64,000 nt of DNA from Styela clava (lineage: Eukaryota). Positions 1 through 64,000 of this stretch are shown one piece after another. The position numbers were made by a program, and so were the translations under genes. Numbering within the stretch: the first letter of the stretch is position 1; every line of letters starts with the position of its first letter. The notes below the pieces were generated by a model, which was not told the origin of the DNA, made no database searches, and saw only the letters and a program-made list of their open reading frames with translations. The stretch spans positions 10,602,001-10,666,000 of the forward strand of contig NC_135258.1 of NCBI RefSeq assembly GCF_964204865.1. The letters are read 5' to 3'.

Positions 1-3000
1 GGATTAAACTTTGTAGTAAATAACTTAACTTTTACTAGAGGACGTTTTAGCTTTTTATCCAATTCAAATTTTCCTAAATCACCTAATTCGCAAACTTATT
101 ATGCCTTGGATGGGACAGTTTTGACAGGAAATAAGATTGAAACAACGATCCATGGTTTCGTCGGTCAATTGTAACGAGTCTATATATATATATATATCGT
201 TTTTAGTTTTAAATTTCTGTCAGCGCGGTAACTTAATATTCACAAAGTCATGAAGATGCAAATAACAAATCATTTTATTGACTTCGTAAATGATCATTGA
301 ATAGGAGTTGTAAGCATATAACCAAAACTGTTTCATTGAAACTTTTAAACTGTGTATAGTTAAACTTCGCCAGTAGTTTCAGAATGGAAACTAAATGACA
401 GCATTCAAATTGACATGAATAACGAAAACAATTGTATTCTTTTCACAAACAAGACATAAACGTTTAAATATGGACAAGTTGTTGATATATATACTCGTAT
501 ATATCATCTAACACCGGTCGTTTAACACTTGCTCGCTGAAATTGGTTGACAGAAAATCCACATGCTGGCGAATTTCAGCAAAATTTGGGGTAAAATTGAT
601 AGACTCCAAGTAGTTCAGAGAAAAATTGACAAACTATGAAAGTAATATGATGTTATGAGGTCTTTTCAATCCCAAACTGGTAAAAGTTATAAAAGTATTA
701 TTCCAGTATTTTAAGAGAAATGATAATTTTCCCGAAGGCGTCAATTTTCCAAGACGATCAATAGATCCACTTTGACTAATAATTAATTACCTAGCAGTAA
801 TGGTAAACATAGTGGAATCAGGAAAATTCCAAAATTATTAGCTTCCTAGTTGTAAGTTTTTATTTGTCGATCTGTAGCTACCAATATTTTCATTTGACAA
901 TGTTTCATTTAAAGCAACGAAAACTTTGCTTTGAGCAAGCTTGCATAAAAATATTTGCTTCGACAAAGAGTAATAAGGAGATTCTCAAAAAGTGAAAATA
1001 GACAAGTTTCGTTATTTCGGTGATGTAATTTTGTCATCTGAACATATTTGCGTTAAAATTTTTAATTTTTCCGCAAAAAAATTTAGAGTTAGGGATCAAG
1101 GATTGTCAATAAATTTCGGCGAGACGACGTCAAAATATATATTTGTAAAACTGGAGGCAGTTAAAGAAACGCTGATTATTGAGGAACAGATAATAATAAT
1201 CCATAAGTTATATTATTAGCGCTATATTTTATCAAACCTTATATATATGACCGATTATTGTTAATTCGAAATTTTTTTTTTTGAAAAACACTTACGGCAC
1301 ACTAGTATGCCGCGACGCGAAGTAAAACAATATTCATGAAATAAAGAAAGTACAACACTGAAAAATCTAGCGCAATACACAAAACAGAGGTATGATTGAA
1401 CCGCGACGTGTACAACAGTTAGTTATGTATCAGGTTAAGATGTGAAAAAAATGGAAGTCTGATAAAAACCGCCAATCGATGCGTTCTTACAAAAATTAGG
1501 TTTGACTTCAGACCAATAAATAAATTGCCAATTACCACCATTCGGTGGCACAACAACTAATTATGATAATGCGGAAAGGTGAAACACACTATGTGTGATG
1601 TATTTCTGACGTAAAATCCACGATGTCTAAATCTAGCTTTGAGGGGAATTGGTGTTGGTTGTGTTTAGTGGATCTATGGATCATGGTTTTCTTTTTTTGT
1701 TGTTAAAATATCGCTATTCTACTGGACCAATTGCTTTGAATTTTTTTATTGGCTGAAGACTGTTGTTGTGGCTAAAAGGCTATTATTTTTATTCGTTTCG
1801 AAAAAAATTTGCTCTCCGTGGAATTCGTTTTTCGTTTTAAAGTCATCAAAATAAAAAAATTTGCACCGTGTCGAGGTTCTGTGATTGCATTTCAGCGATC
1901 TTGTGCTGGTCAGACTGCCGTACCTTAAAAGATTTGATGCTACTTTTAGCCACGGTGTCCGTATATTTGGCATTTCTCTCTTGGTAATTGATCGGGAAGA
2001 CTTTTTTCGAGCTCAGTCAAAATTGTCATTGATTCAAATAGTAACCTGCAGTAAGTTGCATTCAACTCTTGTTGAATACGGAAATATGCGTCACAAATCT
2101 ATTGTACACGTACACGCACGACTCCATGGAAGCTTGTCACGAATACATTATTGAAAGGAAACGATTGGAATGGTCTTGTTTCCCCGCTATTGTGTACTCG
2201 TGTTTCAACTATTTAAAGCATTATGGCTTAGCTTCGTCTTCTGCTTTACATACCTAAGGCGAGATATGTATTAGTCCCGGTCTTTCTGTGACTACCTTGC
2301 CGGCTAAACCAGTGGTCGAGTGATGTTTTTGTTCGAATATGTACCATCGGAGTAAGTCACAGGTTATTTTTTTGTTTTTGTTTAATTCTATGCAATATTT
2401 TGTGACTGGTACGCGACTCTCAGTCAATAAATTGAGCAGAATATACTGATAAGTTTGAGAACCGGTGATCTAATTCTAATTTATATATTTAACTTATACT
2501 TTCGAAACCCCGAATATAACGTTGGTTGTTTTTATTCTTTTTCATTCTTCACTTGGAGTCAGGTTTTTCATATACGGCAAGTTCGCTGTAGAAATTTTCA
2601 CCAAAAATTATCTGAGAATAAAAACGGACGCAAATAGAGAATTCTTCATCTTTCCAACAATCTTTACTAGACTTAAATTAGTATTTTGTTTATAACTGAT
2701 TTTTTTATAACCTTGGACCGCTCAACCCAAGTCTGCTAACCTAAGCGGAGTAACCCGCAATGCGTTTATAAGGGTACTAAGGGTACTAAAGCCTTATAAC
2801 AGGTCAGTAGACACAATACAGTATCACTGAATCACGACGCATTCACTTTCGGTCAGGGAAGTCGCGACGTATTGAAATGAAAAATTTTCTTTCATTGACA
2901 TTAATTACGACAAGAAAGATTTTTACACTTGCACATATATTTAATCCTGTTTTTGTGCATGTAATAGATAATATCACGACTGGATGTCTGATATGAGTGA

Positions 3001-3549
3001 GTCGTACTTCTCTCACAACATTCACGGTTTCTATCGTTTTACGACAAGGTTCTAAATGCGGCACATAGCAATTAATTTCTCAGGTAGTGGATTGATATTA
3101 CGCGACACACCCGAAATTAGTGTGTATCACTGGTATATATCATTCGTTTATTTTGAATATTAATGTTGTTTCGAGACTGTCACTACTTAATTTTGTACGC
3201 CTGGTATTTTGTGTAAGATTTTCAAATGAAAAATCTTTCGTATATATGATATAATGGTTACTTTCTGCGCGTGTCGGGGATAAAAATATTTGGCGCTGAG
3301 CCTGTCACGCTCGCTAGAGTCTTCTTTTCCATCTTTCCAAAGTACAGCACAACGCTGGAATTCATTCATCAACGCTTTGCTTTTAACGACACGTACAAAT
3401 AAATGTGACTTGAGCACGAAAATGCAATTGTATTAGTCTAAATATGAAAGCTAATTAGTGGGTACTTGACTTCATATTCAATAAAGATAGCAGTATTGAA
3501 GTATTGATAATATTCAAGCGCCTAACTAGAATCAATTTATTTTAAGATC

Positions 3550-5292
3550 ATGTTACGACAAAACTATGCAAAAATATTAGTATGTATCATCATATCAGTA
3601 CTTATTCTGTTATTTCTGAAAGCAGAATATTTTGAATCAAAATTTAACCAACAGGAGCATGATATGAAGAACACACATGGTGTAAAATCGATGCAACATT
3701 CATTTTCATTAAGTTCTCACAATATGAATACAATGTCAAAAATTGGCAACCAGACAAAGGCAAGAAGTATGCATGTTAATGAGATAGAGAATGAATTACA
3801 GAGACTTAGAAGCACAATGGAATGTTTAGCATGCCAACCCCAAGAATCAGTCAAGCAGTTTTGCAGTAAATATCCCGGGAAGTATGGTTGTCCATCGTAT
3901 ATCATGGTCGGAATTACGATTTCTAATCGACCTGGATACACTAAGTTTACTTCGTCTGTTCTTCGGAAGTATAACAATATAGCAGAAGATGACATTCACT
4001 TGTTTGATGATGGTTCTAACAAATTTGATCTCAAAATATTAAAAACATTGTACGGCGATGGAATAAAGTACATTCAGTCAAAAAATAAAATAGGGAAATC
4101 AGAAACTATAAAGACCGTACTTGAAAACTTTCTAGAGGGAAATTACAAGTTATTGATTGTATTAAACGACGATATGATTCTGTTAAAAGATTGGATGAAT
4201 TTCATTGAAAAACATATCACACATACAGAAGGAATACTTTCACTTTATCATCCGTCCGTGAACCATAGTTTTGTTAATGATTGTGAATATCAACAAGGAG
4301 ATTTGTGTGTTGGTAAATCAATTGATGACTCTGGATTCGTTGTGACAAAATCTATTGCTAAAATCTTGGTTTCAGCTATTGATGTTTCTGTACTTGAATA
4401 TAAGTGGAAGGATTTACTCGGAAAACTTTCTGTTCAGATGTTTTACCCAGTAAAATCTCTCTCGATGCATATTGGACAGAAAAAGCAAGACAAAGAAAAT
4501 TGTGGAACAAATGAGGTTGCTCATAGGTTTAACAGATGCGAATATCCATCTTGGATAAAAGAACAAATCGAGTTTTACTTTGACAGATGCACAAGTCCCG
4601 ATGAAATTTATCCAGATAATCCAAACTCCGAAGAATTCAGAACAATAATGAAAAAAAGATTCTGGGTTCGACCGGCCATTTCTTATTCATTTTATGGATA
4701 CAAGACAAGATATGTTGCAATTGCTTTGGCAAATGCGGCTCGGCTATCGAGTGTTTATCCCGGATGGAAGATCTGGTTATTTCATGATAATTCAGTACCA
4801 GATCCTTATTTACAAACGTTTTGTGAATATGATGTCAGATTTATCGATATGACTGGAACGAAGTTAATAAACCAAATGTCCTGGCGCTTTTTAGCAGCTT
4901 CGGAGCCAGTTAAAAGATGGGCAATTCGGGATATAGATTCGTACTTGCTTCCGAGAGGAAAAGCGGCTGTGGACGAATGGATTTCTTCAGGCAAAAACTT
5001 CCACATCCTCAGAGATCATCCTAACCATTCACAACATCGAATAAATGGCGGCAGTTGGGGAGGAAATTCCGAAGCTATGCCTAATATGAGAGAAGAACTT
5101 GAAAAATATATCATCACCAATGCTTACATGGAAGACATGAATTTTTTAAAAAACGTTGTTTGGCCCGTTGCCAGACAATCAGCGTGGATAAATGATGCAT
5201 ACTCTCTCCACAAATTTGGCGATGATCATCCGTTTCCTACAAAACTTAAAATCGAATGGGCCTTTGTTTGCAACGTAATTTTGTGGCCTTAA
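3550..5292 (+). CDS. Intronless type II membrane protein, putative two-domain glycosyltransferase (copy A, intact, 580 aa)
   Basis: 580-aa ORF. N-terminal basic residues and a hydrophobic anchor (ILVCIIISVLILLFL) are followed by a stem and a Cys-rich segment. Next is a GT2/GT-A-like region (IMVGITISNR...IHLFDDGS...LIVLNDDMIL). A second domain reads ISYSFYG...YPGW...MSWRFL...RDIDS...EWISSGKNFHILRDHPNH...GGSWG and contains a DxD motif. A 3' splice acceptor (ttattttaag) lies 3 nt before the ATG. Confidence 0.85.
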   Translation: MLRQNYAKILVCIIISVLILLFLKAEYFESKFNQQEHDMKNTHGVKSMQHSFSLSSHNMNTMSKIGNQTKARSMHVNEIENELQRLRSTMECLACQPQESVKQFCSKYPGKYGCPSYIMVGITISNRPGYTKFTSSVLRKYNNIAEDDIHLFDDGSNKFDLKILKTLYGDGIKYIQSKNKIGKSETIKTVLENFLEGNYKLLIVLNDDMILLKDWMNFIEKHITHTEGILSLYHPSVNHSFVNDCEYQQGDLCVGKSIDDSGFVVTKSIAKILVSAIDVSVLEYKWKDLLGKLSVQMFYPVKSLSMHIGQKKQDKENCGTNEVAHRFNRCEYPSWIKEQIEFYFDRCTSPDEIYPDNPNSEEFRTIMKKRFWVRPAISYSFYGYKTRYVAIALANAARLSSVYPGWKIWLFHDNSVPDPYLQTFCEYDVRFIDMTGTKLINQMSWRFLAASEPVKRWAIRDIDSYLLPRGKAAVDEWISSGKNFHILRDHPNHSQHRINGGSWGGNSEAMPNMREELEKYIITNAYMEDMNFLKNVVWPVARQSAWINDAYSLHKFGDDHPFPTKLKIEWAFVCNVILWP

Positions 5293-6160
5293 ATTTGTCA
5301 TATTTTCCACCAGCCATGTTTTTAAAGCCTTTTCACAACAAAAAAAAAACTAAGTTCCCTACAATAGATGCAAAGCATCATAATTTATCTGTAATATTAT
5401 TTTATCAAGAATATAGGAATTCACTTGAGTTCATTTACTTTCCTAAAAGTGTAAGAATATTGAAATGGAAACATTTCCATTTGTATCACCTAGTTCCTAA
5501 GTTTCCTTACATCAGCGTTGAAAACGCCTTGTTTACAGTTAAACTGAATTAGTGGTTAGTGCCAAGAAAAGAGATTACCTAATTATACATGTGTCCTTCA
5601 TGAGAGTAGATGCAGATGCAGATGACTCGGCTCGCAACATTTTTAGTATTACTCGATGGAAAAGTTTCAATTTCATTCTTTCACTCTGCTCTCGTTTGGT
5701 ATTTGAGCATTTAACCTATTTCCGTGATTACCTTTACTTTATTTTAAAGCACACAACACTTGAATAAAAGCGATTGTGAGATGATATATATAACGTCATA
5801 AATACTGATTTACTTACGTCGCTCGATGTCACTGTTGAACTCTCTCTCTTTACTGCACGCTGTCTAGTGCTATGATTTATGATGTCTATGTTATTTTATA
5901 TCCATAATATACTCAAGCATCCTGAACAGTTGTGTATTTATCCACAAACAAACAAGCACTATTTGAGCATGCGTATGTGTATTAAATTGCTTTATTTTTT
6001 ATGGATGGGCTGATATTCGGATCAGGACTCGAGGAGAGTTTACGCATTTTTTGGAATCGTCATCGAGTCCACTTCATTTTTACTTGGTCTCTTATTCAAT
6101 TCAGGTAATTATGAATTGACGCCTCTAATGTACGCTCACCATTATAAATCTAAATAATCA

Positions 6161-6711
6161 AATGCAGCTCGACTATTGAGTGTTTATCTCGGATGGAAGA
6201 TCTGGTTATTTAAAGATAATTCAGTACCAGATCCCTATTCACAAACGTTTTGTGAATATGATGCCGGATTTGCCGATATGACTGAAATGAAGATAATAAA
6301 TCAAATGTACTGGCGCTTTTAGCAGCTTCGGAGCCAGTTAAAAGGTAGAAAATTTGGGATACAGATTCGTACTTACTTCAGAGAAGAAAAGCGGCTGTGG
6401 ACGAATGAATTTCTTCAGGCAAAAACTTCCACATCCTGAGAGATCATCCTAACCATTCACGACATCCAATAAATGGCAGGAGTTGGGGAGGAAATTCCAA
6501 AGCTATGCTATAGAACGTGAAAAATATATCATCACCAATGCTTACATGAGAGACATGACTTTTTTTATGAAACGTTGTTTGGCCCATTGCCAGAGAATCA
6601 GCGTGGATAAATGATGCATACTTTCTTCACAAGTTTGAAGAAGATTATCCTTTTCCTACCAAACTCAAAATCGAATGGGCCTTCGTTTCCAATATAATTT
6701 TGTGGCTTTAA
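6161..6711 (+). pseudogene. 3' fragment of the glycosyltransferase-like gene (C-terminal domain only), with stops and frameshifts
   Basis: Aligns by eye to 4732-5292, from aatgcagctcga to ttgtggctttaa. TGG>TAG and TGG>TGA stops and indels are present. 3' flank homology continues to about 6883. Confidence 0.9.
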
Positions 6712-8699
6712 ATTTGTCATATTTTTCACCAGCCATAATTTTAAAGCCTTTTCACACAAAAAAGTTCTTTAAAGTAGATGCAAAGCATCATAACTTGTGT
6801 TACTTCCTTTCCTTAGTTTCCTTACACCAGTGCTGAAGGCGCCTTGCTTTGCAGTTCAACTGAATTAGTTGTTAGTGCCAAGAATGGATTGAATCATGAA
6901 TAAATTCCAATATTGCTAAATAGGGTTTTTCAGTATATAGGCTATTCAGATATAGACATACCCTATATAGACATAGTTCATATGCCCTTTACTTTCTACA
7001 CTCTTCTAATTACTTTTGATTCCTTCTTATTTTCTGAATTTAAAATATATATATATATATATATATATTTTGCAGTTTTTAATGAATCAAAACTCGATCA
7101 AAATATGGATCGGTATAAAAGGTAAAATTACTTATAGTACCTACTCTTTTACGAGCATAACTAATATGCACGTATTTCACGCTTCAATTTCTGATATATA
7201 TAATTAAATAGCGCATTATTTAAACTATGATCCATTTTAACTACCTGGACTTCGTAGTCTCTGAGATTTCATGATCTCTAGCCGCTTGGTTTGCATTCCG
7301 TAGCCTATAACTAAATGCAGAAACACCAGTCGGAAATAGATCAATTCTCTAATTTTATTTACTCAAGCTGTGTCTACTACATCCGCATCGCTAGCATTCG
7401 TCAAAATAAGCTGCAGGATTGCAGAGGTAGATGCATATTTTGGTGACATTTAATTGGAGCTTGAGCAAATACTTCGTGCTACCGTAATACAAACACGAAT
7501 TTTCTACAGCGAACGCTAGTAATAGGGTATTGGAGGGGACATGGCTAGGGCAGGTATCCTACATAAAATAAAGTTCCAGCGTCTTATGACAAACGTTTTT
7601 ATAGTGCATATGATATAAACTGCGAGAAATAGTCAGATTCGGAGTCTACAACACTTCCATCATAGTCAGCGCCGGATTAACCGTTAAACAATACAAGCAC
7701 GTGCCTAGGGCAACAAGCCAAGAGGGGCACTACAGAAATTTTAGGGCAGAATTTTATATAGTTTATCGGTGTTTATTAAAATATTACAAGTTCACCAGAC
7801 GACTCAAACTTCAAAATGTTCGCTTATTTTTTGTCTCCAAGTATATATCATATCATCCTTCTTTGTCAAAAATAAACACTGAAACCTATTTATTGGACAC
7901 GAAAAGGGCCTATGAGTCGTTTTGTAAAATTGTTGTTGTTTTTTCTTTCTTGTATTCTCCTTGTTGCTGCATTTTTGTTTTAAAAAAAATTCTTTTCTCT
8001 TCAACAATTGGACCAATGAACTATTTGCATTATGTGACAGTTCGATGATCGCATTTCAACGATCTAGTGGTCAGCGAAGTCGGAATCCCGAGATTCAAAC
8101 CTTTTTTTAACGCTTTGTGCCTTCATTTTAGTAAAAACACTCCTCTGTTTCCAAGCGTGGGTCATGTGGCAGTAGTGACGAAACACAGAGCCGACTTAAC
8201 GCCGCGCAATCCAGTTTTTTTTCGGCAAGGTTCCGAAATACCAACTTAGGCGGACTTGGTGGTTATTTGACGATGGCACTAAGCTTGTTCACGCTGCAAG
8301 TTTTTAAATTACTCAAATATAACAATTCGTAATAAAATGATTGTCACAAGAAAAGTGACATAAGAAAAACACGGCGGAAACGTATTTCCTTGCCCATCAC
8401 ACAGTGTCTGGTTTGATTTCAAGTAATATCTGTCACGAAAGAATATAACTTAAAGCGACATCAAACGCGAGATGCGGAAAATACAACGTTAATTTTAGGG
8501 AATTAATTTTTAAATAACTGAAGGCTTTATATTTCTTCTTTGCAATACTCATGCAACAAAATAATAGTCTGATTAGAACGGTAAACTCTCGTTGTTTATT
8601 CAATTAAAAGTAAGTAAACTTGCGATATTTCGATCACTTTTGGGTTTTCTCCGACTTGTGGCCCACGAGACCTTTTCAAAAGTTTTTGCGGTCCTTCAA

Positions 8700-10322
8700 C
8701 AGGGTTGCCAACTGTTCAATGATAAAATAATCTAGAATTTTAACAAAAAATATCTGGAAAAAAACAAATTCAAAAATAATAAACCAAATAATAATCCAAA
8801 CATACACTAAAAAAATAGAAAAATATCAAGATTTACGGAGAGAAATTGGAAAGATATGAAATGTAAAGACTAGATTTTATACCTGTTGTTGTTGGAGCGT
8901 TGAGTGCAATATCAAACAAGCTAGAAGGTTATTTAAAAGATATGAATTTGCCTAATAGATTGGAATCCTTGCAAAAAGCGGCTCTTTTGGAAAGTGCAAG
9001 AATACTGAGAAGGGTTCTTGAAATCTAAGGACGCGGGAAGTGTCTCGATTTTAAGTTAAAATATACACCAGTTAAAGAACAGTGAATAAATTTAACATCC
9101 AAACATACAAAAGTTACCTTTTCAATGAAAAAACGAAAATTGTAATATAAAGAAAAATATTCACTCATATCAATACAGCTTTTCGAACTTAAGTAACGTA
9201 ACTTATTAATTATCATGAGAAAAAATGAAAGCTTGTTGCCTCCAAGATTTAATGAAGATCATGTAGGTAAATAGAACAATTGAATACTTGAAACTTTCTT
9301 TATTTTTTTTCAAATAAATGATATTTCGCAGCCTTCCGAGTTTTCTTAGGACGTAAGATGTTAAAATATTATTTGCAATCAATTCAAAAGATTTTCCATT
9401 TTTCAGGACACACCGTTTCTGAAAATACCAAAATTATATGATATCGTAAAGCAAAAATGCAATGAATCCATTCCTATGGTCCAAGCTCGACACACGTTTG
9501 GTCGAGTGTCGGGCGGTATTGTCGATGATAAATTAAAAAAAATTGTCACGCGTGGAGGAGGCAGTTCTTTCATTCGGACACTATCGAAGGACATTAGACA
9601 ACATTATTATATAACGATAATAACTGAAAACTTAGATTTTAGTACTAAAAAGTGTATAATACGCCATTTGTTTCAACACAGTATTTATAGATCACATAAA
9701 TTTTGAACAGTTCAAGGCATAATGAATTCGTTAAAATTCTTATATTCTTATATTCCAGACTGTTCGGTAACAAATAAAATCCAATCAATAATCCATCAAT
9801 ATGGTGGGAGAATTCCCAAATTTGAATAACAATAAAAATAAAATAGGATTCGGTATTCCGGGTTCGATTTAAGTATTCTATAATAGTAAATTATTTTATA
9901 TTGCCCATCCCTACTTATATATAGGGGTAAAATTAGTGAACAACAGCATTTCTGATTTCAGATTTTCGCATAACAACAGCATTCAGTTCACGTCACTTTC
10001 ACAGTTTCTAATACTTGACAATATTTTGGCTAACCTCTCTCCTTGTTTTGAATACTATTAACCTTGATTGGAAGGCTTTTCTGTAATAAATCCAGAAATC
10101 CTATCTTTTTAAATGTACTGTTAGGTACTAGTGAAAAAAACTTCACTTCGTTATCACTAAAGAACAATGCAAAATAACATTTGTCATAATGATCTAAATA
10201 TATCTAAATGAGTGCTAAAATTATCCAGAAAATAATCTAACATCTGAATGAATATTTGTTACATCTGAATCATACGAAAATAATCTAAATCTAGATTAAA
10301 ATAATTCAAGTTGGCAACACCG
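8700..10322 (-). mobile_element. hAT DNA transposon (decayed), inserted into a smaller hAT-like MITE
   Basis: TIRs cagggttgccaac / gttggcaacaccg. Perfect 8-bp TSD tccttcaa at 8692-8699 and 10323-10330. Minus-strand transposase-like remnants (DFWIYY; IGMDSLH...FRNG). Confidence 0.8.
8812..9028 (+). mobile_element. 3' end of an R4/Dong-like (RLE) non-LTR retrotransposon ORF
   Basis: Translates to KIEKYQDLRREIGKI*NVKTRF/IPVVVGALSAISNKLEGYLKDMNLPNRLESLQKAALLESARILRRVLEI*. This matches the typical C-terminus of restriction-like-endonuclease LINEs. Confidence 0.75.
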
Positions 10323-12604
10323 TCCTTCAACCTAGCAACCTTGAACCACCCTGAGGTAGACTACTAGGTACCGGTAAAATTGCAAACTACAGTTGTGACT
10401 TGTAACCTTTGGTATTTCGATTCACGTTGAGAATGGAGGCATGAATCTTTATTGTCACACTCCTTCCGGATTAGAGCTCAACCGGCCCGATATCGGCCCG
10501 ATGTTGTGTGTTTGCCGATATATCATATCGGCCGTAATATATATATATATATATATATCGGCTATATATAACAGTTAAAAAAATCTAAAAATGTTCGTAA
10601 AAGTTGTTTTATTTGCTGTTGGTTGTGATTATTTTTAATGGATAATACACTTATGTGGTTTATTGTATTTATAATTAAATTACACATAAGGGGGCACCAA
10701 AGTCTTCAGTGCGTAAGGCACCAAAGGGGCATAATCCGGTTTGCGAAACGTTTTAAGCCAGGCGATAACAAATAACTTCAGAATATTCAGAAATAACTTC
10801 AATTGCAGCTGAGGATTCAGAGAATCAATCAAATTATAGTCTATTTCTAGCTTATATGAAATTTGCAGCAGTTAGATATTCCAATAACACAATCCTGGGA
10901 ACAGGCAATTAATTATGCTCAGCAAGCGGACGTTATTCCTAACCAATATAACACATAAACAGCAATCCTTGCGAATAATAAGCAACAATTATCACCAAAG
11001 CGAGGCAGTGAGGCATATGAGAGCGAGGCAAGAATAGACTTGACCCCTTTGTATATATCGGGTAAAAGTAGACCGATATATTCAGCCTTTGATCTTAACT
11101 CGAATGTTTTGAAGTACAACATAGTATACGCGGATGGAAAATGTACACAGCATTAACTGCATCATTAAACTCTTTACACCTAATATAGTGAAAGATTTCA
11201 TATATCTATTTCACCATGTATATAATAGCCGGCTCGTTGTGAGTTTTCTAATCTAGCTCAGCGATTCCTAGCGCCTGTGCTGTGCATAATGAAACGTTCA
11301 GTAACGTTGTTTAAAGGAAGTGCTGAGCATTTTACTATGCACTCAATTCAAGCATTTTAATCAATTTGATTTTCAATCACTTTAGTCCGTGGAATAATCT
11401 TCCCCATTCCCGTTTGGGTCACTTATGGCATGAATAGAAAATAAATAAAAGGACCAAATTCGAATGCAATTGTTGATTTTCTTTGAGTTAGGGATTAACT
11501 TGGCTCTAAAGGAAATTCCTGCTTGCTTTTCAGGAAGAAAATTGCGCCTAGAGATATCGAAGTGAATATTGAATTTTTTATTTTGTTTAAATTTATAACA
11601 GTCCTATCTGAACGCTAACTAAACAGAAAAAGATATCTCAATGACATAATACTAGTAAAATGGAAAATGAAATTACCTTACGGAGGTTCCATCGGTTTGG
11701 TCGTTAATGATTTGCCTTTTGAGGCCGCAACGACTTTGCATACGTGAAAAGCAGAAGGAGGGAAATCCCATTACGGCGGATAGATATATTAATTAGATCA
11801 GGTTACTTGATCAGTTTCGTAAACTTTGAACAATAAAATTCCAGCATAACTCTCTATAAACTGTCTAACTGTAACGAGGGGGAAAATATTCATCCTTGTG
11901 TGTCATTTTCAAGCTTCTATGTTGTTGCGGTATGTATCACTTATTGTCTAATGTAGCGTATTTTTAGAATATGCCGAAACATAGCCGAAGTATTTTGATA
12001 AGTGTAATGAAGAGAAAAAACTAAATATATATACAGTATATATTAGCATGAGAGCATGTAATATGAAGTGATATATAGTATTGTAATATGAAGTTGTCAT
12101 TCTTGGTTTGCTTGGTTTTTGGTTTACTGTGCAGCAGGCCTGCACAACTCAAATTACCACGAGGGCCGCAAGCATAAATCTGAAGTCCCGGCAGGCCGCA
12201 AACTTTGCCCCATACATGTTTCTCAAGATGTACTACAAATCAAAATAATATTGGAAAACAATTAAATTTAATGAAACACTTCCATTACTGGGGAGCTTAA
12301 AAATATGAAGACTCTTATTTTCTTCTATATAAAAACAAGGTACAGTATTTTTGCATATGAGATGGCAAATATTATTTAGTGGTTCATCTACCTTGAAAAC
12401 GCACCCTTCATTTCCAATATTTCTTTTTTATTAGAATTAGGTATTGCGTGTTGCAGTATAAACTGAGTGCAGGAAAATATTTTACTCAGTTTCAGTTTTG
12501 TAAAATCGTCCCAAATATATGAATGACAATTTATTTAGTCATATCTACCGTTATTGGATATTTCCATTGTAGGCTAAACAAGTTCTCTTCCGCCGTCATA
12601 TTGA

Positions 12605-12678
12605 GACATTGTGGCGACGTCTTTCGCGACATTGTGGCGACGTCTTTCGCAACATTGTGGCGACGTCTTCCGCGACAT
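12605..12678 (+). repeat. 23-bp tandem repeat, 3.2 copies (gacattgtggcgacgtctttcgc)
   Basis: Read directly. Units are contiguous with no spacers and lie inside the hAT element. Confidence 0.9.
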
Positions 12679-13129
12679 CTTGGGGCCGAGTAACCACACT
12701 TTTCGCTTTTCCGGCTCCAATTCATTGCGAATGCGCTCAATCGAATCTCGCAAGATTCAAAAAACTAAAAATCGGCACGTATGCTTTTTCTGTTCTGCGT
12801 GCTTTTCCTGATTAATATAACCATCCACATAAAACTTTAAGCATATATCTTTGTTTGAACCAGAAAACTGTAAAGAACAGTATAATATTCCAGTAAGACA
12901 TGAACTTGTTGCAGCCCTGCAGGAGGTCGCGAGACGCGCAAAAATCATGGACCGCAGAGATTTTTCCCAGTTTTTTGAGCAGGCACAGTAGAATTTTGAT
13001 CCTGGTGCCAAGTTACCGACGACTTATCATTGTAATTTCATTTCGTTTGAGACGTCGATCAACTACAGAAGGATATATATGATAAACCCGATAAAAAAGA
13101 AAAAGCTTGATGAATATTTGTGATTCTAC

Positions 13130-13761
13130 TTTACAGTCCAGATTTAAAAAAAAATTCACTGTCACAATTTAGGATATCTTTTGATAACGAATACCCATCG
13201 CTAAGTAATCGAGCAATCAAACTATTGTCCATATTTTCAACCAGTCACTGCGTTATGCAAAAAAGCATTTTCATCACTAGCTTTAATTAAAACACAGCAA
13301 AGAAATCTGCCGCACGCCGGTGAAGAGCTACGTGTTGCAGAAACTTCTTTGAGGCCTCGTTTGCAATCCTATACTGGAAACGAAACAGCGGCAAAATTAT
13401 CACTCTAGTTAATAATGTTTGTACATGATTTCGCTTGTACATGTTGTTTATGTCAGATGTTTTATGTGTGTCTTTCTTAAGCATAATGGGTGCCCAACAC
13501 TGCATTTCTTTACGCAAATTTATGGGGTTGTTTTCTGTTTCACCCATTTCAATTTTTAGCCACATTATTTGATAGTTTTTTTTCGTGTGATATGTTTTTA
13601 AGTGTGCCTTTCCAGAAGCATATTGAGTGCCCGACACTCCATTATATTACGCAAATTTATGTTATGCTTCTCTGTTTCAATCATTTCAATTTTTGCCGGT
13701 CCGCGAGTACATTTAATTTTATTCTACCGGTCCGCCAGGGTAGAAAGGTTGGAAACCACTG
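13130..13761 (+). mobile_element. 3' remnant of a ZBED5/SCAND3-like hAT transposase plus its right end
   Basis: EYPSLSNRAIKLLSIFSTS... and ...EELRVAETSLRPRLQ resemble the hAT dimerisation domain. The remnant ends in aaaggttggaaaccactg. Confidence 0.6.
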
Positions 13762-15320
13762 GGCTAAACGAACAATCCGTTTAGTAGCAATAGATCTTCC
13801 TCTGTTGTACTTTTTGACTGTTAAATTACATTTTTCTACAAAATCTGCCTAATTTATTTGAAATTTTACAGTAAATAGCAAAATCTTTTGTGCGAGAATT
13901 TCTGCACCATTCATAAATGACGGAATTGTTTTTTAAGTTTTAAAAATTTGAATTAAAAAAGGAACTTCAGTTTCATAAACTGCTAGTAAAAAAAAACGGG
14001 GTTATTAAGAGGTTTCTAATATGAACTAATGGGTGTGAGATTGTATATCGATATTGTTTTGAGCGTGATTCAGTCTGAATACTGAGATATCTAAATCAGG
14101 GTTTCCCAAACTGGAGGGCCAGGGGTCTAGCGACGAATTTTGGGGGTCGCGAAGGGGACACAAATTTCACACAAAGTTAGACCTTTAGTGAAACTAGTGA
14201 AAAACATAAATCTCACGATTTCGAATATGATCAGAGTAGCGGCGCGCTTGCATAACAATGCCGGCTTTGATTGTTAGACCCGAGATGTGGCGTGTTTCCG
14301 AATCACCCGCGGGCCGCACAGAAGTATCTAGCGGGCCGCATGCGGCCCGCGGGCCGTATGTTGAGCAGGCCTGCTGTGCAGTAATTAACTTAACTCTCTC
14401 TTACCAGAGAAGACCTTACGTTAAGCAATCCATGCTTAGCTTGATGGAAATGAATCATAATCACACAGTAGCGCAGTTGCCATAGACTGCACTGATTCAC
14501 TGTGGTTTATGCAATATTGCCATCACTGGACGTTTGAAACGAAAGAATAAACGTAGAACTCGTTTATTCATAGGGGTATAGAAACTTACACAATACGCGG
14601 ACGTAATTTATACTGCCAGATTTTGGGAAACGGGCCCTGGTATAAACCACGTACACAGTGGAATGCGTGTGTTCTGAGAATGTATTTGCGTGAAAATAAA
14701 CATCTGAACGGAAACAAGATACATGTACAAAATCTTTCTGCTTAAATCACGATCGTGCGAAATGCAACCCTGACAAATATATGTGAGTTTATGTGAGTTT
14801 CAGCCTTAGTTTAATTCTGCAATTGCGATTGCAGTAACGATGTGATTAACTACGCTAAAATTACTGAATTAGATATCAGTGGTCCACCTGTAAACAGCAG
14901 GGGGCTAGTTAATTTTTTAATAAAATTGCTGGTTTATAAATTTAAAAAGTGAAAAAAATTTCAATAGTAAAGTACGATATAGGGAGAAATTTTTAAGGTG
15001 TAGCACAAGTTCGAAGGTATATTACATACTGACAGACTGAAGCGGGACCCTGTATTGTATATATTGAATGATGAAATAATGCTTCCCGCTTGATATTTAT
15101 TCTACTTTCTACAGTTCTATAGGAACTTTACTTTCTATTTGTGTGCCCCACTGAATGAACTGGTGGCTCTACATCATCATCAGTACGTTGTCAAGGGCAT
15201 AAAATCTGACAAATCATGAGGCTTTTGTACTGAGTAAAATTGTTGGCTTTCTCTGGCTTTTTTATGTCTTGATTTGGCTTTTTTTGATCGTTGGGGTCTG
15301 GCAACTTTGACCCCCAAAAC

Positions 15321-15474
15321 CAGTCAAACAGTTTTGCAGTAAATACCCCGGAAAGTATGGTTGTCTGGCCATCGTATATCATGGTCGGAAATCGAAATTA
15401 CAATTTCCAATCGACCTGGATACACTAAGTTTACTTCGTCTGTTCTTCGGAGTATAACAGTATAGCAGATGATG
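15321..15474 (+). pseudogene. Small internal fragment of the glycosyltransferase-like gene
   Basis: cagtcaaacagttttgcagtaaataccccgg...tatagcagatgatg matches 3848-3991, with small insertions and a deletion. Confidence 0.9.
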
Positions 15475-17051
15475 TCGAGTGGCAAAATAATGTCTGATTG
15501 ATGATATATTCACTATTGATAGTTCCACTACTTCTTTAGATCAACATAAAATTCTAAAAAAGGGGAACGCTGTGTATATACATGCCTTATACGCTCTATG
15601 GGCAACTGGGCGATGAACAATGCAATAACGTCAATTTAGGCAAGCTGGTTACTAACTGCTATCCCCACTTACGTGGTTCACAAGTATCTATTAGTGAGTG
15701 CTGAATAGGTACCCTGGCCTATGGTACTTTGATGATACGACAAATTTGATCTTAGCTTATAATTATTTACGGCACATTACATTTACTCACACAATTACCC
15801 GTGTAGCGGCTTCTTTTTCCGTTGGCCAGCAGAACGATGGACAATTCTACAAGATTAAGGGGTCTGTCGAGGCTTTGTCCAAATCCAGGTAGACGACGTT
15901 AATTGGATATTTTAGGTATGAAAATTAGTTAGATAGATCGGTGGCTCTTCATGTTGGAAAATCTTTGTGTGTCACTTTCAAACTTGGTATCAAAACTTCT
16001 ATGTTATTGTGGTATGTATCACTTATTGTTCAATGTAAGGTACTTTTAGAATGTGCCAAAATAAATCCGAAGCATTTTGATGAGTGTAATGAAGAGGAAA
16101 AACTAAATATACAGTATATATTAGCATGCGAGTATGTAGGCTAATATGAAGTGACATGTAGTATTGTAAGATGAAGTTGCCATTCTTTGGTTTGAATAAA
16201 CGTTGCAGTAAATGACTTAATCTTACCAGAGCATTTTAGCAAAATACTACAGTATTTAGAAATCCTTGCTTCAGCTTGATTCTAAATTGAAATCAATGAA
16301 ATGAATCAAAGTGATCTATCTCTCCATATATTCATCAGTCAAATAGAGACATCAGCAAGAAAAAGCTAGTTTGGTGAATTTTAATCACACAGTAGCGCAG
16401 TTGTCGTAGACTGCGCTGATTCACTGTGGGCTACGAAATATCTCCACCATTGGATGTTTTTGACAAAAGAAAAACTGTGTTAATATGTAGAACTCATTTA
16501 TTCGTAGGAATATAGAAACTTGCACAATACGCGGGCGTAATTTATGCTGCCAGATGTTGGTAAACGACGCCTGGTATGAACCCCGCATACAGAATGTAAA
16601 CAATCTTCACAGATTACTTTTATCGAATGAGGCCATGGGCTCGTTGACCAATTGGGGTGGTGTGCTTACGCTTACAGAAACTCCAAATCGGCTATTGATT
16701 GAAATATGAAACACAACTTGTAACTAGCGTAAAGTAGATGTAATCATAGGGCGGATGTGAGCGTAAACCTTTATAATGTTGCTTGCGCATAAAAAGATAT
16801 AAAGTTGGCTGTGCACGTGGTTAAGAAAAACGTAAATTAGGAAATTAATGTTAAGATATCAGTTCGTTAAACTGTATAAATGAAGAATTTAAAAGGTGAT
16901 TTATTATGCGAAGACAATTGTAAACAGGAAAATTTGTAAATACCAATAACATGAGAAAAACACGGTAGCGATGTTGAAATATGTTATATATACCACAATC
17001 CTCGGTCATTCATATTCATTCATTCCATTCCATAATCAGTCATTCGTTTCA

Positions 17052-18526
17052 AAGTTTGACACCTCTTTTTGGTAAGTTACAACGTCCCAGCATACGGACA
17101 GCGGCCGTGTAGCGTGACTCAAGATATGGGATGAAATTAGTTTTAGGGGAACTGAAACTAATATTTTGCCATATCCGTCTTTCCTTTTTCCGCTTTACTT
17201 TTTCCGACATGACAAACGACTGTCCGGCACATTTAGATTTATTCTACTGTAAAATCTTCATAACATTTGGCGAGTGGATGTACCTTCCTCATCTTGACAT
17301 GGAGCAGTCTAAAATGTTTTGCGCACAATTCATCAGTGTTTTATCCATTGAGTGCTTAGAGGACTAGAAATTCGTTATGTTTTGTGTTATATTAGGTTTC
17401 CATTCGGCCCATGGCCCAATTCGGAATATATTCTAGATTCAAAAACAGAAGACAGAATTCATTTTCCCCTAACATTAAGCATACAATAAATTTATTTCAG
17501 ATTTAATAATAAAAATCTAAATTCATTTAGTAATTCTATAATCCCTCTTTAGATGCGCAGGCCTCTCAAAATGGTTCATGTTCACAGATTGATACATATT
17601 GTACATTTATTGAAAACTACGCGCACGGGCAGTTTTGTGTCTTATATTTTCTACCAAGCGTTAGTTTGTGTACAGTTTATTGCTAACAGCCAAAGAATAG
17701 TCCACCGAAAACAGATTTTCAGCCACCACACTTCTCGTGTGATCAACGACCAGCTGTTGTGGGGTGTTATGACATCATAGATCGGCGCCTTTTGTACATT
17801 TATCGAAAAGTACGCGAACCTGCTGTTTTATGTTTTATATTTTCCACCAAGCGTTAGTTTGATTATTTTGTGGACAGTTCATTGACAACTATGAAAAAAT
17901 AATTTACTGAAGAGAGATTTTCAGCCACCAAATTTGCGTGTTTTCGACGATCAGCAGTTGTGGGGTATTATGACATTATAGATTGGTACCTGTTGTATAT
18001 TTATCAAGAACTACGCGCACCGGGAGTTTTATGTCTTATGTTGCGCAAACAATATTCATTGGCTTACCGGTTAATGATGCTCATATCATATTACATTTAC
18101 TTTATGCTTGTTAGAATTCATTTTTTAGATATCAATGAAAAGCAATTTTCGAGTTTGTGTAGGCGTAACGAGAATACCCCCACCCCACATAATACTATGC
18201 GTATGGCGATGCGTTTTAATCGAAGGCGTTGTAAGGTGTGCCATGATAGTTTCCGCCAAACGTTGATTTGATCAGTTAGTCGTTGGTTTTGGGACAGTTC
18301 ATTGCCAACATCCAAAGAATAGTCGCGCATCGACAGTTTTGTATCCTATTGTGCGCAATCAACATGTAAAGCTTTGTCCCTGAATGCTAATACAGTTTAG
18401 CCGCTCCGGAGTTTTTTCGAAGTTTGACTCCTCTTTTTGGTAAGTTACGACGTCCCAGCATACGGACAGCGGTCGTGTAGAGTGACTCAAGATATGAGAT
18501 GAAATTAGTTTTAGGGGGACTGAAAC
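17052..18526 (+). repeat. About 107-bp direct repeats (17052-17158, 18420-18526) flanking an approximately 195-bp tandem array (17599-18040)
   Basis: aagtttgac...ggtaagttac(a/g)acgtcccagcatacggacagcgg...ctgaaac occurs twice. Tandem units start ttgta(c/t)atttat at about 17599, 17792 and 17993. Confidence 0.8.
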
Positions 18527-18940
18527 GCTTTTTATCACATTATATATATGAACGACCAGATGTTGTGGGGTAATATGTTATTCGATTGCGACTTTGCATA
18601 TATCTGTTCCTCTGCTTGGATCTGCGTTTTTTTATATTTAGGCTGATGTACCGTACATATACCTCGTAGATGCAACCGCATGCATATGAGTTGGCGGTAT
18701 ATGCATATTCTTGGTAATATATGTGTGTCATGTTACCAACCTTATCGCTTGTACGTGAACATTAGAACCGAGACAAAATACATGTACAAGACTTGCTGAC
18801 CTAAATCACAATTGTGCGACATGTAACCCTGACAAATAAAACAGCAGTTTGGGACTGATACGCTATAAGGGGTCACAGTGGTTCCCAAACTTTTTCAGCT
18901 TGCGGCACATTTAAAACCGAATGAAAAAAGTCGCGGAAAT

Positions 18941-21900
18941 CCTTTTATCCAATTCAAGATTTCTAAATCACCTAATCGGCAAACTTATTAATTGGCAGAA
19001 AAGAACGATCGGTTTGGTCGGTCAATTGTAACAAATCTTCATCGTTTTTTGCTTTCTGTCAGCGCGGTAACTTAATATTCGCAGAGCCACTAAGATGCAA
19101 ATGGCAAATCATATAATTACTTGGTAACTGATTATTGAATAGCATTTGTAAGCATATACCAAAAACTGAAGCTTTTTGAACCGAATAACAAGAAGAGTTT
19201 TGATGAGAATTTCATATTTATTCTGGGGGAGAGGAAAGCTCGGGTTGGGGTTAGTCTAACTTTAACGATGATAATGATGTTTGCCAGGCCACAATTTCAG
19301 AATAGAAACTAAGTAACAGTATTGGAATTGACATGAAAAATAAAATAAAAGAACAACAATTGTATTATTACGATTTTACGATAATTGGGGCCATGGAGAA
19401 AGTATTTGGGAGCCAGTTATCTAATCTAATGTATAAGTTGTATTCGAAACCCCAAAGATTACACGTTGATTGTTGTATTCTTCAATAGGCGCTTCGCAGG
19501 CTTTTAATACGGCAAGGTCGCTCTAGAAATTTTCATCAATGATTATCTGAGAAAAAAACGGGCGCAGATCTTTTTCATTTCCCCTCTCATCAAACATACC
19601 CACCCGCATGTTCATCAAATTATGCTCACGGCAAAGGTCGCAGTACAAATAAAAGTTAAGCACGAAAATTTAATTTGATTAGTTTAAATGTTGAAACTAA
19701 TCATTGGGTGCTCGGCTTCATATTTAGTAGTATTATTGAAATATTGATAATATTCATTCAAGGACCAAACTAGAATCAACTTATTTTAATATTATGTTAC
19801 TAAAAAACTATGCAAAAATATTGGTATGTATCATCGTATCAGCACTTTTTCTGAAAGTTTTGAAAGCAGGATATTTTGAATCGAAATGTGACCAACACGG
19901 ACATGAAATTAAGAAAAGTTTCGATGTAAAAAAGTTGCTACAGCCTTATTCCAATATAAATGCAATGTCAAAAGTTGACAATCAAACAAAGACGAAAAAT
20001 ATGCATGTTTATGAGATAGAGAAAGAATTACAGAGACTCAAAAGAACAAGGGAATGTATAGCATGCCAACATCACGAATCTGTCAAGCAGTTTTGCAGTA
20101 AATACCCCGGGAGGTATGGTTGTCCATCGTATATCATGGTTGGAATTACAATTTCCAATCGACCTGGATACACTAAGTTTACTTCATCTGTTCTTCGGAA
20201 GTATAACAATAGAGCAGAAGATGATATTCATTTATTTGAATATGGTTCTAACAAATTTGATCTCAAAATATTAAAAACATGGTACGGCGATGGAATAAAG
20301 TACATTCAGTCAAAAAATAAAATATGGAAACCAGAAATAATGAAGGCTGTACTGGAACACTTTTTGAAAACAAATTACAAGTTATTGATAGTATTAAACG
20401 ACGATATGATTCTGTTAAAAGATTGGATGAATTTCATTGAAAAACTTATCACGCATACAGACGGAATACTTTCACTTTATCATCCATCCATGAACCATAG
20501 TTTTGTTAAATGATTGTGAATATCAACAAGGTGATTTATGTGTTGGTGAATCAATAGATGATTCTGGTTTTGTTGTGACAAAATCTTTTGCTAAAACTAT
20601 GATTTCAGCAATTGATGTTTCTGTACGTGAATATGGGTGGAAGGATATACTCGAAAAACTTCCTGTTCAGATGTTTTACCCAGTAAAATCTCTCTCGATG
20701 CACATTGGACAGAAAAACCAAGACAAACAAAATTGTGGAACAAATGAGGTTGCTCATAGGTTCAACAGATGCGAATATCCATCTTGGATAAAAGAACAAA
20801 TCGAGTTTTACTTCGACAGATGCACAAGTCCCGATGAACTTTATCCAGATAATCCAAACTCTGAAAAATTTAAAACAATAATGAAAAAAAAATTCTGGGT
20901 TCGACCGGCGATTTCATATTCATTTTATGGATATAAAACAAGATATGTTGCAATTGCTTTGGCAAATGCGGCTCGGCTATCGAGTGTTTATCCCGGATGG
21001 AAGATCTGGTTATTTCATGATAATTCAGTACCAGATCCTTATTTACAAACGTTTTGTGAATATGATGTCAGATTTATCGATATGACTGGAACGAAGTTAA
21101 CAAATCAAATGTCCTGGCGTTTTTAGCAGCTTCGGAGCCAGTTAAAAGGTGGGCAATTCGGGATATAGATTCGTACTTACTTCCGAGAGGAAAAGCGGCT
21201 GTGGACGAATGGTTTTCTTCAGGCAAAAATTTCCACATCCTGAGAGATCATCCTAACCATTCACGACATCCAATAAATGGCGGGAGTTGGGGAGGAAATT
21301 CCGAAGCTATGCCTAATATGAGAGAAGAACTTGAAAAATATATCATCACCAATGCTTACATGCAAGACATGAAATTTTTAAGAAATGTTGTTTGGCCCGT
21401 TGCCAAAGAATCAGCGTGGATAAATGATGCATACTCAATCCACAAGTTTGGTGAGGATCATCCTTTTCCTACAAAACTTGAAATCGAATGGGCCTTTGTT
21501 TGCAGCGTAATTTTGTGGCCTTAAATTTGTCATATTTCTCACTAGCCATAATTTAAAAGCTTTTTTACAAAATAAAAACTAAGTTCCTTACAGTAGATGC
21601 AAAGCATCATAATTTATCTGTAATATTACTTTATCAAAAATATAGTAATTCACGTGAGTTCAGTTACTTTCCTAAAAGTCTAAGAATATTGGAATTGAGA
21701 TATTCCCATTTGTGTTACTTACTTCCAACCCAATAGGATCGGCCTGGTCATGAATGGCCAATCTGTGTCATAATTTGGGAATATGGCTGAATTAAATGTA
21801 TTTTGGGGGGTCAATAGTATTTCATAGTTGTCTGCATGTGAACAAAACCAATTTCAAAACTCAAAATGTTTGAGTTTAAATTATCCATGCTTGATCCGAG

Positions 21901-23066
21901 TGTTCTTAATTACGGTGACGTCAACATATTTTTTTATGTATAATTTTTTTTTTGCAACAAGGTCAATTTTATTTGTATGAGTATTTCAAAGCTTAAAAAT
22001 AAAAAAAGAATCTGTTGTTAGTTGAAAACGAAGTATTTTGAACGCGCGAGCAACGTTCTCCGGCTCATAATAAACAAAGATACCAGACAGCACGCGATCA
22101 AATGCTCTCCGATAAAACGAATATCACTTCACTTACAAATCCCACTCTTGTTTTATTTTGAAGGTGACGTAAAGCTCTTCTAAAAGAGAACTCTTTCTCT
22201 CGCATATCAATCACGTGTCGACCACAACGTTAAAAGTGAGAAACTTTTTTTTGAAATTTCTCTCTTCTTACCGGCGTACGGCCGTACGCATTTGCGCTAC
22301 GTAATTTGCGTTTTAGTGGAAAGCGACGAACATAAGCTTTTTAAGGACACATTAATGATGTTTTTGGCATTCTTGGTTGCTGAAATATTAAAAAAATTAT
22401 AGAGGGGTGTCAAAATGACCCAGGAACACCGGGGGTTATTAGGCCCCGCGCTAAAGGCGCCTTCAACTGAATCAGTTGTTAGAGCCAAGAAAAGAGATTT
22501 CTTAATTTTTCATGTGCCTAAGATGACTCGAAAAGTTGATAAAATATAAAATAAAAAACATACTAAAACGTTTCCGAATACGCCATGTAATAACTGGCAG
22601 TTTTTTGAATGCTGTCTATTTTTAATGAAGTGTAGTTTTTACTTTTAATAATTATATTGGAATAAAAAGTATCATTATTGAAATATTAGTGCTACAGACC
22701 ACTTGACTGGAAAGCTACAAAAAGAAAAGGTACTCGATTTCCATCCTAACCACCAATTTTGTTAACAATGCTACTGGTTGACTCGGCTCGCAACATTTGT
22801 AGTTCTACTTCGTTAAAAAAAGTTTCAATTTCTTTCTTTTACATTGATTGCTCTGGTTTGGTATTTGATCATTCAAACTGTTCATTTCCATAAATACTTT
22901 TATTTTATTTTAAAGTACGCAACACTTGAGTAAAATCTACTTAACACAAGAATCACTGTGAGATGATATTCATGAGATCATAAATACTGATTTATTTATG
23001 TCGCTTGATCTATTCAGGTATTTACAAATTGACGCCTTCAAAGCACGCTCACCTTTATAAATCTAA
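18941..23066 (+). repeat. Segmental duplicate of 51-6155 carrying glycosyltransferase copy B
   Basis: Collinear flank homology: 51-420 with 18941-19335, 2503-2635 with 19443-19568, 3392-3549 with 19642-19793, and downstream 5293-6155 with 21525-23066, with differential insertions. The duplicate starts just after a hAT left end (cagtggttcccaaac, 18876). Confidence 0.85.
19794..21524 (+). pseudogene. Full-length glycosyltransferase-like copy B with two frameshifts
   Basis: Three ORFs (19794-20513, 20503-21126, 21201-21524) tile the copy A protein. There is a +1 A near 20510 and a -1 near 21121. The DDGS motif has become EYGS, and the upstream acceptor AG has become AT. Confidence 0.85.
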
Positions 23067-23599
23067 AATTAACTACATACGCTATAAACATACATTTGCA
23101 ATGGCTCGTATAAGAATGATTTCACTTCTTCGTCGCTAACACCTCATCATCTTATATTCGGATCCAAGCTCAGATTCGAGTCGAAATCACGCATTTTCGG
23201 CTCTCTGAATAGATATTGAGTCCTTGACATGTTTTTTCCGAGTCAAATCAAAATAAGATGACTAGTCGTATCTGCAGACATACATTTGTGATGTATCACA
23301 GATTCTTATTATTGAAACGATTCCAATTTCACCAATTATACTGTTCATTTTACGGTTTTAACATTTTTACTATATTTTAAGATTTGATGGCTCCGCTTAA
23401 TTGAATCAAATCAACAACAATAAAAACACAAAGAAGCGTAAAATAATAACAACATACTTTGCTGGCTATAGTTAATATGACTAATCAAATTTATCTTAAT
23501 TCCTTTTTATTCATTTCATTGCCCTCCCTTCTCTAGCGTTTTTGCCTCTCTTCTCTAATCTATTTTTGGCTTGGGTCATTCTATTAAAGTCGTTTAGGA

Positions 23600-24190
23600 C
23601 TTCTTCGTTACGAGGATAAATTATTTCTTTTCCTTTCTTGCTTTTCCCTGGAAGAATGCCTTTTGTGATCAACCAGGGACTAGTTCATTATGTTTTTGAT
23701 AGGAGTAATGTCAGGAGTAATCAGCACTGTAATTAAGATCAAATATCTTTTGAACGAGATCGAATAACCTGGTTTAGGTGGGAATTATTGATGCTTTCAT
23801 AAGCTCTTGAATTTAAAATCATTATTTCCTGAAGAAGGAGGTATTATTCAGATGATTATTCAAAAAATATATTCAACCCGGATGCCACCATTAAGTATGT
23901 TCTGTCTAATATTTTGTCTCGTATTTCTGACTAATAGCAGGAATTGAGAAGAAAAATTATTACGCAGCCGGGATATCTCTCGTCCCGTGAATTTTCCTTG
24001 CTATTCATTTGATACCAAACTGAACTGATGATAAAACACTTCAGCCATATGTTTCTTGCCTAAACAACATGGGTGCAAGTGATTCGTCGTTTTTATTTTT
24101 TTTTCTCCATGAAAACCGACCGAAAAAGTTTTTAAATAAACGACGTGATAATTGTCTGTGATTTTAATGCTGTCCACTTTCATATGGCTT
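23600..24190 (-). mobile_element. Possible decayed LINE reverse transcriptase remnant
   Basis: Broken frames give RRITC/CLGK, ILNSRAYESINNSHL and KGILPG in the order of RT motifs. Highly degenerate. Confidence 0.3.
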
Positions 24191-24578
24191 TTGTAAGTTT
24201 AAAAATTTAGCTTTAAAAAATATATTGGAATATAATACATCATTATGGGATTATTATTTCTGCAGATCATTTTACGGGAAAACGACGAAAAAAATTCACT
24301 CTAATTATTAGAGCTGCAATTGAGGCCTAAAACAAAGCAGTGAAAGAATTGAATGATGAATTAGAATTAGACGCTAAAAACAAGACATTGGCAAGAAAGC
24401 TGTAATTGCTGAAAGATAATATGTTAATTAATCATATGTAGTTTGACAAAATATATATCACATAAACCTCAAATGTCCATCTGTATCGGCAATGTACGGT
24501 ATTCTTATTCACTTTACGCAGAAAGTGTTAGATTGAATCGTAACTTTTCATATAATACTGGGACCACACTGGGAATAG

Positions 24579-26567
24579 AATAGACCTTAGTTCAAAACCC
24601 ATCCTATACGCGCGAAAAATAAAAGTGACATGAACAAACAAATTTTGTCATTATCTCTTACGGAGAATGTGATCACCAAAGCAGAAATTTGCATTTTTTG
24701 TTATTTTTTTAGTTATCCTTCATTGTAGACGTGTGCAGTTTTGAGGATAGAATATTTTTTATATACTTTTTTATATACTATAATGGGCGTGGTGTTTCCG
24801 CTGGCGTCATTCTCACTATCCAGGGTCGTCCAACCTTTTGGGATGAAGGGCCACGCCCACATGTAGTTTACAAATAATTGCGCGGGCCACTTAACATGGT
24901 AGTTATGTTCTAGTTTTGCTACACTGACTACAGGTTAATGATAAAACAAAGAATACTCTCACACCAAACTTTCACAATTATGTTGTCACAAGACTGTTGT
25001 TTCCCAACCATTGATGGCGCACCATCAGTGGTTATTCCCGAAAGTTTCGCCAAAGACAAGCCTAGACGCTTGATCATTTCCATCACATCTTCTAACAAAT
25101 CAACGCCTCTAGACGTACCTTTAATAGGGACAATGGTTGCGAGCTCTTCGGTAATTTCAAAATCATCATTAACTCCCCGCAAGAAGATCGCCAAATGAGC
25201 AGTAACCTTGATGTCAGTGCTTTCGTCAAGCGCCAAGGATTACGATGAAAATTTTTCCGTTTTTGCAACTAAAGTTTCCGCTATAGAGTTTCCAAACTCT
25301 ATAACACGACGAGTTCGCAAACACCTCTTTTATTTCCGGACGTAAAACATTGGCAAACCGAACAATACATAATATACATTCCTTAAAGAATTCTCAGTTT
25401 GTGAATGGCTTCGATTGTTTTGCGATAACGTCATATAGAGTAGTAAAAGACCAAGTGTGTAAGCGACTATGGCACCTTTATTTATCGATATCTCCTCTTA
25501 GTTGGTTTCGATTCAAAATGACACTCATGGCTCGTTGGAAAGGGCTGGCAAAGCGCATTTTAGTAAATAAACAAATCGTTTGTATCACATTTTCGTATGC
25601 TACATCACTCAAAATATAGTTTCGCTCAATTTTTCTAATCAATTCTGAAAAATAAAGCGGGGCACAGGTTGGACGACCCTGCAGTATACCATGACATTCT
25701 GCTAACGCGTTGTGGTCTGTGAAATATGCGCTCCAACTGCTCGTGTTTCTTATTATGTGATAACAAAATACCGGAACCACAACATACCGTGTTTGGCGTT
25801 TAAAGAAAGACCTATTTTAGTTAGTAAAGTTTATCCAGAATGGCAGTCTGTTCACGTATTCAGTCATATTCACTTTTCCTTACTGGCTTTGCGCATATCC
25901 TTCCTATACAGCGAGCGACTTTTCTCTGAAGGCATGCTGACGTGTTTTTTAATCTAGTTGGGATTTTAATATTGAATTTAATGTAATAGTTTGGAGATAT
26001 TTATCTCTGTTTTTGTATACAACTTATCCTACCTGACCTATTTGCTGAAATTTCCGTTACCCCTAGGTACGGTACAGGTAGTTTAAAATAAATAACACGT
26101 CAGCTTGCCTCCAGTAGATGGTTGCTAACTGTACAGGTATAAATGCGTGAAACCAGTAAACAAACGATAGTGAAACGGTATAGATAATAGACTGCCAATG
26201 TCAAACGCTTCCAGTACCGGTACTCGAGGCGACATTAGCGCTGCAGTTAGCGCGCATATTTCACAGGTTGGCAGAATGTCATGGTCTAGGTGGAGTGACG
26301 TCACCGGCAACACCACGCCCATTAAAATTTTAGTGTACGATTATCAAAAAACTTGACCATGTTTATCGTCATAAAAATATGGAAGAATATCTAACAATCA
26401 CTCTATATATAAAACTGTCCACGTTTACAACGAAAGATAAATAAAAAATGCAAATTTCTGCCCTGGTGATCCCATTCCCCATAAGAGCCAACCAATGTTA
26501 AAATTGTTTTGTTGATTTCACTTTTATTTTTGCGCGTAGAACGGGTTTTGAATGACTAAGGTCTATT
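24579..26567. mobile_element. Foldback-type non-autonomous DNA element with long (about 240-280 bp) imperfect TIRs
   Basis: 24579-24815 is the reverse complement of about 26292-26567 (aatagaccttag...taatgggcgtggtg / caccacgcccatta...ctaaggtctatt). Confidence 0.8.
24821..25681 (-). mobile_element. Internally deleted hAT transposon, GTF2IRD2/SPIN-like transposase fragment
   Basis: Perfect 16-bp TIR cagggtcgtccaacct. ORF 24928-25236 reads ALDESTDIKVTAHLAIFLRGV...ITTDGAPSMVG (hAT catalytic D motifs). The TSD is degenerate. Confidence 0.9.
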
Positions 26568-27189
26568 GCAGAAGTGGTTGAATACAGGGTAATAGTGAGC
26601 TAAAAGGCTCCAGAAACTAGTCGGCGTAATAACTACGGTTACGGTTGAGTCTGTAGCTTGGATAGTGGCAGCGGAAAATTCTACCAAAATGAATCAGTGT
26701 GATTTGGGCATAGTCTAACTCTAGTAATCAAATTAGAACAAGGAGTGGTAGAGACTTCTCACTCTCGTCTGGTAGATATCGGTCGCTTCACCTTGCGATT
26801 GAGTTCCGTAAGAATTAGCATGCAATCGCTGATTCACATTTCCTCAGACAAGTCATCAAAATTACCTTGCCTCCAGTCCGTTCGCCCTTTATACGGGAAA
26901 TTGGGTTCTAAAAGGACTGAATTCAAGTACATGTTCTGATTCAAATATTGGATCTGCAAATGTCCATGGACTAACCAACTTGCCCAATGTGTAACAAAAT
27001 GGTTAGGCAATGCCGTACCGGAAAATATCCCGGTTCTTCCAAACTGTAGTAGCATCTTACCTAGCAGTGTCTGCTCATATAGAATCTTGTTCGTACTTTG
27101 ATAAACGTAAGCATGTCAACACGTGTAGCCTCAGTTAAGCGGTAGGAAACATCAAATTCATTATTACTTATCAATTTTAATCGGTATGT

Positions 27190-27470
27190 AGATAGGTATT
27201 TGTCTGTCTGTCTGTTAGATGCACGCGATATCTCACGAAAGCCAGATTGAATCTGCTCCAAATTTTGCATGTGCATTCAGCATATGTCGGACCAGAAGCC
27301 TATCGATTTTGGATGAAATATGTCGTATAATAAGCGAGGTATTAATTGATTAGTGATGGGACACAAGGTGTCACTATGGAGTAAGAACGCTGTTTTGGGG
27401 GATCCCCTAACGTTCGATCGATAAGTCTTCGGTCTCTGACCGATATTATCGTTTATTTTTTTATTCCGTC
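27190..27470 (+). mobile_element. Possible Helentron-associated (DINE/HINE-like) interspersed element
   Basis: A tgtctgtctgtctg microsatellite is followed by a gatatctcacgaaa...ccaaattttgcatg core. This is pattern resemblance only. Confidence 0.35.
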
Positions 27471-27639
27471 GGTTTACATTGAAAGATATTAAAATAAAGA
27501 AAAATGACACATTATCGTTAATTTGTTTGTCGTAATATTTTGAAATAATCATGGTTTTCTGCTCAGTCTGAGTATTCTGGTTTAAAAAGATTTTGTGGAA
27601 AACAATGCATTGAGGTATCTGCGGATATGTGAACAAATA

Positions 27640-29337
27640 TCACAAGACGTTGCTATTGCTTTCAAATGCAATGACAGAAGCAGACTTTTTAGCCAAAGGC
27701 CAAATAATTTCTTTTAAAAATGTTTTTTCTTTGCCATTTACATTTTTTTCAAAGTACTTGCTTATTTCATCTCGCATGATGTGTATTGCATCATGTGTTC
27801 CTCCCCACTTGACAGATGAATTTTCACTGGAATTGTTTTTTATGATACAAAACTTTTTTCCTGATGATATCCATTTATCCACAGTGGCTTTTTCTCTGGG
27901 AAACAAATAGGAGTCAATATCTCTTACAAGCCATCTTTTTACCGGTTCTGATGCGATTGCATATCGCCAAGTCTTTTGGCTGGGATATTTTTCTTTACTT
28001 ATGTCTATAGTTTTAATGTCGTACTCACACAGTGATTTCAAATAAGGCAGCGGTATGGAACTATTAACAAAAAACCATATTTTCCACCCCGGATATACAT
28101 TGGATACCCTAGCTGCGTTTCCAATGGCACTAGCGACATAAGTCGCTTTGTGGTCGAGAAACGAATATGAAATAGCTGGTCTAACCCATAATCGTGTTCT
28201 CATCTTTGTTATGAATACTTCTGAATCTGGATTATCGGGATAAATTTCATCAGAACTTGTGCATCTGTCGAAGTAAAATTCGATTTGTTCTTTTATCCAA
28301 GATGGATATTCACATCTGTTAAACCTATGTGCAACCTCATTTGTTCCACAATTTTCTTTATCTTGGTCTTTTTGTCCAATATGCATTGTTAGCGATTTTG
28401 CTGGATAAAAAAGATGGATTGATTCATCATGAAGTAATCTATTCAATCCTTGTACTATTTTAACGCCATCAACTTTTGAAAGCCACGATATAGCAAAAGA
28501 TTTTGTCAAAACGAATCCAGAATCTGCTATTGAGTCTCCAACGCATAAATCGCCTTGTTGATTTTTACAATCATATGCATAGCTATGGTTTACGGACGGG
28601 TGATAAAGTGAGAGTATTCCGTCTGTATGTGTGATATGCTCTTCGATGAAATTCATCCAATGTTTCAGGAGAATCATATCGTCATCTAATATCATCAGTA
28701 GTTTGTATTTTGATTTTATGAAAACTTCAAGAGCTCGTTTGATAACATAATGTTTTCCATACATTTGTGCAGTCCAGAAGTATTTTACATATTTTCCATA
28801 AAATCTGTGCATTGTCTTTGCATTTATTTTATCTGATCCATCGTTGAATAAGTGAATATCAGTTTCCGCTATATTATTGTATTTACGGATCACTGAAGAG
28901 GTGAATTTAATGTAACCAATTTGGTTATACACAGGTATCGCGATCATAATATAAGAAGGACAGTAATATTTTCCTGGATACTGAGCGCAAAATGTCTTCA
29001 CTGGTTCTTGAGGCTGGCAAGCGAGACATAGCCTTATTTTTTCTAATCTGGATAGTTCCGCATTTATCTCTAAAACGTGAGGAGAAATTTTCCCTCTCGT
29101 ATTTCGTTTGAGGTCTGTGGTTACTCGTTGACGAACATTCCATCTTTCTTGCTCAATAACTTTTTGACTTCCGAAAGCAATGTGGTCTCTGAGTGAGACT
29201 GCTTTCATAAGGATTCCTTGGTGACATTCTTCTTTAAAACAAAAATGACACCAAGCGCCGAAGAAAATAGCACACACTACACTAATCAAATATAAGAATA
29301 ATCTTTTTTGCGTTTGTAGAATACGCTTTGCTGCCAT
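27640..29337 (-). CDS. Intronless divergent paralog of the two-domain glycosyltransferase-like protein (copy C, intact, 565 aa)
   Basis: 565-aa ORF with a TM anchor (LFLYLISVVCAIFFGAW). GT2-type motifs IAIPVYNQ, FNDGSD and ILDDDMIL are present. The C-domain retains RDIDS but lacks HILRDHPNH. An acceptor (ttttattccgcag) lies 1 nt before the ATG. Confidence 0.85.
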   Translation of the reverse strand: MAAKRILQTQKRLFLYLISVVCAIFFGAWCHFCFKEECHQGILMKAVSLRDHIAFGSQKVIEQERWNVRQRVTTDLKRNTRGKISPHVLEINAELSRLEKIRLCLACQPQEPVKTFCAQYPGKYYCPSYIMIAIPVYNQIGYIKFTSSVIRKYNNIAETDIHLFNDGSDKINAKTMHRFYGKYVKYFWTAQMYGKHYVIKRALEVFIKSKYKLLMILDDDMILLKHWMNFIEEHITHTDGILSLYHPSVNHSYAYDCKNQQGDLCVGDSIADSGFVLTKSFAISWLSKVDGVKIVQGLNRLLHDESIHLFYPAKSLTMHIGQKDQDKENCGTNEVAHRFNRCEYPSWIKEQIEFYFDRCTSSDEIYPDNPDSEVFITKMRTRLWVRPAISYSFLDHKATYVASAIGNAARVSNVYPGWKIWFFVNSSIPLPYLKSLCEYDIKTIDISKEKYPSQKTWRYAIASEPVKRWLVRDIDSYLFPREKATVDKWISSGKKFCIIKNNSSENSSVKWGGTHDAIHIMRDEISKYFEKNVNGKEKTFLKEIIWPLAKKSASVIAFESNSNVL

Positions 29338-31408
29338 TCTGCGGAATAAAAATGATCAAATTTATAATAATGCTGTGTTCAGTCATATGTCGGATCGCAA
29401 AATAACTATCAATAATATAAATCATTAGGTGGGGGATAAAAGTAAAATTTGAGTGTACATTATAACGGTAACGGTTGTGTATAACGACTTATTTTCTATT
29501 GTCTTATAATGCCAATGCTACGTTGCAATAGGTCGTTCCTTGTTGGTGAAATTTTAAGTGTCCGTTATACATAGCATCTTCTTGTCCGTTGCCTTGTAAT
29601 TGTTCACGCTCCGTTACGCATTTTTCGCATTATTTTTCATTCTTACTCGGGCGTTTTAAAATTCGAATAAAATCGATAACAATAAACGAGCTGACTGTAT
29701 CATATAATAATGGCGTCTTTATGAAGTAAAACAGTAGCCCACAATTTGGTACTGAAATCAGTGTGCCTGAGATCGAATTGTTTCAAAATCATCCCAGCGT
29801 AAATCTTTCTCTCAAAGCACGTACGTATTGGATTCAATTTTTATTATCGATATTCTAAAGGAATAACTACGCCAGTAACAATGGACAGCATCACAAAATG
29901 AAGCCAGAGCGGTGTAGTCTCCAATTGATATTACCCAACCAAGCGTGAATATTGCTATTTTAAACCAAACTACTACTGTACTATCAGTGTATGTAGCACA
30001 CTAGTATGTACTGAACTAGTGTACATGTAGTATCTGGTTAAACTCGAAATACAATAGACACCGAAGTCTTGGACCGTGAAACATCGACTATGGAGATAAA
30101 GCCTTAAGCTGTTAAACAGCTTTTGCGTCAGTTAGTCCAGAAAAGTAACGCTTTTCTGAGTTATATAGCTGTTTTATATAAGCGCCTGCCAAGGGTTCAG
30201 ATTTTTTGTACTCTATCTACTCTACTTATTTGTTTGGTATTGCTGACTAATAACAGCCCAAAAGACAAAAATTGTTCAGCAACCAGATTATCTCCCATTG
30301 CCTGTGACTACGAGCTTTCCCTGTCGTTCGCAAATACTGAATCGGACTGGTGATAACACACTCCAGTCGTACAATCGCTACCGAAACAAAACATGTTTAT
30401 GCGAAACGATACTGCTGTTCAAAGCTAGATCCCAACTGACCACATCAGGCAATATTTAATTCTCTCGCTGTGCTTTTACAAAGGAAAAGAGACAAAAGTA
30501 AGTGCGTATGTCTTTTGAATGAATGATGAGTTCAGGTCGATATATATTGAACCATACTGCGCAGCGATTCTCCGCGGTTGAATAATTACGATGTCGCGAT
30601 TGGCTGGCGAGTGCGCAAAGACTTGTGGTTTATTTCCACATGCAGTAGAAGGACAATGAATACTATTAAATGATTACAAACATAATTATAACAAAATAAT
30701 ACACATTGCGAATTTTGTTAGCAACGTGAGAGGGTCCTTATTTTTTTAGATAAAGCTTCAGGTTCCTAAAAATTAAAACGAAAATATAGTCATAAATGTA
30801 TTTTTGGTGGTATTTTGAAGCATATTACTCGAATTGTATCTATTCTATACCATAATATTTCTCAACGTACCATGACCTCAAGACGATTTTTGTCGACTCA
30901 TCACAAAACGGCAGACGATTTTAATTGAACATCGAATTCCGAGTACCATATATGTTCCCTTGTTTCGGGTCTAAAACCATGATTTCTGCGGCTCTCATTC
31001 TTTTTTTGGCTGGAACTCAACTCATACTTTCAGTTTCAAAGCAATAAAATTAGTAATCAATTTCGCAACCCGCCCCATGTTCCGACTACTATGGCTGAAA
31101 CTTCCACCCCATGAAACATTTTTTGAGAAATTCTAGTAGAAATTATGGACTGCAGAAATAACCGCAAAATACCATTCAAATCAACAGCGACAGTTCCGGT
31201 TTTACACGCCTCAGAGTATGGCAAGAAATAAAATTAGGAACTAGATAGAGACTGCGCTTATTTTCTCATTGCATCTATTTCGCGTGCATGCAATTACATC
31301 ATCAAAAAGCACATCGGCTTGATCTATTGATTTTCTATCAGATATAATATAATACAAAAACTGTCTGCTCATGTAGCTAATCTGCAATATCCCGGGAAGT
31401 TCACATAC

Positions 31409-33727
31409 CGCAAAAATGAGACAGAATGGTTCGTGTTCCATACCGCGTGTAGTTGGATCTACTCAATAATTTACGAAATTGTACACGCCTGTATGTTGCA
31501 CTTTCTACTTTTAATCGTATATTTTAAAACATTTTATATTTGCAGTCTAATCCAATGAAACCTACTGTTCACTCCACGTGCTGCCAATCGAGTATACTAA
31601 GCTTGAAAGTTCTATAAATTTCCTTTTACAAATTCCATTGCAGAGTTCAAGAAAATTGACTGTTACTTCAACTACGGAACCTTTATCTTTGTTACCCATA
31701 TTCTGTTTCAATGGGGGTTTTAAGAAAATCGGTTCCTTGGATTTCAACCTTCTGAATTCAACTGATCCTGGGAAAAATGAAAAACTGGATTGGATTCTTA
31801 CATCAGACCAACAGTATTGTCCTTTCAGCTGTCAGTATGGCAACCTATCAGACGAAAATTTGGCATAAAATTCTCTATGGATGATTTTACTTATGAATGT
31901 AAGGTAAATTATTTGCGGCAAATTCAGTTACAAATATTGTTTTCTTAAAATTAACATCATTCTCTTTCGTAAATTATTATGGATTGCAACGAATTGTCTC
32001 CTGATCCACCGAATCCTGCTTCTAGGAAACTGTCAATGTCATCTTCTGAAGATTCGCTTTCATCGTCAGATTCATCTGAACCTAATTCAGTTAGGGAGTC
32101 CGTACATTCCGATCCTGGATCTCCACCATCGTCAGAACCTTCAATATTGTTCACGTCTCTGAAATAAAAATAGCAAAGTGCAAGTGTTTATCTAATGACC
32201 GAGTGCATTCGCTTTGCTGGATATTCGATATAGATTACGGCAGGAATGATAGGTATTTTTCCTGCGATTCAATTTGATGTGATTGAAATTCGATTTCCGC
32301 TCGATTTGAGTCCAATTTTGAGAAAATCCAATTAACGTGGTAAATTATCCGTGTAACGAAAGACACAACGTCTGATGCGTAAAGACGTTTAGTCAATAAA
32401 CACAGGTTACGTTTTCGGTTCGCTTATTGGGAAGAAAAAGAGCAAAAATAAGAGGATAATACAAATATATCGTAGAAATAGTTATCGGACAGAGCAAATA
32501 TATTAGTATCATTCCTATACAAATCGGACAATGGAACGGCAACACACTTCTCGTGAAAGAAAAATTAAATAAGTTCATTTTTGTGTATATATAAATATTG
32601 AAAATGGATTACTAGATACAATTACAGTAGAAATTTTACTAATGTATCTTACACTAAAAAAAAGACCTAGCCCAAATTTGAAGACCGCAGTTTTGCCTTA
32701 ACATATTATGTAGTTTATGAGTATATATATATACTGTATTGAATTGAATGAGCCTGTAACGTGAAAGGTTGGAGCGTTTTTAGAGAAAGCAATTTTTTGA
32801 GCAGTCATAAAGAATTTTACTTGGCATCTAAGGCATTGGCTGTATCATCATATAATTCCGCACTATTCATACTCTCATCATCATCAGATCCACTACCAGA
32901 ATCTCCTCCATCCGAATCATCGTCATCACTTACAGCCTCTCCATGTTCTTCATACGCTTCTTCTATAAATAACAAGGAGAGAAAATTAATATTGGCAAAA
33001 TAAATTTTTGTTGTTAGGTCGACTTTTTGGTGCGGGAAAAATCGCTTTTCTCCGGACAGACACTATATCGAGTCACATTCGACTATCAGATCAATTACAA
33101 TAACGTCTGCGACGCATCATGAATATCAACTCTCAGTACTTAAAATGGACGTAATCGCCAGAAAGCTATTACTTTCTATGAGATTCTACGTTTATGCCTT
33201 ACAAGCTCGCGAGGGGCATTATCCAAACCTTGATTGTTGCAGGAGAAATCCAGTAATATTTTCTTTCGATTGAACTTTCCTAAATTTCATGATCTATTTC
33301 ATAACACGCGGTAAACGATATACGTAAAACATTGTTACTTTTTGCTTGTATGTGTTGTTAATAAGAAGGTATGGTGGGTAAGAAGGCAAGGTAAGAAATG
33401 TTGGCAAATTTCGGCATCATGAAGGATACGGGTTAGGTATTTAATCTAGTTCTCTTTTACTAGACCTCGCGTATCACTCTTTACAATAAATGATGTTTTA
33501 TTAAATGACCAGAAAAAATGATAGCTTCTTTTTTAGCCTGTTACAGAATATGTTATACTAGGGAAAATATTAATAATACTTGTAAATACATTCGGACGCT
33601 GGATTCTATATATTGTAAGACCGATATTCCACATGTTCATATAAACTGATGTCACCTGGTTCGGGTTCTTCATCGTCACCTTCGTCGTCTGAACCTGACC
33701 CTCCTGAATTTGAACTTCCAATTCCAG
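31409..33727 (-). CDS. Phase-compatible exons of an unknown protein with acidic Ser/Gly/Asp-rich segments (33656-33727, 32821-32962, 32010-32158, 31566-31767, 31409-31488)
   Basis: All exons are flanked by AG/GT with matching phases (1,2,1,2). They encode GGSGSDDEGDDEE, DSDGGDSGSGSDDDE and GSDDGGDPGSE...ESSEDD. Exon 3 could instead run on to the stop at 31957. Confidence 0.55.
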
Positions 33728-35771
33728 CTTTTGAATATACGCATTGGAAACACAATGCAAAATTGTCAAAAAATCTGAAAAAAAAAGTTTTTTCTATTTT
33801 ATATACTCTTAAACAATTATATATATTATGGACAAGCAAACAATGATACATAATGTGATGTCGTCATCAAAAAATTAAAAATTGCGCACCGCGTGGTGGT
33901 TCCGCGATCGCATATTAGCGAGCTTGTGGTCAGCGAAGTCGAGAGTTTTTCGGTAAGAAAGACTACCGGTATTGTGAAAAAATTGATTACTGGTTCGTTC
34001 TGGTCTTCTCGTCCATATATTTGAGCATAGTTCTCTTGTTCGTTACATCGCGTTTGAAACATACACAATAATACATTCATCATCTATTATTTTACTTTTG
34101 TCATCTCAAAAGAATAAGACTATTTAAATAAGATACAACGATTTTGGAATGGATGCAGACAGTATAAAATTATCTGATCTTTCACATTTTCAGGTTGTAA
34201 ATTAGAACAAACATATTCAAGCTAAAAACTACCGTACACAGTGTTGCATTTTACTATAACAGGGTTCAACTTGGGCTCACTCTATATTCTACGAAACCTC
34301 TGACAGGAAAATACAAGCACGAAACAAGAAAGTGTAAATTTGAAGCCTCTAAATAGGATTAACGGATGAAGTAAAGGTTTACTACGTTACATATTGTGTT
34401 GACGAAGAAATTGGAGCAAACAATCTCCTGCGATTCAATTAGAATAACTAAAATAATATTATATAACCCTGAAACGAACAATTAGGATTTTAAGAATAGC
34501 TTATGTCACCTTTTTACGGTATTGTCTGTTCAATTTTCAATCACGGTGTCGATATCGACTGAATCACTAAATGGAATTTAACCTATCGATCTGATGGCCC
34601 AGTTATGCATGACTTGAAATCGACTGAATCCGACTAATGAAATTATTGTTCGATAATATTTGTTTTATCGTATTGTTTTGCTGCAGAATTTATAAAACTG
34701 TTTCAAGACGACAGATACAAAGATGTTTTTGATCGAATCTAATTGCGATATTTTGTAAAAAAAAATACTGCATAAAATGGTTTAAACTAAACACTAATAT
34801 TCGTATTTTTCGTCTTTTATGCATAAAATGGTAAGAGTTATAGTTTAATAGAAGCAAAAATATTGATGGTATGACATAGTATGCACATTTATATACTATA
34901 TGCATACGGCTACCTAAAATAAATATTAATCGTAAAATGCGACGAACGAACTCAAATAAAGTTGCGTACTCACTCAGTACTATGAAGCAATTTTACGATC
35001 ACATTTTATATATTTAATGATTTTCTCTATTTGGTACCTAATATCTACCGGGTTCAACAGCATTCCCGACAGAAAAAAACAATTTGTAGGTTGAATTCTG
35101 GCAGTTTTAATAGTCAATCAGCAGAAAAAATCACGTAACCGTCGCGTGTCAACTTCTTAAATTAACACCGTATCTCCACGGTTATTGGTTGTAGTTGTGC
35201 ACAATGTTAATGGCATAATGTGTCGTTCTCGATATGCAGATACCAACCTTCCGAAATGGTGAATTTCTTGTTGTTTCCTACTTGTATCTTATTAATTTGT
35301 TTGTAGAATCATATTTGCATAGTATTCCAATATACTATCTTTGCTGCATTTTTGTTATGGGCGATATGAACAATAGACATGGCTTTTTTATTGTTATGTC
35401 ATTTTTTTTTTTTTCAGGTAGTGGCCGAATTTAAATAGTTTTATTCTATTTAATTCCCAAAACAAATTCCAGGTCATGGCGATTTATCAAGAAAACAGAT
35501 AGTTTTTATTTATCAAGATCATTTCTATAAGATAAATAAATTGAACATCATAAAATAACTCACTATTTCATCATTTCACTCACTCATTTCAAATATTCAT
35601 CGTCTTGTGTTTTCGTTTATTAATAATTTAAAGCAAACCCATGGTCTGTATCGTGAAAATATGTGATGAATTCGCGTATCGGAAATTTTGATTTTATCAA
35701 TTTTTCGTTTTCCAGCGACTAAGTACCGTCATGTTTTACAAATAAGCTTTCTTTGCGAAATATATATTATG

Positions 35772-35847
35772 CAGTGGTGAGATTCAGCCGGTTCGCACCG
35801 GTTCTATAGAATCGTCTCACGGAATTTTTTGAGATCAGCGAACCGGT
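35772..35847 (+). mobile_element. hAT element left end (cagtggtgagattcagccggttcgcaccggttc)
   Basis: CAGTGG terminus with repeated ccggtt subterminal motifs. No partner end was seen. Confidence 0.5.
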
Positions 35848-36033
35848 CCGAAGCCTCAACTAAAAGTGGGAAGAGTACTAATAGAAGATTTAATGTAGAC
35901 CACTGGAGCAATAGCGGCTATATATAGATTTACTCCTGTGATAAATATGTCAGTAGTTAAAGCTTTGAAACAATAAGATAGATGATGAGTTCTACAACCG
36001 GTTACTTGACGGAGAAAACAAATTGTGACTCAC

Positions 36034-39000
36034 CTATCCGCTAGTGTAGACTTTGAAATATCGGCTACTTTGCTCTTTCTGCTATGCTTCCGCCAGCTTC
36101 TATATGGCGTTGATTTTGGCTGTCGTATCGCTACCTTTTTTGGCGTCATTCCACCATATTTTTTCAAATCGGCCAGCGTCATAATATCAGCTGAAACAAG
36201 TTCTTGACTATCAGTTTGTCTAACAAAGTTCGCATCACATTCCTGGCAACATGGATCATATTGCTCAGCTTCTTGGGCACATTGTTCACAAAATGGCGAT
36301 TCGCAAAAAGAATCGTGTTCGTTGACATATTCTTGTTGAGAATGATCCACAGCTGATGAGTTTTCTAACCAGATTTCATCCGTTTCGCTATCTTCTATTA
36401 GTAAAGGCGAATGTATTTCTTGGCAACATTCACAGGCACTATGTCTGCGTCGTATGTTATGGGGTGAAGGCGGTGGGTTAACATAAAGACTGAGTTTATC
36501 TACATCTAAAAGTGATTTCGATTTGCAACTACAAGCTAAAAGTGCTTCCCATTGAGAATCAGAGTCTTTTTCTGCTTCCAAACGATCACATATGCTACAC
36601 TTTTCATTCATATTATTATCTGAATGAACCAAAGAATTTGGAACTTCATCACTGACGAACAAGTTGCGAGGAGGCAGTGATCGCGACCGAAACCTTTTCC
36701 TGAATTTTCGGTATTTGCGACTAAAAAATTTATTGAGATTCCCAAAAGGAGAACGGCGAGAAATTCTGTTAGGTGACAGGTTTGTCTTTTCATTTCGATA
36801 ATGAAAACTGCTGTTTATCTTATAAGAGTCATTAGGGCAACATTCTGATCGTCTGCAAGATGATATTGGCGGTTCCATTGGTAGCATGTCCCCGTCAGTT
36901 GATGAAATACAGCAACATTCTATAAATAAAAAATAATTCAATCAGCCCTGTAGGAAATAATATAAATACAACCAAAAATTTTACGTTTTTTTTATATTTA
37001 CATTTATCGTTTTGCATCATCATATTATGTTTGTGGTTATCTGTCCCATAGTGGTCTAATTTAAACCCCGTTCAGCGGCAGGTACGTACAAAATAATTCA
37101 CAACCAAACATCGGTAATTGTTTAAAGCTACAAATACTATCATTGAAATGTTGACCAATTTTTCAAATTTTTTTAATGCTAACGACATGGAATAAATTTT
37201 TTATGATCCAATTCATTGTCAGTGCATTAACACGGCACATGCATGATTATGAATATATTCCTCGTAATTATATTATTTATGCACCTCAAGTACGCCATCA
37301 AAATTATATATATTCAATACATAGCCAACTATATCTTTTATAACATAATTAATGAGGTGTTATAGTTTCCTCAGTTAACGAACTCTAAATGATTAGGTCC
37401 ACAGAGCCCTGAAATCGTACGGCTGTCCAAAAATTCTGGCTTCTTACATAAAAGAAAATTATAAACTAAAATCACAGTTTTTTATATTTACATTATTAGG
37501 CAAGTTATTTTTACACGAAAAAATTACAATTCAACGTTATATGTCACTCACATCGATATGCATTGTGTATACACTGCCTGTAGCGACATCCGAACTATTC
37601 ACTATGGATCTTCGTCACACCATGAAAATTAAACCCATAAAACCTCTTACGATTGTTCTAACAGTTATATTTTTATTTACTTGTAAAGATCCGCAACTCT
37701 TTCTGAGCAAATTAACAAAACAAAATTGTTTTATGTACTCCTAATACCAATATTGACGCTAGCTTTTCCCAATAACTTGTATACTTCTACCACATTAACT
37801 ATTGTACGAATGTCTTTCAATAATTTCGGTCAGACCGCTGTGTGGAGTGTCAGAAGCAGCCATGTTCTTGCTGATTATTTATTGCGGCTTCTAAGGTTCA
37901 AATCCTCTCGATCGAATTCCGTGATGGGGAATTGCTGAACTTCACGCCGCCGCAAGTAGGTTTACACCAGCGGCGTGCGATCACAAATTCGCCTACTATC
38001 CTGTTCGATGTATTTAAACCAGCCTAGCTATTCCCATATTCATTTTGCACGAGATATCGTGATTGAACCGTATTATTGCTGCATGTCGTGGAGATAAACA
38101 TGGAAATCCTAGCTAATCCATGTACTCATCGTTTCAAATATTAGTATATTCCTGCTTCAGCTTGGAACACTTTAAAACGCTATCATCACCAAGTAATTTT
38201 TAAGTCTAGGCATATATTTTTTTTAATGCAAAACAGCACTTTTAATATATACATACTATATCTATCTATAATCTTGACATAGAATATTGGCGTCAATAAC
38301 GCCATATTTAAAAGCCTTCGTATTTTCATGACTATTCTTTATTTACGTTCTGCTTACCGCAATATTTGTTGCAACTGGAAGGCACTTGATCAACTTCAGA
38401 GATAGCTATTTCATGTACTGGATACATATACTCCTCTTCGATGGGCTCGTCTTCATTTCCGGTATTTCCAGATTTTATTCGACGACATACTTCGCAATCT
38501 GAACTGTCAATTGATGACGTACATCGCATATTTTCATCCGATAACTTATCAAGAAGATCATGTTCAATGTATGAACCTTCAGCACATAGTTCACAATGAC
38601 TGTTACCTTCAAGCATACCCATGTCGATAGTAGATCTTCGCTTAGAGCAGATTTGCGAATGGTTTCGATTTTCTTTATCGAACTCGATGTCTAAGCTGCA
38701 AATAATACGCGATTTGGCATACTTGCATAAAGACGGACTTCCTATTGTAGTATTAGCAAGGATTTTCCCGATTTTCTTTGCGTTCTTTTGTCCGCGACTT
38801 GTTGTTCTACTTTTGACGCCCCGATTGCAATATTCAATATTTTCTACCGAAGACTTTTTGCTTTGTGCATCCGGCCTAGGCCCAACCTCTGATTCACGGC
38901 GGTCGATGCTAACTTGATACTCTTTAAAGCTGGATTTTAAAGAGGTAGAAACTATTCCTCCTTCTTTTCCACTGAGCCTTACAAGACTCCCGTAACGAGG

Positions 39001-39064
39001 ATAATTGATCTGGGAATTAATCTCTTCGTTCTGAATTATTTTTTGATTGTTTCCACCAAAGGTT
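36034..39064 (-). CDS. Two large exons (38358-39064, 36034-36919) of an unknown Cys/Ser-rich, probably disordered protein
   Basis: Open frames of 248 and 303 codons in AT-rich DNA. Acceptors tatatag and atttatag, donors gtaagc and gtgagt. The phase-1 junction is compatible (YC-E-CCC). Scattered CxxC motifs. The start exon was not identified. Confidence 0.65.
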
Positions 39065-39770
39065 CTATATAAAAACAAAAATTTGTGAGAAAAGTTACGT
39101 TATCAACCGGGCTACAAGAAATAAAAAATCAGGAATATGGAAAAAAATACATATTTCCCATTACAGAACAATTCGATGAGGGATCGCAGTTTTCCTTTTT
39201 AACTACCAAATCACAATAGCTAAATACATCATTCAGGTCATTACGTAGAAAGCTTTTCAGGTTGCACTACCCGCAATGGTTGTGGTCAAAATGCATTGCA
39301 TTTATACCAACACTAAAAAAAGTTATAACTCCTAATGTGACACAATTACTCCAGTTCTTGCATACTATCTAAAATCTATGTTAAACCGTTTTGATTCTGT
39401 AACCGAGTACAAGAGACTTGTAAAATCTATCCTACTACCTTTTGCATCACTGAAATCAGCTTATTGCTAATGACGATTAAATCTCGGTGGACGGTGACGT
39501 TACCGTGTGTGACGGTTCGAACTCTTGTTAATTAGCGGTCTATATATTCACGTAAAGCCTGGAAGTTAGCGATCGATGTTTCAATGGTTTGATTGAAATG
39601 TCAAAGGAGACATCCCATTGATTGTGAATTAGCAGCACCAAGACCTATAGTTTTCCGATAGTGCGGTAATTCGTTAACCATTAGCGATAACCTTTTTATT
39701 GCAAGTTATTGGAAAAAAGGTTGCGTCTTTGGAATCAAAATCAATTTTAATCAAAAAGTGTACCTGCTAT

Positions 39771-41145
39771 TATTATTAGGTGTAGGAAGTGGCTGTTTTA
39801 CTGACAGAAATCTCGAAGTATCTGATACTACACCGAAGATAATGACAATACCAGTTTTAACTCTTGCGGTTCTTCAAGTTGAGTCAGACCTGTCCGTATT
39901 TGAGTATTCATTTATAAATATCTGCCAGATCTAGGCGGCAACCAATCCCTATTATAATATATATATAGTATTCGAAAAAATACAACCAAAAATCGCTTTC
40001 AATAACTTCCAAAAATAACTTACGTAACACAGAATATTCTTACGAAACTACATTAACTCAACCTCTAGCTGCTCTATGACGTTATAACAAATTAGGCCCG
40101 TAATTCTGTTCGTCTGCCTCGCGTTCTGAGACAAATAATTAATCCCAAATTAATTATTCAGGTGCAACCGAGGCCACTGCCCTACGAACTCTCGAAAATA
40201 TGTTTTTTTCCGGAAACATGCAATGCATGAGTATTCAATCAGTGGGGTTTGCAATGTAAATGGCTATGAACAGCTATAGTTTGATTTGGGGAAAACTATA
40301 CAATGTGTGTAGATTGAAGTGGGTTAAACAAACGTTATAGGATCGTCATGAAAATGATCTTTTGCGATCATAGTTAATGCAACTAATAAAAGATGTTTGT
40401 AATTGGTCAAATACGTAATTCTAATGAATCGATTTTCTGGTAAGGAAATAAATGTAAAAACATCTACTAGTATAGGTAGCCTGTTTTTTTTCAAGATTAC
40501 ATTAAATAGCGCACGACCGAACCTGAAGACTGGAACGCCGCGTTATTAGTATATTTAAATTGACAGATTCCAAAAATGCTTTTAGATTACAGCCCTTAAT
40601 CTTTATCTCCTCTTCAAATAATCTCTTTTGTATTGAAATTGCAAAGTACCGTCCGACTTGAGAATACTCATCCATTCGGCCAAGAGACAAAAGATTAATT
40701 TTGACTAAGACTTGAGATACGCCAGAAACATATGGCTTTAGAAATCCACAATGCCCTATAGAGCTTCAATACATTTAGTTTTAAAATTAATTGTATGAGA
40801 AGCGTAATGGAAACCGATTTTCGTGTCAATTGTGATCCCTGGGGAGTGTAAAATGGTCACGCTAAATCCTGTTTTCTTTTCCTGACTGTCACATGCAAGC
40901 AGTATATTTTATCGAATTTTGTGGTAAATATGAAAGCAAACGTGCTTTTTTGACCCGATCTTATTTGAAAATATAACATATGGTGGTATTTTAACTTGAA
41001 TACAGAAATTTCTACACAATTAGAATTGAGTTTAATGAACACAAGTATGCAAGAGTTAAAATTGTTATTGTCATTATCTTTAGTGTAGTATCAGATACAT
41101 CGAGATATCTGTCAATAAAACAGCCACTCCCTACATCTAATAATA
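39771..41145. mobile_element. About 97-bp inverted repeat pair (39771-39867 / 41049-41145), MITE/foldback-like
   Basis: tattattaggtgtaggaagtggctgtttt...ttaactcttgc is the near reverse complement of gcaagagttaa...aaacagccactccctacatctaataata. Confidence 0.75.
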
Positions 41146-44100
41146 GTACATCCCCTGCATTGGAATGTGTCTACATGGCAGCTCGATAAACCTTTCAGGA
41201 CGCCATTTAAACGATCCATTTCCATAAGGTAACAGAAGTATATTAAAATTACTTTAGGTTCCGTAAATGTGGATTGTTATTATATTTGTATATTGTGTGT
41301 GTTTTTATTTGAGGTTTCTTCATAGTGCCTTTGTTGACCATTATTTCGTTAAATTCTATTTTTAACAATCGAGTCATAAAATATTCGAATAATATAAACC
41401 ATAACTTTCAAATCGAAAAATCAATAAATATCAACAAAATATTCTCATATCGCTATATGAGATTATATCAGATTATTACAAATTAAAGTAAACGTTCATC
41501 AGGCGATCTAAACGATTACAGACGTATACACCAAATTTGAGTTCTTTAGCCACGCCAAAGCAAAAATAAAAGTCTGTTGCCATTACCAACGTCTGACAAA
41601 ACGAATACGCTTGGATTAGAAGTAATCTATCGTGATACTCAAGTGGTGAGAAATACGGCACTTTGGAATGTTTTTTTTAATCACGATTAAGCAAATGAGA
41701 CAAGTGGTATGTGGGAATCTACATTTTGAAAGACCTAGAATTTTTCTTGCTCTGTCAAAATCTCACCCAAATTACAACTTGAGTGATGTGGTGGTCATGA
41801 GATTTACAACCGATGTTTTTAAATCTGCGACATTTATTGTTCTTAGATCCAACGCACTGACAATAATGTCAACGGGAATTACTCTTTACCCACTTTGTGA
41901 TCCATACTGCGATCCGGGATTGCAATGGTCAATCCGTCTTATTTAATCAATTTGTTGAACTCGAGGGTGATTTTTCTAAACTTACATTATCAATGATTAA
42001 TGTTAAGTATTTCGTAGATTTTCGCTACTCGCGGCTAAGACGGTTCTTCACACATTAATTATGAAATACACACACTGATCCTTGCGAATTTTTCGACAAT
42101 CATGAACCAAAAAAAGAGGAAAGTTTATCGCCAAAAGAAACCAATTTACTCAACGTTGTGCTTTCAATGACTAGGACGAAGTCATCGCGCGAGATTGTTC
42201 CTAAAATGTTATTTGAATGATGACGCAACAGTTATAAAGACAATTCTAAGCTCTGCGCGCGAACTCTCTTTTGGTAACGTTTGATAAAATACGTTAAATG
42301 TTCTTTCGCCGGGTGGATGTTGTGTGCAAAATGTTTTTACTTCTGTCGTTTATATTATATAATTCTCTTTTTTGTAAGATTCATATTTACTCGTTACGCT
42401 CCGAGCGATGTGTTAGGAGCTACAGCTAATTGTAAGGAACAAAATCTTCCCAGTTCAGTACCGCCTATACGACTACCCAATTTATCACACCTTGGAAAAA
42501 ATGAGGGGCATAGGACTCGAATCCGAAATGTGTTATCCTCGATGCCAACTCAGCCTAACGCGTTATTCGCTATGCAAACTCGTCGCTCGTGTATTTCGCG
42601 TATTTGCTGCAAGTACCTTGATTAAATCAGAATTCTGTGTATTTGATATATTGCAATTGGTATGTCACGTTATGTTGATAGGCGTTAAATAACACATCGA
42701 CCGACCGATAACGTCAGTATCTCTTTCTCGATGCAAGTAGCTGAGTTCAAGTATGCGTTTCTTTTTTCATTTATTTTATAATTAATATTGTCGGCTGTCT
42801 CTGCGCCTGATGAGACGAGCGCTTCAAAAATATCATAATCCTGATAACATCTATCATGGATGAAACAATCAATGACAGCAATTCCCCTGTGTATTAATAT
42901 AATCTTTTCAAACGAAATTGTCTCAAGATAAAATACACGGATACTCGATACGATCTTTTGTGAATTACATATATTTTATTTTACTTTTAGTAGGAAGAAC
43001 AATGACTTTATTTAATGAACTTGAAGACATAGAATTATTTTTCACCTATTTGTGGGACATTTATTTCAGATTGCTCAAATTTGGTTCAAAACCACAGGAA
43101 AACGAATGCGTTTTATCATGTTTTATTGATATGACTCGGGCGCGAACTAACCTTCCAAGTAGGTGAAGCTGTTTTTTTGAATAGCGGCAACAGGTATTTC
43201 GCCATATATATATATATGCTGATCGAGTTAAATAAATAGTATTAGAAGATTTCAAAATTCACTTTTTGTTCTAAATTTTTATATTGTTCGCAAGAAATTG
43301 AAAAGTCTTTATATGAAATCAATATTACGTTGATTCTAATAATATAATTCAGATTTTTGAATAATATATTTTTTGTATATATTTTTAGAATACCTGATGA
43401 TTTATTGGCAAAAGCAGGAAGTTCATTGCAAAAAGGCTGTCATAAAGTAGAGAATCTCAGTTCATTCCATTTATTAGGATCATAAGTTAGTTAAAAAAAT
43501 CGAATGTACCAAATATTATATTTGCTCGAGTAAATTTTCTGTAAAACTGTCATTTACATTTTTTGAAATGTAATGACAGAATGTGAAAAATACACATTTT
43601 TAACGTTTAGGGGGGTTTAGCTGCGCTCCCGGTATGAGGATGAACAGTTAGTTCACTATGAATGCAACAGAAAAAGAATAATGAAAAACTTTTCATTAAC
43701 TCATGAACTAAACACGCTATACACTATGGCGTCATTAGATTGGTCAACGTTTGTCAACGAACAAATACACAAAATGTTCAATCATTGGTTGGTTCTCTTA
43801 TTTATATTCGGTACGACTGTATAGGGTGGTGAAAACAAGACTATTGGACAAAAGTAGTTGCATTTACAGAATTATATTAATATCTACAATATGTTATATT
43901 CACATTATTTATCTCACTACTCCCGCGAATTTTTTTAAAATGAAGTTGTTGGTTTATAATTTAATACACTCACAATTTTATCGTCATTATTGAGAAGGTT
44001 TAACATTATGTAGGAAAAAATCCAATTGAAAAATTATAAATAGGTCACAAGAATAACTTACTTGTTGCTCAAATTTGAATCGTCGATGTGTTCTTTCCAT

Positions 44101-47100
44101 TTAATCCAAGACAGTGTTGACATTATCTTATTTTACCCACGAAACTAGTCTATTTCTACTGTTTAGCTCTCTATTTTTATTAATGAAATTTGTAATACCA
44201 TTGAATTGAAAATAAAACCTATTACAGAGCTCTCGTGAAGTATTGCATTGTGTAATACTTGACTTTTCGTATTAGGATTTCAATATATATTGTTAATCTA
44301 CTGATTAATAGCTATTTATTGCTCTTTTCTTCGAAAAACAATAGAAAAATTGGAAGTAGAATTCACTAAAAACGAATAAATTGCATCACGTTATATCACT
44401 AATAGGAATCGATTTTTTTTTATACTTTTTCTGTTTAACGTATTATTATTATTAATCAGTCTGATTCAGCAATAATTAGAATGAAATAGATCATTGTAAC
44501 TTTACGCACTATGAAATGATAAAAAGGTAATGCAACTTTCACCTAATTCTGCCTAGTTTATGTCCCATTCGATTCTTGAAATAAGATTTAGGTTTATCTT
44601 ATGTGGGACCATACAACAGAGGTGTTTCTGTCTATAATAAAACAGGAGGGATAAACCGCCATTCCTACAAAGAGTTACATGACGGTATTTATCACTTTTC
44701 TTAAACAGCAAACTTCCGTCATTTAATGTCATCGTCAAGCGATCCCAGATCAATTTTCAAAACATCCATGATGCTATTATTTAGAATGTCGTTTTCCAGA
44801 TTCTCCCACGCCACGTTAACATTGTAAGATGCTCTAGCAGCACTGACTCTAGCAAACGTTTTTTATGGGATATACTCGTATTATATTCTTGCGGTGATAC
44901 TCGTTTACATGGGCCTAATTGGCGACATAAAATATTAATGTTAGCTTTGTCTGCTTCGTAATTGGTGTTAACAAAATTTGAAAAAATACTCAAGAAATTT
45001 TACTAGACGGGACAGACAATATCTTTACAAGATCTTTTTGGGAAAAATAAATGAATTTCGGAACTAATCTTCGCAAAGAATTGGAATTTTATTATTCCCT
45101 GGTGACAAAAGAATGGATATTTTCTGGATGAACGATTGTTTTCTACCGATCAAGGCATCTAATACTGTCAGATTACGAAACAATAATGGATATTATCACA
45201 CCATGTTAGATATGCTATGATAACAAAAGAAAATTTAGTCATAAGATCAATTTCCACCAAAAAGAAATTTTATTCTCTGGTCGAGTCATGGTTTTTGAGA
45301 GTGCGCCACACATCGATAGCACTTTTGATATATGAATATTTGGTGGTGTTTTCACATTAAACAATGAATTAAAAATATCCACTTGTACGTAGGTAGCTAT
45401 TATTTTTTGAAATATTATTAATTTGGAGCACCACATTGGTCTAAAAATTGAAGCAATGTCATTGAATCGTTAGCGAACAGTTTGCTGTAGCACATATTTC
45501 AATTGCAAATAAATCAAAATTGAATTACCTATATAGACAATCACGCTTCCAAATACATTTTACCGAATAAAAGTGGTTTATATCATGATTTTCATAAATT
45601 TCAATAAAAATTTCAAATGAAAGTTTTTTGAAAAATAGTTTTATAGAATTATTTTTATTTTCCGTGGTAAATGGCTATTTATTACATACGCTTTGCACAA
45701 AATGAATAGTAAACTCACTGGTTTCTATCTATCTGATCTGGATTTCTAAACTCTCAAATTGAAATGCTTCAAAGACCTGAAGCCACAATAGAATATATTG
45801 TTATAATGATAATCTTCTTTTCATATCAATATTTTTGAATAAAAACCTTTAGGAATAATAACTTTAATATTTTAGAAAGCATTGCACTGAAAAACACGAA
45901 TCTTAGAGGCCATTGCCATAACCTTTTCTAATCAGGCTTATTGCAGCGCAGATATGAATAGCACTGGCCTGAAATTACATTTGAATATTTCAAAACTCCG
46001 TCGTAATTAGGGGGGAAGAAAACAAAGTGTAGTAGAACAAAGCTCGTTTCTCAATTATTATCTTTAACAAAAATAATAGGACAAATTTTGCTCAAATCGT
46101 TGGAAAATAGTATAAAGTACTAAACACACGCAGAGCACACGAGAATTGAAAATATATGTATAGTGGATCATTCTTTAATTGTGAGTGTTTCTACGCCATT
46201 TACTTTCGCATGACCGGGTACAACAAATTAAATCTGAAAACCAATTAGTAAATGACCACTTGATTAATTGGATTAAATGATAGGAGAAAGGAAAGGAGAA
46301 ATTGCCCGAATGATTGTCTCGTTCTGCTGCTGATCAATGGCGCATTACAATTTGCATCAAAATAAACTCAAAATTAGTTTTATGACAAAGTTTTATGATT
46401 TATTAATACCATTACAATTCGTTCTAGATTGAAAGCAAGTAACTATTTTATAATCGTCCAAAGACTAAAAATTCACAGGGCAACATTATTGGTTAATTGC
46501 TAATTTTTCAATTCCGTCCTAATTGGTTTAACAACACGAACAAGATTTAGAACTTCGAATTTATAATAACGAATCCTTCAGGATCATTTATACGATTGCT
46601 TATTATTTTAATTTATTCGATAAGTTACTGTATAAAATTTACTGTTGATAAGTAAATACACAGTGTCAACCTCATAATCTATGACCTGTCGCACTCGTTG
46701 TATTCCCTTTTGACCTAAATTATTCATATTGACAGGATGATTCTCGTTGGTTTTGTAAAAAGTGATTGCAAAAAGACAAATCGCAATTGAAACGAGTTGG
46801 CTTCGAAAACTACGTTAATTGTGTATTGAATTATTAAGATGGCGACAACATCTTTGCCAAAGAATATAGATAAAACATGCTTAGCTATGATATTATTTCC
46901 GAATTTATATAGGAAAAATAACAAAAGGTAAAAGTATAACAACTTAAAGATTCAAAACTTCATTCTTCAGTAACAAAAAATATACACATAACAATGCACA
47001 GATAGGATTAAAATGAAAATTAAGGTAACAACATCGAACTGTTCATCAATTCATGACAATCCTTAGAGACTGTAAAATAAATAGGTTGGTATTCTCAGTA

Positions 47101-49036
47101 TGGCATATGTACCTATGCGAGGTTGAAAGTTCTCTGTAGATATACCTACATATTCATTACAAATAGGAATATCGGCAAGGTATCGGTTATTTTGGGGGTC
47201 GAGTATTTTATAAATGAAGCCGCAGTCTCGAATCTGAATTGAAATTGATATCAACGTACTTGATATATCTTCAGTACCTGGAGAATTGAAAACCACGCCA
47301 TCAATATGTTACACAATATTTTGAAAATATTGGAATCAGACAAATCGAAAATAATTACCATTATTAAGTATAGAATTATCGGCAAAGTTAGAGATATAGT
47401 CTTGGCATGATAATCTGCCAAAACTCTGTTCTTATCCTGGTTGCATGTTTATAGCACAAGAGTTTTAAAAGCGCTCATATTTCTATAAATGGATGAGTTC
47501 CGAAGAGTTCTTGTATCCGAATGAGTGTGGAAAATTTAATCCAACTTATATACGGTTTTATGCTATTTCATATAGTTTGCTTACATAGTCTATTTATACT
47601 GTTTGTTTTTTCTTAATGTCAATTTTGAAATAAAAAAAATTTCTACTTCTCATTTTATTAGGGGGATACAAAATATACGAGTCAAAATTTCTTATGGAAA
47701 AATACATTTTTCATAACAATTTCACACCAGTGACGCATGCATATATTGACTGTGAAGTCATAGGATTAAAAATTCAATCTTGGCAAGACATAAATAAGAA
47801 CCGACATAATATGACAACAGATAGATAATCAATATCGCGAGACTTGGGAGATCATTGAGTTTCTTTAAATCGTCACGGATCATTGCAAGGTAGATCTTCC
47901 GGTCAAATGTGGGTGTAGAATGAAACCACCCGTTCCACAAAATGATTCATGTGGTATGATTTTGTTGTAACTTTTCCCCATTTCTTCCAGATTACAATAT
48001 AAATATTCATAATGAATATCTTGCACACACGTTGTTTGATATTTGTTGGAGATTGATGAAGTTTCCAGGATATTCCTCGTACGAGATTATTTATCCATTA
48101 ATTGCTCACATGTTAGTCATTGGCGTTAATGAATAAAGACTGCAACTTTTTTTTTATTGTACATTATTTTAAATGAGTCGAGTTAAATTAAAAATTTGTG
48201 ATTGGTTTTATTGTATCGAATGGTTGATTTGTGGTATGGTAACACTGTATGAGACGCATCAAAAGAAACTTGGTAGAAAATATAACGATATAATATTAAA
48301 CATAATTTTTTTAGCGTTGAAATTTCAGTGTGCAATTTAAATATTAAGTCGGTGTGTTTCATTAGCGTTTTACTTGGCAAACCGTTTTGTTTCAAAAGTT
48401 TTAAATCTCGGACTACGCAATTTTTCAAATAATTGACAAGACGTGCACTCAATATTCCTGGTAAATTGACGCGCAACTCAAAATTAATATATTATTCAGA
48501 ATATAAAATGCGATAATGCAGAAGAGGTGTTTTAATATTTTAGAGGTGTAAAGAAAATAAGTTTTTTTTTTCCTAAAAAGTTTTTTTCGCACACATCTCC
48601 TTTGCAATAAAAATATTAGAGCAGTGGCCTCCAACCTGAGGGTCGCGAAGGTCTTGCAAAACAGTAGAAAATAATACAAAGCATTAGGTTAGATATTGTC
48701 AACATAATGCGAGGAAGTCTTGAAGGGACTTTCGTTTGCTTTCGAAAGATTTCCACTAGATGTCGTGAGACCCCAGAATATTGCTTCTTGCTTGAAAACC
48801 AAGCAAGGGGCGCTAGATGTTTATGGCATGTTAGCCATTGTGACGTCACACGAACTCTTCTGCATTTTTGCGCGTCGCGATGCGGTAAACATGCGGGCTT
48901 CGAGGCAATGCTATGGAACGCCGGGATTTCTATATCGGGGGGTTTACTGCAGGGTTGGCTTGTAGTCTATGTTGTTTCAACGTGAAGATTATCATACATC
49001 CTGCAGTAACGATATAATTCCGTTATTTTATTTACC

Positions 49037-49249
49037 ATGGCGAAAAAGCGACAATATGAGGAAGACTATTTAAAGTTTGGTTTTACATCCTACGTCATCA
49101 GCGGTATTGAGAAGCCGCAGTGTGTCTTGTGAAATGTCGTTCTCAGTGCTGAATCCATGGAACCGTCCAAATTGAAACGTCATTTGGAGACTAAGCATTC
49201 CAAAGACACCACGAAGAAGTTGGAATTTTTTCGACGACATGGACCCGGT
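49037..49249 (+). pseudogene. N-terminal zinc-finger region of a ZBED5/SCAND3-like hAT transposase
   Basis: MAKKRQYEEDYLKFGFTSYVISGIEKPQCVL*NVVLSAESMEPSKLKRHLETKH. A stop replaces the second Cys of the CxxC. Confidence 0.85.
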
Positions 49250-49257
49250 CTAGGATG

Positions 49258-49727
49258 ATATATATGGGTCTACTATAGTTTAGTACCACAATTACTTCGG
49301 GTGGGCGTTGCGTAACGAATTTTGCATATGCTATTCCTAACCCCCACCTGACTATGCCATCCAAAAATTACGTCACTACGACGTCACCATCACGTCATAG
49401 GGATTGCCAAAGTGTAACTACGATCGCCCGAAATAACATCTGCGCCGCCGATAACGAACTTGCTGAAGCCGACGATCTCTCTCCTATCGTGATCGTTGTG
49501 ATGAGAAAACGTGAGAGATTGATTGCTCGATTTCGGGTGATCGTCTGCGCGTTTTGGACGACCATCCGCATACTTCGGTGGGCCTTATTACGCCACTGTG
49601 ACGTCGAAATGACATAATTTTTCGGTGACGTAGTCAGGTGGGGGTTAGGATTGACATATGCAAAAATTGTTGAGCCAGGTCAACTAGAAGTACATGTGGT
49701 ACTAAACTATACCAGACCCATATATAT
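49258..49727. mobile_element. MITE with about 110-bp imperfect TIRs, inserted in a (TA)n site
   Basis: atatatatgggtct..tagtttagtaccaca..cctaacccccacctgacta / tagtcaggtgggggttagg..tgtggtactaaacta..agacccatatatat. Confidence 0.85.
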
Positions 49728-51753
49728 GAGATTAGCTTTAGTAATAACTCAACCACGAATTACGCAGTTGGCTACGCGGTTTCAATGCCAGCCGTAATAT
49801 TGAGTGAAACTGCTGCTTGATGACAAATTAAATTACACAGTATTCAGTTTCAGGGGCGTAGCCAGGGATGGAGGGGTCTGGACTGCGGCAGAATGTGTAA
49901 AAACGACGACTAATAGGCGCGACTTGCCACGCGCCGAATAAGCGCATAAAACTTTATGGCTCCGGATGCCGTCAAGTAGAACCGACGTGATTGTGACTGA
50001 ATAAGGCGATTTGTGGAACTTTCCCCGACCTTTGACCCCCTTGAATTTCTTCCTATACTTTACCATCGCAAAATTTTCGGTGCTTATTTAAAGAATGGTT
50101 ATGCGAGTTGGCGCCTGTAAAATGGGGTATTTTGCTTCAAAGCATTATTCTGATTCATAGCATTCAACAATCTGTTTTGTAAAAGTAGCGGTGAGGAATT
50201 TTAGCCTAGTTTATTGCAGCTATTTCTACACTAATTTTTTATTACTGCAGTTAAACTGAAACTTCTAAATCTATAAGAAGACAAAGTGATCATTGAATTA
50301 TTTGATTTACATTTAAATATCCGAAACAGAACTAAAAATTAACGAATAGATTTCAAAAACGAGGTAATGTTTACGACGACGCCTGAAAATCAGTCTGAGC
50401 GAGAAAAGTGTCTGAGCGGATGCGAAACACGTCACTCTTTGCATCTTGCTGATTGGCCAATGTCCCGAAGTAAACAAGTCGATGCTCGGGGAAACATCCA
50501 TTCAGTCCGCGATTTCCATTTGAAGTCCTTGTTCATGGCGAATCCTGACATATTCAGTTTCGATTTCTAGAAACATTCTGTAGCACACATAGCAATTTTT
50601 AGAACATCAGTTCTTTTAGAAACTAGCGTTCCACCTGTTGCTGCAAACTTGGCAATTACAAATTTCGGCGCTCCGAAAGTATGAAAGTATTCGTACCAAG
50701 ATGACGCACAACCTGAACCCTAACCTAGCACACACACACACACACTATTTTCATGCTGTGCGACATTTCGTACACACTTAAATTTAGCCCCCCCCCCCCC
50801 CCGCTTATTTTATTAATAAGTATAGAAAGTGAGGCACGGGGTCGCGAGGTATGTGTAAACCACCAAAGGGGCCGCGAGCCAAACAATGTTGGGAACCACT
50901 GCATTAGAGATAGTTTTAAAATCTCCCACGACATTTTATACTACTGAAGTGTATATGAAAGAAATGTACCTGGCAAGCTGTTCAATCACGCCCTAGTATA
51001 CAAGAACAAATATGTGCTGAAATTTAGAATTTATTTTTTTCATTCTAAATAAATAGTATACTTTAACAGTAATTCAATCATGAAATTTCTCGTTGTTGAC
51101 TGTTCGGCATTACGTTTGTCCTGTGTTTATTTTCATATATATATATATATTTTGCTTTATCTCAGTATCATTATCAAAGACGACAAATTTTGTGGTAAAA
51201 AAGGTTTTCCGTTCTACAATGATGCTACGAAAGAGTTAGAAACAAATTCGAAAACTAATAATCATGGAGTATTCCTAGAATCATAGTCACCAAATACAAT
51301 TTGTAGCTTTAGAGTAAAAACGGAGAAAATGGTTTAACAATTCGAAGTGATAATTTATCTATTTAATAATCATGTTTGCTTCCATCTTCAACTTTCAAGT
51401 AGTGAAAACATTAAATTAGCCGCCAAAAGAGCGATTTCATTTCCAACTAAAAGTCGCGCGATCAACATGACGATTGACGAACAACAACAACAAATGTCCA
51501 AATACTTATTTTATTTCTAAATAACCCTACATCACTCTATATAGCGCATTTACTATGTAGACACAAGGGTATGTCTGGGCGCTTATTCAAAAACTGAATA
51601 AATATGAACATTTATATAATATATATAGAGATATAACTTAAATATATATGAGGTGTTATAAAAAAAACATTTCACAATTAAGGATTTTGGTCTAAAATGT
51701 TGCTGTTGTCAAAAGATGCAATAAATCGCAATACAAGCCTATAATCGACTAAA

Positions 51754-54700
51754 TCAAAGCACTGTCACATCTTGGAATGAGCTACCATCGTGATGCTGAC
51801 ACTTGATGTCTTGAGCTGCGCTCTTATACCAAGCATCGAGCTCCTTAGACGTTTCGTCGTCCCATCTCATATTTTTATAGTTGGGAGAAACATCTTCGAG
51901 GTCAATATGTTGTGGACGATTTTTCAATCTCAAAAATGAATTATTTATTTGTAGTTTAAATTCGGTCAAACACACCAGAGGAGTGATTTGACAACCTTAA
52001 TAAAAACACCCTCTTATCGAATCTAAACTCTTGTTTACCACTGCGGTAGTCTATCAAATTATACGGAATAAAGCAAATACAACTCGAGATATTTCAATCT
52101 GAAACCAAAACTATGATATGGTCCAGTATATACCTAATCCTGAAGTCATTATACGCAAAGGAAATGATGGACTCCTCATTGTTTTACAGTAATTTACTAT
52201 TTGGAATATGAAAATCTAATTTTCTACTAGCACTACGATACACATAAGCACCCAGTCCACAATGTGCTATATTTTCAGCGAAGTACTTTCCATTTCAAAT
52301 GAGAAAGAAGCTAACGTAGGGTCTTATGAGACCGATATGTTTTTTTTTTTGAATAGTTCATAGTTACCTTTTCTCGCGCAAAAATAGTTATACTCACAAT
52401 TTTTCAAGAACGAAAAACTCAGTCAATGACGAAGCAGAAGTTGCGCTGGTACAAAGTTCTAGTGGAGCGAGAGGATAATAATGCAAAAAAGTAAGACACA
52501 TTTCATCAGTAAGTGCAGGTCCGGTAAAAGTAACTTTCTCTCTATTGGATGTATCATATGAACAATGAGTAGTCAGTGAATCGCCCTTAAATTAGATTAA
52601 AAGACTGAATTTGCCAGCTCCATATTTTCCCAATGTACCTAAACATCAAGTCCTACACAAGATGGGAACACAGTGTAAAATTATAAAATGGCTAATGTAA
52701 AAAAAAAACTAAATTTACACTCTGTTCGGTATAATTTACCAAACGCTGTTTTCTGATGAGACTATTCAAATTTTGTAAGTTTTATTGCCAGGTGGGACCT
52801 AAAAAAAAACTGAACCCAGATCATTTGGAACATATCCTAGACTAGAGTACGCCCTTAAAGTACGGAAAGCCAATTGTGAAATAAATAACCTCAATTTCGT
52901 AGAAGCAATTAAGAATTTAATAGATTTTTTAAAATACCCTACTTATTTACTAACCGGCATAACTTTCATCGGAGGATAAATTGGTCGTATTTCTTCAAAA
53001 AATGTTGAATAATGATCATCTCTGTTTATTTCCGGTAAGTTCGCACCATTTCTGAGATGTGTAACCCAAATTTTTCTCGAAGCTAAATGCGCGTGCAAAT
53101 GGGATGCGAAAATGTTTATGCCGTCGGGTAGCAGTCCCTGAATACATGATGTGTTGATAGTATGCGATGCCTCAAAAATTTCTGTTTCGCTGACCATATA
53201 TACCTCACCTGTTCCATATGAGTCACTTGGAAACTACGTGGAACAAGTGGACAAAAAGAACGTGTTGGACAATCATGACTAGGTGGGTAGGTAAACACGA
53301 GGGACAAGTGCGGCGGTGCACGAATAACGCGTCGGGCAATTGGGAGATTTTTGTATAGTAGGGTAAGTGTAGAACACGTGGTACAAGTGGAGACAAAACT
53401 AGAACAAGCTCGGGAAAAATAGAACACTCGGAACAAGAGTGGAACATGTGGCATGAATGGGACAAGTGATGCAAATGTGTGAAACGTTGGACAAGACATT
53501 TTTGAGGCAACCGACAATAGTTATATTATGAGGACAATAATATCGTTCTTTTATCCAACCCCTTGTTCTGACTATGCACTCCAATGCAATAAAGTGAACT
53601 TGTTTATATAACGGAATAAAGAAGTTTGGGTGCTCCTGAAGTATACGCACCAAGATGTCGCATAACCTGAACCCTAACCTGGTACACAACCTGAGTTCAG
53701 GATGTGCGTCATCTTGGTGCGTATACTACAGGAGGTCCGAAGTTTGGTATGAAACATTCTAGCGCCCGTCAACATTTTTTTAGGTTTAGGCTGTTGATGG
53801 GTGCTAGATGCTTCCAGTCACTTCTTTCCTCCTGTTTTTTTATTGGCCTTTGCTGCTGACTTGGTTTTTTTCCCATTTCCGCACTTTTTGGTAGTTTTCT
53901 TGATGACAATTGTTCATGACGAATAGCAAAATTATCTGCAGTTATCTTATATCAACAAGTTATATAGCCTACCTGTAATGTGCATTGTTTAGTACACGTT
54001 CCAGACAATACAAATTGATCTCTTTGTGGAGGTATTCCGAGAATTGTTTTGGAGTTGGTAACTCCGACCTCTAAAACCCCAGAGTCGTATTTTCTTGGAT
54101 GATTCGTGTAGAAAAATCGTATGCCCGAGTTGTCAACCACGCCACTTCGCCTGAATGGATTGTTGTAGTGAACTTCCAGTCTGAGGTATCTTGATTGATA
54201 AGATAATCCAAGAGGCAATCCCACTTCCTTAGGATACCAAGTTGTCTATAATTAAAGAGACTTTACGCTTTCTCGCTACTAAAAACCGCTGGGTAGTGTT
54301 GAATGACATTTCGATTTTTTACTACGGCAGTAGAATAGCTGTTGCATCGGATGCCAACAAATTAACTAATTAGGCAAATTTTGAATAACGGAATATATTA
54401 TAAATAGTTGAGTATACAGTCGAAGTTATTACTCACGGCCTAGAATCTAGATATTGCGGGGTTTATTTATATCAGATTTTATAACGTCACTCTATTGATA
54501 GTTAAGTGTTTTGGCGGCATTACAAATTAGTAACCAATACACAAACTGATATGTGCGTGACAATGATTATGTGACAGCCCGCATCTCTCTCTCTCGCTCT
54601 CTCTGAGTAAATAAATGCTAGCAACTCATTTAAAGATTTATTTAACTTACTGTTGCACCCATAGCCCAACCTCCGATCACTCTTTTACATCTTCTAACGT

Positions 54701-56534
54701 CATCGGGTACATTGCTAGAGGCCGAGAATCCACTGTATGGAGAAATTTCTCCATCGTTGGGGTCACATAAATACATCTAAAAAAGTTTTTATTCAGAAAT
54801 AGTTTGGACTTTTTTATTATATATATTCATATAAAGTTGACATCATTTTAACATATATACTTTTGTCAATAACTTACCAACATGTGATGAATTAAACCTG
54901 TACTGTTGCTAGATATAGCAGGACCAAAACCAATAACATGAATTTTCCCCACAATAGATTCTGGCAATTTGTGAATTGAACTCCAATAAGTTGTTACGCT
55001 AGACGGAAGAGAGATGTTTGGTTGTAACATAGTCATTGACATTATTTTTCCGTCATTTTTATTTCTGAAATAAGACTCGGGAATTTCTGGTTTCAATAAC
55101 TGAACTCGTATGAAACCCGATTTCAGATTGTATACGTTTAATTCTTTCTCGGTTGTGGTTCTTTGTACGTTGTAGGGAAAAGCTTCGGAACTCGAGTGAT
55201 TTTCTTCACCGCCTGCGTAGATAAAATCTTCGCATTACAAAAGTTTATAATATTTCTCATCTTATATATAGATTGAAACTATTCAATTAGTTTTTCGAAA
55301 TGATAGCGTCTAACTGAACTTCATATTTGCCTATGACTTTAATGACAAATCAAAAGTGGCCACTGTAGATTGTTAAATGAAGAAATAACTCTTCGACAAA
55401 TTTGTTGTCCTAAAATAAATGTCTATTTACCTCGACTCAATAAATAAATCAAATTAGTTGTTCCATTTTCCAGTTTGTAGTCATGGTCCTCGAGGGTATC
55501 AAAATATCTCCAAAATTCGATTGTAATTAAATTGCTGGCAACTTCATATGTTTTGAGAAAATAATTTTGAATATCATCATAGTGAATAAAACCGGCGTCA
55601 TCCGACCATCCATCCTTAATGAAAATGAACTTTTATATCAAAAAACTGTTGTAAAAATTGTGACATCAATTTTAAAAGTGATTCAAGAGTCTTGCTGCAC
55701 ACTAACACAAATGTATTTCTGTAACGTTTCGTTTGACCAAGGTCAAACTTCTTCAGGCAATTTTAAAAGTTGGCAAGTACAAAATAATGTCACTTCGAAT
55801 ACTACTTGTGAAAATTAATTCCACATAAATAATAAATCGTAATTAGATTTAAAATGAATGCTCTAATAGCATCACTGTTCTTATTTAGTTATCCGTTTTC
55901 TTGATAGCAAAGTATTTGAAACATTTAAACACAGTTCTGATTTTGGTCGCCAAAACTCTACCCAAATTAGGGATAGACGTTTGTTTAGTATCATGAATTA
56001 TTACATTATCAATCGTTGTATGCAATAAAGAATGCACATCAATATTAGTGCGAATGTTTGCTAAATTATAAATGATTGGCATCAGCAGCAGTCGCATTTT
56101 AAATTTAGCCCAATTTTTTTTTTTTTTCATGAAAATCATAAGTTCATTAATTATTACTTTAATTGCTACTTCTTCTTGGCTGTATTCCATCAATAAGATG
56201 TCGGCATTATTTACACCACCGCGGTCAGATATTCCAAATCCAATAAGCGTCGAAGAATCAGCAGAAAGTACCCGTCCACTCAGCTGTATAGTGATATCTA
56301 TTGACTTTTGACTGTAATCAACATCCCAAAAGAGTCTACAGGTCAAATTATCTGGTAGTTGAAAAACAAAACGTTCGAAGTATTAATCAGCATAGGTGCG
56401 ATAATGCAACTAATTTTATCCAATAAATAATATTAGTGCCACCTACCTTCATGAAATAATACAACTTCGTATTTACTGTTGTCTGATTCCGCTAAGCCCA
56501 ACGTTGTTAAAACGATGAAAATTAAAGTCAGCAT
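51754..56534 (-). CDS. DBH: Dopamine/tyramine beta-hydroxylase-like copper type II ascorbate-dependent monooxygenase, 9 exons, 581 aa
   Basis: Exons 56447-56534, 56158-56351, 55431-55614, 54878-55212, 54651-54776, 53973-54245, 52955-53137, 52398-52585 and 51754-51928 are all GT-AG and in phase (1746 nt). Features: signal peptide MLTLIFIVLTTLGLA, DOMON domain, RVQLLKP, CuH ligands HH and EVHYNNP, CuM ligands HAH and DEMC, INRDDHYS, HYYP..LELC. The symbol denotes the family; orthology is untested. Confidence 0.9.
53210..53500 (+). repeat. Degenerate array of short (g)gaaca(a/c/t)gtg motifs in DBH intron 6
   Basis: About 10 imperfect motif copies (ggaacaagtgg, ggacaagtg, gaacacgtgg, ggaacatgtgg). 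These explain the spurious ORFs here. Confidence 0.6.
53633..53734. mobile_element. About 100-bp palindromic mini-element; a partial second copy lies at about 50665-50735
   Basis: ctcctgaagtatacgcaccaagatg..acctgaac / gttcagg..catcttggtgcgtatactacaggag. Confidence 0.8.
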
Positions 56535-57030
56535 CTTGATATTTATATATAATGCAGATATATAAAGTCAATAAACAATTTCGGTATATACAGAAAATTA
56601 CATTTGAAGTAAAATTATTACGTAGCGAGTAAACATTTATTCAGCTAGCGATAAAAAATATATGACTACATTGCCACTAGATTGACTTTTCTTTCATATA
56701 GTGAGGAATTTCGCCAATCACAAAGGTGAGTTTGTTTGATATTTTTCACATTCTGCATAGAAGAAAGCGCTCATTCTGTACGTACAACCCATTGACGAAA
56801 AGTAATTTCAGATCACTTGGTTCTTTGATATATCGTTCATGGTAAAAAAAAAACGCTAACAACCTTGAAGTTGGTCTATATTTCAACAAGAATTCGAACC
56901 AACATGCAAGTTGAACAATAATAATGTACCTACTCATTACACATATTTTTTTTCGGCATAGGCAAAAACTAAACTCTTGACTTGCATCTAGAATAGACAA
57001 GTAATGATTCGTTATCCTATAATCTATATA

Positions 57031-58054
57031 CAGTGTTACCATCTACCTACAGTCAAAAATAAGCACGGTGACAAAAGGTTATTTTGGGGGCACTTAACAA
57101 CGGCAGAAACACAGTATTAAAACGAGAAAGAAATCACACACGAGTCTCTTCCGCACTCCAAATTTTTTATCCACTCCATTTTTTATTATTATTAGAAGTT
57201 GCTTCGAACAAGGAAGCCATGGAAAAGCACAAAGTCACAGCCACACCCACCAAGGGGGCCACCATGCCAGACGTAAAACTGATTTTACGTTTCACCGTAC
57301 AAGAAAACTCCCCGTTCTTTCTAGTTTCATTGCTTGATAAATTTATTTCACAGGGTGTTTTCACTTTGTTGAGCCTGAATTGTTTGAACACAGTGGGATT
57401 AGGAATCTACCAATCGAAGTAACACTTTATTCATTGGAATGATAAACAATGGGGTCATGAGTGCTTAACGTCCCTAGAACGGTGCTACACTGCTCCTAAG
57501 TCAAGTCTTCATACTTTGGTTTCCTCCAAAGGCTTTTGCAAGATTCTTATGTTTTGTTGGCACTAATTGCTGTTTTCCCCATGGCCTCTAGGTTGATGTC
57601 GCTGTCACAATAGCAGCAGTGAGCATAGCGCTTTCCCTTTCGACTTTGTGCTTACGCTTACTCTTTGTCTAAATTATGGTTTGTCCCTATAAGAAAACAG
57701 TATCCCTAAACACTAACAGCAACTATTGTAACTGTGTCACAGCTTGCCTGGAAATACCGCAAACCCTACCATTAACAGAAACGGTTCGCTCTGAGAGTGA
57801 GCGAGTCCGAGACTTGATGTTACGACGGAACGTAGAGCGCCAATACACGTTGTGTATAATGATAAAAATCGTCCCTCGTTTCCACGAAAGCTTTGTACGC
57901 AAAACATGAACGAGTCATTTATGTTTCTAAGACAGAATTAGCACGAAACTCAAAAATAAGCATTTTTCTTAGAAATAAGCACATCGTTACTTTATAAGAC
58001 GTGGGCTAGAAAATTAGAACAAATATCAGAAATAAGCACAATATGGTAACCCTG
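57031..58054 (-). mobile_element. Decayed hAT-like transposon
   Basis: TIR cagtgttaccat / atggtaaccctg (11/12) with subterminal aaataagca repeats. Remnants AHCCYCDSDINLEAMGKTAIS and IPNPTVFKQFRLNKVK. The TSD is degenerate. Confidence 0.65.
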
Positions 58055-59504
58055 CCTATGTGTAATACCAAAATCTTACGACGTGAAGTAAAAGACTTCT
58101 TCATCGTTTTTAGACGTACGCCTGCCAGTGCCAACATAGTTGAATGTGAAGTAATTTGCTTGTTGTAACAGCGATCGATCGCGGTCAAAATGATAGGAAG
58201 GAAGTCTAACCGTTTAACCGTTGGTTCTCAAGTTGTGCTACGTGTACCGTGGTAGCTTTTCGAGTGGTACACGAGCAGCTTTGAATTATTGCAACAATCA
58301 ACTCTCTTATCTTTTATTCGCTTAACGGAGTTTGTAGCGCTATCTGTCCTTGTACTTACGTTACACTGTTCTCTCCATACGCTCAAGGGGGACTGCACGG
58401 TATTCATTGAGCGCGATATCGTGCTGCCTGTAGTCCTCAGTCGTAGCCGACGCAGAACGGATACCAATTGCAGCGGTTAGATAGACTTTGCCAGAATATG
58501 TGCTCCCACTTATACAGTAATAATTAGTTCAGAAGATCACGTCCCTGTGTGCTGCAAAGCCGCACAATAGGTTCGAAGTTCACGATGCAAAAGAAAAAAA
58601 CTTTCTCAAATAGTGTAAAACAAAGCCATTAATTAAAGCAGATAAAATCAGAGCGGCAAAACACGATGCTCGCTAAGCGACAGCAAGAAGAACGACTGCG
58701 CTTAGGGTTTTGATTTTATCAATTCTTATAAAAACATCGTGTTTTAAAACAAGGGCTTGTTTTAATCGATTATTTTTCTGTATTCCCTTGCATCGCCGCG
58801 AAACTACAACAAAGCGTTGCTTTCTGGCAGCTGCACACGCAGCCGGAATTATAATTTTAAAAATGTAAGTAAAAATTCCTATTTTGACTTTTACTTCTAT
58901 TTTGCGTACATTTATCGCCACTCTTGTATCTTCACCAAAGTCATGAGATTTTAACCGGAATGTCTATCAGAGAGACGTTTTGAGTAAGAAAAATTATGAA
59001 ACTTAGCTCACGAGCCTACTACAAAAGAAATTAGATCAAGGGCAGCCTTCCGTTGCGATAATGAAGGTATGGTTACTAATTACTAGTAGACTGAAGGCCT
59101 ACTAGTGCGGTAAAATTGTTTTAAAATACTGTATCTAGATTGAAGAAATAAGGCATCCTAATTCATATTATATTGTAGTTTCACCGGTTAAACATTCTAC
59201 ACTTTCAAGTTCAGAAGTTATTCCCTTGTTCTTATTAATATTTACTGTTTTACCGGTCTGCTGACAGGCCAGTGCTTTCAATGGAGGACCAGTCCTATGC
59301 AATGATATCAGAATAGTGATATATTGATTTTTAAATTTCAGACTACTGCATTTTCAGATTTTGCTGTCGTTTGAAATAATTACAGAATTATTGGGCTAAA
59401 TGTATGCATATTTCAACTTGTACCTGTATACAGTTATATAATGTCTGAATGCCCTGTACTTTTCACAGAAATCGATTGCTTTCATACTATTTATAACTAA
59501 CCTT

Positions 59505-59702
59505 CCTCATTGTGCTGTGCCTGGGTGCGCATGGAATCGTCAGAAAGCGGATACAAGAAGTATTTTTATTGTCAAAAGGCCCGATTTAGTAAGAAATGAA
59601 GAAGAATAGGAGCACCGGACAACATTAACAAACTTCCTACTTTCCATGCGAGATACAACTCGACGAGACAAGATAAAGGAAATGTTGCACAGAGGATCGT
59701 AA
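59505..59702 (+). pseudogene. THAP-like zinc finger remnant (P-element/Kolobok-type), abutting a Tc2/pogo-like end at 59706
   Basis: PHCAVPGCAWNRQK...KRP...* with no ATG and an internal stop, followed by ccgtgtttccccgaaaataag. Confidence 0.5.
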
Positions 59703-61733
59703 GCACCGTGTTTCCCCGAAAATAAGAACTACCCTGAAAATAAGACCTAGCCTGAATTTTGAAAATGATTTTAATATAAGCTCTCTCCTAGTCGATAGCA
59801 AGAAATCTCTCCTACACGTTTTAAATGATTTATCTAAATTCTATAATAATTTAGATTATATAACGTGTGAGAGAGGAAAACGTGTTATTTATAAGTATAT
59901 ATATGAATATCGATTTTCATATTTTGTATATTTGAAAATCTCGTAATTCTCCATTTCGTAATTTTGTTTTTGACAAATGAAAATATAACAACTTCAGAAC
60001 CTGAAAATCAGAAATGCATTGTACAAATAATTAAACTGATATAGAGAGCTCTTCCGTATTGGAATCAACCTTTATTGCACATTCCCCATCCATATCAGTA
60101 TGTATCAGCTCATTCAATATGCCTGGTGTCAAATATTCACTAATGTCCATGCTGGTGGCCATTTTGAATAAAAATGATGGATACAGCAAATGAATATATA
60201 GAGAACTGAATAATATTCTGCATTAAAGGTAAAAATTGATTTAAAAGCACCAAAACAATATAAGGACGCAAGAACCAATAAACTTGGACTATCAGACTAA
60301 TAAAAAGTGTGAAGAATAAAATACCTGATGAAAAGCTATCGAATACCAAGTTTTTTTTCATTGAATTTCCTAATATTCAAATACATTTTTATTTACGTTA
60401 AGAATTAAAGTAAGCGCTCTGAGGGAGTGGTCGACGCGTGTCGAGATACCCTGGTAGCTCCTTGGTACATCATAGGCCCGAGGTTTACGATAATTCAGTG
60501 GTAGTCGAGCCTTTCAGCTCTGACGGCAGACGACGCAAAGGATCTTGCGACTTTGCACGTATTCAATACGTTGTAAGTGCATATAATCAATACGTTGAAA
60601 CTTTGCACGAAGCTCCAAAAGTGCATGTAGTGCCACATTATAGAATACTCACATAGCGCGTTTCCTGTGCCATTCTTCCCCTACCCAAAAAAGCCAATAC
60701 AATTAATATATCCAATATTTTGCTTATCGGTATTTTTGGTCAGGAACTGCCTTCATTTACTGATAGTTGGGGTAGCGAAGGCAGCTTGACAGTACCACGT
60801 AATGACTTGTTTGCAAACAGAGCCGTTTTTATTGGCTTCATTTCCGCGTTTTGACTAATTTTGCTACTCTCCTGCTAACCGTGGTTAGCATCGTTGCCTT
60901 CCAACATATCTAATTTCTTCATTCCAGAATCTACAGTTAACAACACTCAACATATTGTTAGTACAAATAAACTGCAAAAGTAAGCAGAGTTTTACCTCTC
61001 CCAAAATTCACTTTCATCGCTTTATTTTTAAATATGGGCACATACGAAACAATTTCTTGGGAAATGGATTGATATTTTGCGACACACTATTGGTTTGACA
61101 ACTGCTGGCATATTCATATTGTTTCGAGACTGTCATAATTCCATTTTGTTCTCGTTGTATTTCGTCACTTCGTGTATATTCAGATGGTTTGTGCAAATGC
61201 GTCGAGATGCAAATATTTAGTCTTGGGCTTGCCTTACAACATTCGCGGCAGTGCGATTACATTCGTTTCTTTCCGACAAATAGCTAGCATATTTACGAAA
61301 CAATTATGAGTTATCAAAGCGACTTGTTTACCGCTGACTTCAGATTCACGGTCGACGATTAAGAGATGTTTGACGGGACGCCTCGACAACGACCCCTTAG
61401 CTGTGATTTTACAACTTCACATTTTCCGATTTTACTACATAGGCCCACATTTAAAGCTGTCTCGGCTGTCTTTATTGACCATGTTGTTATCGGAATTTTA
61501 TGCGCATATTCACTGTCAAAATATAGGGTTCAGTTCGAAAAATAGGAAGGAATTTACGTTAACGATACCAGTACAAACAATTCGAATTTAGACCAATTAG
61601 TATTGGTTTTACATGCGATACGTCTGTCATCAATGGGAATCAGCGGGAAACGAACGCATTCACCTTCAGTAAGTAGGCTAGCGCTGCGCTACACAGAAAC
61701 AATAGTAACGAGAACATGTTTGTGTATAATGCT

Positions 61734-61829
61734 GGAAAAGCGGGACTTTTGGCTGACTTATCGGGACGGCGGGACAAAACGCTGAAAAGCGGGACTGTCC
61801 CGCCTGAAGCAGGACGTATAGTAAGCCTA
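61734..61829. mobile_element. hAT-Blackjack-like right end
   Basis: Repeated cgggac motifs ending ...gggactgtcccgcctgaagcaggacgtatagtaagccta. Confidence 0.5.
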
Positions 61830-64000
61830 AATTTAACACACACAAAGTTGAAAAAATCACGGCTTTCTTCACCATCAAATCCATACTTCTGGAAACATAT
61901 ATCTTGCTTAAATAATAACATACAAGACATGGACTGTTGACCTTACGAGAGGCATATGATCATACACTCTTATCGGCTTTCCTCTCCTGGGTAAATATGT
62001 AAACCTTTTCCTATCCTAACAATTTATGATGCATGTTGCTTATATTATTCAACTAAATTTTGCTAGGGTGAACATATTCTAGATACCGAGGAACAAACTG
62101 TGCTCTAGTGAAAGCTTTCAAAATTTCTCAGCATCTGGTAAACAGACGAACGGTCGCAATTTGCGTCATATTTAATTAATACAATTACCACAAATGATAA
62201 CTGGTATTAAAAACTCTATTAACATAATACAGAGTTCAGCCGAAACTCGCATGTTGGACCAGAAAAATACAAACTCGATGCCAGCATTTTTATACTATCA
62301 TTGCAGATCGTTTGTCTCTTAATATGGATTCAATGAACACCAGATATTAAATAGATTTTATACTATGACTTTCATTATTTTCAAAGTTATGATATTGTTT
62401 GCTTAACTGTTCAAAGTTTAGGCATGGATAATGGCAACAACAAAAATAAAGCAATTCACAACTTGCAGACTATATTTCAGCTACAGAACTGAGTATTTTA
62501 TCATCGGTTACCTGAACAGTTTACATTTAAAATCAACTATGTTTACAGTTGAAATTACAGCAGTGATAGAAAACATCATTACTATATAGAATGACGAACA
62601 AAAACATTTATATATGTACACAGATTTCAAATATGCTAGATTGAACGCAAACAGTAACACAAACATAGGGTATGTCTTGAAAAATATAAGATGTTTTCAG
62701 ATCCGAGCAGTTTTAACCGATCATGGTAGACGCAAGATTATAAGTTATATTATATCATGCAAATGTTTAAAATCATTGGTCTCACCTACAATATACCAAG
62801 AACCGACGATAGCAATCACCGTTCCAGAGTGGGCAAAAAAATTGGTTGAAATACTTTCTTAAAATGATGACATGTTGTTGGAAAGCAACTTAGTCATGTG
62901 AGTGAGTTGTAGACTCATTTCATTTTTTGAGTAAGAAATATATCGAGAAAAATTGTGAAACCTTTTATCATTGGTTGGGAATACCTCAAGTATAAATCTC
63001 ACAGAACCAAAAGTGCATGGAATTTCCTGATTGCAAATTTTCTTAGGAATGTATAACAAGTATCATATCATTTAACAATAATTATTCATTTCATTCATTT
63101 GCTATAAAACTTTAGAAAGAATAAAAATATGATGCTACTGTACCAAGAGAAAGAATTTCAATTCAAATAGAACCAGAAACTAATGTAACCATTTAACCAA
63201 TATATTTTTATATCAAAGTGGAATAATTTTTCCTAAAATATGATTCCATATTTCATGAAAAATGAAATCATTCTGAATTTACCAAAATCAAGTTCAAGAA
63301 ATTATAAATTTTACTCCAAAAAGATCCAGCAGTTTCAGAAAATAATCCGCAGACTGACTGCCAAATTCATGAAAAACATGAAAAAACTTGAAAGGCAAAC
63401 TTAAAAACAAACAAAAAATGATAAAAAGTAAAAAAAAATCAGGCATGATGCTAACAGTGGGATGGTAAATCCTACCATTGAAATTAAAATCAAAACAGCT
63501 AGGGGCTATAAATGGAAATTCTATATTCATTTCACAAATATGGATATATTTTTAACAACATATTGGGTAAAACTTGGTTCAAAAGTTGAGAAATTTTGAA
63601 TAAAATTGCACAACAAAATATCTTGATGGTCATGAATATTTTCAAAATTTATTCGAAAAACCATCAGTTTATTATCCCGCATTTTACATTCACGCTAAGG
63701 TATTCTCAAAAAAATTACAATTTTGAAGGTGAGTAAGAAGACAATTGCTTATTTAACGGATTGCACCTGATCATGCATGGACTTATACGAATAACAGAGA
63801 CCAATAAAAAAGCAAGAATCAACGATTTGGAACATTGGTCGATACTGCTGTCAGAAAATCTCTTTGCAAATTCATGTATCTTCCGACCCACCTCGAAAAT
63901 CTGCTTCTGTCATATTGTCCAATATAGAACAAAAATATTGGGAAAGATTGACTTGCCGTTGCACCATGTGAATAAGAAACGGCAACTGGATCAATCGACC

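Follow-up and report, generated by a model that had tools for sequence, protein, structure and literature searches.

The window (the whole 64,000-nucleotide stretch of DNA analysed) carries members of a two-domain glycosyltransferase-like family which, on the reading that we favour with moderate confidence, comprises Golgi proteins acquired from a virus, in which the second domain (D2) would transfer a single sugar and the first (D1) is a predicted dead module for acceptor binding or structure. A search of the genome gave 25 matches, of which 16 are long uninterrupted ORFs located on contigs C10, C13, C17 and C18, and queries with D1 only or D2 only returned the identical 16 loci plus relics. 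Four of these are on C10 (copies A and C of the window, L002 and L003) and the remaining 12 fused copies are on other contigs. The first-pass annotation, which treated A and C as a reciprocally decayed pair, missed both the 16-copy size of the family and its likely horizontal origin. Its suggestion of a tunicate host is probably right, since GH6 gives a match above the Pfam cut-off (35.4 bits against 27); this is a single marker, with one exon-sized match in the genome and none in 14 control genomes.

The ORFs, quoted motifs and domain order reported earlier for A and C were all found in the sequence (Table 1). Both proteins have an N-terminal hydrophobic segment, in keeping with the type II membrane layout proposed for them, followed in order by the Cys repeat, D1, the Cys linker and D2, and they are 61% identical over 473 aa. 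In A, ITISNR lies at aa122, LNDD at aa205, RDHPNH at aa488 and GGSWG at aa500; in C, IPVYNQ is at aa134, FNDGS at aa164, LDDD at aa217, KNNSSE at aa500 and VKWGG at aa509. The C-terminal tail is absent from C, and none of the other reading frames checked encodes it. Between A and C lie the frameshifted copy B and two relics; no indel that would mark the B frameshifts as assembly errors is among the contig matches listed, 15 others lying outside the listing, and run X10 may be the source sample. The host surroundings are ordinary, with a multi-exon DOMON/copper monooxygenase gene 24 kb from C. An endogenous virus block was considered and rejected: there are no further long ORFs, and the 85 of 125 short frames that were scanned gave zero viral Pfam matches.

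Table 1. Family members, domains and relics in the window; core residues are numbered as in copy A here and throughout the text.
Feature	Positions	Strand	Remarks
Copy A	3550..5292	+	580 aa, single uninterrupted ORF; predicted type II Golgi glycosyltransferase (TM, stem, Cys repeat, D1, linker, D2)
A hydrophobic anchor, aa 7-25	3568..3624	+	Best 19-aa hydropathy window 2.64
A half Cys repeat	3814..3891	+	Found with a profile built from repeats of this genome; also in virus-type modular glyco-proteins
A domain 1, aa 116-312	3895..4485	+	GT13/GT2-like GT-A; R127, D154, D208, H307 kept; D206 to N, predicted base D283 to E
A Cys-containing D1 tail and linker	4486..4665	+	83-89% identity across the four C10 copies; virus-type relatives have both too
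A domain 2, aa 373-580	4666..5289	+	Unnamed GT-A family; RDxD, RDHxxH, GGxWG, DMxFL; core 9/10; predicted active
Relic, A-like D2 and 3' flank	6159..6796	+	87% identity to A; stops and indels
Relic, short, Cys repeat and D1 start	15310..15474	+	87% identity to A
Copy B	19794..21524	+	89% identity to A; frame breaks near 20508 and near 21120; likely pseudogene
Copy C	27640..29337	-	565 aa, intact single ORF; likely pseudoenzyme
C domain 1, aa 128-324	28366..28956	-	IPxYN, NDGS, DDD, C-terminal His kept; R127 to Q; predicted base to Val near 28455
C domain 2, aa 385-565	27643..28185	-	Only RDxD left (core 3/10); RDHxxH, HD and tail gone

The fusion belongs to no named family, as had been stated: no piece of A, C or B matched Pfam above the cut-off (PF00535, PF01501 and GT47/GT64 included), PHROGs gave no match, NCBIfam only a weak PgaC match to D1 of C, and a sequence search of the PDB only E 0.06 for C and nothing for D2. 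No paper describing this two-domain family was found in the literature searched, which lies largely outside the subscription journals. The claim that both domains are GT-A agrees with the predicted models. That of D1 from C (pLDDT 91) matched POMGNT1 with Z 16.5 (190 residues aligned at rmsd 3.1) and GnT-I with Z 16.0, with GT-A enzymes in all top rows, and the D1 profile aligned with POMGNT1 over its full length (E 3e-5), FDW falling on the POMGNT1 WDWD stretch. GT13 and GT2 give the best D1 folds, but A and C match neither Pfam family, lack the base Asp and are only 14-15% identical to GT13; intact D1 relatives pass the Pfam GT2 cut-off, whereas A and C themselves do not. The model of D2 from A (pLDDT 92) matched many GT-A enzymes at Z 13.5-12, again with GT-A in all top rows; Foldseek places glycogenin and Gat1 high, and by Z score retaining enzymes are level with inverting ones. 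D1 and D2 share no profile similarity (hhalign probability 0.24%).

All six D1 core residues are present in 98 of 106 reference proteins, and 8-10 of the ten D2 core residues in 14 of the 16 copies. D1 itself retains 0-4 of its six core residues in all 16 copies (H240 was excluded from this set, as an adjacent His makes the register of its apparent loss doubtful). The predicted catalytic base, an Asp at the start of helix F that serves as the base of inverting GT-As (PMC7185993, in the part drawn on here), is found in 105 of the 106 references and in one copy, L007, which lacks the DxD and the His; A has Glu and C has Val at this position. A, C and P0021 align without gaps across the base stretch by our count, and in P0002 DW may correspond to the base motif if the gaps are placed accordingly. 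Only C has a complete D1 DxD, with both Asp. The description of its D1 as canonical therefore stands for IPxYN, NDGS and DDD and fails for the base Asp and for Arg127, which is present in 106/106 references. Judged from these residues, D1 of A and C is predicted not to be an active inverting site of the GT2/GT13 type. Since some active GT-As have no xED Asp (according to the same part of PMC7185993), the missing base is no proof that D1 is dead; we consider it likely that D1 is a dead but conserved module. Substitution patterns show D1 to be under purifying selection despite the lost core residues, with a dN/dS between A and B of 0.25 in D1 and 0.21 in D2.

D2 is the better preserved domain, with RDxD in 16/16 copies. 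The reported completeness of D2 in A holds for 9/10 core residues and breaks down at His548, which is Asn in A and is kept in 118 of 122 D2 references; the loss described for D2 of C, with 3/10 core residues, is real. Within the C10 clade the D2 core falls stepwise (9, 8, 5 and 3 of 10). As an observation in its own right, the four C10 copies lack D2 His548 yet mostly keep the predicted metal ligands of D1, and 11 other copies show the reverse.

The first-pass annotation had proposed that A and C may form an obligate, EXT-like heterodimer; on this model D1 of C and D2 of A would alternately add two sugars. C does keep IPxYN, DGS, DDD and the His in D1 with D2 lost, it is held by purifying selection (pN 0.25 at pS 0.66 in D1), and A and C are both found in the same RNA-like runs. 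However, D1 of C lacks both the base Asp and Arg127, and the decay is not reciprocal: A and C tie at 4/6 D1 core residues and keep 19 and 17, respectively, of the 32 columns conserved in at least 80% of the D1 references. Their D1 end branches are equal too (A 0.26, C 0.29, with L002 0.27, L003 0.24 and a stem of 0.83), and acceleration is confined to D2 of C (0.75, against 0.09 in A), in quick SH-aLRT trees with midpoint roots and with references that include many near-copies and mostly carry no taxonomy. Moreover, the 12 copies elsewhere combine an intact D2 with a D1 more damaged than that of A and C, and no C-like neighbour was seen beside them, so that a drifted D1 with an intact D2 is the usual state of the family and not a complement to C. 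A prediction of the A+C complex, run on chains without alignments and without folded controls, scored 0.31 against a mark of 0.34 and counts neither for nor against binding. We consider such a heterodimer highly improbable.

Could D1 of the C10 clade still be catalytic, by a base-free, retaining-like route, with A bifunctional and C drifting towards a D1-only enzyme? The C10 copies keep 3-4/6 of the D1 core against 0-2/6 in the other 12, and they retain the metal ligands D208 (4/4) and H307 (3/4). In 11 copies both residues have gone, replaced by E and Q, whereas A, C, L002 and L016 still have the two. Both the stepwise decay of D2 in this clade and the report that base loss goes along with mechanism switches (PMC7185993, same part) would fit. 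Against this, the base position in these copies is E, V, H and A and the first DxD position N, D, E and H, so that no common new site emerges, and between A and L002 D1 has evolved faster than D2 (dN 0.28 against 0.08); we judge the idea unlikely. An extension of it, in which a virus-derived Golgi synthase has its active sites split between gene clades and not between A and C, strikes us as decidedly unlikely. The C10 copies would use the D1 metal site base-free while losing D2 stepwise, the 11 copies on C13/C17/C18 would keep a full D2 with the D1 ligands lost, and mixed complexes would make a tunicate-specific polysaccharide.

C might also be a mere dying duplicate, like B and the relics that abound at the locus, given its missing tail and a pN of 0.42 in late D2. 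Yet it has kept an unbroken ORF while synonymous sites have come close to saturation relative to A (pS 0.66-0.83 outside the linker, so that no dN/dS is given for A against C in D2), and D1, the linker and the first half of D2 are still 59, 86 and 64% identical, which makes this explanation very improbable. There is possible transcript evidence for A and C. Runs X1, X5 and X9 are RNA-like, since five unique intergenic bins are empty there and covered in X10; contigs of X5 and X9 cover A, with X1 patchy, and B is almost uncovered in all three, which is no proof of its silence. For C, 0.53-0.88 of the sampled words occur in nine runs from three studies, all guessed as RNA and none recorded as such. 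Run contigs can neither rank expression nor show tissue.

We turn to origin. Among 1.84 billion representatives, 14 of the 15 best D1 matches are non-fusion proteins (31-38% identity, E 2e-42 to 7e-28); most of these bear other glyco-domains and several also the Cys repeat, and the proteins closest to D1 are modular glyco-proteins in which the membrane anchor and the Cys repeat recur. The Cys-repeat profile matched 16 non-fusion proteins and P0001 among 280, and nothing in shuffles. One D1 relative, P0030, the only one tied to a contig and with a second domain other than D2, is on a 74-kb metagenome contig, where its 21.6-kb flank is 87% coding and encodes a kinase, Snf2-RING, dUTPase, trypsin-PDZ, Ras, SET and DHFR; a capsid or polymerase gene was not identified in this flank. 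Trypsin, Ras and dUTPase are among the functions named for mirusviruses or giant viruses (PMC10132985, in part). Atlas neighbours of both domains belong mostly to viral clusters (0.96-0.97). The viral contig collection scanned and GenBank phages yielded nothing. Both domains occur together in 6 of 272 fetched proteins, three from the fusion group and three distant, and a protein with anchor, Cys repeat, D1 and D2 was not found outside the fusion group. On these comparisons, the 16 copies likely go back to a single gene gained by horizontal transfer from a large DNA virus of marine eukaryotes.

The donor may instead have been a marine protist, or the family may be an old eukaryotic one that was patchily retained; this alternative, which is independent of which domain is active, seems to us somewhat unlikely. 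It draws on D2, whose tree places it beside clam proteins and modular proteins without a name (SH-aLRT 99) and which is also found in one named algal protein and further eukaryote entries; as its nearest relatives include clam and possibly algal unnamed proteins, a protist donor is possible. On the other hand, the closest D1 matches share the anchor and Cys repeat, with one on a gene-dense, virus-like contig, the coding regions of the animal copies have no introns, and none of the ten top D1 relatives looked up has a cellular name. D2 seems to represent an uncatalogued glycosyltransferase family, widespread in bacteria, phages and marine eukaryotes and lacking a sequence match in Pfam, NCBIfam, PHROGs and the PDB.

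The best working analogue is B3GLCT (GT31), which, in the part of PMC13597200 consulted, is a tandem of GT-A domains with a linker, a dead yet retained N-terminal domain and an active C-terminal one. The same pattern is found here, with a degenerate N-terminal GT-A under selection (dN/dS 0.25) and a C-terminal site intact in 14/16 copies, although the B3GLCT domains are duplicates of one family whereas D1 and D2 are unrelated by profile and neither is GT31. The earlier analogy with EXT1/EXT2 (GT47+GT64) is loose. EXT1 and EXT2 are likewise type II paralogues with two domains each, and one of them carries a pseudo-active site, but their N-terminal domain is GT-B and not GT-A, both chains transfer GlcNAc with only the GlcA-T domain of EXT2 dead (PMC9675754, in the part consulted), and here no copy has a complete D1. 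As for horizontal gain of glyco-enzyme genes, tunicate CesA and GH6-1 provide a precedent, but these, in the part of PMC7464555 consulted, are probably bacterial, present in all tunicates and with ancient introns, in contrast to the viral or protist look, intronless coding regions and 16 copies described here. LARGE1/2 (GT8+GT49) and CHSY/CHPF also have two GT-A domains; LARGE has two active sites against one predicted here, and LARGE1 ranks only 45th for D2 (Z 10.3). Pseudoenzyme partners are known for CHPF.

Based on these observations, we propose the following model. The protein, by virtue of its hydrophobic segment, would be anchored as a type II membrane protein, presumably in the Golgi. 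D2, through its RDxD and HD motifs in the predicted fold, would bind Mn2+ and an NDP-sugar, and would then transfer the sugar, with retention perhaps likelier than inversion, because the helix that bears xED in inverting enzymes begins with D[QM]xFL in D2. D1 would serve, like its B3GLCT counterpart, to hold the acceptor or to keep the fold. C, with most of its D2 site gone too, probably acts without catalysis, as a partner or a glycan binder, and B is likely a pseudogene. The enzymes probably make an extracellular glycan particular to the lineage.

The family suggests that glycosylation machinery probably passed from a virus to a chordate, was domesticated there and grew to 16 copies. A clam protein in which the same D2 follows a domain of another kind, apparently decayed, hints that marine animals acquired D2 repeatedly. 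As standard domain-based surveys would miss these genes, they are direct candidates for tunicate glycans that lack known enzymes.

The two intact genes, A and C, belong to a family of fused two-domain proteins: query A gave 25 matches in the Styela clava genome, of which 16 are single open reading frames on four contigs (508-632 codons; the start codon of copy L015 is uncertain) and nine are pieces of broken copies. An N-terminal hydrophobic segment is present in all 16. Queries with the first domain (D1; P0026) or the second (D2; P0008) alone both returned the same 16 loci and relics, and therefore neither a stand-alone D1 or D2 nor an intact D1 was found in the genome with them. The same fusion occurs in three unnamed Logan proteins, and literature searches listed no description of the family. 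We regard this as an uncatalogued, expanded, two-domain glycosyltransferase family, probably derived from a virus.

Features of the window
Feature	Position	Strand	Remark
A	3550-5292	+	Intact long ORF
Relic of fused gene	6159-6796		
Relic of fused gene	15310-15474		
B	19794-21524	+	Two frameshifts; 89% identity to A
DUF4371 match	24931-25239	-	Weak; probably a transposon relic (we take DUF4371 to be linked to transposons)
C	27640-29337	-	Intact long ORF
Cys/Ser/acid-rich frames	36030-36941, 38332-39099	-	Two long frames without a hit in Pfam, probably large exons belonging to a single host gene
Imperfect palindromes	49258-49727, 53633-53734		MITE-like (self-BLAST)
DOMON and copper type II monooxygenase gene	52946-56382	-	Multi-exon; dopamine beta-hydroxylase/MOXD1-like
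DUF7813 match	58256-58477	+	Weak, 22.3 bits vs cut-off 27

Its multi-exon DOMON/copper monooxygenase gene marks the window as ordinary animal chromosome. The genome has a GH6 match over the Pfam cut-off, a single marker found in 0/14 control genomes; GH6 genes are present in tunicates (PMC7464555), and on this one marker a tunicate host is likely.

The motifs that the first-pass annotation had quoted for A and C were all found in their open reading frames, and its GT-A reading of both domains agrees with the models. D1 of C is modelled as a GT-A fold (pLDDT 91) closest to GT13 (POMGNT1, Z 16.5, rmsd 3.1, 190 aligned; GnT-I, Z 16.0), and D2 of A is also modelled as a GT-A fold (pLDDT 92), with no clear nearest family (Z 13.5-12; Foldseek E 5e-6). 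The D2 sequence had no match in Pfam, NCBIfam, PHROG or PDB, and no relationship between D1 and D2 was detectable.

That annotation had further proposed that A and C have decayed reciprocally, C in D2 and A in D1, and may form an EXT-like obligate co-polymerase pair. We aligned the 16 copies with references picked on score and coverage, motifs not being used. D1 had 106 references of at least 60 bits and at least 170 columns, from which identical segments and the three fusion proteins had been removed; D2 had 122 of at least 100 bits, with clam and fusion proteins excluded. Both sets have many near-copies, and taxonomy is missing for most members. The six D1 core residues (R127, D154, D206, D208, D283 and H307, numbered as in A) are complete in 98/106 references, with 5/6 in a further seven; A, C and L002 retain 4/6, L003 3/6 and the other 12 copies 0-2/6. 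In the model, D283 lies where the base-bearing helix of inverting GT-As (PMC7185993) begins, and it aligns with the WDWD stretch of POMGNT1; C has Val at this position and A has Glu, against Asp in 105/106 references. All ten D2 core residues are present in 110/122 references, and 9-10 of them in 12 copies, 9 in A, 8 in L002 and 3 in C. L002 and L003 form a second pair on contig C10 (G000:C10:10249765-10266398), ~340 kb from A and C, and D2 of L003 is half decayed (5/10) and sister to that of C in the D2 tree (support 89). In the D1 tree (11/16 copies, three Logan proteins and 34/106 references) the end branches of all four C10 copies measure 0.24-0.29; in the D2 tree (36/122 references) those of A and C measure 0.09 and 0.75. 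With equal D1 core counts and trees that agree, the loss of D2 in C is the only change specific to the pair. Thus, the D2 side of the proposed reciprocity stands (3/10 vs 9/10 in A) but its D1 contrast does not, and, with D1 equally damaged in both, we consider a co-polymerase pair of A and C quite improbable.

Compared between A and B, dN/dS is 0.21 for D2 and 0.25 for D1, the latter indicating that D1 is still under purifying selection. Synonymous sites between C and A are near saturation, yet D1, the linker and early D2 are 59-86% identical, which argues that C is no pseudogene; it is likely a pseudoenzyme.

The C10 copies retain the predicted D1 metal ligands D208 (4/4) and H307 (3/4) and have lost His548 of D2 (4/4), whereas in eleven of the others the three residues are E208, Q307 and His548; L016 retains D208, H307 and His548. 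This tells against a dead D1: these ligands are kept and some active GT-As lack the xED Asp (PMC7185993), so that D1 might still be catalytic in the C10 clade. Given this reverse pattern, reciprocity, if any, would lie between clades and not between A and C.

A and C both appear in RNA-like runs, which give neither level nor tissue. Nine runs from three studies, presumably RNA, contain 0.53-0.88 of the sampled words of C's stretch; A was covered by contigs in three of the nine (X5, 3542-5954; X9; X1, patchy), in which unique intergenic bins were empty. Both genes are likely transcribed. A T-rich tract with an AG lies within ~15 bases 5' of the ATG in many copies (window 3530-3549 and 29338-29360; L005-L016) and may be a 5' UTR intron or trans-splice acceptor; the X5 and X9 contigs start at 3542 and 3552. 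One X9 contig joins 4678-5288, the 3' end of A, to 6708-6998, the 3' flank of a relic, which may reflect either a haplotype with a deletion or a faulty assembly of similar copies.

Among the best 15 D1 matches in 1.84 billion representatives, 14 lack the fusion; these proteins are for the most part long and modular, carrying GT10, GT29, GT31, GT8, FkbM, LicD or other domains, and several have the same anchor, Cys repeat and Cys tail of D1. This unnamed six-Cys repeat (~33 aa) is seen in L005-L013 and is common to the virus-type glyco-proteins P0021, P0023, P0024 and P0030; the C17/C18 genes have it three times, the C10 genes only as half a copy; the profile of the repeat matched 16 non-fusion proteins among 280 and none in shuffles. 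In the D1 tree the fusion clade (SH-aLRT 100) lies beside the modular proteins, apart from 19 farther references (97). P0030, a modular D1 relative, is encoded on a 74-kb metagenome contig (L029), where its 21.6-kb flank is coding over 87% of the length and bears eukaryote-type genes; among them are trypsin, Ras and dUTPase, all three listed for mirusviruses and giant viruses (PMC10132985). No viral hallmark gene was identified in this flank; seven open reading frames of 196-722 aa (L029 12900-21569) have no Pfam match, and hallmark capsid genes might sit among them.

In the D2 tree, the clade to which the D2 of the family belongs (99) also takes in clam proteins and unnamed modular proteins, and farther D2s occur in fusions with GT2, TPR or methyltransferase domains. 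In Mercenaria mercenaria, D2 is intact in P0159, P0160 and P0162 (51-52% to A), but the domain in front of it is a different one, apparently decayed, and its end aligns with the end of that of P0187. Since the clam proteins are separate from the fusion clade, theirs is likely an independent acquisition. Among 272 fetched proteins, none outside the fusion group had the exact donor fusion. GC3 of 0.30-0.36 in the 16 copies and the acceptor-like AG right before the ATG in many of them would fit a family that has long been in the host.

We propose that the fused protein likely acts as a type II enzyme of the Golgi, with D2 predicted to bind Mn2+ and an NDP-sugar and to transfer one sugar. Transfer might conceivably proceed with retention; the D2 motif resembles what we take to be the DQ of GT8. 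D1 would be a dead acceptor-binding or structural domain, by analogy with B3GLCT, in which a dead domain serves as such a part (PMC13597200). As sulfated glycans occur in tunics (PMC7540406), one may reasonably guess that the product is a glycan of the tunic or surface.

Follow-up and report, generated by a model that had tools for sequence, protein, structure and literature searches.

The window, i.e., the whole stretch of 64,000 nucleotides of the tunicate Styela clava that was analyzed, carries at positions 3550–5292 (+) an intact ATG-to-stop open reading frame coding for a protein of 580 residues (P0001). This single-exon coding sequence specifies, in order: a predicted type II membrane anchor (aa 7–25; 3568–3624, +), which is the top hydropathy window of the protein (mean of 2.64) and whose topology is likewise a prediction; a stem with one truncated copy of a Cys-rich repeat (aa 89–115; 3814–3894, +); a first domain (D1; aa 116–356; 3895–4617, +), which is an eroded GT-A module resembling the GT2 family; and a second domain (D2; aa 370–580; 4657–5289, +) with a predicted GT8/GT34-like GT-A fold, which belongs to a family without a name. 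The preliminary description of this DNA was attached to 4678–5292, i.e., to the second domain alone of a two-domain gene, and it included neither the 16-copy family to which the gene belongs nor the catalytic erosion of D1.

The string of C-terminal motifs with which that description began is present in its entirety: all eight pieces occur in the right order between aa 377 and 504 of P0001 (ISYSFYG, RYVA, NA, YPGW, MSWRFL, RDIDS, RGKAAVDEWISSGKNFHILRDHPNH and INGGSWG). A profile of the family, run against 1.84 billion protein representatives, recovered 5,379 proteins at E ≤ 1e-3, 915 of them at E ≤ 1e-30, and hence the motif match lies far beyond chance. The statement that these motifs typify an uncharacterized DxD family of microbes, viruses and scattered invertebrates was also sound, as the D2 family is common to bacteria, phages, proteins of microbial-eukaryote type and some invertebrates.

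The coding sequence had been described as free of introns, and transcripts agree: contigs from three RNA-like runs of three studies run through it with no intron-type joint, spanning 3587–5954 in X1 and X8 and 3552–5288 in X3. That these runs are RNA follows from the CT..AC introns of the adjoining minus-strand gene, which are skipped in the same three; they also leave most of the unique flanks of P0001 bare, and a DNA-like run covers 30 of 30 bins. Most of the P0001 coding sequence is present in 13 runs from one organism and four studies. Downstream of the stop codon, 5293–5954 (+) forms a transcribed 3′ extension, likely the 3′ UTR, seen in RNA contigs X1 and X8 from two studies. The X3 contig, from one of the RNA runs, joins 5288 to 6708 over 1419 bases with 18 shared letters, which reflects either an allele without a partial duplicate of D2 or an assembly join between repeats. 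P0001 is a working host gene that is single-exon, expressed and under selection.

Its neighbors do have introns, as had been stated: a minus-strand gene is spliced in the same runs, and a multi-exon gene with DOMON and copper monooxygenase domains (DBH/MOXD1-like) occupies 51754–56382 (−). A spliced gene at 31500–39100 (−) combines large Cys-containing exons with Asp/Ser/Gly-rich exons and has two splice forms at 36919; the three of its exons that were scanned gave no Pfam match. Repeats and other elements at 7600–8700, about 26800–27450, 24928–25239 and 49258–49727 include high-copy repeats (whose depth in the DNA-like run rises to 36,000), a long imperfect palindrome and a DUF4371 fragment of the kind typical of hAT transposases.

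Further copies of the gene are scattered over the window: a broken partial duplicate of D2 at 6158–6705 (+; 87% DNA identity) with stops and a frameshift; a short remnant of the stem and the start of D1 at 15310–15559 (+); a recent full-length duplicate at 19794–21521 (+; 89% DNA identity), in which two frameshifts disrupt the reading frame; and an intact, transcribed paralog of 565 aa (P0002) at 27640–29337 (−). In P0002, D1 keeps a DDD, and D2 no longer has its RDHPxH, DMxF and C-terminal motifs, its His motifs included—the reverse of most copies. A division of labor is possible. Across the host genome (377 Mb), 23 matches to D2 were found, 16 of which are long single-exon ORFs that sit on the chromosome-scale contigs C10, C13, C17 and C18 (each of about 20 Mb) amid intron-rich host genes. 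All 16 are intron-free in their coding sequence and 15 have an N-terminal hydrophobic stretch; in a copy on C13 (L009:1530–2897), the first ATG falls at the start of D1, leaving it anchorless if there is neither an exon further 5′ nor an alternative start. The dN/dS values of paralog pairs are 0.08–0.46 for D1 (13 pairs) and 0.07–0.25 for D2 (nine of the 13 pairs, the other four being saturated), and the family is under purifying selection. Retroposition, one of the earlier proposals for the lack of introns, found no favor in the genome-wide searches, which returned just the single-exon family and fragments.

In D2, P0001 retains R460-D461-x-D463, H485, D489, H493 and D529. The DxD motif, D461-I-D463 (4930–4938, +), is invariant in all 117 aligned family members, as is the R-D-x-D that contains it, which lies at the end of strand E87–91 of the structural model. 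This AlphaFold2 model of the domain (pLDDT 95.5; pTM 0.91) gave 208 matches at E ≤ 1e-3 when compared with the PDB using Foldseek, the top ones being GT-A enzymes, such as AvpGT, glycogenin, the Skp1 galactosyltransferase and domain 1 of PBCV-1 A064R (TM 0.51–0.59). The GT8 enzymes glycogenin and Skp1 galactosyltransferase are among the best of these (TM 0.54–0.59; E of about 1e-5) and likewise have a GT-A core with a DxD; D2 differs from GT8/GT34 in having no Pfam match, in showing just 10–16% identity to the GT8 matches and in possessing RDHPxH and GGxWG motifs of its own. No Pfam, NCBIfam or PHROG family reached its cut-off for D2, with the GT8 and GT34 profiles remaining unmatched. Glycan-related genes adjoin D2 in 19 of 23 viral and seven of 12 bacterial loci (26/35, as raw counts with no background control, with 89 of the 144 listed neighbors scanned and three loci dropped). 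As modeled, D2 very likely functions like a glycosyltransferase of the GT8/GT34 type that lies outside any named family. A C-terminal metal-binding His is a feature of GT8/GT34 enzymes. The D2 family has a near-invariant His (114 of 117 rows) that is a candidate for this role; 12 of the 16 host copies keep it, and Asn takes its place in P0001 (Asn548) and in two further copies on C10, and the P0001 copy may owe to this an altered or reduced activity.

The sole meaningful match of the D2 sequence profile to a solved structure is domain 1 of PBCV-1 A064R (E 0.0014, with the DxD aligned; TM 0.51 by fold). This GT34-like GT-A domain with a DxD is a Mn2+-dependent retaining β-L-rhamnosyltransferase (PMC9614988); at about 15% identity, its donor and acceptor are not transferable to D2. 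Both A064R and A111/114R of PBCV-1 (PMC9614988) resemble the virus-type proteins considered here in stringing several glycan-enzyme modules together into one polyprotein. Most PBCV-1 glycosyltransferases are predicted to be soluble and to be without an ER/Golgi signal (PMC9614988), in contrast to the anchor and Cys stem of the polyproteins considered here.

D1 is a GT2-like GT-A domain with 32–37% identity to the D1 modules of virus-type proteins. Its likeness to GT2 had been drawn from two motifs, of which DDGS is indeed present (aa 153) and IPVYN is found in the paralog at 27640–29337 instead; the likeness itself survives, and the bacterial kinship that was attached to it finds no support, since the bacterial GT2s are far off in the D1 tree. 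PF00535 (GT2) is unmatched in P0001 and P0002; of the 14 virus-type proteins with a D1, 10 exceed its cut-off. A profile built from viral D1s alone matches the host D1 at E 1e-64. FDD, DxD and a catalytic Asp are functional motifs of GT2 enzymes. P0001 retains the FDD, has NDD in place of the DxD and is missing the Asp of the FDW motif; FDD, DxD and FDW are all complete in 14 of 14 virus-type D1s as against none of the 16 host copies. The search of the 1.84 billion representatives with the D1+D2 profile was examined for the best 150 of its 5,379 matches, among which a full D1 occurs in 14 modular glycosyltransferase proteins (E 1e-46 to 3e-60) besides three two-domain relatives (P0005 included). 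The 14 are mostly long and combine D1 with FkbM, GT10, GT29, galactosyltransferase, GT8, LicD and other modules. No named animal D1 stands among the matches listed, and a viral D1 used as a query on the host genome gave 19 matches, all inside the P0001 family; weaker relatives of D1 in protists or other animals could lie beyond the best 150 of the 5,379 matches.

The stem repeat, present in zero to four copies in the paralogs, is homologous to the repeat of the virus-type polyproteins: a virus-only repeat profile matches P0001 at E 0.004 and the best paralog repeats at 2e-9 to 1e-5, and in a scan of 420 stored sequences it matched solely virus-type polyproteins and the P0001 family, with every D2-only carrier being devoid of the repeat. 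Among 15 virus-type polyproteins examined, an N-terminal hydrophobic stretch was found in 13 (the remaining two being truncated at contig ends) and the Cys repeat in 10, and a viral N-terminus as a query on the host genome recovered 12 matches, all in the P0001 family. With both the anchor and the Cys repeat behind it already in place in these relatives, the anchor probably did not arise in the animal, and the proposed domestication of the gene by addition of a Golgi-type anchor finds no support.

The close relatives of D1 are encoded on 18 marine contigs, of which the 16 examined are 80–98% coding with no sign of introns; their neighbors on these contigs include Snf2, trypsin-PDZ, Ras, SET, DHFR, dUTPase, ubiquitin and nucleotide-sugar enzymes. 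As many as 14 of the 18 share 2–18 further genes, often in collinear order, with the IMG/VR record G001 (179 kb), which at the same locus has an anchor and Cys-repeat polyprotein built of other modules; D1 and D2 are both absent from this record despite the anchor and repeat. A scan of 81 ORFs of G001 revealed polB, Rpb2 (E 8.5e-125), PCNA, M16, trypsin-PDZ, heliorhodopsin and Ras, and a terminase large subunit was detected (phrog_2, E 6.5e-14). Rpb1, TFIIS, TBP and histone were not seen among these 81 ORFs of a record put at 50% complete, and neither was any nucleocytovirus capsid family. G001 has a capsid candidate of 615 aa, which is 41–78% conserved in 21 other viral contigs and, as a query, had no match in the host genome. 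Terminase, polB, RNA polymerase, trypsin, M16, heliorhodopsin and Ras form the mix of genes described for the Mirusviricota (PMC10132985), and G001 and its syntenic contigs share it. Among the traits of that group, a terminase stands for packaging of the Duplodnaviria type, polB and RNA polymerase make up an informational module like that of nucleocytoviruses, and trypsin, M16, heliorhodopsin, TBP and histone are enriched among the core genes. G001 and these contigs are likely mirusvirus, in which case the 615-aa protein would be a candidate for the major capsid protein with an HK97 fold.

In the D1 tree, the host copies and P0003–P0005 form one clade (100/100), which groups with viral modules (99/89) and lies well apart from the GT2s of bacteria and phages. 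The deepest row among the virus-type D1s is L193, which shares zero genes with G001. Since an AU test allows the host to lie outside all virus-type D1 modules (p = 0.42), the D1 topology speaks for kinship and leaves direction to other evidence. Such evidence comes from the D1 motifs, complete in the viral modules and in no host copy, which together with the absence of introns argue for transfer from virus to host.

In the D2 tree (66 of 182 rows used, with the full set run in FastTree), the host clade (100/99) lies inside a clade of 44 rows (99/88) that unites D2s of polyproteins with eukaryote-like ones, the rows nearest to it including three Mercenaria proteins and eukaryote-like proteins (88/89, not starred), and the prokaryote and phage D2s form a separate clade (100/98) with 30–39% identity. 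Other modules of the virus-type polyproteins are shared by 20 of 134 D2 carriers. One such carrier, P0078, has a module in common with a polyprotein on contig L177 (73% over 255 aa), and on this ground D2 belongs to the same pool of modules as D1. D1 and D2 within one virus-type protein were not found among the virus-type proteins and G001 examined, and searches of IMG/VR contigs yielded no close D2, just the phage type at 36–43% identity. P0039, from a contig of 1.8 kb, has a C-terminal part of D1 followed by D2; it groups with the clam D2s outside the host clade and may represent a D1+D2 fusion in a further lineage.

Our best explanation, to which we assign a probability of roughly 0.68, is that P0001 is a single-exon, expressed member of a 16-copy family whose founder a tunicate ancestor probably took up from a large DNA virus of the sea (likely a mirusvirus), and that it likely acts as a Golgi-type glycosyltransferase via D2. 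Of the earlier proposal of horizontal acquisition from bacteria, it is the acquisition that persists and the bacterial donor that falls away. One viral gene with both D1 and D2 modules would have entered the germ line whole, with its anchor and stem, and DNA duplication, both in tandem and to dispersed sites, would have spread the family. The protein would reside in the secretory pathway or Golgi with its domains in the lumen, and D2 would bind a nucleotide sugar and Mn2+ via D461-x-D463 and transfer a single sugar, probably by the retaining route of GT8/GT34. Stripped of catalytic residues, D1 may persist as a pseudo-enzyme with a structural or acceptor-binding role. As for the product, a glycan of the surface, mucus or tunic is probable, which is a guess from tunicate biology.

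An alternative donor would be a marine microbial eukaryote—a prey organism or symbiont—with a modular glycosyltransferase exchanged with mirusviruses, making the virus a cousin of the source. Mirusviruses integrate widely in protists (PMC10827195), the neighbors of D2 include many anchor-bearing eukaryote-like proteins and the EukProt protein P0045, and both the missing viral D1+D2 fusion and the AU test, which leaves the nesting unforced, are in keeping with such a route. We nevertheless consider it unlikely: the close D1 relatives for which there is genomic context all lie on contigs that are gene-dense and free of introns, with 14 of the 18 sharing at least two genes with the virus record; the host copies are without exception intron-free in their coding sequence; and the carriers of D2 alone are all without the Cys repeat. 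Improbable, too, is a flow in the reverse direction, wherein an ancestral invertebrate glycosyltransferase family, mostly lost in animals, was captured by viruses. The chromosomal D2 genes of the clam Mercenaria close to the host clade, and P0039 with its D1 remnant and D2 among the clam rows, might be read in this way, but the clam genes bear a different upstream module that is decayed there and intact in the polyprotein pool. Moreover, the ancestral GT2 motifs, as seen in bacterial and phage GT2s, are kept in the virus-type D1s and partly lost in all host copies, and a named animal D1 is wanting among the matches listed.

Direct transfer from a bacterium or phage, with a Golgi anchor being gained thereafter in the animal, would account for a D2 that is common in bacteria and phages and for a GT2-like D1. 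It is highly improbable in view of the distance of the bacterial and phage GT2s from D1, the separate clade and low identity of the D2s concerned, the domain contexts of the D2 relatives inspected (stand-alone, TPR-fused or in other fusions, without the Cys repeat) and the anchor and repeat that the virus-type relatives already have. A contaminant or a viral fragment that lies inert in the genome, which virus-like sequence in an animal assembly and several broken copies in the window might suggest, is refuted by the chromosomal placement of the 16 long ORFs on four 20-Mb contigs amid intron-rich host genes, by transcription in three studies and by purifying selection, with the capsid candidate, unmatched when used as a query on the host genome, likewise speaking against it.

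The viral origin we favor has a partial parallel in tunicate CesA and GH6-1 (PMC7464555, PMC10334666), which are likewise horizontally acquired and retained glycan genes; CesA, like D1, is of the GT2 family. CesA is described there as probably bacterial, whereas the P0001 family is virus-linked, intron-free and expanded, with its GT2-like domain eroded. The cellulose synthase of the host itself is multi-exon, has a single genome match and contains QRSRW, and the possession of such a gene points to a tunicate.

Knowledge of mirusviruses comes mostly from metagenomes and the genomes of protists. A survey of their host range excluded Metazoa (PMC10827195), and the term "glycosyl" is absent from the main text of PMC10132985 and PMC10827195, whose supplements may list such genes. 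Within the literature outside subscription journals and supplements, neither the family, nor the viral polyproteins related to it, nor a transfer of this kind was found to be reported. Multidomain viral glycosyltransferases and acquired tunicate glycan genes are known kinds; a domesticated and expanded animal family tied to mirusvirus-like polyproteins did not turn up in that literature. If this origin is correct, mirusvirus gene flow would extend to animals and a viral source would be added to the acquired glycan genes of tunicates. The gene also offers a handle on a large unnamed glycosyltransferase family, with thousands of representatives and no Pfam model, in phages, bacteria, protist-like proteins and invertebrates.

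The clam Mercenaria mercenaria presents a similar arrangement in XP_045197646, XP_053390898, XP_053406061 and XP_053406069, in which, as in the host, the GT-like module upstream has decayed and D2 is intact; there is an anchor in the full-length proteins, the upstream module is different from D1 and the Cys repeat is lacking. Members of this clam family (P0042, P0051, P0063 and P0202) are encoded by several chromosomal genes, in which a decayed polyprotein module of another kind precedes the intact D2. The clam genes are possibly a second capture, parallel to that of the tunicate family. More tentatively, and with somewhat less than even odds, we suggest that mirusviruses carry a hotspot of membrane-anchored glycosyltransferase polyproteins with interchangeable modules, that cassettes from it were captured more than once by animals—tunicates receiving anchor, Cys stem, D1 and D2, and clams another module with D2—and that in both, the upstream module decayed and D2 was kept and amplified. 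On this reading, a mirusvirus-derived family would have been domesticated in a chordate, a fossil sign of such viruses reaching animal germ lines, and a new glycosyltransferase family would stand behind the surface glycans of invertebrates. The hotspot itself is a variable glycosylation locus on related virus-type contigs (L177, L181, L184, L186, L187, L191 and L205), where, mostly beside SET, Ras and DHFR, an anchor and Cys-repeat protein of 500–2200 aa has modules that vary from contig to contig. A further virus protein in G001 (L211:629–12838) reaches 4070 aa, with a stretch of hydrophobic residues at its N-terminus and a match of EGF-like type.
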